Below are positions 1-64,000 of a stretch of DNA of 64,000 bases, one piece after another. The position numbers and the translations under genes were made by a program. The notes under the pieces were generated by a model, which had not been told where the DNA came from, did no database searches, and saw only the letters and a list, made by a program, of their open reading frames with translations. Positions within the stretch are counted from its first letter, which is position 1, and every line of letters begins with the position of its first letter. The DNA comes from Laetmonice hystrix (lineage: Eukaryota), in the NCBI GenBank assembly GCA_965235115.1, contig OZ249438.1, forward strand, positions 33,356,001-33,420,000, read 5' to 3'.

Positions 1-282
1 TTGTGTGACCAAAGTCAAAGGTTTGATTTTTGTATAGTCTAAGCCAATTTTTTGTATGTCAAGTACCAAGTGTCGTCATATGCTGCCAAGGAGCGGTTAG
101 CGTGCCAGTGGCACACTGTATGGACCCCGTACAATGGTGGACAGTTGCTGGCCGGGTCAGCCGCCCACCGCCGCCACTTCTATATCCGCCATTGATGTTA
201 GCAGCAAAACATCGGCGAGAAAAATGTAGATGGCGCTCAGAGATGGGGGGGGGGGGGGAGGGGGGGGGGCACCTGCCAGGCT

Positions 283-745
283 GTACGTCCAACACAACGG
301 GTACGCCCAACACAGCCTGGTCGGTCATATGAGGGCCATGGGTACGTCCAACACAGCCTGGCCGGTCATGTGAGGGCCACGGGTACGACCAACACAGCCT
401 GGCCGGTCATGTGAGGGCCACGGGTACGACCAACACAGCCTGGCCGGTCATGTGAGGGCCACGGGTACGACCAACACAGCCTGGTCGGTCATATGAGGGC
501 CACGGGTACGTCCAACACAGCCTGGCCGGTCATGTGAGGGCCACGGGTACGACCAACACAGCCTGGTCGGTCATATGAGGGCCACGGGTACGTCCAACAC
601 AGCCTGGCCGGTCATGTGAGGGCCACGGGTACGACCAACACAGCCTGGCCGGTCATGTGAGGGCCACGGGTACGTCCAACACAGCCTGGCCGGTCATGTG
701 AGGGCCACGGGTACGTCCAACACAGCCTGGCCGGTCATATGAGGG
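283..745. repeat. 41-bp minisatellite, ~11 copies
   Basis: Unit gggtacgaccaacacagcctggccggtcatgtgagggccac. Confidence 0.95.
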
Positions 746-998
746 ACAATCCATATCATTTGACATGTACGTGCATACTGTTTCTTCTGTGTAATAGAAA
801 GCAGAAAGAAAAGGGTTGTCGTTATCGTGGTACAGTTAGTGGAAGCAGGCTTGTTTATTTCCTCGTTGGTATAAGGTTTACCCAAGGTGGTATTAAAGTT
901 GGATTGCCGAGGGCTCATGGGGCAGGATTGAATCATGCAGTGCCCACCGAACTCATCCATCCACCAGTCGTAAACAACTGTGCTCGCTGCCCATTCAA

Positions 999-1483
999 GG
1001 ACCACTCGGCGATATGTGACCGAAACACGGAGATTACCCCCAAACTGGGACCACTCGGCGATATGTGACCGAAACACGGGCATTACCGCCAAGCTGGGAC
1101 CACTCGGCGATATGTGACCGAAACACGGAGATTACCCCCAAACTGGTACCACTCGGTGATATGTGACCGAAACACGGACATTACCCCCAAACTGGGACCA
1201 CTCGGCGATATGTGACCGAAACACGGAGATTACCCCCAAACTGGTACCACTCGGCGATATGTGACCGAAACACGGACATTACCCCCAGACTGGGACCACT
1301 CGGTGATATGTGACCGAAACACGGAGATTACCCCTAAACTGGGACCACTCGGTGGTATGTGACCGAAACACGGGCATTACCGCCAAGCTGGGACCACTCG
1401 GCGATATGTGACCGAAACACGGACATTACCCCCAAACTGGGACCACTCGGTGGTAGGCCTATGTGACCGAAACACGGACATTA
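999..1483. repeat. 49-bp minisatellite, ~10 copies
   Basis: Unit ggaccactcggcgatatgtgaccgaaacacggagattacccccaaactg. Confidence 0.95.
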
Positions 1484-1910
1484 GATCTACCCTCAAACCA
1501 GCGATATATCGACGGAGAAACTATTGAAACATGCAGACAAAGGTTTGAATAAAGTGCTGACTGTAACCATGATTATAGGTAACCACCACATTACCTCAGG
1601 TCGCGAGGAGCACGGCTGGGGCCTGCTCTCGCCACCATTTAGTTTTACTGTCGGTAAGTTATGTCCCGTTTAGACCAGGTGGATGCGGCTCTATTTTCTT
1701 CCCTCGGCAGTTAATTTCATTGGCTCTGTTAGGTTTTTTATCCCCAAGTTCCCGACACTGAAAGTTGAGCTCTGAGTTAATTCAGGCAGAGCACCTATTT
1801 TTTTACCGTCCTTTCCGTGATTTGATTTGGCCCAATGCTCCCGACAGAAGGCAAGCCAAAACAACAACTTTCCAATTCAGCCGACTGTATTTCATGATGG
1901 CCATATATGA

Positions 1911-2123
1911 TTGGAGTTAGTCGCGGGCAGTGACGTTAGCGATGTGTTATAGGAGATGATTTGATATTATTGGAGTTAGTCGCGGGCAGTGACGTTAGCG
2001 ATGTGTTATAGGAGATGATTTGATATTATTGGAGTTAGTCGCGGGCAGTGACGTTAGCGATGTGTTATAGGAGATGATTTGATATTATTGGAGTTAGTCG
2101 CGGGCAGTGACGTTGTGTTATAG
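1911..2123. repeat. 59-bp tandem repeat, ~3.5 copies
   Basis: Unit ttggagttagtcgcgggcagtgacgttagcgatgtgttataggagatgatttgatatta. Confidence 0.93.
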
Positions 2124-2354
2124 GAAGAGGTTGAATCTTTGACCACGAGTCGATGATTTGATCACTGAATCACTCCAGTTTTGAATCAGCTTTCGATCAG
2201 GGCGAAGGTTGGAGATAAACAGTACCTGACCACACAATCTCCATTGAAAGCTTCTCCCTTGGTGAGCAGTAGTGGGAGCGGACGTTTTGATGATATTCTA
2301 TAAGATTACGATCAGGTACCTTTGAACAATAGTCACACCGCGGAACACCATAGG

Positions 2355-2485
2355 TATCCAGGCGCGTGCGCAGGATATTTCGCAGGAGAGGGGGGTCGAC
2401 AATGCCAATATTAACCTATACAAAAATGTGGGCTCTGAGCGGGGCGGGGGGGGGGGGGTCAACCCCCTGGACACGCGCCTGGATA
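2355..2485. mobile_element. Small MITE-like element
   Basis: 14-bp inverted termini TATCCAGGCGCGTG / CACGCGCCTGGATA around G-runs; no TSD seen. Confidence 0.55.
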
Positions 2486-3265
2486 TCACAGTATACGTTT
2501 TTTATGTTGACGAATTGTGAGAGTATTTGTGAAATTCGCCCGTCGTAAAGACTGGTCAGACCGGAGGTATCGCTGTCGGCTTTATTCACAGCACAAACAC
2601 TTTTTGTTCACGTACATGAACAGTTCTTGTGATGGGGTTCACTTTCCGTGTTCACATTGTAGCACGGTGCGATCGTATCGCTGTGGTGACATTTATAATT
2701 GTCACCCATAGCAACAATACCGAGCTACTTGGCCATCAGCTTGGAGGATGATCCTGTGATATTAAAAGCATGTTTAGCCATTGTTAACGTTGGCTTTGTA
2801 AATATCTTTAGCACGCCATCTCTGGGTGCGTTATGACAGTCTGTCAGCACAATGTCCGACAACCCAGTAAATTGGCAATAAAGGCGAGATTACAGGAAAC
2901 GTTTCATCCTGTCTCAAGCTGTAGTGCAAACTCAACATGTTTGTCAAGTAATGATCGTAATTTTGTTACGCCAATCATGCTTAGCTTCCACGGTGTTAAA
3001 ATCTGCATGACATGATTTTCTCAAATTAATGGAATAATTAGGCCCTAATTGTTTGATCTACGTAACATTCGTGATATTACCCCGACAATAGGAAATAATC
3101 AAACATAGTCTTATTATTGAATACAATATAACTAAAGTTTTACCGCTAAATCACAACTTTTAATGGTGGACTTTTTCCCCACAGTATTCTGGGACTTTCG
3201 TGTAGTAACACTGAAATGCTTTGTATGCATAGACATATTAGACCTAAAAGCCGATAGGAACAAAA

Positions 3266-3574
3266 GTGATTTTCTCTCAATGACTTGGTGTCACCAAGAT
3301 TTCCTGCTGTGATTAATCCACCTATCCATGCCTGTATTTTCAGTGATTTTCTATCACTGACTTAGTGTCCCCAAGATTTCCTGCTGTGATTAATCCACCT
3401 ATCCATGCCTGTGTTTTCCGTGATTTTCTATCAATGACTTGGTGTCCCCAAGATTTCCTGCTGTGATTAATCCACCTATCCATGCCTGTATTTTCAGCGA
3501 TTTTCTATCACTGACTTGGTGTCCCCAGGATATCCTGCTGTGATTAATCCACCTATCCATGCCTGTATTTTCAG
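3266..3574. repeat. 77-bp tandem repeat, 4 copies, ending at the exon acceptor
   Basis: Copies begin at 3268, 3345, 3422 and 3499. The last copy supplies ...ctgtattttcag of the TM exon. Confidence 0.93.
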
Positions 3575-3739
3575 TGCCCATCCAGGCGTACGCCTTCCTG
3601 GGTGCCGTTCTGGCCTTCCTCATCCTGCTAGTCGTGTTTTTCCTCTACCTCAACAAGAAGTTGTGTTTCGCCAACTGTGGAGGGTTTCCATGCGTTGAGA
3701 AACCCACCAAGAAGAAGGAGACAAAGACCAACAAGCTAG
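3575..3739 (+). CDS. Syt14: Synaptotagmin-14/16-like gene, transmembrane-domain exon (internal, phase 1 to phase 1)
   Basis: Acceptor ctgtattttcag|TG and donor CTAG|gtagga. Encodes (V)PIQAYAFLGAVLAFLILLVVFFLYLNKKLCFANCGGFPCVEKPTKKKETKTNKL(G), a hydrophobic helix followed by FLYLNKKLCFxNxGGFP. This matches the human SYT14 juxtamembrane motif FLYINKKFCFENVGGFP as I recall it. The upstream coding exon was not found in the window. Confidence 0.88.
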
Positions 3740-4619
3740 GTAGGAGTTTGAATAGTTTGTCTTCTCGTTCTAAAAACTTCCATGTTCGCATACTGGAAAA
3801 TCTATAAGTGCGTTGAACCTTGAAGCTCTGTATGGTAAATTGAAGTGACTGTTTTTTCGTGAAATATAGGTCTCGCACCACTAAACCTATGAAATTATAG
3901 TAACCGACACCGTTTCTATTGTAGAGTATCAACGCTTCTCTGGTGTGTATCCCTTTTTTAAAGGTTTGGTTACAAGTCACGTACTGTAGTTCACATTTCG
4001 TGATATGACTGATGGTATCGTAACAACAGCACATGTTTAATATATTTATTAATCACTAATTCACTTCATTTTGTACTACAGTGGGTATCCAGAGGCCTAC
4101 AATATACAATACATTGTAGTTCTGTGCCATTATCATGGGCTGGAATAATAACAGTGACTCCTGACAACCTGCCGCAGATACAGACTGATTTCAATATAAC
4201 TGCACTTATTTTACTAAAACATCACCGGTATTTTCAGCAGGCTCCGATGGTCGGCCCATGATTTCTGTATATTTGCCGGGCTCTATAAGTTGTGATATAT
4301 GTGAACAGAGCCTAACGTAAATGATTTAGTAATAATATTGATGTGTACATGTGTATGGGCAGCATTCTTATGATGTTTACGGTGAATTTTGATAACAATA
4401 CTTGGTGGTGTAAGTTTAACTTCTTTAAGTTATACTGAATCTGTCCCAATGTCTGCAATAAGTTCAGTTGAGTTCGTTGACGGAAATACTTGTACCATGA
4501 TATTTATGTCTGGGCAACGTGCCATAATGCTGAAACCTGAATATAAAGTTTGCATCGTAAACTCAGCGACTCTTGGGCAATCGTAAAATCGCACTAGAGA
4601 ACGAACTAAAGTTGACAAG

Positions 4620-4755
4620 CCGGGGTCTGGGTCACAAGTAAAGACAAGTCCATTTCAATTAACTTGAAATCAATATCAACCAAGCAATCAGATTCAAGTC
4701 AACTTGACTCCAAGTTAATTAAAAGTAGCTTGCCTTTGCTTTGACATGGGCTGTG
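4620..4755. mobile_element. Degenerate relative of the 56437 MITE family
   Basis: Shares the motifs caattaacttgaaatcaat and tccaagttaattaaaa with 56437-56558; termini are decayed. Confidence 0.45.
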
Positions 4756-5816
4756 ATCAGTACACAGAATCTGCTGACCGTCATAGTCCGCGGAGAGTCC
4801 ATCTGGAAGTTACCAGTCATATCTTCCAGTCTCCATGGATTTGACGGCACTTTGACTTCTAATTAAGTCAAAGGCTAAGCCACCAACAGTTGCCTGGCAA
4901 CAGATACCAAGGGAACCTGCGTAGCCCCTCCCACTTCCTCCAGAGACTTGTTCATCACTTCTACACTTAACATGAGACTCTTGGGTGTTAGAGTTGGTAG
5001 CGTGACCTCGAGTGAGAGATCACCAGTGTCAAGAGCTATAGATGTTCGTGGCAGAACGACTCTAACTGACACTGAGATCTGCCACGGCCAGTTGCATGAC
5101 TCTCCGTACGTTAATTTCACCATATATTTTCAATGAGAATTTTAACGTACGGAGAGTCATGTAACTGGCCCGGTTTCTCAGTCGTTGGGCAAGTCGCTTG
5201 GCTAACTTGAGCCATTGAGTGAATGAACTGTCCAACTGCCAACAAAAACCCGGGTTAGGCAAGGACGGTGACTATTTGGGGGTCTCAAATGTGACAAAGA
5301 AACCCAGGACCCCGGACACCGGCTCCTCACTCACGACTTACGACTGCTCAACACTCCTCAATACAATATACATATTACACTTAGGACACCACCATTAGCC
5401 TATCACCCATTCCACCCTCACCACAAAAATACTCAGGGAAAAGTAATTCTAGTAATATCCAACTACATACGGTTCAATGGGTTCAACAAATCTTTCATGG
5501 GAATTTTGTGCTAATCCTTCATAACTTAACATTTATCATTTCTAAGTCAGGGCACTGGTGTATGTCTCTCAGAGCTTAAATTTGGGCGTAGGATGTATTA
5601 TTGACAAGACTAATTTGAGAAGAAAGACTTTAATTAGGCTGCCAATTCAGTTTTAGTGTCCTCGTTTCCACTGTGTCTTGTTGAAATCTCATTCAAAAGC
5701 AATTCAGAATCTGCACATTTTGGAATTGGTAGTTAGTTATTCCCAGTTAGAAAGAAAGACCATCCGTTATATTGGGAAGTGAAATATTCATTGCTCTTCA
5801 ATCTACGTTAGGAAAT

Positions 5817-5905
5817 GGTATGCAGGTGTACTGTTGGTATGCAGGTGTACTGTTGGTATGCAGGTGTACTGTTGGTATGCAGGTACTGTTGATATGCAGG
5901 TGTAC
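5817..5905. repeat. 19-bp tandem repeat, ~4.5 copies
   Basis: Unit ggtatgcaggtgtactgtt. Confidence 0.88.
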
Positions 5906-7067
5906 AGTGTTCATCCTGGACACATCTATGTCCACCCCCGGCGCACAAACAAATACATGATCAGTATCTCTCCTCAACGTACATACACCCTGTCACATAC
6001 CTGGCATTTGCATTGCAAAAGCACTCGGGTTTTCCCTTTCTTTGACAGAAAAATATCGTGTCGTCTCATTATTTGATATTAACAGCGTTCATTTTTCCTG
6101 ACTCGTTTCGACTTGCGATGAGAATGTATACATGTGGAGAATAGTGAAGTTGTACGGAAGCTCAAAAGATCCACAATTTTGCTCACAATTTTATGACCGG
6201 GAGTTCCGTATTGAAGGCAATAACAATATATTAAAAACTACATTAGCAAAGTAGTCAGACCATCATGGGTGGGATGGTTTCCTCACCTAATCTGTTCAAT
6301 GCAGTAGGATTTAGTAAGTATCCCGAGCACATGGATATACCCAAACAGTTATCTGAATAAAGTTCGGAAACAACACTTGGGGGGATTTATGTGGACAAGA
6401 AGATTGAGATGATTATCATTGTTATCTGATATCAAAGAGCGTGTGTCACGGCGCACAAGGTGTACACACACACATGTAGAACGGTGCTGAAATCACATGA
6501 CCTATTTCACGTGTAGTTTTCAGATTTCAATGAAGGTTTTAATGTGAAGCACATCAGTGTCCTCTATCCAAACAAGATTTGTTCACAGCATGTTGTCCAG
6601 GGTATCTTGTATACAATCAGTGCAACACACTTGAGTTAATGGTTTACGAGGTGAGGTGACACAAGGGTTCATGCATATCTCTAAGTAGTGGTTTACTTGT
6701 GGTGTTATGCTCTTTAAGGAAAGCAATAATGTTCGGCATGTTCGATGATGTTTTTATCATATCACATCTGAATGACACTGGGGTATGAACGGACAAGAAT
6801 AAGTGAATAGTAAAAACATATTGTTCTAATGAATATTGATATACTCGAATTTTATTTAGTGTAAAAATTCTTACACGTTATGCTTGAATTATTTGATACA
6901 CCATGGTGATGACAGCTAATACCGCTGGTAGTTGTCCTATCCCTATGGTTTATCAGTAAGGCCTAACTAGAATTACGTTAACTATCTCTGAAGGATAAAG
7001 TCGTCTCCTAGCGAGACTTGCAGACTCGATAATATACGATTTCCTCACCATCTACTGTTATCTAACC

Positions 7068-7119
7068 ATGGCAGGCCAAGCAGGACAACCGATAGTCAAG
7101 AAGCATAAACACTACGGAG
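7068..7119 (+). CDS. Candidate alternative first coding exon of the Syt14/16-like gene
   Basis: accATGG start context, stop-free MAGQAGQPIVKKHKHYG, and a perfect donor GAG|GTAAGT in phase 1, compatible with exons 16703 and 42938. An upstream phase-1 acceptor (cttgcag|7024) could instead make it a 96-nt cassette exon. Confidence 0.55.
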
Positions 7120-8272
7120 GTAAGTAACGCCGTCCATTCTTACTGCCCTCAGTGTGCGCTGCTTGGCCCAAACCGCTGTGGTGTTGGTCAGTGCAGGTTT
7201 TGTGACCCGCCATTCTAGATGAGCAGCGAGCGGTGGTCACGTTGATGACCGAATGAAATATCTCAACCGTCTGATTACCCTGCCCCCTAGTGAGTAAATC
7301 CTTGGGTCACATGACCTCCTTTAGCCGGTACTGGTCACATGATTCTCCCAGAGGTTTCCTTACCTTAGCTTAGTCTCGTCTGCGGCAGTGATTGCTCGGA
7401 TCATGTTTTTCCTATTCCTGTCATTGTCTGACAATCGCTTCCCTGTATTGCTTATGCAGTCGCCATACTGCTTATCGTGCTCAGAGTTCTTGAAGTTTGG
7501 GGTTCGTTGCCTTTTAAAACAGTGTCCGCTCCTATTTCTCAAATCTGTGAAGCCACTCTTGATAGCCGCTAAGATAGTTATTCTTGGTTCTGTAAGCTAA
7601 CGGATGTCATCTACAATTATCTAATTTCAAGTGCAAACCTCCTGGTATATGGTGAAGTGATGAAGACGAATAGTATATAAGGTGCAGTGCTGCCATCTTC
7701 TGGATAACAGAGGCAAATGGGGTGGGGGTGGCGTTAAAGACATTTTTTTTCAATTTTAAATCATAATCATTTTAGATACTTTTTTGCAGCTATTCCAGAC
7801 TAGGAAACTTTTAACTCCCCAAAATCCTAATAGTCCGTCTTATATTAGCTCCCCTAGCTGTCCGCTTAATGGCCATCGGCACTGTGGTAGTCCGCGACAT
7901 TTAGAGCCCGTTGTCGGCTTGGCCTTGGAGTGGTCTACCATCGGCAAATCGACGTAGACGAGACGAGAAGGGTGTTTGGACAGTGGTGGCATGGCTGGGG
8001 ATGTGAACCCAGGCAGCTGTACATTGATTGGCTGCTCGAGGGTCACATGACAAGACTAAGCAAGTTGTTGGGGCAAGCTATGGTCACGTGGCGTGAGTGG
8101 GACCGACGTCACGATTAGTCTTTCAATCCGTTCAGTGTGAAAAATTCGATTTTCATGGACTGTAGGAACTTCTATCCATATGAACCAAGCAGTGGATGTA
8201 AAAAATTAGCTCGAATCTTGAATTCGTTTCTGATATCTGAAAGAAACAGTGGCGTTTGTTTCCTGTCCATTT

Positions 8273-9415
8273 GTCATCTTTAACTGAATCTGGCAAGGTG
8301 TTTTGAGGGTCCTGTCATCTTTAACTGAAGCTGGCAAGGTGTTGTGAGGGTCCTGTCATCTTTGACTGAAGCTGGCAAGGTGTTTTGAGGGTCCTGTCAT
8401 CTTTAACTGAAGCTGGCAAGGTGTTGTGAGGGTCCTGTCATCTTTAACTGAATCTGGCAAGGTGTTGTGAGGGTCCTGTCATCTTTAACTGAATCTGGCA
8501 ATGTGTTGTGAGGGTCCAGGGCCCGGTTTTTTTGTTTACTTTTGGTGAGCTGAGCAGCACTTTTCGTGAGCTGAGCAGCATTTTCGTGAGCTGACTCAGG
8601 CTGAGCACAGCGCGCGGGTTTTTTTTGTTTTTGTGAGCAGCACTTTTCGTGAGATTTGCTCACGAAATTTCCGTGAGACGTGAGACAGCTAAGGAGGATG
8701 CTCAGGCTCATGTGAGCAAAAGTTATCACAATCGATCTTCCCTGTTTGGGGGAGTTTCTGTTTAACCTCAGTCTAGTTTAAAGTCTAGTAATCATCAAAA
8801 CATCTAGATCTATCTAGATGTGTACAAAAGGTTTTATTGGTTAAGGTGGGAGGTGGAATAACTGCCGAGTCTGTCTTGCAACCGTGGCATGGGCAGCCCG
8901 GCTCCCTGGAGCGAGCGCTGCAGTGCAGCGCCAGTGCAGCGCCAGTGTAGCGTAGTGGTAGCTTTGGGAACCAACTGTTTTCATGGAAGTACTCTATTCC
9001 TCACCTTATAGACAGAAGAGTTCCTTAGTTACGCTGCTCAAGCACTCGTCAGAGCACGTGAGCAGAAGCTCACGTGAGCAGCTGCTCAGATTAAACAAAA
9101 AAACCTAAATAGCTGCTCAGTGAGCACTGCTCACGTGAGCAGTAATATGCTGCTCAGCTCACAACTTCTCAGCTCACGGTAAGCACAAAACAAAAAAACC
9201 GGGCCCTGGTCATCTTTGACTGTATCTGGCAAGGTGTTGTGAGGGTCCTGTCATCTTTAACTGTATCTGGCAATGTGTTGTGAGGGTCCTGTCATCTTTG
9301 ACTGAATCTGGCAAGGTGTTGTGAGGGTCCTGTCATCTTTAACTGTATCTGGCAATGTGTTGTGAGGGTCCTGTCATCTTTGACTGTATCTGGCAAGGTG
9401 TTGTGAGGGTCCTGT
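8273..9415. repeat. 41-bp minisatellite (~11 copies) interrupted by a MITE
   Basis: Unit ggcaaggtgttgtgagggtcctgtcatctttaactgaatct on both sides of 8520-9205. Confidence 0.93.
8520..9205. mobile_element. Harbinger-like MITE with GGCCCGGTT TIR, inserted in a 41-bp minisatellite
   Basis: TIR GGCCCGGTTTTTTTG / CAAAAAAACCGGGCC, CAG/CTG flanks (imperfect TSD), and subterminal TGAGC(A/T)G repeats. Confidence 0.75.
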
Positions 9416-10985
9416 TAAAGGAGCCGTACTGTGAGGCCAGTCAGTGTGGTGTAGTTACACTGGGTTTATGTTTATACCCCTCTCCCACAGTTGGCAGTCG
9501 GACATCCATTCACATAGTAATCGGTCACTGAATAGAAAGCGAGCACTCGCCCTGAGTGCCACTGGTATCGTGTTGGAGAGTGATGGTGATCCTCATCTAA
9601 AGGACTTTATCTTGTTCAAACCGGGAAATACGACAACAACCATTGGCCTCCTTTGGTCTGGAGGTTTGCTATGGTGTTGAGGGTCGTGATCCTAGATCAT
9701 TTGTCTCCGGAGTTTCTATCGCCAGAACACGGTTTAGTAATGGATTTAATTTTGCTTCCCCATACTAACTACAGGTCGTGAATTAGGGTCGCATTGTCCC
9801 GAGGCGGTGTGTTCGTTTCACTGACTCACTGACTGACCAAAACTAAAGGAGAAGTTCTGCAAATTGTCGGGCGGGTTTTGTTCAGGATACCGTGCAGTTT
9901 CCTTGATGCTCTTAACATCGGTGTGTCTTCGGAATACTTATTCCGTATGTTCTTTGCAGTCCTGGTTGTATTTATTTATGATATTTCCTTGATTTGTTTC
10001 CCGCGCTTTATGATGTAAACTTCTCATGGTCTGCCGAATCAGCAGTCGCCCTAGTAATTGTTAAGCAGGAACTTCCACCTGAGCAGCTCAGTATTTAATC
10101 AACAGTTAATCGGCTCTTCTATTGTTGATATCTGAAGTGTATCAGTGTAAATGAGGTAGTGTGCCTATACAGCTTGATCCTAAGTTTACATTTTGCTGCC
10201 ATTAATTAATCAAGATTCCCGACTCATCAAGCCCGCGCTTAATGCTGTGCAAGCGATATGTGATAACGCTTCCTTCTACTCTGTGATTGTAGCCGCAGAC
10301 GGCTTTGTTAATCTCAATGAGGTGGAAGCAGATGGTATCAGCCATGACACTGTCTCCTCAAGTAAGTTTCTCTCCCTCAACTCACTTTTCTCCTCTTCAT
10401 CGCACTAATGATTGCACTGTTCGTTTTTTCTGTGATCACCATTTTACTAACTTGTAGTCAAACCAAATAGTGTGCAGTCAAGGAATTATGATTGAACGTA
10501 GTCTATCGATGTTCAGTAACATGTCCGTACTTCGTCTGTGGACAGTGAAAAAGCTTTTGATATAATGCTTCCTAAGATAGTGCATAATGTGAGAGTTTTG
10601 TTTTCAATGTAGAGTAGTGTGTGCACTTCCTGTAGTATGTGATCGTAAGGTAGAGCGAGAAGTTGAAGCACGTAGCAGTACCATTACAGTGGTTGGGTTT
10701 AGGTGGCTGGGGATGTCTACAGTTTCAAAGATCCCAAACCTGGGCAAGCTGATACTGCTGGCTAGCAAAGGTTGACGACCTTTTCTTACCATACTGAATG
10801 TCGAACGCCCAAGGGAACTTTTTTCAAGGGAAGAGAACGTTGCAGTTACAGTATGACTTTGCCATGGTAACAGGATATCTACAGACAATTATATTACATT
10901 TCTTCTTACGTACAAATGTCGCCAACTTACTTGTGTTCCCCCGAAAGTATACGAAATAAGCACAGTAGGACTTTACTTCTTACAG

Positions 10986-11051
10986 TACATAGTGCGGCAG
11001 ATATTCATGCAGGGATTTTTTTATCTGTGTATTTTGCGAACCCTAGGCAAG
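10986..11051 (+). CDS. Weak candidate symmetric phase-1 cassette exon (or first exon from ATG 10916)
   Basis: Acceptor ctttacttcttacag|, donor AAG|GTAAGC, 66 nt, open frame (V)HSAADIHAGIFLSVYFANPRQ(G). No recognisable homology. Confidence 0.3.
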
Positions 11052-14000
11052 GTAAGCCTAAAACTGATGTGGAATATGTTGTAAACGTGAAATATTCACG
11101 TCTTATTCCAATAAATGGCATAACGTTCTTCCCGGTATTGTAGCTTACCAGACAACAAGTTACGAATCTGATACTGCTGATCATGAAGGTTTTGTTAAAG
11201 CGTGTTGTAAGACGAATATGACTAGATTCATTCCGAGCCATTCCGGCAGTTTTCCGGTCTTGTTTGCATGAGGCTGGATATTCTGAGTGTATTTTCCTGA
11301 TGACGTTTGTGTCAGTGAACTAGGCGTTAAGAGAGGTGACCTTTATTACGTTGATAAGTCACCTTCCCGGTGAAGCCATGACAGTACCGTCGGGTCCACC
11401 ATTCAGATAATGGAGCGAAGGTCCAGAGTCCAGCCTCCCTAACCCTCACCCCGCCCCATATCTCTCTAACAGCAGGAAGAGGATAGTTAAACAAATAAAA
11501 GAAGACAGCGCAATGTGTCATCTTATAGGAGACGAACATAGCTAAGATGGAAGTGACAGCAACCAACCATGAAGCTCTGGGTAATATCAATCCGTCATTT
11601 ACCGTATGTCGGTGGCCACCAAGGCATCTAGCAGCAGCCGTTAATAGGCATCCCAAGAAGAACGTAACTGGCTGCAGGGATAGCGATAGGGACTATCGTC
11701 TGATCACACCTGGGGTTCCTGGTCAGTGTCAGCCGGTATATTTCTCCAATGTGACCTTAGAGATACACAGGCCCATTCCTAGTTCTATGGCTGAATATAA
11801 ACAAGAACAGACGTGGCGCTCGGGGATGCAGGGACGGAGAACCTTGGTACTGGGAGTCTGAGGCAAGGGATGGCCAAGTATTCAGGCTGAGGAGTCTGCT
11901 GGAGGAGATCCATGACTCTACTTGGGAGAGGCTTCGTTTGAGATCAGCAGTTATGTTTATAAAATAATCGGCATTTCTACATCATTTCATGTGGATAACC
12001 ATTGGTATAAAAGTAACACTCCGTGCCGCAGTGTCCCAATATCATTACCCTGCGAATCCTCACTTATAGGCTGACAATGTAGGAGTTGTTAGACATCAAA
12101 CAAACTCTGAATGAACGCGACGTCATGGAAGCCTTGAGGCCAAGTTAATTCCCCGGAGGTCCTGTAGGTGGCAGCTTCATGCAGAGTCAGGTAGAACAGA
12201 TTGCTCCATATATTTTTTCCACGCATAATCTCAAAGTCTTTGCCTGTTATGTAACTTGTGTTGGAAGATAACAGAGTTAACTACAGAAACTCTATCTAGT
12301 TGTATACAAATTCATTCCGTTACGTTTCCAAATAATGAGGGCTAGACGTTCAGTATTATTGAAGGAGTAGATCTACTACTCGAGGAAAGGAGAAAGACTC
12401 GTATCAATTTTTAAGATTGACATTAAACTGATCTCTTTGATGAAACACATCGCCATATTTCTTGTGGGAAACTCGAATTAGGTTCAAATGTGAAATTTTA
12501 TTCGGTCATTATCGCCTGTCCTGTCGGCGGCAGATACTATGTTGGATTGAGCAGTAGTTCGGTCAGTCGTTAGAAGGGGGCAGCACAAGGTAAGATACGG
12601 CGTTAATGGGTTAGCGCCAGGCGGTGGTGCTGGACGAGGACGGTATGGGCGCCAGCCGTATAAAACATCAGTTGTTTTTTAAATGATGCACGTCCTGGGA
12701 AGTGGGTTATACTCCTAATTTTTCAGTTCAACGAGTTTTACAGGAGTTGATATGATTTCCCTATATGGTAATTCCCGTAATTCCATTAGTGGATTATTAA
12801 CATAATTAAACAGTTTGCTTTGAGAGATGGATTTAAATTAGATGCTAATCAAGTAATTGGATTTCTAATTAACTTATTCTGACTGCTGATGATAGTCGCA
12901 GTATTTTTAGGTGATCGCACCTGGTTTCAATGACCATGGATGCATGACAGGAGTTATTGACAGGTGGTCCAAGGACTCCCCCTTCCCCTCCCCCGAATAT
13001 AAAATGACGGTATTATTATTTATTTCTCCGAAGGAAATCCCGCTTTCAGGTATATAGTACAGTGTAATGTGTGCATTACTGTCAGTCTAAGTACCTTGCT
13101 AAAAACCTGTGCAAATACATTAATTATAGTGAAATACCGTTAAAACTTGCTTTGATCCTGGCAATCACTCATACCATTATGTTAGACAAAATTGTTTAGA
13201 ACAATGTGAAAGTTCAATAGGAATGTGAAGGAGAAACAGGTCCATGGACCAGAAGGACGCATGGCGTCATCTGTCAGTCAGTAATTAGGAAGACAAAATG
13301 TGTGAAGATTATTAACTTAATCCCTCAGTGTCCAGGTTGTTGGTCGGAGGACGTTTCCAATTAACGGATCTCCCAGCCGTGGCACGCAACGGACAAAACG
13401 TTTTACGGGAGGGAGAAACTCCCCTCCGCCATCCCCTTTGAATATGTTCACTCAGCGTCATGCTTAAAAAGCTCCTCCTTTTCAAATCGATGTTACTTAT
13501 TCATTGGGCCTTAGAGAAATGATCCTTTTATCGCGACAGGTATTGTTAGGTTAATGTATCGTTGTGGGGGTGATTGTGTGCTAGATTGTGTGTCGTCAGA
13601 ACTTGCAGCATGGTGAGGGGAAGCAGATTTATTGGACTACTTTCTAATTGTTCAGGACATGTCAAAATGTTGGTGTCCCAGCAAAAGAAAATTGTGAGAT
13701 GCTATCGGTCATATGATGTGATATTACCAGTACTCAAAAGAACACTTAATTTTTTTATCTATTTATTTTACATATCTGAGTAGTATTATCTTTTTAACAA
13801 CTGCAACCCCTCATACTTGAAGTGTGTATGCCAGCCATGCGTGGTTCTAGAGATGTCTAAAGCTGTTAGACGTACCTGGCAAATATTGTCTCACTACATA
13901 AATTACCACCAGCCTGACAACTCTTACCTACATATAAAGATAAGATTAGACTGTTGAGTTATCTATCAGGCTACTGTTTAATCTGGTGACGCAGGCTGTG

Positions 14001-14957
14001 AGCACTTTAATCCTGTAATCCGTTATAGATGTAGACTATTTGCCAGGAGAAGATGACAGATCCACAATTAGAGTAGCGACAGCATACCAGGTCTGAAGAC
14101 AAATACAGACAGGCCGTCCTTATGATAGTCCGCAAACAGTTGTTAGGGTTAATTGGCCGGTTGAGGTGGACTTTGGCCAGTACTGTGACGATAGGACAGA
14201 CCGGGGGAGGGGCGGGTACAGGTGGAAACGTAGAAATTCGAGTTACCGGGGTTTTTGTATTTAGATTTCTCAGCAATGTAAGGAAAGTGTCTTAATGTAG
14301 GTATTTACTCGGAGATGTGAGAATAGCAAGTCATGGCATGACATGGTACCTTCTTTCCTTTGCTAATTGCACGTTAATGAAACAGGAGTAGAAATGTATG
14401 TAGCTGAGTGGATATCAGCGTAACCCCCGACTCAGGGAATGACAGTATGTGTGACGTCAGTGATGTCGTGATGAGAACGTTGACAGCCGTCGTCTTACAG
14501 ACCCGGCATTGTGAATCTGTAGACACCGCAGGCACTGTGTTGTCATGCGGGTTCTCATTCAATTACTGAGCCCCAACAGTTGCCGTTGTCAAACACTGTA
14601 GTTATTGGTCCCCAATCTAAAGACGGGGGGAGGGGGTATACCTGGTTGGGGTAAATGTTGGACCCAGCTGTCAGTAAGGATTACGTATGGCAGGATCCAC
14701 GCCTGAGAGTCGGTGATGGTAGGGCGGGGAGGGGGTGGTGACTAATGCTGATTTATAGGGGTAGGATGAAATCAGTCTTCACCTCAACACCTCCCTGCAG
14801 TCATTGCTCACAGAATACACACTGTTCAAAGCCAATTGAAGTCGGCTTCCCCGTGCCCCACAGAATGGCGTGGTTCCCTTTATAATTTCTCCATGAAGAA
14901 GATTCCAGGGACGTTAGGTTATTTATGGTCTGGAGGTTATTGTATATCGGGAGCGGG

Positions 14958-15534
14958 CAGTCGAGCTGAGGCCCAGTTTAGACCCTGGTTGGTGAGCCGC
15001 AGTCGAGCTGAGGCCTAGTTTATACCCTGGTTGGTTTATACCCTGATTGGTGAGCCGCAGTCGAGCTGAAGCCTAGTTTATACCCTGATTGGTTTATACC
15101 CTGATTGGTGAGCCGCAGTCGAGCTGAAGCCTAGTTTAGACCCTGATTGGAGAGCCGCAGTCGAGCTGAGGCCTAGTTTAGACCCTGATTGGTGAGCCGC
15201 AGTCGAGCTGAGGCCTAGTTTAGACCCTGGTTGGTGAGCCACAGTCGAGCTGAGGCCTAGTTTAGACCCTGGTTGGTGAGCCGCAGTCGAGCTGAGGCCT
15301 AGTTTATACCCTGGTTGGTGAGCCGCAGTCGAGCTGAGGCCTAGTTTATACCCTGGTTGGTGAGCTACAGTCGAGCTGAGGCCTAGTTTATACCCTGGTT
15401 GGTGAGCCACAGTCGAGCTGAGGCCTAGTTTAGACCCTGGTTGGTGAGCCGCAGTCGAGCTGAGGCCCAGTTTATACCCTGGTTGGTGAGCCACAGTCGA
15501 GCTGAGGCCTAGTTTAGACCCTGGTTGGTGAGCC
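14958..15534. repeat. 42-bp minisatellite, ~13 copies
   Basis: Unit gtcgagctgaggcctagtttagaccctggttggtgagccgca. Confidence 0.95.
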
Positions 15535-15800
15535 CCAAGACGACACCATTCTGGTCTCTCTGGTTGTTTACGGTTCGTTAAACACGAACATAACGATACT
15601 ACTTGTATTTTCCCGAGGCCTTGAACATATTCAATAAATCGATCCATTCACAGGCAGAGTTGTGGACAGGGCTGTGAATTAATTATATTGGTGGTCGCCT
15701 GCTCTAAGCTGTCTCTATTTTTTGAGCTTGTTGCCGAGTTGATGCTTGGATATCGCGAGAGTAGAGAAAGATGATGTAACGGCTAACACGATGTTAGAGC

Positions 15801-16430
15801 ATCCACCCCACCCCTGTCAGAGTCATCATTTTTGTTTCAGCCACCATCCTACCCCTGTCAGGGTCATCATTTTTGTTTCAGCCACCATCCCACCCCCGTC
15901 AGAGTCATCATTTTTGTTACAGCCACCATCCTACCCCTGTCAGAGTCATCATTTTTGTTACAGCCACCATCCTACCCCTGTCAGAGTCATCATTTTTGTT
16001 ACAGCCACCATCCTACCCCTGTCAGAGTCATCATTTTTGTTTCAGCCACCATCCTACCCCTGTCAGGGTCATCATTTTTGTTTCAGCCACCATCCCACCC
16101 CCACCAGAGTCATCATTTTTGTTACAGCCACCATCCTACCCCTGTCAGAGTAATCATTTTTGTTACAGCCACCATCCTACCCCTGTCAGAGTCATCATTT
16201 TTGTTACAGCCACCATCCCACCCCTGTCAGAGTCATCAGTTTTGTTTCAGCCACCATCCTACCCCCGTCAGAGTCATCATTTTTGTTTCAGCCACCATCC
16301 CACCCCCGCCAGAGTCATTACTTTTGTTTCAGCCACCATCCCACCCCCGTCAGAGTTATCATTTTTGTTACAGCCACCATCCTACCCCCTTAAGAATCAT
16401 TGTTCTTTCAGCCACAATACCATCCCACTC
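15801..16430. repeat. 41-bp minisatellite, ~15 copies
   Basis: Unit cagccaccatcctacccctgtcagagtcatcatttttgtt(t/a). Confidence 0.95.
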
Positions 16431-16702
16431 ATCACTTCGTGTCAACCACCCTCAACCCCCGTCCCGTGTTTGCCCCACCCAGCCACCCTGCCACAGAGTT
16501 TGATCTCTCAGAGAAGCTCATTGTTTTGAATTTAATAGAAGTCCCTATACCATTTAATAGTTGGTCAATTTAAGTCACTAAGTCGCCTTAGACAAAACTG
16601 TTGTGAAGTGAAGTGTCCGGTATGGATTCCATTTCGTGATTGTAGATTGATTTGTGAGCATTGTTTATGATTCCGATCATTTTACACCTGCTCTCCGAAC
16701 AG

Positions 16703-16783
16703 AATATTCAGTATTGAATGCGGACCCAATTATAGAGGAGGGATTGCTTCGGACTGACCCTCCACTCCCAACTCGCGCTCCAG
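16703..16783 (+). CDS. Candidate symmetric phase-1 exon of the Syt14/16-like gene
   Basis: Acceptor cctgctctccgaacag|, donor CAG|GTAGGT, 81 nt (27 codons), no stop: (E)YSVLNADPIIEEGLLRTDPPLPTRAP(G). Confidence 0.6.
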
Positions 16784-17365
16784 GTAGGTTGTATGTAGGC
16801 GGACTGTAGGCCTCGTCCTTCTCTCCTTGACTCGGTGTACGGGATAGTCTCGGGATATAGAGGAAGGCAGTCTGGCTATGAATAATTAAAGATTACTACA
16901 AGAGAACCGGTGAAGGGCACATTATCTCTGGACTTTTTTATCCCTAGCTTTTGTCTTTAAAAGGTGATTCTGGTAGGAAATGGCTGATGGTGATTTCCGC
17001 TCGTTTGTCGTCCGTTCTAGGTTTCTCACTATCATCCAGGTTGGTCAGTGTCTCCCATGCAGCTGGCGCCCTTTCACTTTTAAAACCTTTCCCCACTAAC
17101 TACCCTCCTATATACGGGTTCCTTGTGTTTCTCTATAACCGTTTACTACCGTTTACCTGTGTGAAGGACTTTCTCATACCGTACATCTGGACTACATCAT
17201 GCGTACAAAGCTTCACTATCATATCTAAAAGATCGGATGAAAATCGGGACAGTGGATGCCCGTTTTAATTGGAAATATGCATAATACGCCTGCGGTGAGC
17301 CACGAAAGTTTTAAACAGTTTACCGTAACGAACTTAGGATCGCCACGGGTCACCGCGGATCGTAA

Positions 17366-18682
17366 AGCCCCAGTCCCACCAAAGCCGAATTAGCTACGAC
17401 GTGTCACGATCTGATAAATCGTGTAGAATCGGGAAAGGTCCTAACTCGGTCGTAGAGTAGTCTTGATAGATCCTCATAGGTCGCGACAATTTTGAACTGT
17501 TCAAAACAATCGGCATTGGTCGGGCAAAAGCTCAGATCGGGGCTATATCGTAGGTCAAACGTTGCTCAGTCGGGAATATAGTCGGGGAACAATCGGGATA
17601 GTTCGTTGTTCAGTCCTGGTTTATCGTAGGACAATTGCCAGAAAATTAAGCCCCAATCCCACCAAAGCCGATTGTACTACGTTCCATGCCGTTCTATCAA
17701 GATCTAAAATTTATTTTAAGTCGTGATAAATCGTGATGAAATAATGACAACCCGAAGACCTAGCTACGGATTGTCACGTTCAACGGCGACTGGGCAACGG
17801 TTTTCCAAAGATCTCTCAACGATCACGCTGCGTGCTATCATGTTCTTTCTCGACATCCTCCGACCTTCCCGACCGAGAAACAACTTAGCAACGTTCTCTG
17901 CCGACCTATGCAGATTGAGCTACGTCCTATCAAGAACCCGACCCGATGTTTGACCAACGATGTAGCAACGTTCTATGCCGTCTGAGCCCCAGCCGAGCTA
18001 CGACCTGTCCAGATGACGTCAGGGCTAGATCTAGGAAATGTCTGGCGATTGTCCTACGATCAACCAGGACTGAACAACGAACTATCCCGATTGTCCCCCC
18101 GACTATTCCCGACTGAGCAACGTTTGACCTACGGTATATCCCCGATTTGAGCTTTTCCCCGACCAATGCCGATTGTTTTGAACAGTTTAAAATTGTCGGG
18201 GTGCAATCGTGGCCTATCCCGACCTATGAGGATCTATCAAGACTACTGTACGACCGAGTTATGACCTTTCCAGATTCTACACGATTTATCAGATCGTGAC
18301 ACGTCGTAGCTAATTCGGCTTTGGTGGGACTGGGGCTTTAGCCCTGATCTAGACCTGATGTCATCGGGACAGGTCGTAGCTCGGCTGGGGCACGGCATAG
18401 AACGTTGCTACATCGTTTGTCAATCTTGGTATAGGTCGCCATACATCGGGCCGGGATCTTGATAGGTCGAAGCTCAATCTGCATAGGTCGGCAGTGAACG
18501 TTGCTTTAGTCGTTGTGCTGTCGGGAAGGTCGGGCCGATGTCGGGATAGAACATGATAGATTCGTAGCTAGCTCTTCGGGTTGTCATGATTTTATCACGA
18601 TTCATCACGACTTAAACTAAATTTCAGATCTTGATAGAACGGCATAGAACGTCGTACAATCGGCTTTGGTGGGACTGGGGCT
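17366..18682. mobile_element. PIF/Harbinger-type MITE (outer copy, split by a second copy)
   Basis: TIR AGCCCCAGTCCCACCAAAGCCG at both ends, with a TAA duplication on both flanks (17363-17365, 18683-18685). Confidence 0.85.
17649..18337. mobile_element. PIF/Harbinger-type MITE (inner copy, same family, opposite orientation)
   Basis: Same TIR (one mismatch), TTA duplication on both flanks (17646-17648, 18338-18340). Its two halves are reverse complements of the halves of the outer copy. Confidence 0.85.
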
Positions 18683-19808
18683 TAAGGTAAGAATGCCCCC
18701 GATCTCTAGCACCGTGGCTCACCGTGGCTATAAACCGGGACAGTGTGTATGGGGCTTGTATTGGGCTTGGCGGATCCTGGGGGACGGCTGACCGTAAGAC
18801 AGGCAGTCATTTCGCTGACATCAGTCTTTCGTTCGATTATAGTTCATAATTTGCAATTGCTAAAATGGACAAGTGAATACCTCATGACATCTACTGGAAA
18901 CCTTTTTTCACATATAGTAGACCATAGTTGCTGTTATTCCTGATGGCGTTTACAGAAATAACTAAACGTTTCTTACCTTGTCCGTCTGTTGAAATGTTCA
19001 TAGAATGATAGAGGAAAATGTCAAGTGGCTGAAACCGACAGTAATAAACAAAAAACAACTCGTTATAGTCTGATCTGAATCAGCGTAATCTATTAAGATC
19101 TCCCTACACATGATACACTGACATTAAGGTGGGCGTCAGAGACACCTGGTGGCAACTGCAAGTACCACGACGTGTTTCCAATGCTGCAAAAGTGACGTTA
19201 TTGTTTTACGCACTTGGGGTATTTTTGTCGATCAAGAGTGTACATTCTGTATTTGTAATGATGTTTTTAGTTTCGTACCATTTTAGAAATGCCATCCCAG
19301 AGTGGATAGTAATAGAGACCGATATTCTCATTGATAATGCATATTTAAACCAATAACATCATAATGTAAATGTTGCCAAATGTTTAGCACACCGTCATAA
19401 TTTGTATTGACGGAATGTGGCTTCGCAAACTATCATGTGCAAAAATATTCATCCATCATGTTTTCGACAGTCGAAGCAATATGTACTGAGCTGATGGCAA
19501 ACTGTTGGCGAGGATGTCCCGTATTGACACTGTATGATAACGTTCTCTTTTCTTAGACTTACCCTAGATCTGGTACAGTCTCATGTTTACATATACTCTT
19601 CCTTTTGGACATTGATTAATAGCAATGCCTGATGCAGGGGGCATGTAGAGAATCGGTGTCTTCGGTGGGTGCTGGTATAAAATGCCCAACAATTTAGAAA
19701 CACTGGCGTGAAGACTGCTGCGAGTTGTGTTGTATAGATAGTTGACGTGACGTGATCACAGAGAATGGAGATTGCACGATGAGTGGGCAGACGTTTAATT
19801 AAAGATTC

Positions 19809-19906
19809 CAACTATGACCACATCTCGAACACACAGGTTCACAACTATGACCACAGCTCGAACACACAGGTTCACAACTATGACCACAGCTCGAACACAC
19901 AGGTTC
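19809..19906. repeat. 33-bp tandem repeat, 3 copies
   Basis: Unit caactatgaccacagctcgaacacacaggttca. Confidence 0.9.
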
Positions 19907-21449
19907 ACGTCCATCCTACCAGATCGTATTTTCATCATTTTGATCTCATCGGATCCCCCCCCCCCCTGTTCTCGTTGCTACTGGTCACGTGGCCCGGGAT
20001 TTGACGAGATTGGCTGGAATGATTGGTCTGACGATCGTTTCACAAACCAACATATTGTTTCAGTAAATGTACGCACACTGAAAGGATTCGCTGATGTTCA
20101 ATATATGCAGGCTGATTTATATAGAGCTGTGTTTGATACATTGGCGTCGATCTATGTTTCAGTAATAATGACGACTATTAGATCTCTATTAAAGTTAGAT
20201 GTCATGACATATATAGCCTGGGCTATATTAAGTTAACGTCGGCTTTCAGCAGCACTTTGATACCAACAGGACGTGAGAACAACGTCGTATCCATGGGTAC
20301 CAATCGACTTTATCATTTGGATCTGAACGTCTAACATCCAATATTGAAGGGGTTCAATTTTTGGACAGTAAAATGTTGGATTATTGTGAAACATTGCAGG
20401 CATCATGGTATGGATTATAGTAAACTGTTAGATACAGAATATATCAGCGTTCCGACAGTAATCGACAGACTGCAGTCAATTCCCCGTTAATATATAGTAC
20501 AGTAGGCTACAGTTTTATCAAGCGGCTTATCAGATTTCCGCATGATAATCCACAGAGTATTAATTTATGAATTATTCAGATTAGTATCTGGAGCGTATCA
20601 TCTGAGTCCATCGTAAGGACTGTATAATTATACGAATGACGTCGATTGAACAGAGGACCCATATGTCTGTGCCGATCGCCTGTCTGATGCTACGCCTATA
20701 TCTCACCCCATGTCTGTGTGGATGGAGTCACTCGGACCAGCAGCACGCTCGGCCTTACGTCCCTCTGCCACATTATGAGAAGACCGTACAGTTCCGGCTT
20801 TACTGGGGTTAACAACAGACAGTATTATACCATTTGTAGACCAGAAAGATGAAATGGTATGCCGTTATTGTAATGTCACACAGGGCAGGAACCAGCCATA
20901 TAGGCCATGCTATTTGAATTTGACAAAGAAACTGGTTTATCAGACTATGGGGAAATGAGTATATATACATATATATATAAGCAGGATTTATTTATTTAAA
21001 TCTATTTCTATTGAGGGGTCTAGGTTATAAACTGTACAGTTACCTGATTCCTTAACCCATCTACATTGTAATTAGACTCACATGTATATGGGAAAATGAT
21101 ATATATTTATAAGAGAAAGGTTATGGCAGCCTCCCACAATGGATACAGTCACATCCCCAACGCATTCACACGCATCAACTACCTTTGTTTATCCACGTTA
21201 CATATGTCATGGAATTCGATCTGGTCGCCTGAGCACTTTGTTAAAGTTCTGTTTGTTGAACTGGATTCTTGCTACACATTGCCTTTTCAGCCTGACAAAG
21301 GATAGATATCTAAACATCTGGTCGGTGTTGCGAGATGTAGGATACATTATTATTGCCGTATACCATGGATGGTAACCGAAGGTCAGGCCAGGGACTAATT
21401 TAACGTTCATCTTCCGATAAAGGGGACAGAATGCCACCGAATGGCTGAC

Positions 21450-21569
21450 CTCCAACGGGACTGAACGGAAGCCATGATGAAGCCACATCACCTGGTGTAG
21501 GTGAAGGTCCTCCAACGGGGCTGAACGGAAGCCATGATGAAGCCACATCACCTGGTGTAGGTGAGGGTC
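21450..21569. repeat. 60-bp tandem duplication
   Basis: tccaacggg(a/g)ctgaacggaagccatgatgaagccacatcacctggtgtaggtg occurs twice. Confidence 0.88.
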
Positions 21570-22361
21570 CTCGGGATCGATGGAGGTTGGGTGGGTGGGT
21601 GTGAGCTTCTCGACCAGTGGGGGCCTACAAGAAGCCACTGAATCCATCTTTCTCCCATGGAAAAGGGAGTAAACATTAGAAAAATATTCATTAAGTATAA
21701 TAAGCAGCAGAGATAGAATGGTCGATAGAATGGTCGGGTCTGTTGGTGCCTGGCGGCCGGTGGACGTGGCTGACTTCGTAACAACCACGGCCCAGTTCGT
21801 CCCCTGAACCACGGTATACTGGGGGGGGGGGGGGGGTGAACCACGGTATACTGGGAGGGGAGGGGGGGGGGGGTGTCCTCCATTATGATACATTATGGCA
21901 GGTCAGCCGTGGTAATTGGCACCGTATCAGTGGCTGGCAGTATGGTAGCCTGTCCGTATAATAAGGACGACCCCTATACTTACGGCCGGGTTCCTCCCCC
22001 GTACATTATTACTGAGGCTGTGTGGGAGTTCAGTGACTGGTATAGGATGGGGCTTACACGGATCATTTCATATTACTCGCACATGTAACGTTGGGTCACT
22101 ATTTATCACTTAGTTCACTGGGAAATAGATTTAGAGTTGCAGCATTCCCAGGGGACCCGGTGGAGGAGAAGGGCCCGGAGGAGGGGGGGGGGGGGGTCAA
22201 AATGACGCGTTATTATCGACGGCAAGGTTTGCAGTGACTCCTGATGTATTGCTGTAACAGTCGGTAACAGCCATATGTGTAAGCCAAACCATTCATGTAG
22301 AAGTACCGTACTTCTAGAGAGATTTTTTCTCATCACACCGAGGCCAACAAATAACTGTATT

Positions 22362-22494
22362 AGAGTGCACAGAATCCCGTAGTAGTATTACAGTGCACAG
22401 AATCCTGTAGTAGTATTACAGTGCACAGAGTCCTGTAGTAGTATTACAGTGCACAGAATCCTGTAGTAGTATTACAGTGCACAGAATCCTGTAG
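22362..22494. repeat. 28-bp tandem repeat, ~4.5 copies
   Basis: Unit agtgcacagaatcctgtagtagtattac. Confidence 0.9.
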
Positions 22495-22956
22495 CCTCCT
22501 ACCCTGTTCGTGGGACTAGATTAAGGGCATGTACTAATCTTTGACATGGAGATAATCCTTCACAGAAACAAGATACACTCAAGTGACCGTTATGGCAAGA
22601 TGATTAATTAGAAACTGCCGAGCTAGAAACACCTGTAGGGTAATTACCATAGGGGTGGTAATTGTCTGAACTGAATGGAAATATACACCGGAAAATAATT
22701 GCTCCTGCTGACCAATTTGTCATGGAAATGTCATCAGAGTGCAGTGGGAAAATCATGGGGTTTTACATGGGGGCCTGGGAAACGACTGGCACATTATGCT
22801 GGTCATTAATTCTAATCTACATAGTCATGAATTAAAACTTTAATATGCCAATCGTAATTGGGCATTATATTATCACCAGGTATTATTTGATATAGATTTC
22901 GGCGTTACATATAGTAGTTACGGCGAATTGATATTTTCTCATACAATATGTCATAA

Positions 22957-23083
22957 GGCCCAGATACACAGACCGATTTATGGCCGATTTTGAGATACGG
23001 CCGATCATTCTCCATAGGAAAACTATAGAGAAAAATCGGCCGTATCTCAAAATGGACCGTAAATCGGTCTGTCTATCTGGGCC
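22957..23083. mobile_element. Palindromic MITE (GGCCCAGATA termini)
   Basis: Near-perfect hairpin ggcccagatacacagaccgattta...taaatcggtctgtctatctgggcc. TSD is not exact. Confidence 0.65.
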
Positions 23084-23414
23084 TATGCTCGTACCATATC
23101 AACCTCGTGGTCTCAACTGTATCGTACTAGCCTGTATTCCATTCTGTAGACAACAGTGTCATTGCCGAGTTTTCTGCATTAAATAGAATTAATCGTGATA
23201 GGAACAGATTTAAAATGAAACCTAAGGGTTCTGCTCTGCTGAGAGCCATTACCTTGCATTTTTACATTCACCACATCGGCTTCAATGGTGCAATTCGAGA
23301 ATCTCAAAAGAAATGTTCATGAACCCATGTGGACGTTAATAATTTGTGCAGTTGATGAAATGGCATTTGGACACACAGTATGCAGAGATACCCTGAGGCA
23401 TAACCTTGCCTTGT

Positions 23415-25182
23415 TTCATAGGTTCAAACTTTGTTCTCCCAGTACGACAGGAGATTGCTCAGTCTTGTCACGAAAGGTCTCGTTGTATAGTGTGAGACTG
23501 GACAGTAATCTTTGACGTCTTCCATGACTCATCGACACTTTCATAGATTCTTTCATAGATTCAAACTTTGATCTCCCAGTACGACAGGAGATTGCTCAGT
23601 CTTGTCACGAAAGGTCTCGTCGTATAGTGTGAGACTGGACAGTAATCTTTGACGTCTTCCATGACTTATCGACACTTTCATAGATTCTTTCATAGATTCA
23701 AACTTTGTTCTCCCAGTACGACAGGAGATTGCTCAGCCTTGTCACGAAAGGTCTCGTTGTATAGTGTGAGACTGGACAGTAATCTTTGACGTCTTCCATG
23801 ACTTATCGACACTTTCATAGATTCTTTCATAGATTCAAACTTTGTTCTCCCAGTACGACAGGAGATTGCTCAGCCTTGTCACGAAAGGTCTCGTCGTATA
23901 GTGTGAGACTGGACAGTAATCTTTGACGTCTTCCATGACTTATCGACACTTTCATAGATTCTTTCATAGATTCAAACTTTGTTCTCCCAGTACGACAGGA
24001 GATTGCTCAGCCTTGTCACGAAAGGTCTCGTTGTATAGTGTGAGACTGGACAGTAATCTTTGACGTCTTCCATGACTTATCGACACTTTCATAGATTCTT
24101 TCATAGATTCAAACTTTGATCTCCCAGTACGACAGGAGATTGCTCAGCCTTGTCACGAAAGGTCTCGTCGTATAGTGTGAGACTGGACAGTAATCTTTGA
24201 CGTCTTCCATGACTCATCGACACTTTCATAGATTCTTTCATAGATTCAAACTTTGTTCTCCCAGTACGACAGGAGATTGCTCAGCCTTGTCACGAAAGGT
24301 CTCGTCGTATAGTGTGAGACTGGACAGTAATCTTTGACGTCTTCCATGACTCATCGACACTTTCATAGATTCTTTCATAGATTCAAACTTTGATCTCCCA
24401 GTACGACAGGAGATTGCTCAGCCTTGTCACGAAAGGTCTCGTCGTATAGTGTGAGACTGGACAGTAATCTTTGACGTCTTCCATGACTCATCGACACTTT
24501 CATAGATTCTTTCATAGATTCAAACTTTGATCTCCCAGTACGACAGGAGATTGCTCAGTCTTGTCACGAAAGGTCTCGTTGTATAGTGTGAGACTGGACA
24601 GTAATCTTTGACGTCTTCCATGACTCATCGACACTTTCATAGATTCTTTCATAGATTCAAACTTTGATCTCCCAGTACGACAGGAGATTGCTCAGCCTTG
24701 TCACGAAAGGTCTCGTTGTATAGTGTGAGACTGGACAGTAATCTTTGACGTCTTCCATGACTCATCGACACTTTCATAGATTCTTTCATAGATTCAAACT
24801 TTGATCTCCCAGTACGACAGGAGATTGCTCAGCCTTGTCACGAAAGGTCTCGTATAGTGTGAGACTGGACAGTAATCTTTGACGTCTTCCATGACTCATC
24901 GACACTTTCATAGATTCTTTCATAGATTCAAACTTTGTTCTCCCAGTACGACAGGAGATTGCTCAGTCTTGTCACGAAAGGTCTCGTCGTATAGTGTGAG
25001 ACTGGACAGTAATCTTTGACGTCTTCCATGACTCATCGACACTTTCATAGATTCTTTCATAGATTCAAACTTTGATCTCCCAGTACGACAGGAGATTGCT
25101 CAGTCTTGTCACGAAAGGTCTCGTCGTATAGTGTGAGACTGGACAGTAATCTTTGACGTCTTCCATGACTCATCGACACTTT
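23415..25182. repeat. 137-bp satellite array, ~13 copies
   Basis: ttcaaactttg recurs at 23423, 23560, 23697 and onward; copies are highly homogeneous. Confidence 0.96.
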
Positions 25183-26851
25183 AGCTTCGCTAAAGTCACC
25201 TCAGTAATAAAACGTTTTCGTCTTTTGCCTCAGAAGGCTACAACATTTTCACTTTTATGGCTTCTATCGGAGACCTCAGTTTACGTGCCTAAACTCGAAA
25301 ACTAACAATTCACAGTCTGCCCCAAATACGTAGGTTGTGTTCGTCAAAGAGCCTGCACATTTCACACCCTTTTCAGGCATTGCAGACATGAGGGAGAGGG
25401 CAGAGTCCAGGGCAGAAACTTAGAACATAGCCCCAGGTGTTTCCATTCGGAAGGTCATAAATAAGAAACAGATTCTGACAATTATAATGATACGTCAGAA
25501 TCCATGTAATATTAAAGACCTACGAAGGTTTTGTTGATTATATGGGGATGACAGATGTTTTCAGATGTAAATAGTCATAGCACACTAAGGTCTACAGATC
25601 ATCTCATGAATTAGGAATTTTGACAGGGAATATAGACTGTCTCTACTCAAGAAATCCAGCTATTACATGAGGATCTTAATTGAGAGCCATGCAGATGGAG
25701 CAGTGCAACTATGGCGCGATACGTGATGCCATTTTTAGGGGTTCTATATGTTATGATATTCTGGCACATTGTGTGGTTACGGTAGCAGGGCGAAACTCCC
25801 ACGTGTCTTATTGTCATTTTCTGTGCCTGAAGCAATTTGTTGGCACCTGCAGGAAAAATACCTTTCTAAGTGCAAGTCATGTAGTAAGTGGGCCCCCACC
25901 GGAATGCTTGGGTGCAAGGACAATATTGTACTCCATGTTTATTGTTTTGTATGACGTCTGTCCAGATTAGGGTTAACGGTGGGTACAGCTCACACCCTTG
26001 TCCATGTCCTGTTGGCATTACATCTGCCACAGCACGTCGAAGTATGCCGAGTGTGCACAGCCATGTGCAAAACAGGTCAGCTATCGCAATTGCTGTCCCG
26101 CTATTGGCTGTGAAGGCGGTGCTATTATCATGATGGAGCGGCTTGGTTGGCGGCAGGCGGGCGTCCTCTCTCAGCACAGCCGGTGATGGTCGGTGGCGGT
26201 GGTGGTGGTGGTGATGGTCGGTGGTGGTGGTGTGCCAGTGGGGAGGTGCTGTTCTTGTGGACGATGCCGTGTCTCCCCGTCACAACCATAGGTCGGTTGA
26301 CGTGACAGTAGGATCCACCCGCCTGACTGCCCCGGAGGTCTGTTTTACCTCACAGCCAGTGCTTACTCTACTACCGCTATCCCTTCAAACAGCAGAGACA
26401 CACGACTCGTGAAAATACGTGGCAGCATATTCAAAACACGGGCCTGGTAGCAATAGCAAGCAAACCATCAGGAGGACTCCCAGCGGAACGGAGGACAGGA
26501 GAATTCAGTAGGCTGTGGCCAGTCCGCCCTATACAATCAGACCGTTACAACCACTGCTCCGACCCACTGTAGTTACAATGATCGTGAATAACCTCAGTCA
26601 GAGTGAGTCACCGAGAGCCGTGGATCATCTCAGGTGATCGCAGGCAGGTCGTCCTGGATCCACATCATAACGGACGTTTACCGGAGTCCTGTAATGCAGT
26701 GACCAGAACAGCACTCCGCCCCCTTGTAGTGACAGTCACCCCTCAATTAGGGGAGCCTAGCTCCACACAGGATTCTCTTACCCAATCAGGGCATATCTAG
26801 AATCAGAGGCCCTTCTTGCCGGAGGTGCCCCATGGCGAGGCCCCGGACCTC

Positions 26852-27092
26852 ATGGCCCTCCTGAAGTTTCTCTCCAACAAGTGGACATCCACCACCAAGT
26901 CGGGCCCGGGGTGCCTGACCTGGTGCTTCGGGGGCAATGACCGGAGGCCGTCGCGGGATGAGTACCTGGACCCCGGCGATGGCCCTACGAGCCCCCCGCC
27001 TCCCCTGGAGGAGGAGATACCCGTGGCCAAGGAGCCCACCGAGAGCTCCTCCCTGGCCAGCTCCATCCGCAAGGACCATGGGAAAATGAATG
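26852..27092 (+). CDS. Candidate alternative first coding exon lacking a transmembrane domain
   Basis: Abrupt GC3-rich, coding-like island. ATG in ctcATGG context with an in-frame TAG upstream at 26798. Encodes MALLKFLSNKWTSTTKSGPGCLTWCFGGNDRRPSRDEYLDPG...HGKMN(G) and ends at donor ATG|GTATGT in phase 1, matching exon 42938. Confidence 0.7.
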
Positions 27093-27444
27093 GTATGTCA
27101 GTTCCTTATACCGGAAAATCCGCATCTAACATTACTAGACTTTAACGGCCATTCACATAGTCCGTGGGATGTTTAATTTAAATGATAAAATACACCAGGG
27201 ACGATCCTTTAAATTAAAACTCTGGCTGACATCGGACCGACAGTCACCTCAGTGTGTCTGACACTCAACTGACTGTGGGTTTCTGCTCCCATCACCACCC
27301 GAGTTAGTGGTGGTTTGAGGTGCAGCTATGTGCTGGCAGGGCTGTGTTAGGATAGAGAGTCTGCACCATTGCAGTGTTTTTTTCTATCATTGATGTATAC
27401 CTGCCGTATTCCGAATGCTCACATAACAAACAGCAGGGATGTAC

Positions 27445-27830
27445 CATAGGCGCCAGAAGCGGGGGGGCACGGGGGGCGACCGCCCCCTCAATAATCTGGT
27501 TGGGGGGGCATCGCCCCCCCAATAATCTGTGATCATGAATGAAAAAAAAGGCAGGTTTTTCCACATACAGTAGGCCTGTTGAAACCATGACTTGGGTGCG
27601 TCAAAGACTGGGTCGATTGTCCTAATGATACATTGTAATTTATTCATTTACGCCTTCAAAACATAAAAAATCCTGCCTCAAAATGGCGTAGAAAAGCGTT
27701 TTAAGGTGTGTAGTTTTTAAAATTTTCTTGGGGAGGGCCTCCGATCCTGCTTTACTAAGCATGTTGTAGCCTATGACTTTCGCTTCAGCTCTCTTGCCCC
27801 CCCAATAATAATTTGCTTCCGGCGCCCCTG
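27445..27830. mobile_element. MITE-like element
   Basis: Imperfect termini CATAGGCGCCAGAAGC / GCTTCCGGCGCCCCTG with internal G/C runs; no TSD seen. Confidence 0.5.
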
Positions 27831-28371
27831 GAGGGGCTAGCTGTTTGTACAGAATCTCTGGGTCGGTCCCGTATGTCATGCCAGCATGTCCCGAGCTGAT
27901 TACAATAAGCGGCATACCGCCGTACATCCAATTGTCCAGGTTAGCACGTATGTGTGTTTGTTAATCTATATTGATTTTTGCACCGAGTCAAGCAGGCAGA
28001 ATGATGTGGACGGGCCTCGGAGAACACATCTTGGGTGTTGTATGATAAACGTGTTTCACAAGGAGTTCAGTCATTATCAAGATTGTTAGTATCTTTAAGT
28101 CCACCAGTGGGCAGAACTGTGCGGATACTGGAGGAATACCTTGAGGATGTTTATCCTCCCAAGATATTACGGTGCCTCATTCCAGGCTACGTAGGTAAGG
28201 ACCACGTTAGTGAGGTCCTGAAGGTGGTCATGCATGAACTCCAGTCCTTTGCATTATGCTCGGGAAGGAGTCGTGGTTTAAACTATCTACACTGGATTGA
28301 AACCAGTCCGGGTCATCAGTAAGGACGTAAAGGTGTAGCGCCGAGAGGACCGATGTGCCGTGGATGTAGGG

Positions 28372-30329
28372 GGAGAGCAGGCGTTCAGTAAGATCGAATA
28401 GGACAGACATTATCTGTCAGGTGGAGTGGGTATGGGAGAGCAGGCGTTCAGTAAGGTCGACCAGGACAGACTCTGTCAGGTGGAGTGGGTATGGGAGAGC
28501 AGGCGTTCAGTAAGATCGACCAGGACAGACATTATCTGTCAGGTGGAGTGGGTATGGGAGAGCAGGCGTTCAGTAAGATCGAATAGGACAGACATTATCT
28601 GTCAGGTGGAGTGGGTATGGGAGAGCAGGCGTTCAGTAAGGTCGACCAGGACAGACTCTGTCAGGTGGAGTGGGTATGGGAGAGCAGGCGTTCAGTAAGA
28701 TCGACCAGGACAGACATTATCTGTCAGGTGGAGTGGGTATGGGAGAGCAGGCGTTCAGTAAGATCGAATAGGACAGACATTATCTGTCAGGTGGAGTGGG
28801 TATGGGAGAGCAGGCGTTCAGTAAGGTCGACCAGGACAGACTCTGTCAGGTGGAGTGGGTATGGGAGAGCAGGCGTTCAGTAAGATCGACCAGGACAGAC
28901 ATTATCTGTCAGGTGGAGTGGGTATGGGGGAGCAGGCGTTCAGTAAGATCGACCAGGCCAGACATTATCTGTCAGGTGGAGTGGGTATGGGAGAGCAGGC
29001 ATTCAGTAAGATCGACCAGGCCAGACTCTGTCAGGTGGAGTGGGTATGGGAGAGCAGGCGTTCAGTAAGATCGACCAGGACAGACTCTGTCAGGTGGAGT
29101 GGGTATGGGAGAGCAGGCGTTCAGTAAGATCGACTAGGATAGACATTATCTGTCAGGTGGAGTGGGTATGGGAGAGCAGGCGTCCAGTAAGATCGACCAG
29201 GACAGACATTATCTGTCAGGTGGAGTGGGTATGGGAGAGTAGGCGTTCAGTTAGGTCGACCAGGCCAGACATTATCTGTCAGGTGGAGTGGGTATGGGAG
29301 AGCAGGCGTTCAGTAAGGTCGACCAGGACAGACTCTGTCAGGTGGAGTGGGTATGGGAGAGCAGGCGTTCAGTAAGGTCGACCAGGACAGACTCTGTCAG
29401 GTGGAGTGGGTATGGGAGAGCAGGCGTTCAGTAAGATCGACCAGGACAGACATTATCTGTCAGGTGGAGTGGGTATGGGAGAGCAGGCGTTCAGTAAGGT
29501 CGACCAGGCCAGACTCTGTCAGGTGGAGTGGGTATGGGAGAGCAGGCGTTCAGTAAGATCGACCAGGACAGACTCTGTCAGGTGGAGTGGGTATGGGAGA
29601 GCAGGCGTTCAGTAAGATCGACTAGGACAGACATTATCTGTCAGGTGGAGTGGGTATGGGAGAGCAGGCATTCAGTAAGGTCGACCAGGCCAGACACTGT
29701 CAGGTGGAGTGGGTATGAGAGAGCAGGCGTTCAGTAAGGTCAACCAGGACAGACATTATCTGTCAGGTGGAGTGGGTATGGGAGAGCAGGCGTTCAGTAA
29801 GGTCGACCAGGCCAGACTCTGTCAGGTGGAGTGGGTATGGGAGAGCAGGCGTTCAGTAAGATCGACTAGGACAGACATTATCTGTCAGGTGGAGTGGGTA
29901 TGGGAGAGCAGGCGTTCAGTAAGGTCGACCAGGACAGACTCTGTCAGGTGGAGTGGGTATGGGAGAGCAGGCGTTCAGTAAGATCGACCAGGCCAGACTC
30001 TGTCAGGTGGAGTGGGTATGGGAGAGCAGGCGTTCAGTAAGATCGACTAGGACAGACATTATCTGTCAGGTGGAGTGGGTATGGGAGAGCAGGCGTTCAG
30101 TAAGATCGACTAGGACAGACATTATCTGTCAGGTGGAGTGGGTATGGGAGAGCAGGCGTTCAGTAAGATCGACTAGGACAGACATTATCTGTCAGGTGGA
30201 GTGGGTATGGGAGAGCAGGCGTTCAGTAAGATCGACTAGGACAGACATTATCTGTCAGGTGGAGTGGGTATGGGAGAGCAGGCGTTCAGTAAGGTCGACC
30301 AGGCCAGACTCTGTCAGGTGGAGTGGGTA
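28372..30329. repeat. 59/63-bp dimorphic minisatellite, ~32 copies
   Basis: Unit gagagcaggcgttcagtaagatcgaccaggacagac(atta)tctgtcaggtggagtgggtatgg, approximately; long and short variants differ by 4 bp. Confidence 0.96.
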
Positions 30330-31385
30330 TCAATGGGGGGGGGGGGGGGGGTGCACGTATTAGTTACTAAGTTAGATAATGCAGGTCTCTGCTGGCAGTG
30401 TTCTGGTACCCTTACCACTCCCTGAAATGAAGGACGATCGTGGACTGCTCAGTTGACGGGACTACATCAGCCATGTCGATATCATGACCAGGCCTGCGGT
30501 GCGTTCTCACCATGAGCCAAGACTGTTGGCAACAACAATATTGCCAGATATCATATACAAACACTCCTTTTTATGTACAGGGTAGTCTGTTTAAGTCTGT
30601 TCCATGAAATGGTAATCGTTTCAAGCGAGGGCAAGTAAGAAATTAGAATGCCGGCGCAAGTGTATGTGGATTATCGGATGTAGGTCCGTTCATCAGGATA
30701 TCATCATCATCATGGATATCCAAGTGGTAGTATCGAACACCGAATTGATTTGTACATTATCATAGAATTTGGTATGTTGTTGAGTGTATGTTCAGTGCAG
30801 ACCGAGACACCTGATGGCAGAGGATGGTATTCTGAGTAAAGGGTCAATAGGTAATCATGGTCTGCCCGCACCTGGTGGTATACAGTTTGTCCGTGGCATC
30901 TTGCCATTGGTTTCAGTGAGCTCAGGTGTACATAGTGTGGGGGTGGATGTGTTCCTCATTACACGGCACTCATTCCATGTCGTTTTTTATTGTTGTTCTT
31001 TAATATGGACTGGCACGACCTCAGTCGTGATTTCACATTCTGTAACAGTGACACCCCAGTTTTACCAGTTCGTGCAGTATACCAGTCTGTGAAGGGATGG
31101 GCCGGCAGTAGGGGTACAGACGAGGTCACATACTGAAGTTTTAATTTTTATTGTTGACTCTGTATCCGTTTTCTTGCCATAGTGTCCATGTACTATTCTG
31201 GCTCAGTGCCTCTTTAGATGAGAGGGCCAGAGACTTTGTATCCGCGTGTCGTGTTATTTGGTGGAGATTCAGAAAGACTGGTGGCCGCTGTCCAAAATGT
31301 CAAATGTCTCACGTGCAGCCATGTCGCAGCTACCGGTGAACCAGCAGAGACAGTCTCTCTGTCAGGTGGAGTCAGGTGAAACTGT

Positions 31386-31788
31386 CGTTTTCATGATTGG
31401 GCAAACACCTCAGACTATTCGCACTGTCTGCCCCTGTGATTCTGGCTCGTTTTCATGATTGGCAGGTTGGGCAAACACCTCAGACTATTCGCACTGTCTG
31501 CCCCTGTGATTCTGGCTCGTTTTCATGATTGGCAGGTTGGGCAAACACCTCAGACTATTCGCACTGTCTGCCCCTGTGTTTCTGGCTCGTTTTCATGATT
31601 GGCAGGTTGGGCAAACACCTCAGACTATTCGCACTGTCTGCCCCTGTGTTTCTGGCTCGTTTTCATGATTGGCAGGTTGGGCAAACACCTCAGACTATTC
31701 GCACTGTCTGCCCCTGTGTTTCTGGCTCGTTTTCATGATTGGCAGGTTGGGCAAACACCTCAGACTATTCGCACTGTCCGCCCCTGTG
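31386..31788. repeat. 70-bp tandem repeat, ~5.5 copies
   Basis: Unit cgttttcatgattggcaggttgggcaaacacctcagactattcgcactgtctgcccctgtgtttctggct. Confidence 0.93.
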
Positions 31789-31874
31789 TCCTGTGTTTCT
31801 GGCTATCTCTGACGAGGAGTAGTGGCCTGCCATGAGGTGTGTCTCGTCGCCTTCATCACCAACTCGTGTCAGGC

Positions 31875-31967
31875 GCTCTCCATCCCGACGTCTGGTCGGG
31901 ATGGAGAGCCATCCCCACGTCTGGTCGGGATGGAGAGCCATCCCAACGTCTGGTCGGGATGGAGAGC
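31875..31967. repeat. 29-bp tandem repeat with an inverted 5' arm
   Basis: cgtctggtcgggatggagagc occurs three times, preceded by the reverse-complement arm gctctccatcccgac. Confidence 0.8.
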
Positions 31968-32082
31968 GTTAGAAGTGCCGGGGCCGGCGATCAAGGGTCT
32001 CATATGACGTAATCCTTCGGCAGCTTGAAATGGAGGACGTCGCGATGGTGTTGGATCCTGACAGCCTCAGGTTGGCGGCGGC

Positions 32083-32244
32083 GGCAGTGGTGGTGGGGTG
32101 GGGGACCCGCATATATCTGAACCCAAATGATGGCCACCTGATGTAGGGACCTACCCTATGGATGGCAGTGGTGGTGGGGTGGGGGACCCGCATATATCTG
32201 AACCCAAATGATGGCCACCTGATGTAGGGACCTACCCTATGGAT
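32083..32244. repeat. 81-bp tandem duplication
   Basis: ggcagtggtggtggggtgggggacccgc...cctaccctatggat occurs twice. Confidence 0.88.
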
Positions 32245-33848
32245 TGAGTGTGTAAGAATGAACTGGCCCAGGTTATATCAGGACATATAACTGTCTGTAT
32301 ACGTTCACTATAATACTGTATGTGACATTGGGATGGCGAGTATAAGGTGTCGGCATGGTGGAGAACGTGATGTTATCTGGTTACATAGAAATGGGTAGGA
32401 AAGCGTGACGGAGGGTGATCGGTTATTTAGTGAAAAAGTGAAAGCTTGGGACAAATGTTAGATTGTAAGTGAGGAGGTCGACCGGCGAGGGAGGCTCTAT
32501 CGTCAAACTGTCTCGACACCTCGGGTGTCTTCACCACCACTGGGGTAATGGAGACAGGTGAAGACGTTCAGCTTGGGAAACCATTTACATCTTATAGACC
32601 TCAGTACCAACAGAACCTGATTGGTATAGGCCTGACGTATCGAGGCTTGAATTCCGAAGGGGAGGCGCAGGACTTATTGAAAACTTACATAATGGAGGGG
32701 GGCGCAGAACGTATCGAAAACTTACATATGGAGGGGGGGGGGGGGGTTAAGCAATTCCCCGGAAATTGGAAATCTGTAGGACTACCTGGTAATTCATGTT
32801 TTGAAGAAAGTTTTTTTTTGTTAAAAATAATATTACAACTTTGAGATGGGATGCCTCAATACCCTCTGCTACACGTACATCCCCAACGTAAGGTAATCGG
32901 TCATGGTGACGGTATGTTGTCAGGCTTCCAACATACCAACCGCCTCCGTAGGCGAGAGATGTAGTAGGCCCTATACACGGTGTGGGACATCCGCCAGTAT
33001 CTGCTTGTATTGTATAAAGGGAACACTACATCCTGACATATTGTGTCTCTTAGGGTAGGGAGGGAGACAGCCGGCTTGGGTACTGAACCGAGAAAGTTAG
33101 GTACATACTTGGAATACATACTTGGTAATTAAACAGATTGTATCGTCTCAGAGCGTTTCTGTTTTCTTTTGAAAATCCAGTCGTCCCCGTTGATACAGGA
33201 TGTGGGAGTTAAATTATTATCGTGTATAGAAATAGACAGAGTGATATTCTTTTGTCGATGTTTCAAAAAGATGATGTGAAAAGTGTTTCACATATCTTTA
33301 GTCAGTGCTCTGTCGTATATTTGTTGTCAGTATTATGGCCATCATTCTAATTTCTATGGTGAAGTTTCATGTCGGCTAGCTTGACTAAAAATTGTTCCTG
33401 GTTTTTCTATAGTCGAAAGGCCAAATTGACAGAGTTTCGAGATGGTTGAGTAAATACAGGTGCTATTACCGTCTCCAGTCTCCGAGGTGTCCTTTTTAAA
33501 AATATACGCAACTGGAGCATGACTGGGAACGGTCAGAGACCTGCTTTCCTAGTCACGCACGGGTCGTGCGGTATAAACTGGGTTTCAGGATCTACACTCT
33601 AGGTTAAAGTGAAACCTGAAGTTTGGCCTCGATATAAACTACGTTCGCCTCGTGAGGTCATGGGTTGCTGATGTATGGGTTAACCACTTCAGTGACGGGG
33701 AGAAGGGTCGCCCCATCTTTGAGAAAGAAAGGAGGCAGGGTTCAAATTTCATCTGTACGCAGATAACGGATTGTCCCATTCTCTAGTCGAGAGAAAGATT
33801 TGCAATGATAAGCTATATGGAATGAGTTGGCATATTTCCCGATTTCAA

Positions 33849-34078
33849 CCTCTTCTACACGAACAAGTTTTCCTTGACGAATTTCCTTGACGACTGAGAT
33901 GTGCCCGTGTAGATTACCACCAAGTCGTCACCGCCCATGGCCAAGTTTCCTCGTTCAAACGTTAGCACAGGTTCCAGCTTTCCAACGAGTGGGAATTGAC
34001 GAGCAAAAGTTGTCACTTTTTCCTTTCTACACAGGTACTTTTTCCTCGTCAAGGAATACTTGCCCGTGTAGAAGGGGC
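33849..34078. mobile_element. MITE with ~30-bp imperfect TIRs
   Basis: cttctacacgaacaagttttccttgacga is inverted at tcgtcaaggaatacttgcccgtgtagaag. Confidence 0.6.
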
Positions 34079-35162
34079 TTTAGCCTGATGTGTGTGTGAT
34101 GTACGGAGAAAACTTGGCCCACGACTCCCACCAGGCTACAACAATAAGAACACTTCTTACATAGGCCAAAATTATAATAGGTCCTGTCAACATTCGGCCG
34201 ACCCAGCAACGACTCGTGCCGACTCTTGCCGACTCGTGCCGAGCCTATAGATAACAAACAGTGACGGACAAGTCATCTCCGACCAAAATATAAAAAAGGG
34301 GAAAAAACAACAAACAAATATAATATGCCGTTTGACATTATATTGACATAGGTCTACTTTGTGTAGGGATTCTTTTAATAGGAAGGTGGGGTGTGCAATT
34401 TAAAGTAGCGCCGTTTTTGGGTAAGGAAATAGGGATAGGACTGTTAGTTTGTCTATAGGGTATTGTGCTGATGAAAAGAACCAGCCAACCACACCGCGGC
34501 CCCTGTTGTGTACGCTATACATAGAGTGTCGTGGGTCGGGGTTGTCTGTGAATAGACCTACCATTGCACACACGGCCTGTGGCGGTCGTGGCCGCAGAAG
34601 TCGGATCCCTCCACGCTTACCCGTATAAATACACTCTTTTTTAAACTTTTGTTCAAGAGCGGACATTTTTTGAGTTGTAACGTTTGGATAGAGTCTGGGA
34701 TATGATTCCTGAAACATGTATGCCCTGAGGAGCGCCTCCCTCCAGAGTTTGCAGGCTACCTAGAACAAAGTCTGTCCTATTTTAGGCATGTTTGCTGTTT
34801 GCCTTCACCGCTTTTGGTACTGAATAAGAACTGGACTGGGTTATTGCCCTCGGAGTGCCCTCGAGACAAGAGCCACTGTACATTTCTTGGTAAACGACCG
34901 AGCGAATCGACAGATGTTTAAGGGACGGCTCTCAAAGCGCTGCAAGTGCGTGTTCCTGAGACCTGAGTTTACAAAACCACACAACACATCAGTACCAAGT
35001 GGTCGAGTGAGGTCATACTCTGTGGTGATAACGTTATGACGTTATGACCACGGCATCGGACAGCTGGCTTTACAAAATAGATGGAGTCAGGCAAATGTTC
35101 AAGTCGTATTTTACAAATACAATGTAGATACGAGGTTGCACTTAATTGCATGAAAACCGGTT

Positions 35163-35661
35163 GAATTGCACATGCAATGGTCCTCTGAGAGAGGGACTGG
35201 TGTGTGTAAATCAGCGAGAATTGCACATGCAATGGTCCTCTGAGAGAGGGACTGGTGTGTGTAAATCAGCGAGAATTGCACATGCAGTGGTCCTCTGAGA
35301 GAGGGACTGGTGTGTGTAAATCAGCGAGAATTGCACATGCAGTGGTCCTCTGAGAGAGGGACTGGTGTGTGTAAATCAGCGAGAATTGCACATGCAGCGG
35401 TCCTCTGAGAGAGGGACTGGTGTGTGTAAATCAGCGAGAATTGCACATGCAGTGGTCCTCTGAGAGAGGGACTGGTGTGTGTAAATCAGCGAGAATTGCA
35501 CATGCAGTGGGCTCTGAGAGAGGGACTGGTGTGTGTAAATCAGCGAGAATTGCACATGCAGTGGTCCTCTGAGAGAGGGACTGGTGTGTGTAAATCAGCG
35601 AGAATTGCACATGCAGTGGTCCTCTGAGAGAGGGACTGGTGTGTGTAAATCAGCGAGAATT
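35163..35661. repeat. 55-bp minisatellite, ~9 copies
   Basis: Unit gaattgcacatgcagtggtcctctgagagagggactggtgtgtgtaaatcagcga. Confidence 0.95.
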
Positions 35662-36059
35662 TACCGGGTGTTATAGAGGTGTGGAGGCGGGATATTTCGC
35701 AGGCGATCAAGCATGTCCTCGGACAGGTTTACAAACGATCAATAACTGACCGTCTTTCACCTCCTCCGGCCATCTGACCACGGCCATTTCCACGCCGGCT
35801 ATTGATCCCAGCGTGACTACTCCCGACCTTTGCTGATAGCCCTTCTTTATAACCCGCGACCTCCGCCAATATGTTCCTTGCCAGTCCTGACAGCTTCCCT
35901 TCCACAAGTCGGATGATTTCCCTGGGTAATGGAATGGTTGGGTTTCTCTATATATTGGTCAGATTGCATGGGATCAGCCACTGTTTATCAGCAATCATTC
36001 TGAAAGGGAATGTCATATTGAATGTTGACAAATTCTGCATGAAATATGAGGGGGCATGA

Positions 36060-36109
36060 ATGTAGGGGACTCGACAATGTAGGGGACTCGACAATGTAGG
36101 GGACTCGAC
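36060..36109. repeat. 17-bp tandem repeat, 3 copies
   Basis: Unit atgtaggggactcgaca. Confidence 0.85.
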
Positions 36110-37472
36110 TGTGAAAATGTAACCCACAATACTGCCCACTGATCGGTTTTTGTACTACCGATAATTTCATCGTTAACGCAGAGGATGAGGTAACTTAGAT
36201 ATCTTTTTCTGATTAAATTTAAGAGAGCTTAATGAATTACATTGCTACTAAAAGGTGTCGGATGTCTTTATTAGCTCCTGCTGCATGTCAGCCAGTATAA
36301 AAAGGTAGGTTAGAAAAACATATACGACAAACTGGACAAAGCGGAAACGCTATGACGCACAGCATTGAAATTCATCAGGTGATCAAAGGCGTGTAACTAG
36401 CAATCTCAAAAATATTGTTGTGTCTTTACAAGGCCCCTCTTCATTTTCAGTCAACAACAAAATAGAATGTGCATAGCGTTCCTGCTGCATACTGTACACG
36501 ATGCGAATCGACGGGCACTGACTGGGGACTGTCCTAGTGATATGGGGCTCGAGTAGGTCAGTAATGAGGGCTTGGAACGGAAGATGAATGGACCTTGTAC
36601 AGGGTACAGTCAGGGCAGGGTCCCTCAGGGTGATTGAGACACTCCCAACCCTACATGACTTGTGATGTGGGGGTGGAAGCCCTAGTTAAAACACGGGATC
36701 GGGGTGATTAACATTGGACCTTAGCGTGACTGATCACCATCTCGGTGACCTTTAGGTCAGGCGATCACATGACCTTGACGTAGAGAATCCAGGTCCAGCG
36801 CTTGGTGAGGGGGTCATTGGGCGACCTTGTTGTGTAGAGACTGACATTGGTCATGATAGATCAGGGGTGTGTGTAACCATGGTAATAACGTCATACCCTA
36901 TTGTGGGAATCTATGGGCGGGTAGGGATGTAAGTCGATCCCATTGTGTCCGATATCACCAGTAGATGATTGCTCAATTACGTCCGTATCGAAGGTCATCA
37001 GATTTGTAGTGTTGTAACCATAACCCGGAACTCTCCCTCAACATTCCAGCAGGTACCAATGCAGTGCTACATTTCATGAGATGGACGCTTCCTGACTGCA
37101 GTGGAAATAAATTGTAGAGGCGTAGAACCAAACTTGTATCCCGATAACTATAGGCTAGATAGTTTATGCAAGCTATATAGGCGCCATATCCCCTAATACT
37201 GATATAGACCAGAAGGTTGATCAATCGCAGAGATGTTCGGTAAGTGGGCTGAGATAAGTCCCTGTTGTGTAAATACGAAGTAGCAAAGCTCTGTCACGCG
37301 GCCGTAGTCGTACTAATGGCTAAAGTGAGAAGTTTCTAGCCCATACCACGTCAGTGAGTCAGGCGTTAAAAAGTCGGTCACATTATGAGGCTACCAGGCA
37401 CAAATTCCACATACCTGCCATACTTTACAGTGATAGACCTGTACAGAAAAGGGGAAGGAACTGCTAACCCAG

Positions 37473-37593
37473 GTGTAACGATTTCAAGTGACCCCTCATT
37501 CCAGCCCCCCCCCCCCCCGGGAACTTGAAACCCTTTTCAAGCTCGGGGGTAGGGGGGGGGACTTAAATGAGGGGGAACTTGAAATCGTTATAC
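37473..37593. mobile_element. Small palindromic MITE with poly-C/poly-G arms
   Basis: Perfect 14-bp TIR TAACGATTTCAAGT / ACTTGAAATCGTTA. Confidence 0.6.
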
Positions 37594-38311
37594 GTGAACC
37601 AAGACGTCAGACAGTCCATTCATTGTGTTCCCGGAGTCTGTACCATATTCAATTGTCACCATTCGTTCAGCACCTTGATGTCGACATATTATGTGCTCAG
37701 TATAGGAATGACTCCCTGCTATATTAGTAGCGTAGCAGATGTTGTTCTGGGGGGGGGGGGGTCAATTTCCGTAATGTGATTAATTTTACGACTTTAATTT
37801 CCATACCGTTCCCCGCGACCTATATAGGAAGTCTCTGCGGCATGGTGACCTCTATATATACCGAGACAGTTCAGAGTCATTACCGCGTGGAAGAGGATCC
37901 ACATTGCACATTGACTACAGTGATCAAATTAATTTAAAAAATCACTGGACCAATACGATTGACACCATCAGTGTGAGAATATTTTAATGTATTAACATAT
38001 GTTTCTGTATGTAAGGCTTAAAGATGTTCAGAACCGAATGACTTTTTCTTTTATTTTTTTGAATTAAAAAAGAAAATCTGTTTATTTAAGCTATTAAAGT
38101 CTGTTATAGAAAACGCCAGTATAATGTTCGTTATAGACCCCCAGAATCCTTGGAATGAGGTCAATGCGGGGATGATACTGACGTATTTCCTAGCAGACTT
38201 GTGACCCTCTCTAATCCGACAGGGGGTGTCTAAACCACCCGGATCGTGCTCCCTCTGTGACTGGCAGTGTCTCCAGGTGTGAGGGCCTCCACTGAGACAA
38301 GAACTGAGGTC

Positions 38312-38325
38312 GTTGTCATGGTAAC
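38312..38325. promoter_or_regulatory. Candidate RFX X-box
   Basis: GTTGTCATGGTAAC fits the X-box consensus GTYNYYATRGNAAC. Motif match only. Confidence 0.4.
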
Positions 38326-39094
38326 GATTGATCAACAGATGTGACACAGGTGTGACTTCAAGTGTGAATATAGTGCGCTGTGACCCTGGAGTCGCGTCCA
38401 GTGGGCCGGGTGGACCGTTTCCCGTACTGCCGGCCTAACGGCTTGTGACAGCCGGACGGTACACTGTATTATATAACAAGGGCGGATAGCATGGGCATGT
38501 ACCGTCCGTTTTAACAAAGAGTGCCGCTTCCTCAGCCAAGTAACTGTTACTAGAGTTTCGTCCATTACGGCGGCTTATGGTTCGATGGTATGATAGTATG
38601 GTGGCTTGGCGGTAGATTATGTTAGCAGGAGTCTATTATTGTCTATTCTCTCTCCTTGGATGGATGCTGGGATCTTCTCTGTAGAGTAAAACAGATCAAT
38701 ATATTGGCATGTCATATTACGGAATCATATTATCTTAGATGTTTTTCTCTCAGTTTGTTTTCTCATGACTGGCTGGTCAGATATCAAGAGATGCAGGACA
38801 TGAGTTCAGGTACATCGAGGTCTTTTTCTTGTATCGCTCGTGAGCCACAATACTGTGAGAACGAAATGCTTTGCTTTTGAAAGGTTTATAAACTTTGTTA
38901 AATTTATTAAGTTTTTTTTATAGTCCTTTAAGTTTATCGGAAGGAGAAATGGTGAAAGCAGGAGTAGGTCTATGGTGTACATCAACAGAAACCATATCTC
39001 CAATATTCATCAAATGGTAACATTCACGAGCCTTTGTCAAGTCGTCATCGATCGTGGTTCAGTTCAGGAATGTGAAGGAGTTTGTTGTAGGTTT

Positions 39095-39953
39095 ACAGAT
39101 CATTGACATATAGGCGCTCGGTCGTAATCTGCTCAGATTAACGTTGACAGAAACCTGGTGTTAACAGATCATTGACATAGGCGCTCGGTCGTAATCTGCT
39201 CAGATTAACGTTGACAGAAACCTGGTGTTAACAGATCATTGACATAGGCGCTCGGTCGTAATCTGCTCAGATTAACGTTGACAGAAACCTGGTGTTAACA
39301 GATCATTGACATAGGCGCTCGGTCGTAAGCTGCTCAGATTAACGTTGACAAAAACCTGGTGTTAACAGATCATTGACATAGGCGCTCGGTCGTAATCTGC
39401 TCAGATTAACGTTGACAGAAACCTGGTGTTAACAGATCATTGACATAGGCGCTCGGTCGTAATCTGCTCAGATTAACGTTGACAGAAACCTGGTGTTAAC
39501 AGATCATTGACATAGGCGCTCGGTCGTAATCTGCTCAGATTAACGTTGACAAAAACCTGGTGTTAACAGATCATTGACATAGGCGCTCGGTCGTAATCTG
39601 CTTAGATTAACGTTGACAAAAACCTGGTGTTAACAGATCATTGACATAGGCGCTCGGTCGTAATCTGCTCAGATTAACGTTGACAAAAACCTGGTGTTAA
39701 CAGATCATTGACATAGGCGCTCGGTCGTAATCTGCTCAGATTAACGTTGACAAAAACCTGGTGTTAACAGATCATTGACATAGGCGCTCGGTCGTAATCT
39801 GCTTAGATTAACGTTGACAAAAACCTGGTGTTAACAGATCATTGACATAGGCGCTCGGTCGTAATCTGCTCAGATTAACGTTGACAAAAACCTGGTGTTA
39901 ACAGATCATTGACATAGGCGCTCGGTCGTAATCTGCTCAGATTAACGTTGACA
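39095..39953. repeat. 67-bp minisatellite, ~13 copies
   Basis: Unit ttaacagatcattgacataggcgctcggtcgtaatctgctcagattaacgttgaca(g/a)aaacctggtg. Confidence 0.96.
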
Positions 39954-40688
39954 CCTGAGTTGTGGGGAGAAACCTGGTCAGGCTTAACGGCCTGTTGTCC
40001 TGGTGCCGTAGAAATATTTGATGAAGCCGTAAAAAATCGGTTGTTTCCGCACGCTGGCCTGGCCTGACCTCAGGGATGAGAAGGACAAGGTGGTCGTTTA
40101 TGACCGCCAAGCTCGGGTGTAGGACGGTGGATGACGGTCAGGCTGGGAGATGGCCTCTGTGGACTGTCACTGACAACCAAACTAATAGCGACGTCCTCAT
40201 GTTTATGTTATAATCAATGTCGTTGCCACTCAGTGTTTGTGAGTTCCGACCGTAACAAGCATGGTCTTTGAGTGCCGTGCTTTCATGGATGCCATTCATT
40301 GCTCCGTCGGCACGGATACCGCGCAGTGTTGGCGCTCGGCGATAGTAACGGAGTTTTTCTGACGATAGTAGTATATAGGGAAGGTGGTTTTCACACAGTC
40401 GTTGTCTTATAAATCTCCAGACGGCACTACATAAACATAGCTTTGCAACACTGTGAACGAGTGAGTTCTGGAACGTGTCTAATCATTAACACTACCAAAT
40501 ACTCGGTACATGTATGTGTGTGCCACGCTTGCAGCTTTGACACCAAGGTTCAGCACGATTACGTTCATCTTTCAAACACCGCCCAAAACTGATAAAAGGT
40601 GGTCCTGAATGTATTCATCATAGTCAAGTCTCAGGCCTACCCGCTAAATATGACGCCAACAGTTTATTTCCTGTACAGTATATGGAGT

Positions 40689-40773
40689 GGATACTACAAG
40701 GTTACAGATCTAAAGGTGACAGTTTGGACGGATACTACAAGGTTACAGATCTAAAGGTGACAGTTTGGACGGA
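40689..40773. repeat. 41-bp tandem duplication
   Basis: ggatactacaaggttacagatctaaaggtgacagtttggac occurs twice. Confidence 0.88.
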
Positions 40774-40844
40774 GTGATATGTTTTTATCGTACGTGCCTG
40801 TAATAAAGGCCGTCCAGTTTACTGGTACACTGGTCCCAGCTATA

Positions 40845-40858
40845 GTTTCCATAGTAAC
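40845..40858. promoter_or_regulatory. Candidate RFX X-box
   Basis: GTTTCCATAGTAAC fits the X-box consensus and lies just upstream of a coding-like island. Motif match only. Confidence 0.45.
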
Positions 40859-42048
40859 CACTGCCCCGCGTCATGTAATTACCTCATGCAACATTCCGTC
40901 CCCAGGGGGCGCGGCGGTCCTTCCTGGACAGATGCGATGTGGGATGCCATATTCCCCGTCCTTTATATCTAATTTCCTTGGGAACTGGGTATATACAGAG
41001 GATATCGAGGATCAGCGCGGCGGTGGCTCCCCCTGGAGGCGGTATAGCTGCGATAACTACAGACGTTCAATGAATGACGTAGAGTTTGTGTATGAAGACG
41101 AGGAATGGTGCGAATTAAGGCCGGTTGGCGTGTGACATGTTGTGGTCCCACCATGGAGTGGTTAGAATTCTCTATGACCACAGATTACATTGGTTTGGGT
41201 ATTGTTGGAACTGTTGATTAACGAGTATCATCACACTGCAAGCTTGTATTAGCCATGTATCTCAAAGGAGCAGCGGGATATAGAGGCTCGCTGAATTTTG
41301 GAAAAACGCAGAACTAAATAATGTAGGGTCACCGAGCGGTAAAGAACGCTCATTTGTCATCGTATACACCAGGCGCCAGTTATAGAAGCATGATGAAAAT
41401 GTATTCAGTGGATCTGAAAAATGCATTAAACTTTTAGACTTAGCGTTTTTTATTGACAGATGGTTTGACAAATACCTGTCCTGTAAGTGCCTGAAACCTC
41501 GTGAAATGTGGAAATTTTACCAGGTATAAAATGGTTGAAATGAATTATTGTAGATAAAGACCAGCATGGCTATGATGTGTGCACAGACCTTGATTCATCA
41601 AGTCTAACCGAATGAAGGCTCTGTATGATTGAGTTTGTCCAACTCTGTTTGGCACTCCGAGAGCAAATTATACAAAGGTATTCATACAAAATGCATGGAT
41701 GCTACAATCAAAACGTCTCTATTTGACATACTTCAGTCATAGCTGGGCCCCGCGTTGTGTGTTAGTACGAAGAGAAATGCAAACATAGACAACATTATCT
41801 TTTGACTGTAGACAATATCATATATTGTATCACTGACTTACAACATTATCTTGTCTGAAGTACACCATCTGCAATATAGCCGTCCCTTCCCTTGGTGCTA
41901 GGAAAGATTGTTGGACTGGCTCAACCCGATTTTAGATCTTTCTAATGGGAATGATGAATCACACCGTGAGATTTCAGTTAAACCGTCAGATGGAAAAAAA
42001 TACTGGAATTGAATTGATCATTACTGAACGTCGACAGTCCAGACGTAC

Positions 42049-42127
42049 GGCACTCAGCATTGTCAACCGGCACTCGGCATTGTCAACCGGCACTCGGCAT
42101 TGTCAGCCGGCACTCGGCATTGTCAGC
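42049..42127. repeat. 20-bp tandem repeat, ~4 copies
   Basis: Unit cggcactcggcattgtcaac. Confidence 0.85.
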
Positions 42128-42240
42128 TGGGGAAACCTGTTATGAAATATTATATAGTAAATATTTAACAGCATTCGTATTTTTGTGATACAGCGGCCAC
42201 ATGTGAATGAAATAATGGCTGTGGATGATGAAGGATTAAG

Positions 42241-42606
42241 AATATACAGGCCTACAATATCTTAAATAGGGATTTGATTTGAATATACAGGCCTACAATA
42301 TCTTAAATAGGAATTTGATTTGAATATACAGGCCTACAATATCTTAAATAGGGATTTGATTTGAATATACAGGCCTACAATATTTTAAATAGGGATTTGA
42401 TTTGAATATACAGGCCTACAATATCTTAAATAGGGATTTGATTTGAATATACAGGCCTACAATATCTTAAATAGGGATTTGATTTGAATATACAGGCCTA
42501 CAATATCTTAAATAGGGATTTGCTTTGAATATACAGGCCTACAATATCTTAAATAGGGATTTGATTTGAATATACAGGCCTACAATATCTTAAATAGGGA
42601 TTTGAT
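42241..42606. repeat. 41-bp minisatellite, ~9 copies
   Basis: Unit gaatatacaggcctacaatatcttaaatagggatttgattt. Confidence 0.95.
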
Positions 42607-42937
42607 GGTTTAGAAATAAGTTGAAATCTTTGACGAGCGGATACTCAGGTTTCTCTTTCAGTAATTCCTATTGGACCAGGTGACAACTAGTACATGTCCA
42701 CAGGGACGGTTCACAAGGACAGGTGGAAAGGTTGAAGGTAACACGAGACTGGAGGCATGATAATACATTTGTCCCGGACATGTCAATTAGTTCCTTTCAC
42801 CCAGACTATAGTCTTAATCAGACCTCACACCAGGGCGGTTTTGAAGGCGGTTCCGCAGGGTTCCAAACTGTGTTGACCGTAGAAAGATCGTTAAAGTTGT
42901 ATAATAAATGTAACGGGAATGTTTTCTATGTTTGCAG

Positions 42938-43096
42938 GCAGTGCGTACGCTTACGATGACGCGGACACGTCGAGTGATAGCGATGATGAGGTATTGCGGC
43001 GGTACCAGCAGACCATGGACATGCAGCGGGTACCCAGTAAACACAGTATCCGCAGTCAGAGGTCTGTCAAGTCATCCGTATCCAAGGCTTCCAAAG
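42938..43096 (+). CDS. Syt14: Syt14/16-like common linker exon (SSDSDDEVL motif)
   Basis: tttgcag|GC acceptor and AAAG|gttagc donor, phase 1-1. (G)SAYAYDDADTSSDSDDEVLRRYQQTMDMQR... resembles SYT14 SSSESEDEALGKY and SYT16 TSSDSDEEVIKQF as recalled. Confidence 0.88.
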
Positions 43097-45390
43097 GTTA
43101 GCTCTCCTCTCTCCTCGTTGGTCAATAGCTCATTTTAGGATACATTGTCGTGTGCGCAATACACTAATTACAGTGTTTGGGGTACATTGACAGCTGGTAA
43201 TTATTATATTACATACATTTCCTATGTTTGTAATGCAATTTTCACAACTGTCACGTAGCAACAATCCAATTGCATATATGTGCTTGATGTACCATTAAAA
43301 TGTACATATATTATTCATTTAGCAGTGCAATTTCTTCTCTTGGTTTGTCCTTAAAGAGAAAACAAATGTAGCGGTGCGATTCTCTTAGTTGTAACTTAGC
43401 GTATGCAGTATTGTATACAACAGCTTTGTTTGAAAAGTCGTTTAGCTTGAGTCAAACAGGTCCCGGGAGACCTGCCCAAATTGAAACCTGCCTTAATGCC
43501 GAGGTTGAGCGGGGCTCAGAAAGCTTTGCCTATATGACAACATGATGAAGATGCCCAGGGCAATGGTATGTTTGTTTATCCCCTGGCGACGCGCCTTCTG
43601 ACAATCGATGGCTGCCGTAGGCGGAGCCGATTTTCACCAGTCTGTGAGTGGACAGAATGACAAGACGATATGGCAGGAGTCACTGTAGCTATAGTTGTCG
43701 TCATGTAATCCTGACCATCTACCTGCCCGCTCGTTTAGATGATGGTGGTGGTGGGGATGTGGCGGTAAGTGGGTTCATATTGACCCCGCCCTGGTTCCCA
43801 CGCGTGCCACCCTCGGTCGGCCACATTGCCATCGATCCAACCTGATTGATCTCCCCGGTGGCCACCTGTCGGCGCAGCTCTGAACCACGCCGACGCTGGG
43901 TACTGTTAAGGGAATTCAACTGCAGTTGTTGCAATAGTTTTAAGTCAGACAGGGCTTTACACAAACACGTTCATAATGAGCTTGAAGAAAAATGTCGTCG
44001 TTCATTAACTCTATTAAAACCTTAAAACCCAGGTGGGATTTCATCGCAATCGATTCATTTTATTCAGCGTCAAGAATAACTGAATTAAGTCGTTTGGTAG
44101 CATGTTGATGTGCAGTTTAACTAATTTAAGCCCTATGTAAATACGATATTACCAAGCCGTGTCAGCGGTACGGCTCCTGTGCTGTCGTGGTTGTCGTGTA
44201 TTTAGTACGTCGACTGAATGCACAATGAGAGAGGGTGTCAGGCAGGGTGACGTAGTACCAACTCGGCAATCAGGACAATTGAAGGAGACACATGGTCAAG
44301 TGATTCTTCTCGATTCTGAAGGATAAGCTGTGAATCGATGAAAGTTTTGGTGGAGACAAGGAACCCCCAAAACGGGTTTAACCCTTTAAACTAAAACTAT
44401 GGATGATTTGAGTCGCACTTTCTTTTGGTCGTCAATATTTGTTCCACCTCCGCGCGGTTAAAGTTTTCGATTTTGAGGCAACCAAACATCGTTACGTTGA
44501 TGCTTCCATAGCATAAGGTTATTTTTGATTAAAAAGCCTCATGTAATGAGTATTTTGCTGTCACCCGTTATATAGGCCCTCGCAAGCCGAGGCAGTAGTC
44601 CAACAAGTAACGGGCCCGTTGCCCACTTTCACCGAACCAGACCATGCAGAACGTTGTAGTAAGAAACTCTCAGTCTGGGTGAAGTCATTCAAGTGGTTTA
44701 ATAATCCATGAAGACGTCGATTATACAGCTATATTTGTATATGACGACTATGGAATGGCGGTCGACTTTCTCCATAGAGGATGCTGTACAGCAAATGTAT
44801 GAGAGGGATGGAAATTGAAGCTCCCGTGATACCTCGACTTTCTGTAGCTTTTCTTTAAACAACATGCCAACAGGATCATATGACTCGCAGTGCACTGAGC
44901 CTGGTAGTCGTTCAATGGAATATTGTCTCCTTATCGAAATCTACTTTTGTATTCATGGGACGACGTAGGAAATATATGTATGTACTGTGGCAATTACTTT
45001 TAAACAGTTTGACTGCAGCGCTGGGCCGTAACGCCGGGTATTAATATTATAACACTGCATATCGTCATGAATAATCGACATCCAATTGCGTTGGTACTTC
45101 TGAACTTCGCATTGGAGTTATGTTCATGAGAATTAAATTATAGTCAGTCTTTTTAAATTCCAAATGAAAAATATCTTTTGAAATTAGGCTATAGGCCTAC
45201 TCATTGTACCATTCTCATATCTGATAGGGAAATACCCAAGGAGAGACAGGTCTAGCACCATCATTAACAGTTTCTCTTACAGATAAACCTTTGCTGTGAG
45301 AAATGTCACTGTCCTAAAGTGAAAGAGGATTGCTGTTTTTGGAATATATCACTGCAGTCTCTGTGGTCATTCCCGTTATTCTTAATAGAG

Positions 45391-47988
45391 ACAATCCGAG
45401 GCTGTTTGAGGACTGGCTCGGGTTGGCTTGATGTGATCCTTCCCGTCGTCTAACCTAACACAATCCGAGGCTGTTTGAGGACTGGCTCGGGTTGGCTTGA
45501 TGTGATCCTTCCCGTCGTCTAACCTCACACCATCCGAGGCTGTTTGAGGACTGGCTCGGGTTGGCTTGATGTGATCCTTCCCGTCGTCTAACCTCACACA
45601 ATCCGAGGCTGTTTGAGGACTGGCTCGGGTTGGCTTGATGTGATCCTTCCCGTCGTCTAACCTAACACAATGCGAGGCTGTTTGAGGACTGGCTCGGGTT
45701 GGCTTGATGTGATCCTTCCCGTCGTCTAACCTCACACAATCCGAGGCTGTTTGAGGACTGGCTCGGGTTGGCTTGATGTGATCCTTCCCGTCGTCTAACC
45801 TAACACAATCCGAGGCTGTTTGAGGACTGGCTCGGGTTGGCTTGATGTGATCCTTCCGGTCGTCTAACCTCACACAATCCGAGGCTGTTTGAGAACTGGC
45901 TCGGGTCGGCTTGATGTGATCCTTCCCGTCGTCTAACCTGACACAATCCGAGGCTGTTTGAGGACTGGCTCGGGTTGGCTTGATGTGATCCTTCCCATCG
46001 TCTAACCTTACACAATCCGAGGCTGTTTGAGGACTGGCTCGGGTTGGCTTGATGTGATCCTTCCCGTCGTCTAACCTGACACAATCCGAGGCTGTTTGAG
46101 GACTGGCTCGGGTTGGCTTGATGTGATCCTTCCCGTCGTCTAACCTAACACAATCCGAGGCTGTTTGAGGACTGGCTCAGGTTGGCTTGATGTGATCCTT
46201 CCCGTCGTCTAACCTGACACAATCCGAGGCTGTGTGAGGACTGGCTCGGGTTGGCTTGATGTGATCCTTCCCGTCGTCTAACCTGACACAATCCGAGGCT
46301 GTTTGAGAACTGGCTCGGGTTGGCTTGATGTGATCCTTCCCGTCGTCTAACCTAACACAATCCGAGGCTGTTTGAGGACTGGCTCGGGTCGGCTTGATGT
46401 GATCCTTCCCGTCGTCTAACCTGACACAATCCGAGGCTGTGTGAGGACTGGCTCGGGTTGGCTTGATGTGATCCTTCCCGTCGTCTAACCTGACACAATC
46501 CGAGGCTGTTTGAGGACTGGCTCGGGTTGGCTTGATGTGATCCTTCCCGTCGTCTAACCTAACACAATCCGAGGCTGTTTGAGGACTGGCTCGGGTTGGC
46601 TTGATGTGATCCTTCCCGTCGTCTAACCTCACACAATCCGAGGCTGTTTAAGGACTGGCTCGGGTTGGCTTGATGTAATCCTTCCCGTCGTCTAACCTAA
46701 CACAATCCGAGGCTGTTTGAGGACTGGCTCGGGTTGGCTTGATGTGATCCTTCCCGTCGTCTAACCTAACACAATCCGAGGCTGTTTGAGGACTGGCTCG
46801 GGTTGGCTTGATGTGATCCTTCCGGTCGTCTAACCTCACACAATCCGAGGCTGTTTGAGGACTGGCTCGGGTTGGCTTGATGTGATCCTTCCCGTCGTCT
46901 AACCTAACACAATCCGAGGCTGTTTGAGGACTGGCTCGGGTTGGCTTGATGTGATCCTTCCGGTCGTCTAACCTCACACAATCCGAGGCTGTTTGAGAAC
47001 TGGCTCGGGTCGGCTTGATGTGATCCTTCCCGTCGTCTAACCTGACACAATCCGAGGCTGTTTGAGGACTGGCTCGGGTTGGCTTGATGTGATCCTTCCC
47101 ATCGTCTAACCTCACACAATCCGAGGCTGTTTGAGGACTGGCTCGGGTTGGCTTGATGTGATCCTTCCCGTCGTCTAACCTGACACAATCCGAGGCTGTT
47201 TGAGGACTGGCTCGGGTTGGCTTGATGTGATCCTTCCCGTCGTCTAACCTAACACAATCCGAGGCTGTTTGAGGACTGGCTCGGGTTGGCTTGATGTGAT
47301 CCTTCCCGTCGTCTAACCTAACACAATCCGAGGCTGTTTGAGGACTGGCTCGGGTTGGCTTGATGTGATCCTTCCCGTCGTCTAACCTAACACAATCCGA
47401 GGCTGTTTGAGGACTGGCTCGGGTTGGCTTGACGTGATCCTTCCCGTCGTCTAACCTAACACAATCCGAGGCTGTTTGAGGACTGGCTCGGGTTGTCTTG
47501 ATGTGATCCTTCCCATCGTCTAACCTCACACAATCCGAGGCTGTTTGAGGACTGGCTCGGGTTGGCTTGATGTGATCCTTCCCGTCGTCTAACCTAACAC
47601 AATGCGAGGCTGTTTGAGGACTGGCTGAGGGTTGGCTTGATGTGATCCTTCCCGTCGTCTAACCTGACACAATCCGAGGCTGTTTGAGGACTGGCTCGGG
47701 TTGGCTTGATGTGATCCTTCCCGTCGTCTAACCTAACACAATCCGAGGCTGTTTGAGGACTGGCTCGGGTTGGCTTGATGTGATCCTTCCCGTCGTCTAA
47801 CCTGACACAATCCGAGGCTGTTTGAGGACTGGCTCGGGTTGGCTTGATGTGATCCTTCCCGTCGTCTAACCTAACACAATCCGAGGCTGTTTGAGGACTG
47901 GCTCGGGTTGGCTTGATGTGATCCTTCCCGTCGTCTAACCTGACACAATCCGAGGCTGTTTGAGGACTGGCTCGGGTTGGCTTGATGT
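45391..47988. repeat. 69-bp minisatellite, ~38 copies
   Basis: Unit acacaatccgaggctgtttgaggactggctcgggttggcttgatgtgatccttcccgtcgtctaacctN. Confidence 0.97.
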
Positions 47989-48364
47989 TCCATCTCGTCG
48001 TCTAACATGGTCTAACCTAATACAGCCTTCACGGCGGAGAGGCAATTGGCCGGTTGTTTGACAATTATCCTACGGGAAACTCTCCCAGTAAGGCTGGTCA
48101 GGCACTCGGCCATTCAACTTAGTGCTTTCCTTGTGTCTCATTCAGCTATTACACCCCGGGCTGGGTAATGCTTAGTGATCAAAGGGGAAATTTGGAAAAA
48201 TTGCTTCTCCTGAAATGAAATCAGGAGAAAGGAGATGAATCCGAATTGACCATGCCCAGACAGATTGCGTACTAGAAACGGGGCCGCGAAATGTGTTTGG
48301 GTATAGCAGATTTAGGAAAGAGGGAACAGATGGTCCCTCCGGTACGTACGAACAGGACCCCAAG

Positions 48365-48821
48365 TTACCATTTCTCTCTGTCACTGAGCTCCACATCCTG
48401 AAATCACGATCTCTGTCTCCCTGCGTCACCATTTCCCTCTGTCACTGAGCTCCACATCCTGAAATCACGATCTCTGTCTCCCTACGTTACCATTTCCCTC
48501 TGTCACTGAGCTCCACATCCTGAAATCACGATCTCTGTCTCCCTGCGTTACCATTTCCCTCTGTCACTGAGCTCCACATCCTGAAATCACGATCGCTGTC
48601 TCCCTGCGTTATCATGTCACTGAGCTCCACATCCTGAAATCACGATCTCTGTCTCCCTGCGTTACCATTTCTCTCTGTCACTGAGCTCCACATCCTGAAA
48701 TCACGATCTCTGTCTCCCTGCGTTATCATGTCACTGAGCTCCACATCCTGAAATCACGATCTCTGTCTCCCTGCGTTACCATTTCTCTCTGTCACTGAGC
48801 TCCACATCCTGTCTCCCTGCT
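48365..48821. repeat. ~61-bp minisatellite with shorter variants, ~8 copies
   Basis: Unit ttaccatttccctctgtcactgagctccacatcctgaaatcacgatctctgtctccctgcg. Confidence 0.92.
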
Positions 48822-50739
48822 TCACTTTACAATCGTACGTTGCTGGAACACGTTCTGTCTTTACTCTTAATTGAAGAGTTGGCGTGAAAACTGTCTTTGA
48901 GGCAATTTCAAAGTGTGAGTTTCATATTCCTCAGTGGCAGAAGGTGCCTTAACGGTGGTGGTGGTGCTGTGGGGAGGGGGGGGGGGCACAGTACAGCCGG
49001 CACTGTTTATGGGATAGGAAGCGCTAAATGCTAATTAAGGTCGACCGTTTGCTATGGAAATTGGACAGGTATCCGGGGAGGCCTGGGGACGGGGGAACTA
49101 ATGGAACACGGGGCACTGATGAACAGCGAGCCGAGAGAACACCAAGCAAGATGGAGTAAGCAGAGTGAGGCGAGGCGGTAACAACACATCGTTCACTGAC
49201 TGGCTCAGTGGCAGGTGCACGCTCATGTCATGAGCAATGCACATGTTTTATCTGAATATTTGTCATTCCATTGTGGTTTACCGTCTTTCACTTTTTCCAC
49301 CGATTTTGTTAAGGTGATGTTTATTGTTTCTTGGTCCTGATACATCCTCTTTGAAGTTAAAAAAAACAACATTTCCGTTAGTTTTGTCATTTAAAATTGG
49401 AAACTCGGGAGGCATCATGAATAAGACATTCATGGAGACTCGACCTACTATACTGTATATTGTGTTAACATTCGAGTCCCAAGTCTGGAGATCAAACAAT
49501 GACATACCGTGGAAGCCTGCTAGGAATTAAAGTCAAATTCATGTCTCATTCGGCCTTTAACTGCAGCGGGACACTAAATTTGGATAATGCCTGTAAGATT
49601 TTTTAAAAGAAACTAAGCGAGACCATGTCTGACTTCTCTAGCAAACAGTAATTAATGTTAATACTGTGTGACTGCCCAGCCAGGGAAGTCGATAGAATTC
49701 TGTGTAATCTTCTGGTCATTAGCCTCCGTGTGTCACCTGATATTAATGAGTGACAGGACAGCTAATTTAATCATGCCGCCAGAAAACAAAGACCGGCAAG
49801 TTTTAATGATAAAGTTGGGTGGTATAATAATAATCGTGTTGAATGAATATCTCAGGTTGGGAATGGACGCTTGGTGGTAAGACTGTCCGTACGCGGTCAT
49901 TGTATCGGTCATTGTAAGTAATGGCGGACACGGTAATACTATAATAACACATCAGTGAACACGGAATAAAACGGTGTCAATTAAAGGATTCCCTAAAATG
50001 GTATCAATAAAGTGGGTGTGATGTAAATTAATCCAACCACAGGGTCAAGTGTGTCACCATGCTGACTTTTGTGTGGGCTGTCTGTAAAAAACGTACGTTA
50101 CTGTTAATTTTAGTGCACCTAACACTAATCTGGGGGCCACCAGAGTAAACCCAAGGCTTTGCAAAGGGGCTATTTCCCATAAACCTAGGCCTATAACAAA
50201 AAAGTAACCACGGTGACATATAGATATCTTAACATTTTTAAAATAAAAAATACGGTACTTGTTCTTTGTATTGAAATTATATTGATATGTAATGGGTTTG
50301 GGTTGGACACATTGGTTACCATGGCGAGATATGGTGAGAGATTGGATAGGTGCCACACATGACCTTAAGTGTCAGTACGGTTTTAAAACCAATTGATGAG
50401 AAAGAGAATAAATCATGGCCGGGATCATTTAGAGACAGAGATCGTTCCTCATCCTGTCCTCTCTCGCAATCCCTCACTGATTTATTTGAAACGTTACTGA
50501 TGTAATGAAATCGTGCGCCATTAACTTTGTCAATTTTTCCCTCGTTAGAAATTGATAAGCGTTAGGTATTTATCAGAAAGCAGTGTTTTCATATTGTTGG
50601 ACCGTTGTCCGTGTTGATAACCCTGCTGTGAAAATCTCATGTGGATCTTTTGTCAATCTACATAGAGGAGTTCATAAACGAAGTTCAGGTCAACATGCAC
50701 ATGAGCTTTTTTTGGTAGGTGGGACACTTTATAAAATGG

Positions 50740-50871
50740 GGGTGGGTGGGTATTTGGGGTTTTACGCCTTGCAACAGCCAGGGTCATATCACGGCGGTGA
50801 AGATGAGATGAAAGTCAGTTTTTCTTGGTGGAGGAAACCGGAGTACCCGGAGGAAACCACCGACCTTCGGG
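50740..50871 (-). mobile_element. 5'-truncated SINE with a 14-bp TSD
   Basis: Minus strand carries GGTTTCCTCCGGGTACTCCGGTTTCCTCCACC, a conserved SINE-core motif (V-domain-like as recalled), then a short-repeat tail. ACTTTATAAAATGG is duplicated at 50726-50739 and 50872-50885. Confidence 0.75.
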
Positions 50872-51890
50872 ACTTTATAAAATGGTGTTGAGGTTATAGA
50901 TAACTGATAGGTATATTATACTGTCATGAATAAGGCCATAGCTTCTAGATTAGCGCCTGTGAATGATCGTGATGGTTAGACTTTGTTAATATTACAGTGA
51001 TACTGCATGTCAACTCGAACCGGAAATCAATTTAATGAAAATACTGCCTTTAATGGACTGTTGTTAAATATGACATAATACCATAGAAACTAATAATATC
51101 AGTACTAAGTACTCAGTTAGGGATGAACCGTATTTTGACGGAGGTTAGAAATTCAATGTCCTTTCTGGAAGGCAAGTCAGAACGGGCTCTGCATTGAATT
51201 GGGGAGGTAAACCGAAAAACCAAGGTACGCGTGTATTTTTCGAGAAATCCAAGGCTGTCGGGAAGCCTTGCGAGACTTCACCATGTAATTGTTATATCAA
51301 TGAAATCATCCAGTTATCTTCTCACTAGTGTTCTCGCGATTAGCAATGATTGCAGGTCTAGATGTAGTAGGCATGTTTATACGCCAGTAATTGGCAATCA
51401 ATGAAGGCCTGAACTGGGCCATGCGATTGGCGCGCCACCTGTTGGTTCTCCGTGTAGAAACCCATGGACTCCGACATAGTAGGCCTATACCATTACAATG
51501 TCATTTAAACGTGACACTAATGCTAGACTTCTCTGTGGTTGTCAAAAGGAGTAGTGAAACTTTGTGATATTCGTTTGTTGGTATTTCTACCCCACCATGT
51601 AGAGGTGCTAGTGTAGAGGTGTACGTAGTGATGGTGACAAGCTGGCGCCGTCAGTCCAAAACATAGTTCCGATGTATTCCGTCAGGTGGCAGAGCTGTAG
51701 CCGACTCCCGACTCTGATCCCAGTTCGAGGGAACCTCAATCATAACCACAGCTGGGCTCGGCAATTTGAAATTCTCTTTATCATTATTTCATTATATATT
51801 TTTAAGATTGCCCAGCCATTCCGAACATTGGAACGAAGATTGCTGGCCCGGGATTAATAAAAAACATTGTCAACTATAATTATAGTGTGA

Positions 51891-51972
51891 TCCTGTTACT
51901 GATTGATTGATGTGTATGTATGGTTTGGTTATCCTGTTACTGATTGATTGATGTGTATGTATGGTTTGGTTA
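51891..51972. repeat. 40-bp tandem duplication abutting the 51977 acceptor
   Basis: atcctgttactgattgattgatgtgtatgtatggtttggt occurs twice, followed by taccag|exon. Confidence 0.88.
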
Positions 51973-51976
51973 CCAG

Positions 51977-52167
51977 GCAGTAAGCGGGAAACGTCCGAGT
52001 CTGGGGACCAGTCGCAGTTGATGTCGATGGCCGAGCAGGGAGACCATAAGGAGGTAGAGAGTGAACCCGAACCCAGCGGCCCGGAGGAGGATGCCTCCGA
52101 GACCGAACCAATAATTCCTGACCACTCCGCTCAAGCTAGCAGCACTAAGTCTGACACTGACACTCGG
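51977..52167 (+). CDS. Syt14: Syt14/16-like acidic linker exon
   Basis: ttaccag|GC acceptor (phase 1, matching the previous donor) and CGG|gtatgc donor (phase 0). (G)SKRETSESGDQSQLMSMAEQGDHKEVESEPE...DTDTR. Confidence 0.8.
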
Positions 52168-53132
52168 GTATGCTTTCCCCTGCCACCGACGCTTATTCCT
52201 TGAGCATGTATATATTTACCGCTGGCCATACTGACCTGGAATTGTGACTTCTATATTGTCATTGTTACAATGTGTACAAGAATGAAAGACAGTTTGTTAA
52301 ATGAAACTTGTGTGATGCTCAGACATACTCCTTTAATGGAATCATAGATTTAAATCTATGATTGAAACATACTACCTGTTTGATTTGTGTCCTGATTTTA
52401 TTCCCAAGCAGGAGTTAACGGTGTGTCGCAAAATCGTTCGTGGTTGTCCTACCTTTCGCTATTTATATTCATTTAATGCTTTAAACCGTACAAGTGTATA
52501 ACATTTTATTGCTATATTCCTTATTGCATGTTTATATAACACTAAATACTGACCGCACGATCGCATACTGATAGTGAAATACTGTGAACTGATAGAATGG
52601 TGGGAATTTAGTTCCAAAGTCTTTATCCAGATGGCTCCACTAGGTTTATCAGTTAGCTATTCTTTTTTCCAACCAAGGATTCTATAAAAATGAGTTATCT
52701 CACTCATCAAGAGATTCGTAATTTTCACAGTTTTCTTTCTCATATCTCATGAGATAATTATTGACTAAGTAAACTCTGCCATGCAGTCTAGTTCCCGCAC
52801 TTCAAATAGTATGCATTTTGACATGACTGCCAACTGTATTAGTGCTACAGACTTTGCTTTGCACAAATATCTATAAATCTTGGTTTGTTTTGTAGCGAAC
52901 GTACAGCTAAGTCTAACCATTGTTTTGTAAATTATCTTGAGTAACATACATTTTGGATATGTTTACGATATATGAGGTCAGACAATTTCACCTTGAGCTT
53001 ATGGCAACGAATTGAATATTGAAAATTGGGTATAAAAACAATCCTTCCTGTCGTTCGCCAGATAGGTCTGGAATTATTTAATTGTTGGAATGAAATTTGG
53101 TATGGCATGAGCTGATTGAACTATTTTTTCAG

Positions 53133-53282
53133 GTGGAAGTTGAAGAGGAGGCAGGTGCTGTGGCTGGTGCGCACGAATACAAAAATAATGCGTTTACAAC
53201 TGAGGACGCGTCTCCGGACCAACACTCAAGTGAACGGAACGCTGACACGGCGTCCATGTCCATCGGTGACGTCGAACAAGAC
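53133..53282 (+). CDS. Syt14: Syt14/16-like linker exon
   Basis: ctattttttcag|GTG acceptor (phase 0) and GAC|gtgagt donor (phase 0). VEVEEEAGAVAGAHEYKNNAFTTED...DVEQD, frame-consistent with the preceding exon. Confidence 0.8.
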
Positions 53283-53685
53283 GTGAGTTAACTCAGTATT
53301 CAGTCATGTTACTCTTTTTGAAATTAAGGCTATGCAGATGTTGTTGGATCACCATGGCTTTTTAAGGCTACTGCGCCATCCACCTTGGCCCTTCCCGACG
53401 TTTGCCACTGTCCGGGGCCCTCAAGAGGCTAACCATCTGGCCGACAGGGAAGCATACATTTCCACTCTATCCATGTTTCAAATGGGAATGGCGAGTATTA
53501 CCAGACAAACATAGCATACTGTGGTTGTAGTCATTAGTCGCCACCACCGTGGAGTGTAGCACGCGGCAGAGGTACATAAAACACAGCTAATGATAGGAGG
53601 CGTATAATAATGTTGATCATGACAAATTGTGCACTCCCTCCGGCGTTTAAAACCTCACCAGGCAATCGCACGTCTGTCGCAGAAA

Positions 53686-54622
53686 GTCGATGTTTGACAA
53701 GACAGGAGGTGGCACGTCATATGTGGTCACATGTCGATGTTTGACAAGACAGGAGATAGCACGTCATATGTCGTCACAAGTCGATGTTTGACAAGACAGG
53801 AGGTAGCACGTCATGTCGTCACAAGTCAATGTTTGACAAGAGAGGAGGTAGCACGTCATATGTCGTCACATGTCGATGTTTGACAAGACAGGAGGTAGCA
53901 CGTCATATGTCGTCACATGTCGATGTTTGACAAGACAGGAGGTAGCACGTCATATGTCGTCACATGTCGATGTTTGACAAGAGAGGAGGTAGCACGTCAT
54001 ATATGTCGTCACATGTCGATGTTTGACAGGACAGGAGATAGCACGTCATATGTCGTCACAAGTCGATGTTTAACAAGACAGGAGGTAGCACGTCATATGT
54101 CGTCACATGTCGATGTTTGACAAGACAGGAGGTAGCACGTCATATGTCGTCACATGTCGATGTTTGACAAGACAGGAGGTAGCACGTCATATGTCGTCAC
54201 ATGTCGATGTTTGACAAGACAGGAGGTAGCACGTCATGTCGTCACAAGTCGATGTTTGACAAGACAGGAGGTAGCACGTCATATGTCGTCACATGTCGAT
54301 GTTTGACAAGAGAGGAGGTAGCACGTCATATGTCGTCACATGTCGATGTTTGACAAGACAGGAGGTAGCACGTCATATGTCGTCACAAGTCGATGTTTGA
54401 CAAGAGAGGAGGTAGCACGTCATGTCGTCACATGTCGATGTTTGACAAGAGAGGAGGTAGCACGTCATGTCATCACATGTCGATGTTTGACAAGAGAGGA
54501 GGTAGCACGTCATGTCGTCACATGTCGATGTTTGACAAGACAGGAGGTAGCACGTCATTATGTCGTCACATGTCGATGTTTGACAAGAGAGGAGGTAGCA
54601 CGTTATATGTCGTCACAAGTCA
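53686..54622. repeat. 45-47-bp minisatellite, ~20 copies
   Basis: Unit gtcgatgtttgacaagacaggaggtagcacgtca(ta)tgtcgtcacat. Confidence 0.95.
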
Positions 54623-54873
54623 TAGAGATGCTGTGCCACAGGGTCGTGAAACCCTGGCCCATGGGGATATATTAACTGTACCGTCCCTACACAAAATATC
54701 CTCAGTCTACTGGAAAGCGATGTGTAGTATAGAATAATTTATGTGTTCTGAGCAGCAGTGACTGAGTTTCAATGTTGGATAGTTATGTACGGTGATATAC
54801 CATATAGGCCTTTGAAACATGGGATGTCCCTTCCCCAGGTTGTCGTAACATGTTTGACATGGTGACAATCGTC

Positions 54874-55094
54874 ATCAGGATCGAAATGTACAGACATCTC
54901 TTAATTTGATCAGGATCGAAATGTACAGACAGGCCTGAATTTTAGCAGGATCGAGATGTACAGACACGTCTGATTTTCATCAGGATCGAAATGTACAGAC
55001 AGGTCTGAATTTCAGCCGGATCGAAATGTACAGACAGGTCTGAATTTCAGCAGGATCGAAATGTACAGACAGGTCTGAATTTCAGCAGAATCGA
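54874..55094. repeat. 35-bp minisatellite, ~6 copies
   Basis: Unit caggatcgaaatgtacagacaggtctgaatttcag. Confidence 0.9.
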
Positions 55095-56006
55095 TAGCCT
55101 CGATTGGATATTGTGATGGAAGTTAATTCTTTCTAATAAGATCATGCCTTCAACCTGCAAACTGACATTGAATGTCATTCCAAAGAAGGAATGATACTAA
55201 TTTTAAATAAATGTCCTGCACAGTCAAGAAGGGGCTGATGTGCGTTGGCAGGCGCAGGTCATGAGACACCTCTGACTGTGTGGCTGGAGAAAAGTATTTA
55301 TTAGCATGGTCGTCATCCCATAGCTGCTGCTGCTGCTGCTAGTGCTACTTACGGTGGCCGAAAAGTACGTAGCTCCGACAAGGGGTACTGCAGTGAAGTA
55401 GGTCGATCAATCCTCCTTCGCTGCACCACCTGGTGCAGCGAAGTAGGGTCGGTCGCTGTGCTGCGCCGGCAGGGTCTGAAGCGAACCGTAAGGTCTCAGG
55501 TTACTACTTCCTTTGTTTATATTAACATGCAGCCTTGGTCAAATAACGCCTATAGGTCTAAATGTAATAGGTGTTAGCCTATATATAGGCCTAGGTGTGA
55601 TAATAAATTATAAAAACAAGTTACTATTACAGAGAAACCTGTATGTTCCCGGATAGGCAATTTCATTCTGCCAATTTGGACGAGAGTGCCTGTAGTCATA
55701 CGGGGATTTGCAATATGTTGACGTGACTCCTTACACACGTATGGATACCAGGAAGAGGCTAAATCTGGGGTGTGACGTTAGAGCTATGTAGGTCAGGGAA
55801 TACCCTCTTCTGGCTGCCAGCAAAATATGGATTCACCACTATAGCCTAACCGGAACGGACCCTAAAGGAGGTACGATATACCTCATCGCCTGTTAATTTT
55901 GGCCTCTATTCTTGAAAGCGGTATTCTGGAGGGCTCTACACAGTTCTAAAGAGGAATTCTACGGGTCTAAGATGATGTGCATTCACTCCTGGAGACCCGA
56001 GACCTG

Positions 56007-56172
56007 GGCCCGGTTCGCGATACTAAGATATCTTGCTTAAGCTTAAGCTTAAGATTTCTGATTGGCTGATTGTCACACATTTAAGCTGCCTTGCTTAAAC
56101 CGGTGACAACTAGCCAATCAGTTGCATTAAGCTTAAGCTTAAGCAAGATGTCTTAGTATCGCGAACCGGGCC
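56007..56172. mobile_element. Palindromic Harbinger-like MITE, CTG TSD
   Basis: Near-perfect 166-bp palindrome GGCCCGGTTCGCGATACTAAG...CTTAGTATCGCGAACCGGGCC flanked by CTG on both sides. Confidence 0.8.
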
Positions 56173-56195
56173 CTGGTCACTTTCAGCGGCGGGAT

Positions 56196-56625
56196 TGGGG
56201 ACCAGGATTCAGGGCTTGGTCACCTAAATCGACCAATACCCGGGGCCTGGGAACTTATATGTGGGAGTAGGCCTATCTGGGACCAGGATTCAGGGCTTGG
56301 TCACCTATATTGACCAATACCCGAGGTCTGGATACCCATATACTGGATACCAGGCCTCGGGTATTCGTCAATACAGGCTACATTGTAGGTGACCAAGTCT
56401 TGAATCCTGGTCGACTCCCACCTATAAGGTGACCAGGGCCCGGTTAACAAACAAAGTCAAGTCAATCTTAATTGACTTGAAGTCAATTTTACTTGAATGT
56501 GTTTGGTTAAAATGGATTTCAAGTTAATTAAAATTGACTTGACTTTGTGAACCGGGCCCAGGCCTCGGGCATTGGTCAATATAGATGACCACGTCCTGAA
56601 TCCTGGTCCCATATCTAGGCCTACT
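56196..56625. repeat. Imperfect inverted-repeat element hosting the 56437 MITE
   Basis: Two direct copies of gggaccaggattcagggcttggtcacct...gaccaatacccg, followed by two reverse-complement copies. Confidence 0.6.
56437..56558. mobile_element. Harbinger-like MITE, CAG TSD
   Basis: GGCCCGGTT...AACCGGGCC termini flanked by CAG on both sides, with internal AAGTCAAGTCAAT/ATTGACTTGACTT arms. Confidence 0.78.
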
Positions 56626-56665
56626 CGGACCTATACTCTCACCTTAAAAGTAAAGGGTATAATAG

Positions 56666-57611
56666 TGTGGCGACCCTGACTATGGATGTCAGGGTCTGCG
56701 GGCACAGGCTCCGTGTTCGTATGTCTGACTTCTCGTTGTGTTCCTTAAATCTTACCTGATTACCTGATCTTATTGGGGATTGAGACGGTGTGGCTGGAGT
56801 GGGGGATAATGGACTTAAGGTCTTAGATAGCGGAAGGCAAGCAATACACAAAACAGTAATATGATGCTATAGATAATATTGTATTCAGTACATGGTTCCT
56901 AACCCGTTGTGGTTGCCGACTTACCTGACCATGTGTGTGCAGATTATTACAAAAGATAACTTACGGTACTAATAGGTATTTAGCAAAAGCACGGATGGGG
57001 AGGGATGGGAGGTGGAGAGCGCCACTCCTTTGGGAGGCGAGCCAGTTACACCAAACACACACCGCCGAGCAGCAGGGTCAATCCGGCGCAGCAGACAGCA
57101 CTGGGTAAGAGGGCCCGGCAGGGATCTATCAGTCGCCAGTCGTAACCGGGCCAGATATGCCAGAATGCTCCTCTTTGCCGCTGGACTTGGGCGAATCTCT
57201 AGAAGAACCAGTGCTGCCAACTGCGCCTAATGCCGCTCCAACGTCTGCTGCTCGACTGCTGCTCAGGCGGGGGTGGTGTTGGCTGCCGTCCCATTGGAGA
57301 GGGTGGATCACTCTCCCCGAATCTAAGCCGTGCAGCCCGTCTTAAGGAAGGGCTGCAGCCAATGGGAATGGTGACCAATGGGAAATGTCCCCAACCCCGG
57401 CACTTCAAGGGGTGGCCAACAGGAGATCGGATCTCCAGGACTGACGTCTCAGCCCTCCATATGGCCACGCCCACGCACGGACGGTCTGGACGCTGCGGGT
57501 GGGAGGGGGCACTCCCACGGTCACCAAGTCCAAAATACTGACATACAAAGTTTGGAATAAAATACACTAACTTACATTATTACACACACACATAAACCTA
57601 GAATCGCCACA
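56666..57611 (-). repeat. 3' LTR, 946 bp
   Basis: Bounded by the inverted termini TGTGGCGA...TCGCCACA. The first 119 bp on the + strand are identical to 63882-64000. The PPT is adjacent. Confidence 0.93.
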
Positions 57612-57625
57612 TCCCACCCTGCCTT
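57612..57625 (-). promoter_or_regulatory. Polypurine tract (PPT)
   Basis: Minus strand reads AAGGCAGGGTGGGA immediately before the TG of the 3' LTR. Confidence 0.8.
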
Positions 57626-59465
57626 AATAAAACTCGTCCTCGAGTTTGAGGCCTGGTGGCAACCACATAAAACGGGGGTACAAATAAAAGCTAACATCGT
57701 ACAATACGCAACGTTCCTTGACAAGTAAATGACAGTTCCTCGGAATAATGCCTACTTTAATAAAAAGTCTGGCCCAAGTTAACATTACAATAAAGGTGAT
57801 GGCTAATCTAGATCACCTGATCCAGCGTCGGGGCCAAGAGATATCCGTGCCTAACCTTAAACGTTACCAAGTGACTCTGAGAAAAACGAACGATGGGGAC
57901 AGGGGCTTATCTGCCTGTCCCTCTCCAGCGGTGGAGTCACAAATAGAAATCCTACTTTAAAAAGAGGCCCAAATAAAATTTAAGAAAAACGACCAAGGGG
58001 CTAGTCTGCCTTGGTCTCCAGCGCTGGGGCCCTCAAAACAAGTTATACAATACAATCATACAAATTCAAACAAAAGCCTAGTCTTACTTTAACAGAACAT
58101 AGTTCGGCTCAAAAAAATGATAAGAATAGCTACTGGGACAGGATGCTAATCTACCCTGCCCCCTCCAGCGTTGGAGCCGACAATTTACATACTACTTACA
58201 TCTCAGATTACAGGGTCTTGCTCCATTCCACACTCCAAGGTTACGGTCGCGATAGGCCGTCCTGTCTCTCCGTGATTGGTGGGTCAGCGCGGGTCAGACA
58301 TAGGGTGACCCGGCATGCTGCCCTTCCATGCGTCGGTGCTGTCCTCATCCCTCCGTCCCTCCGTCCACTGGTGCTGTGTCCTCATTCGTCCGTCCCTCCG
58401 TCCACCGTCCTCCGGTGGCGTGCTGGCAGCCGCCAGCTGGCGCTGGTGGGTCTGCTCCCGCCTGGTGGTGCTGGGGGTGCCGCCCGGCCCCTTGTTGGGC
58501 GGGGTGGGGACACGCTATCCCGCACGTCAGTGACCAACGCCGTGGCCGTATCTGGCCCGACGATACCAACATAACTTCATCATTAACCCTTGACTATCTG
58601 CCCAACACTCAACCATTCAAAGAAACCTAGAACCATGTCTCAATAAGCCATAAACTTATAATGACTCTGCTTTTAAACACGCCCGTCACTCGTTTTCAAA
58701 CCAACACCTCAACGTCTCACTTGTTCTTAACCATATGCCTTGGAACAGGGGAATATAATCTTTCTGTTCTCAGACAACACGATGCCACTGTTTCTCTTCA
58801 ACTTCTCTTCAACAAAAAAAATGTTCTTGTCCTCCTACGTGTGCGTCCAGTCCTCAAAGGTCCCAACCTCAACGGATGCCTTCCCTATCAGTATTACTCG
58901 ACAAAAAAAATACTGCACACCTGTTGTGCAACAAAACAACTGCAGCCACAGCTCATTGCTGCTTCCTTTAGCTGCCCCAGTAACTGATAGAGGATAACCC
59001 TTGTCCTGGTCAATTCGTCCCAATATCCGATAAAAGATGATGCCGTAAGTCTAGCCATAACTCGCCGCTGCTGCCGCTACGTTGACTACCACTGGCCTCT
59101 CACCGACGGACTATGTTGACCAAATTAAAAAAAAATGCACCGAACCTATTGCAGACGAGACAACAAAAGTCTATACTTTGGGACTGTGCACGCATCAGGC
59201 AGACCTTTCTGCCTCCTTATACCTTCATCTGCAACACTCGAAAATAACTTTAATCTCCATGGTGTTTATCAAACACTATTCCACTTTAATCGCCATAGTG
59301 TTTATCAAACACTATTCCCTCCCCTTTCTTCATCTCTTTTTTTTCAGCCGTTATGTGGCTAATTCCTCCTCTTTTCGCAAATTTACGTGGGCGGTCTGGT
59401 TTCACTGCCTTCTGCTACTCTTCCTCCTCAGTTGAACTATCGGGTTCCGTCTCAGTGTCTCAGTG

Positions 59466-62207
59466 TCAGTGGTGTGGGGGGTTGTCGCCTGGTGCTGCGG
59501 TCATCCACGTCTGTATCTGGGATATACCCTTGTCTGATGTTTGACTGGCCCTTATCTCATCTCTCGTCAGCCCCTGAACCCAGTTCCCAGGGTCCAGGCA
59601 CTCTGTTCTTTGACCTGGTGGGGTGACGATCGGCGGGGTCAGGCCGTCTGCCCTCGTGACCCGGGTGGGGGTGGGCGGTCGGCTGTCTGCCGTCACGCCT
59701 GGAGTTGGCGTGGGGGGTCGGCTGTCTGCCTCCCTGCCTGCACTGCCACCCTCCCCATGACGGTCGTTCTCATTCTCACCGGCCACGCCTGGACCACAGC
59801 TGTCCAGCCCTGTTTGATGCTGCCGCCTGACCTGGGCTCGGGTCAAGGCCGCCACGGCTTGACCACAGCCAGGAATGTCGGCCTCCTTGACAGTGCACTG
59901 AGGGCAGTCATGGCGCTTGCAGGGTCTCCGGTTCCTCCCGGCTGGCTCCCTGCTGAGAGCATCAGCATTCCCATGTCGCTGCCCTGGTCGGTGCTCTATG
60001 GTGAAGTCATATGTGTCAAGCACAGATAACCATCTGGCCAGCATCCCTTCAGGCTCTTTGAAGTTTCTAAGCCAGCGCAGGGACGCATGGTCAGTACGAA
60101 CTTTAAATTTACGACCCCACAAGAAATGTCTGAAGGCTTTAATGAATTTCACAACTGCCAGCAATTCTCTATACGTCGTACAGTAAGCCCTTTGTGTCTT
60201 ACTGAGAGATTTGCTATCATAGCAAATTACTTTCTCGCCGGATCCCTGATCCTGCGAAAGCACCGCGCCGATCCCAAAACCACTGGCGTCTACGTCCAGG
60301 ATGAAGGGATCAGCCGAGGTGGGATACGCCAATATCGGACTGCTAGTGAGGTGGTCCTTTAGTTGTTGGAATGCTGCCTCGCACCTGTCATCCCAGTTGA
60401 ACGCACGGCCCTTCTCGGTGAGGCCATGAAGCGGGGCTGCAACTGACGCAAAATTGGGGATAAACTTCCTGTAGTAGGACGCCAGACCAAGGAAGCTGCG
60501 CACGTCTGAGACATGTCCAGGGGTGGGCCAGTCTCTGACAGCTGCCACCTTGTCTGGGTCACAACTAACCCCGTCTGCGGACACAACATGCCCCAAATAC
60601 TTGACACTATCCTGAAACAGCGAACATTTGTCAGGCTTGAGCTTTAGATTAGCAGCCCGCAATCGGGACAACACCAGCTTTAGGTTTTCAGCGGTGGCTG
60701 CAAATGAACTTCCAGCGGCAAGGAGATCGTCCAAATATGGCTGACATCTCCTCCAGTGCACTCCTCGCAGCATTAGGTCGACCAAACGCTGAAAAGTGGC
60801 CGGGGCGTTAGCCAGACCAAATGGCATGACATTAAATTCGAATAGGCCTCTGTGTGTTGCAAAAGCCGTTTTCGGTCGGTCACGCTCAGACATAGGACAC
60901 TGCCAATATGCACACGCGGTATCGACCAAACAATAGAATCGAGTGCCTGACAATGTGTCCAATTTCTCAGAAATGTTTGGGAGTGGGTAACTGTCTTTTA
61001 TCGTTTTCTCATTTAACTTTCGGTAGTCTACACAAAAGCGAATGCTCCCATTTTTCTTTTTAACCAGCACTATTGGGGATGACCAGGGACTGCAACTGGG
61101 CCTAATTATCTCATCGGCCAACATCTTATCTATTTCTTCATCAATTACGTCCCTCATTGCAATTGGAGCTCTTCGGGGTGGCTGCTTAATGGGCCTTGCG
61201 TCTCCCGTATCAATACTGTGCTCTACCAGATCGGTCAGCCCAAGCTTGCCATCAGGTCCCACAAACACATCTTCATAATCACACAATATCTGGGCCACCT
61301 GGGCCCTTTCGTCATCTGTCAGAACATCGGGGAGGTTGTCCAGCATCGGCTGCAGGTGGGAGGGGGGTCCCGACGTCGTCCCTCTGAGGGTTTCATCACA
61401 GACGCCGGCCGCTATGTCTGCCTCTCCTGCGTTCCTGGCTGGGGGGTGGGGGGTGTCCACCGACTGACCAGAGTCCAACACCTCGACCGGCACGACGACT
61501 GCCATGCAGCGGCCAGCCTTGAGGGTTATGTCCTCAAAACCTACATTGAGTACTGGGACCGGGAACTCTGCAGCCGTGGTGTCAATCAGGGCTCTGCCCA
61601 CCACCAGCTCACCTAGTCCTCCATTTCTCGGTTCCACCACGCCCATCTGTCTCGGGAACAGAGAGGCTCCCTTCTCTGTGGTGGCCCATACGATAACCTC
61701 TTGTCCAGGCTCAATTACAACGTCTTGACTCACATATACGTGGGCGCATGAACTGAAGTCCCCCGGACGCACAAAGACAGCTGTGCCGTTTAATCTAATT
61801 ATGTCGCGGCGAAGATCAAGCACTCCATTCTGGCTTACCAGAAAATCCAACCCTAGCACACCTTGTAGACCCATTATATTGGCCACAATGACTGGGTGTC
61901 TGTACCGAGTGCCCTCTATACCTAATTCTACTTCAATCTGTCCCAATGTGTCCAGAGGTTCACCATTGACAGCTCTCAGCCTGGAGTTACTATGTCCTAA
62001 AGTTGGACGCACACAGCTGTCAATTTTCTCAAAAACTGACTGGTCTATCAACGTGACAGCTGATCCTGTATCAATTAGCATATCGATGGTGACCCCGCAA
62101 ACTTCTACTCCTATATACCGACACTTTTCCTTCGCCAACCCCGAGATTACTTCCATGTTATCTGACCTACGTTGTTCCCAGACACCAGCTGGCTTGTTGG
62201 TCGCCAA
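59466..62207 (-). CDS. pol: Gypsy pol (aspartic protease, RT, RNase H), ending before the integrase core
   Basis: LIDTGSA protease motif; RT motifs RFCVDYRKLN, MPFGL and YLDD; RNase H motifs DASG, RELLAV, TDH and NADALSR. The frame extends up to the slippery site at 62222-62228 (-1 relative to gag). No HHCC or DDE motifs were seen downstream. Confidence 0.95.
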   Translation of the reverse strand: MATNKPAGVWEQRRSDNMEVISGLAKEKCRYIGVEVCGVTIDMLIDTGSAVTLIDQSVFEKIDSCVRPTLGHSNSRLRAVNGEPLDTLGQIEVELGIEGTRYRHPVIVANIMGLQGVLGLDFLVSQNGVLDLRRDIIRLNGTAVFVRPGDFSSCAHVYVSQDVVIEPGQEVIVWATTEKGASLFPRQMGVVEPRNGGLGELVVGRALIDTTAAEFPVPVLNVGFEDITLKAGRCMAVVVPVEVLDSGQSVDTPHPPARNAGEADIAAGVCDETLRGTTSGPPSHLQPMLDNLPDVLTDDERAQVAQILCDYEDVFVGPDGKLGLTDLVEHSIDTGDARPIKQPPRRAPIAMRDVIDEEIDKMLADEIIRPSCSPWSSPIVLVKKKNGSIRFCVDYRKLNEKTIKDSYPLPNISEKLDTLSGTRFYCLVDTACAYWQCPMSERDRPKTAFATHRGLFEFNVMPFGLANAPATFQRLVDLMLRGVHWRRCQPYLDDLLAAGSSFAATAENLKLVLSRLRAANLKLKPDKCSLFQDSVKYLGHVVSADGVSCDPDKVAAVRDWPTPGHVSDVRSFLGLASYYRKFIPNFASVAAPLHGLTEKGRAFNWDDRCEAAFQQLKDHLTSSPILAYPTSADPFILDVDASGFGIGAVLSQDQGSGEKVICYDSKSLSKTQRAYCTTYRELLAVVKFIKAFRHFLWGRKFKVRTDHASLRWLRNFKEPEGMLARWLSVLDTYDFTIEHRPGQRHGNADALSREPAGRNRRPCKRHDCPQCTVKEADIPGCGQAVAALTRAQVRRQHQTGLDSCGPGVAGENENDRHGEGGSAGREADSRPPTPTPGVTADSRPPTPTRVTRADGLTPPIVTPPGQRTECLDPGNWVQGLTRDEIRASQTSDKGISQIQTWMTAAPGDNPPHH

Positions 62208-62218
62208 ACCAGCCTGTC

Positions 62219-63787
62219 TTAGTTTCCCGACTGTCCTGCACTTGGTTGACCCGGTGGGCCCTGCCTTGTATCATTCCCGCCATAATTCGGTCTCTGCCTT
62301 ACTGGGTTTCTACGACTCGTATTTTCCTGCTTCAACCTGCAGTCAGCCTGGAAATGACCCTTCTTTTGGCAGTAAAAACAAACGATTTCTTCCCTCCCTG
62401 TTCGGGATCTAGTGATCATTTCTGCCCGTACTGCCTTTGCTATCATTTCTTGTAGCTGGTTGGGACTGAGAGATGCAGGGGCCGTCAGTTGGCCGTCAGC
62501 CGGCACGCGAGGAGGCATAGAGTTTCCGACAGGCTGCACTGCTGCTAGCCGTGCCCTCCTACTCTTGATAGCCTTGGCTATCGACTGGCTCTCAATGGCC
62601 ACCGTCACGGCCTCCTCCAGCGTGCGACATCGAGCTTTCCTGACGTCCTGCTGCACCTTCTCGCTCCACAACCCTTGACAATATCTTTCCACTAACTCAT
62701 ACTCATCTCTACTGTGGGTTACAGGAAATGCCTTTCTATACAAATCTTTCAGGGTCCTCCCAAACTCATCTACGGTCTCACCCTTCAACTGGACACGGTT
62801 ATAATAATCTGTCCTGAAGGCAACTTGCCTGCCTTCTGGAGCAAACCTACTGCTCAACATTTGTTTTATGGCGCCTAAGTGACGCTTCTGGGAGGGCTTG
62901 AGATCCCGCATGACTGTACTGGCTGGAGGACGAAGTGCAGCACCTAGCTGCACGGCAGCTTCATCGTCTGTCCAGCCATTCCAATCCCGGACCTGATCAA
63001 AATGATCCTCATAATCTTCCCATTCTCTAGATTTACCATCAAACCTATCCAACTTTAGGGGTTCCCTTCTCATGGGTTTGGGGGTGGGCGGCGGGGGGTC
63101 CCTCCAATACCCATTACGCCTGTCTGGTCGGTCCCCTCCTTCTCTATGTCTGTTTACACGTCTATTTAGACGATAGTCATCTGCCTCATCATCTGAGGTA
63201 TCTGAAAAAAATGGTTCATCAGTGTAGAGGTTGGGGGGCGGGTGCCGTTGGTGGGGGGCCGGGCTCACCGGCCGGTGGGGCCGGGAGCCGGGGCGCACCC
63301 GAACCGGAGGCACAACATCATCATTGTCGGTCTGGGGACCGTGGGGACGGGGCCGAGGGCCCGGTGGAGGGCGGTCATCATTTGGGTGCGGGGAAGCCAG
63401 CCGGGGTGACAACACCTGTGGCTGCCACTCATGCCGGGAGGGTTCCTCACGCTGTGGGCGGACCACAGGGTGGGGGCTCCCAGCGGGCAGTTGGCGGGCG
63501 GCCAAGGCCGAGGCCTGGCCGGCCGGCTGGACAGGGTGCCCCGGCTGGCGGGAGATTGCAGAGGCAGGCCTGGGGGTGAGGACGGGGAGCGACCCAGCGC
63601 CGCGCCCGTCTCCCGGCCGACCCACCTCCACATCGGAGTCATGCTGCTGCAGATTGTCACCCTGGACACTCCTGGCGCCAGGATTACTGGAGTACCGTTG
63701 TTTGGCCAGGTATTGTTCTCTCAGTCGACCAGGCAGCGATCTGATAGAATCAGACAGCCGCCGAAGCCTTGCCTTCGCCAGATCCAT
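62219..63787 (-). CDS. gag: Gypsy gag (capsid-like domain plus CCHC zinc knuckle)
   Basis: LKLDRFDGKSREWEDY...WNGW gag signature and CFYCQKKGHFQADC knuckle. First ATG at 63787 (the ORF track starts at GTG 63805). Confidence 0.93.
   Translation of the reverse strand: MDLAKARLRRLSDSIRSLPGRLREQYLAKQRYSSNPGARSVQGDNLQQHDSDVEVGRPGDGRGAGSLPVLTPRPASAISRQPGHPVQPAGQASALAARQLPAGSPHPVVRPQREEPSRHEWQPQVLSPRLASPHPNDDRPPPGPRPRPHGPQTDNDDVVPPVRVRPGSRPHRPVSPAPHQRHPPPNLYTDEPFFSDTSDDEADDYRLNRRVNRHREGGDRPDRRNGYWRDPPPPTPKPMRREPLKLDRFDGKSREWEDYEDHFDQVRDWNGWTDDEAAVQLGAALRPPASTVMRDLKPSQKRHLGAIKQMLSSRFAPEGRQVAFRTDYYNRVQLKGETVDEFGRTLKDLYRKAFPVTHSRDEYELVERYCQGLWSEKVQQDVRKARCRTLEEAVTVAIESQSIAKAIKSRRARLAAVQPVGNSMPPRVPADGQLTAPASLSPNQLQEMIAKAVRAEMITRSRTGREEIVCFYCQKKGHFQADCRLKQENTSRRNPVRQRPNYGGNDTRQGPPGQPSAGQSGN
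62222..62228 (-). promoter_or_regulatory. -1 ribosomal frameshift slippery heptamer G GGA AAC
   Basis: Minus strand reads TCG GGA AAC TAA at the gag end. The -1 frame (GGG AAA CTA AGA...) is the open pol frame, and a stem-loop follows. Confidence 0.85.
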
Positions 63788-63859
63788 CTCCACGCTTGAA
63801 CTCACGCCAGCACACAGCTCTAATCTTGGTCACACGGCACCAGAAATTCTGTGGTCTCA

Positions 63860-63874
63860 CTGGTCACGGCACCA
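63860..63874 (-). promoter_or_regulatory. Primer-binding site complementary to the tRNA-His(GUG) 3' end
   Basis: + strand CTGGTCACGGCACCA equals the 3' end of invertebrate tRNA-His plus CCA, as recalled. It lies 7 nt inside the 5' LTR. Confidence 0.8.
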
Positions 63875-63881
63875 GAAATTC

Positions 63882-64000
63882 TGTGGCGACCCTGACTATG
63901 GATGTCAGGGTCTGCGGGCACAGGCTCCGTGTTCGTATGTCTGACTTCTCGTTGTGTTCCTTAAATCTTACCTGATTACCTGATCTTATTGGGGATTGAG
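63882..64000 (-). repeat. 5' LTR (partial, U5 end)
   Basis: Identical to 56666-56784. Confidence 0.95.

Follow-up and report, generated by a model that had tools for sequence, protein, structure and literature searches.

Evidence for a transmembrane and a transmembrane-less first coding exon in the single Syt14/16-type gene of Laetmonice hystrix

Results

Our analysis of a 64,000-nucleotide stretch of the Laetmonice hystrix genome (the window) indicates that the only Syt14/16-type gene of this animal, which encodes a poorly understood, calcium-independent synaptotagmin, very probably initiates translation in no fewer than two alternative first coding exons that exclude each other and end in phase 1: a conserved exon encoding a transmembrane (TM) segment and a TM-less exon that we refer to as exon B. 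In the proposed arrangement, the upstream exon would supply a conserved single-pass TM anchor and exon B, located 23 kb downstream of it, would supply an 80-residue TM-less head containing two cysteines. Either first exon would then be joined to a common acidic exon at 42938, followed by two linker exons and by the C2A and C2B exons past the end of the window, and the predicted products would have 540 aa with the TM segment and 560 aa without it. The exons concerned are as follows, with positions counted from the first letter of the window and a slash marking the exon boundary.

3559..3739 (or 3575..3739), + strand: TM-anchor first coding exon (MPVFSVPIQAYAFLGAV...LNKKLCFANCGGFPC...KL, then G), donor GT at 3740, phase 1
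7068..7119, + strand: candidate exon A (MAGQAGQPIVKKHKHYG), ATG, 17 codons plus 1 base, donor GAG/GTAAGT, phase 1
26789..27092, + strand: exon B, alternative first coding exon, coding sequence 26852-27092 (80 codons plus 1 base), donor ATG/GTATGT (GT at 27093), phase 1
42938..43096, + strand: common acidic exon (G-SAYAYDDADTSSDSDDEVLRRYQ...), entered and left in phase 1, acceptor for exon B
51977..52167, + strand: linker exon E3 (…QLMSMAEQG…), phase 1 in, phase 0 out
53133..53282, + strand: linker exon E4, 50 codons, acidic, phase 0 in and out

The window carries the 5' part of a single Syt14/16 orthologue

The window covers the 5' two-thirds of the gene. Pfam C2 matches locate the C2A and C2B domains 5-8 kb past its end, and on the C2A and C2B exons they define tandem C2 domains at the C-terminus of the gene product. 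The second C2A exon, the linker and the C2B exons share 79-95% identity with named Syt14/16 proteins, and nemertean proteins match the C2A-C2B part of the product at about 80% identity. A search of the Laetmonice genome with the C2B exon recovered one high-identity locus, with the runner-up at 36%. In a midpoint-rooted tree built without an outgroup, vertebrate SYT14 and SYT16 form one clade with a support of 100 and the Laetmonice gene lies outside this clade, among spiralian sequences and beside nemertean ones. Together, these comparisons place the gene, at the level of sequence, as the pre-duplication invertebrate 'Syt16' orthologue of the Synaptotagmin-14/16 group, and they bear out the first-pass annotation of this DNA, which had anticipated a single orthologue.

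Our reading of the sequence also located the TM exon, exon A and exon B at the coordinates proposed in that annotation, each of them ending in phase 1. The accompanying claim that all three are compatible with the common exon at 42938 holds as well, as the frame remains open to the stop codon in each spliced model (540 aa with the TM exon, 497 aa with exon A and 560 aa with exon B). Among the linker exons, E3 resembles a Lineus exon that contains LISLAEKG (E about 1e-5 to 2e-6), and for E4 the prediction draws solely on splice sites and reading frame. The outcome is a gene model for an unannotated genome that includes one alternative first exon with RNA backing.

Conservation of the TM exon and the common exon

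An N-terminal TM segment, an adjacent LNKKLCF..GGFPC juxtamembrane motif and a following acidic TSSDSDDEVL exon are all present in the gene. The TM exon has a hydropathy maximum of 2.99 and is 55-73% identical to the TM region of Syt14/16 proteins from many phyla; the common exon is 44-69% identical to the homologous motif exon and has a counterpart with identical phases in Lineus. Judged by these alignments, both exons are conserved across phyla. If the TM exon is contiguous, its start would be an in-frame ATG at 3559; the alternative entry is a conserved phase-1 acceptor at 3574/3575, and in Lineus the homologous exon is entered through a phase-1 acceptor at this codon. Phase compatibility and conservation together suggest that the TM exon is used in Laetmonice and is joined to the common exon.

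The sequence immediately before this exon is repetitive.

3265..3576, + strand: 77-bp tandem repeat, 4.1 copies (TRF: period 77, 93% matches)

The repeat stops precisely where the TM exon begins, and its unit contains, in every copy, an ATG with five codons and an acceptor-like 'ttttcag' motif.

Candidate exon A is probably not a true exon

The first-pass annotation had interpreted the phase-1 exons of the 39-kb intron as a bank of interchangeable first exons. Its coordinates and phases are correct, but the pattern alone amounts to no more than chance: when we searched the intron for ORFs that begin with ATG, comprise 10 codons or more and run to a phase-1 GT donor with a score of at least 6, we obtained 23 ATG/donor combinations at 14 distinct donors, and the donor of one ORF in the same intron (10916-11051) matches that of exon A in strength. 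Use of the TM exon, exon A and exon B alike, which would make the locus a genuine bank of at least three exchangeable N-termini, would fit the perfect donor of exon A (GAG/GTAAGT, score 11.7, in the right phase), the short TM-less heads of 7-20 residues annotated in Saccoglossus, Octopus and Blattella, and the presence of at least five different N-terminal exons in Lineus. We nevertheless consider such a bank unlikely. Besides the number of qualifying donors, the 17 residues of exon A have no similarity to the N-termini of homologues, its GC3 of 0.50 is uninformative, and in the annotated Lineus isoforms the TM and Cys exons have no short exon between them. Exon A is thus probably not a true exon.

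Exon B is spliced to the common exon

Evidence for the use of exon B comes from run X4, which represents one sample of low depth (about 5) whose library type is not on record and whose RNA nature we infer. Within 25190-28365, X4 covers only segments of exon B, besides one high-copy repeat: its contigs on the exon span 26789-26938 and 26998-27093, and its depth is 3-5 on exon B and zero on the unique flanks. Three DNA-like runs cover the same interval without a break. Past 27093, X4 contig 26 continues with 28 letters identical to 42939-42966, the start of the common exon, so that the junction is supported by one contig of 124 letters at a depth of 5.6. For exon B, the earlier proposal that an alternative ATG exon is joined in frame to 42938 is confirmed by this 27092 to 42938 junction in an RNA-like contig, and exon B is a genuine alternative first coding exon spliced to the common exon. 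The 5' end of the X4 contig, at 26789, lies 63 nt before the ATG and directly behind a possible 'cag' acceptor, and the Lineus counterpart of exon B has 'cgcag' 9 nt before its ATG. A further non-coding exon upstream of exon B is possible, and exon B probably has a promoter of its own.

If exon B were spliced in as a non-coding or poorly translated leader, translation would start at the ATG of the common exon (ACC ATG G, about 43012) and would produce a truncated, anchorless protein. This interpretation draws on the GC-richness of the exon B region, in which two frames of the opposite strand are open too, on the weak similarity of exon B to the TM-less heads of other species, and on an upstream ORF that overlaps its start.

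26832..26864, + strand: upstream ORF of 10 codons, out of frame, overlapping the exon B start codon (read from sequence)

This ORF could lower translation from 26852. However, GC content at codon positions 1, 2 and 3 of exon B is 0.54, 0.56 and 0.87, respectively, and the elevated third position occurs precisely in the frame that runs on into the common exon. Furthermore, exon B contains only two polymorphisms (26926 and 26935), both of which are synonymous third-position changes, while the flanks vary freely. In Lineus, the positional counterpart is annotated as coding and has the same phase-1 donor, and a local alignment of the Physella head with exon B was matched or outscored by only 1 of 5000 shuffles. 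Given these observations, a leader role seems improbable to us and we favor exon B as a translated first exon. An artefactual origin of the junction contig, as an assembly chimera or as the trace of a cDNA or retrocopy in a DNA library, with only the TM form being made, is less probable still, because although the library type is not on record and the contig is single, short and shallow, the join coincides exactly with a GT donor on one side and, 15.8 kb away, an AG acceptor on the other and preserves the frame, the exon depth relative to the empty flanks is far above the expectation for a DNA library at X4's repeat-to-unique ratio, and the assembly contains no retrocopy. In a search of the animal's own genome, exon B and the common exon each matched at a single place; exon B is therefore no repeat, and a retrocopy is unlikely.

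Vertebrate and invertebrate relatives also combine TM and TM-less forms

The annotation had assumed that vertebrates divide the two protein types between SYT14, with a TM domain, and SYT16, without one. This is incorrect, as each paralogue has both forms: RefSeq lists TM-bearing SYT16 isoforms for lungfish, sharks, frogs, whales and bats, and TM-less heads occur in goose SYT14 and in Tasmanian devil and Xenopus SYT16. Craxton 2010 (PMC2823689) likewise includes TM-bearing and TM-less vertebrate Syt16 as well as a human SYT14 that lacks the TM segment. Since both vertebrate paralogues have both forms, there was no clean subfunctionalisation; the two-headed design is older than the vertebrate duplication and was retained by both copies. 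These data correct the textbook-style simplification that SYT14 is just the TM form and SYT16 just the TM-less form. Vertebrate SYT14 and SYT16 resemble the Laetmonice gene in having forms with and without a homologous TM exon, but their TM-less heads are about 180-300 aa long and belong to another sequence family (MAFFKSFQQNLPS..., ..FFQPLSSWMSR..) to which exon B has no similarity.

The idea that the locus represents an undescribed system must also be given up, given that TM-less invertebrate variants were published in 2010 and that 14 RefSeq isoforms of Lineus longissimus follow the same exon logic. Craxton 2010 reports transcript-supported TM-less N-terminal variants from Ciona savignyi, C. 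intestinalis and Strongylocentrotus purpuratus (PMC2823689). These invertebrate Syt16 variants fall in the same orthology group, that of the gene from which the vertebrate Syt14/Syt16 pair arose, but they come from other phyla than Laetmonice, and neither a cysteine motif nor the exon order is described in the accessible text of the source (PMC2823689). In Lineus, isoforms X1-X14 (XP_064624057-071) derive from one gene (genome record OU342994.1, our locus L018), whose corresponding exons are all phase 1.

38863-39024: Lineus TM exon
48733-48891: Lineus Cys exon
82723-82872: Lineus common exon

As in Laetmonice, a TM exon is followed by a TM-less, Cys-bearing first exon and then by the common 'GSAYAYD-TSSDSDDE' exon, with phase-1 junctions throughout. 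The heads differ in that the Lineus exon has an adjacent CC (LFCCLGS) where exon B has C-x3-C, and their sequence similarity is not significant (p 0.07). Lineus additionally has extra 5' exons that lead into its TM exon and, behind the common exon, a third head (MGNLEGK...), neither of which was found in the Laetmonice window and its 20-kb flanks. Mollusc isoforms annotated as 'synaptotagmin-16-like', such as those of Physella acuta (X2), Crassostrea and Biomphalaria, start with a head of 70-100 aa that lacks a TM segment and is joined to the same acidic exon. These heads begin with MF[SR]KKL and, near residue 20, contain a Cys cluster, after which come a basic, a Ser and an acidic stretch. 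The shared position and layout suggest that exon B is homologous to the mollusc heads, with most pairwise sequence tests being not significant.

A cysteine motif in the exon B head

The head encoded by exon B consists of 80 residues and contains Cys21 and Cys25 within GCLTWCFGG, with no adjacent CC. A search with this peptide against a large protein collection, in which only proteins of 44-140 aa were eligible, returned no candidate and carries little weight. A profile of 19 Cys-type heads from molluscs and nemerteans, run against all 2568 ORFs in the 104-kb region, reported 213 hits, among which exon B came 156th, and profiles of vertebrate TM-less heads ranked it 853rd and 1477th. The best match to a vertebrate-head profile ('AFFQGFQ', E 0.06) lies 11 kb upstream of the window in an ORF that has no ATG, and its score is at chance level. 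In tblastn searches with the first 110 aa of homologues and with the Lineus heads against the window and its 20-kb flanks, only the TM exon, the common exon and E3 matched; hits about 4 kb upstream correspond to a GGDRP simple repeat. An amphipathic helix at the N-terminus of exon B was considered and rejected, as the hydrophobic moment is only 0.2-0.4.

The exon B head lacks a TM segment, in agreement with the first-pass annotation, but its designation as anchorless is uncertain because the cysteines in exon B and its counterparts could be lipid-modified. The TM-less form may be lipid-anchored instead. A broader and rather doubtful conjecture is that the spiralian TM-less heads of molluscs, nemerteans and Laetmonice carry a Cys pair or cluster at about residues 20-25 that would be S-acylated, such that promoter choice would select between a permanent TM anchor and a reversible lipid anchor. 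Neither the accessible text of Craxton 2010 (PMC2823689) nor the open-access literature that we searched contains a description of such a switch for the Syt14/16 family. The recurring Cys motif in TM-less heads, which suggests this switch, is the sole element of the locus that may merit further work.

An intronic retrotransposon ahead of the C2A exon

The 3' part of the window is occupied by a mobile element that has no part in the function of the Syt14/16 gene.

56666..64000, - strand: LTR retrotransposon, located in the intron that precedes the C2A exon; its second LTR reaches 64829, past the window

Its 948-bp LTRs are 100% identical, and it encodes a protease, RT, RNase H, gag and a zinc knuckle.

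Gene model and first exons

The window is part of a 627-Mb invertebrate genome and carries, on the plus strand, the 5' part of a synaptotagmin-14/16 (Syt14/16)-type gene, whose identifying C2 domains lie outside it, with Pfam C2 matches 5-8 kb past the window end. The gene model rests on homology, on splice sites and on the reading frame, and takes in the flanks of the window; positions above 64000 continue the window's numbering past its end.

Model of the Syt14/16 gene
First exon, +: membrane-anchor (TM) exon (3559 or 3575 to 3739) or exon B (coding part 26852-27092)
42938-43096, +: common exon, acidic
51977-52167, +: linker exon E3
53133-53282, +: linker exon E4
69164-69443 and 70042-70199, +: C2A exons, past window end
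70534-70723 and 71115-71327, +: linker and C2B exons, past window end
71595-71695, +: last exon, past window end

Each of three first exons leaves the frame open as far as the stop codon, giving 540 residues with the TM exon, 560 with exon B and 497 with a further candidate, exon A (7068-7119). All three were found in the sequence where the first-pass annotation had placed them, each ending in phase 1.

The last base of the TM exon is 3739, with its donor GT at 3740, and its product (MPVFSVPIQAYAFLGAVLAFLILLVVFFLYLNKKLCFANCGGFPC...) is 55-73% identical to the Syt14/16 TM region in molluscs, annelids, nemerteans, arthropods and vertebrates. Where the exon begins is ambiguous. A contiguous start would use the in-frame ATG at 3559, preceded by a stop codon at 3541-3543, and in many homologues the N-terminus is only a few residues away from the TM segment; a spliced entry would use 'ttttcag/TG' at 3574/3575, the same codon as the phase-1 acceptor of the Lineus longissimus TM exon, which receives several upstream exons. 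Either reading leaves the finding unchanged. A 77-bp tandem repeat (3265-3576, 4.1 copies, 93% alike) has an end that coincides exactly with the TM exon. Its units copy the ATG, first five codons and 'ttttcag' motif of that exon, each upstream copy is readable as a short ORF (MPVFSVIFY..stop) or a decoy acceptor, and the repeat could influence how the TM form is spliced or translated.

Exon B is transcribed and spliced to the common exon

A search of sequencing runs with exon B returned four matches, all from one sample and each with its library type unrecorded, which we mapped over 25190-28365, an interval chosen to stay clear of the flanking minisatellites. Three runs, whose contigs total 518-600 Mb, give even coverage of this whole interval and behave as genomic DNA. 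In the fourth, X4, with contigs totaling 58 Mb, depth there is zero save at 26789-26938, 26998-27093 and a high-copy repeat at 27416-27839. X4 contig 26 reaches 27093 and then continues into CAGTGCGTACGCTTACGATGACGCGGAC, which is letter-for-letter the common exon from 42939; donor 27092/27093 is thus joined to acceptor 42937/42938, the splice predicted in the first-pass annotation. Exon B depth in X4 is 3-5, at least 10 times the expectation for a DNA library at X4's repeat depth, and because of this excess and the exact GT-AG join we treat the run as RNA. A genome search found no second copy of either exon B or the common exon, so the join is not attributable to a retrocopy.

In the frame assigned to it, exon B has the look of coding sequence as well: GC content is 0.54 at first, 0.56 at second and 0.87 at third codon positions, and only two variants fall within the exon, 26926 C>T (Cys25) and 26935 C>G (Gly28), both synonymous, with many variants in its flanks. 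Exon B is real, on the basis of one sample, low depth and one short junction contig. At its 5' end the contig stops at 26789, directly after a possible acceptor. A ten-codon upstream ORF (26832-26864, ccATGG context) overlaps the start codon out of frame and may limit how much of the TM-less form is translated.

Phase-1 donors arise by chance in the same intron

We scanned the 39-kb intron for ORFs that start with ATG, span 10 codons or more and run into a phase-1 GT donor with a score of 6 or higher. This yielded 23 ORF/donor combinations at 14 distinct donors, so the phase-1 pattern alone is no evidence for first exons; one of those found, 10916-11051, has a donor equal in strength to that of exon A. 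Nothing supports exon A except this pattern, which chance also yields, and its 17 residues match no homologue compared. Because short TM-less heads are annotated in other species we allow it a slim chance of being a real exon.

Membrane-anchored and TM-less forms in related genes

The first-pass annotation had proposed a single gene with a bank of interchangeable N-termini, a candidate for an undescribed system and a possible ancestral state before the vertebrate split. Its observation is borne out in part, the core standing for exon B and the evolutionary account and claim of novelty falling away. Syt14 and Syt16 form one group with invertebrate 'Syt16' as the parental gene, vertebrate Syt16 occurs both with and without a TM domain, and human SYT14 has TM-less forms too (Craxton 2010, PMC2823689). 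Our protein searches agree: a homologous TM region begins RefSeq SYT16 isoforms of lungfish, paddlefish, sharks, frogs, gecko, whales and bat, long TM-less heads occur in goose SYT14, Tasmanian devil SYT16 and Xenopus SYT16, and many molluscs have predicted proteins of both kinds, '14-like' (TM) and '16-like' (TM-less).

The clearest parallel is Lineus longissimus, in which 14 RefSeq isoforms with consecutive accession numbers, some named '14-like' and others '16-like', lie on one contig.

Lineus exons (coordinates in locus L018, OU342994.1)
21429-21593 and 29784-29810: two upstream first exons
38863-39024: TM exon
48733-48891: first exon MAVYGRHQ...LFCCLGS...
82723-82872: common exon
91058-91342: third kind of head (MGNLEGK...)

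All junctions read in this 5' part are phase 1. The order of TM exon, cysteine-bearing first exon and common exon is that of the window, so that in position exon B corresponds to an already annotated first exon of a related phylum. The MGNLEGK head is encoded after the common exon, which its isoform skips; Gly at position 2 is a possible myristoylation site, and no counterpart of this head was found in the window.

A C2B exon query found one high-identity locus genome-wide, the next best being 36% identical. In a quick maximum-likelihood C2A-C2B tree (40 sequences, midpoint rooting, no outgroup), vertebrate SYT14 and SYT16 form one clade with support 100 and every invertebrate gene falls outside it. 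The window's gene adjoins two nemerteans, one transcriptome protein and the annelid Owenia; its identity to the other sequences peaks at 81%, with Tubulanus.

Exon B may share a layout with other TM-less heads

Homology in sequence between exon B and other TM-less heads is at most weakly suggested. When the region's ORFs were scored with profiles of mollusc/nemertean or vertebrate heads, exon B did not outrank the rest. In local alignments against shuffled controls, p was 0.0002 for the Physella head, about 0.01-0.04 for Biomphalaria, Pinctada, Tubulanus and Patella, and 0.07 for Lineus, with the other eight species not significant. The layout that they appear to share is a head some 50-100 residues long in which cysteines lie in a hydrophobic patch around residue 20-25, then a basic, Ser, acidic stretch (RRPSRDE in exon B, KRRSSDE in Physella) and a phase-1 donor leading to the 'G-SAYAYD' exon.

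Promoter or first-exon choice is the best reading of the Syt14/16 N-termini; one choice would give a type-I membrane-spanning protein and the other a TM-less form, with identical acidic linker and C2 domains in both. By 19-residue hydropathy exon B has no hydrophobic segment (maximum -0.25 vs 2.99 for the TM form). Cysteine clusters bear palmitate in other TM-less C2 proteins, and the two exon B cysteines are candidate palmitate sites.

Repeats and neighboring gene

The introns are full of long minisatellites with periods of 41-137 bp and as many as 38 copies (23414-25182, 28371-30330, 45391-48006, 53686-54621 and others), several of which hold long open frames by chance and thereby inflate ORF lists of the window. 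The element at 27416-27839 (about 400 bp) is very high-copy: the three runs that behave as DNA show it at 500-1000x the depth of unique sequence, and X4 contains it too. The intron that precedes the C2A exon holds a minus-strand LTR retrotransposon, which takes up 56666-64000 of the window and ends past it at 64829; the 100% identity of its two LTRs (948 bp each) indicates a very recent insertion, and its open frames encode 934 aa (protease, RT, RNase H) and 536 aa (gag, zinc knuckle). Past the window's 3' end, a further plus-strand gene (window-relative about 79500-82350) starts ~8 kb downstream of the stop codon of the Syt14/16 gene, with exons rich in charged residues (…EEKKQQLEL…, …RLTNGQALTQTFHAKEQLAAVRLYIE…).
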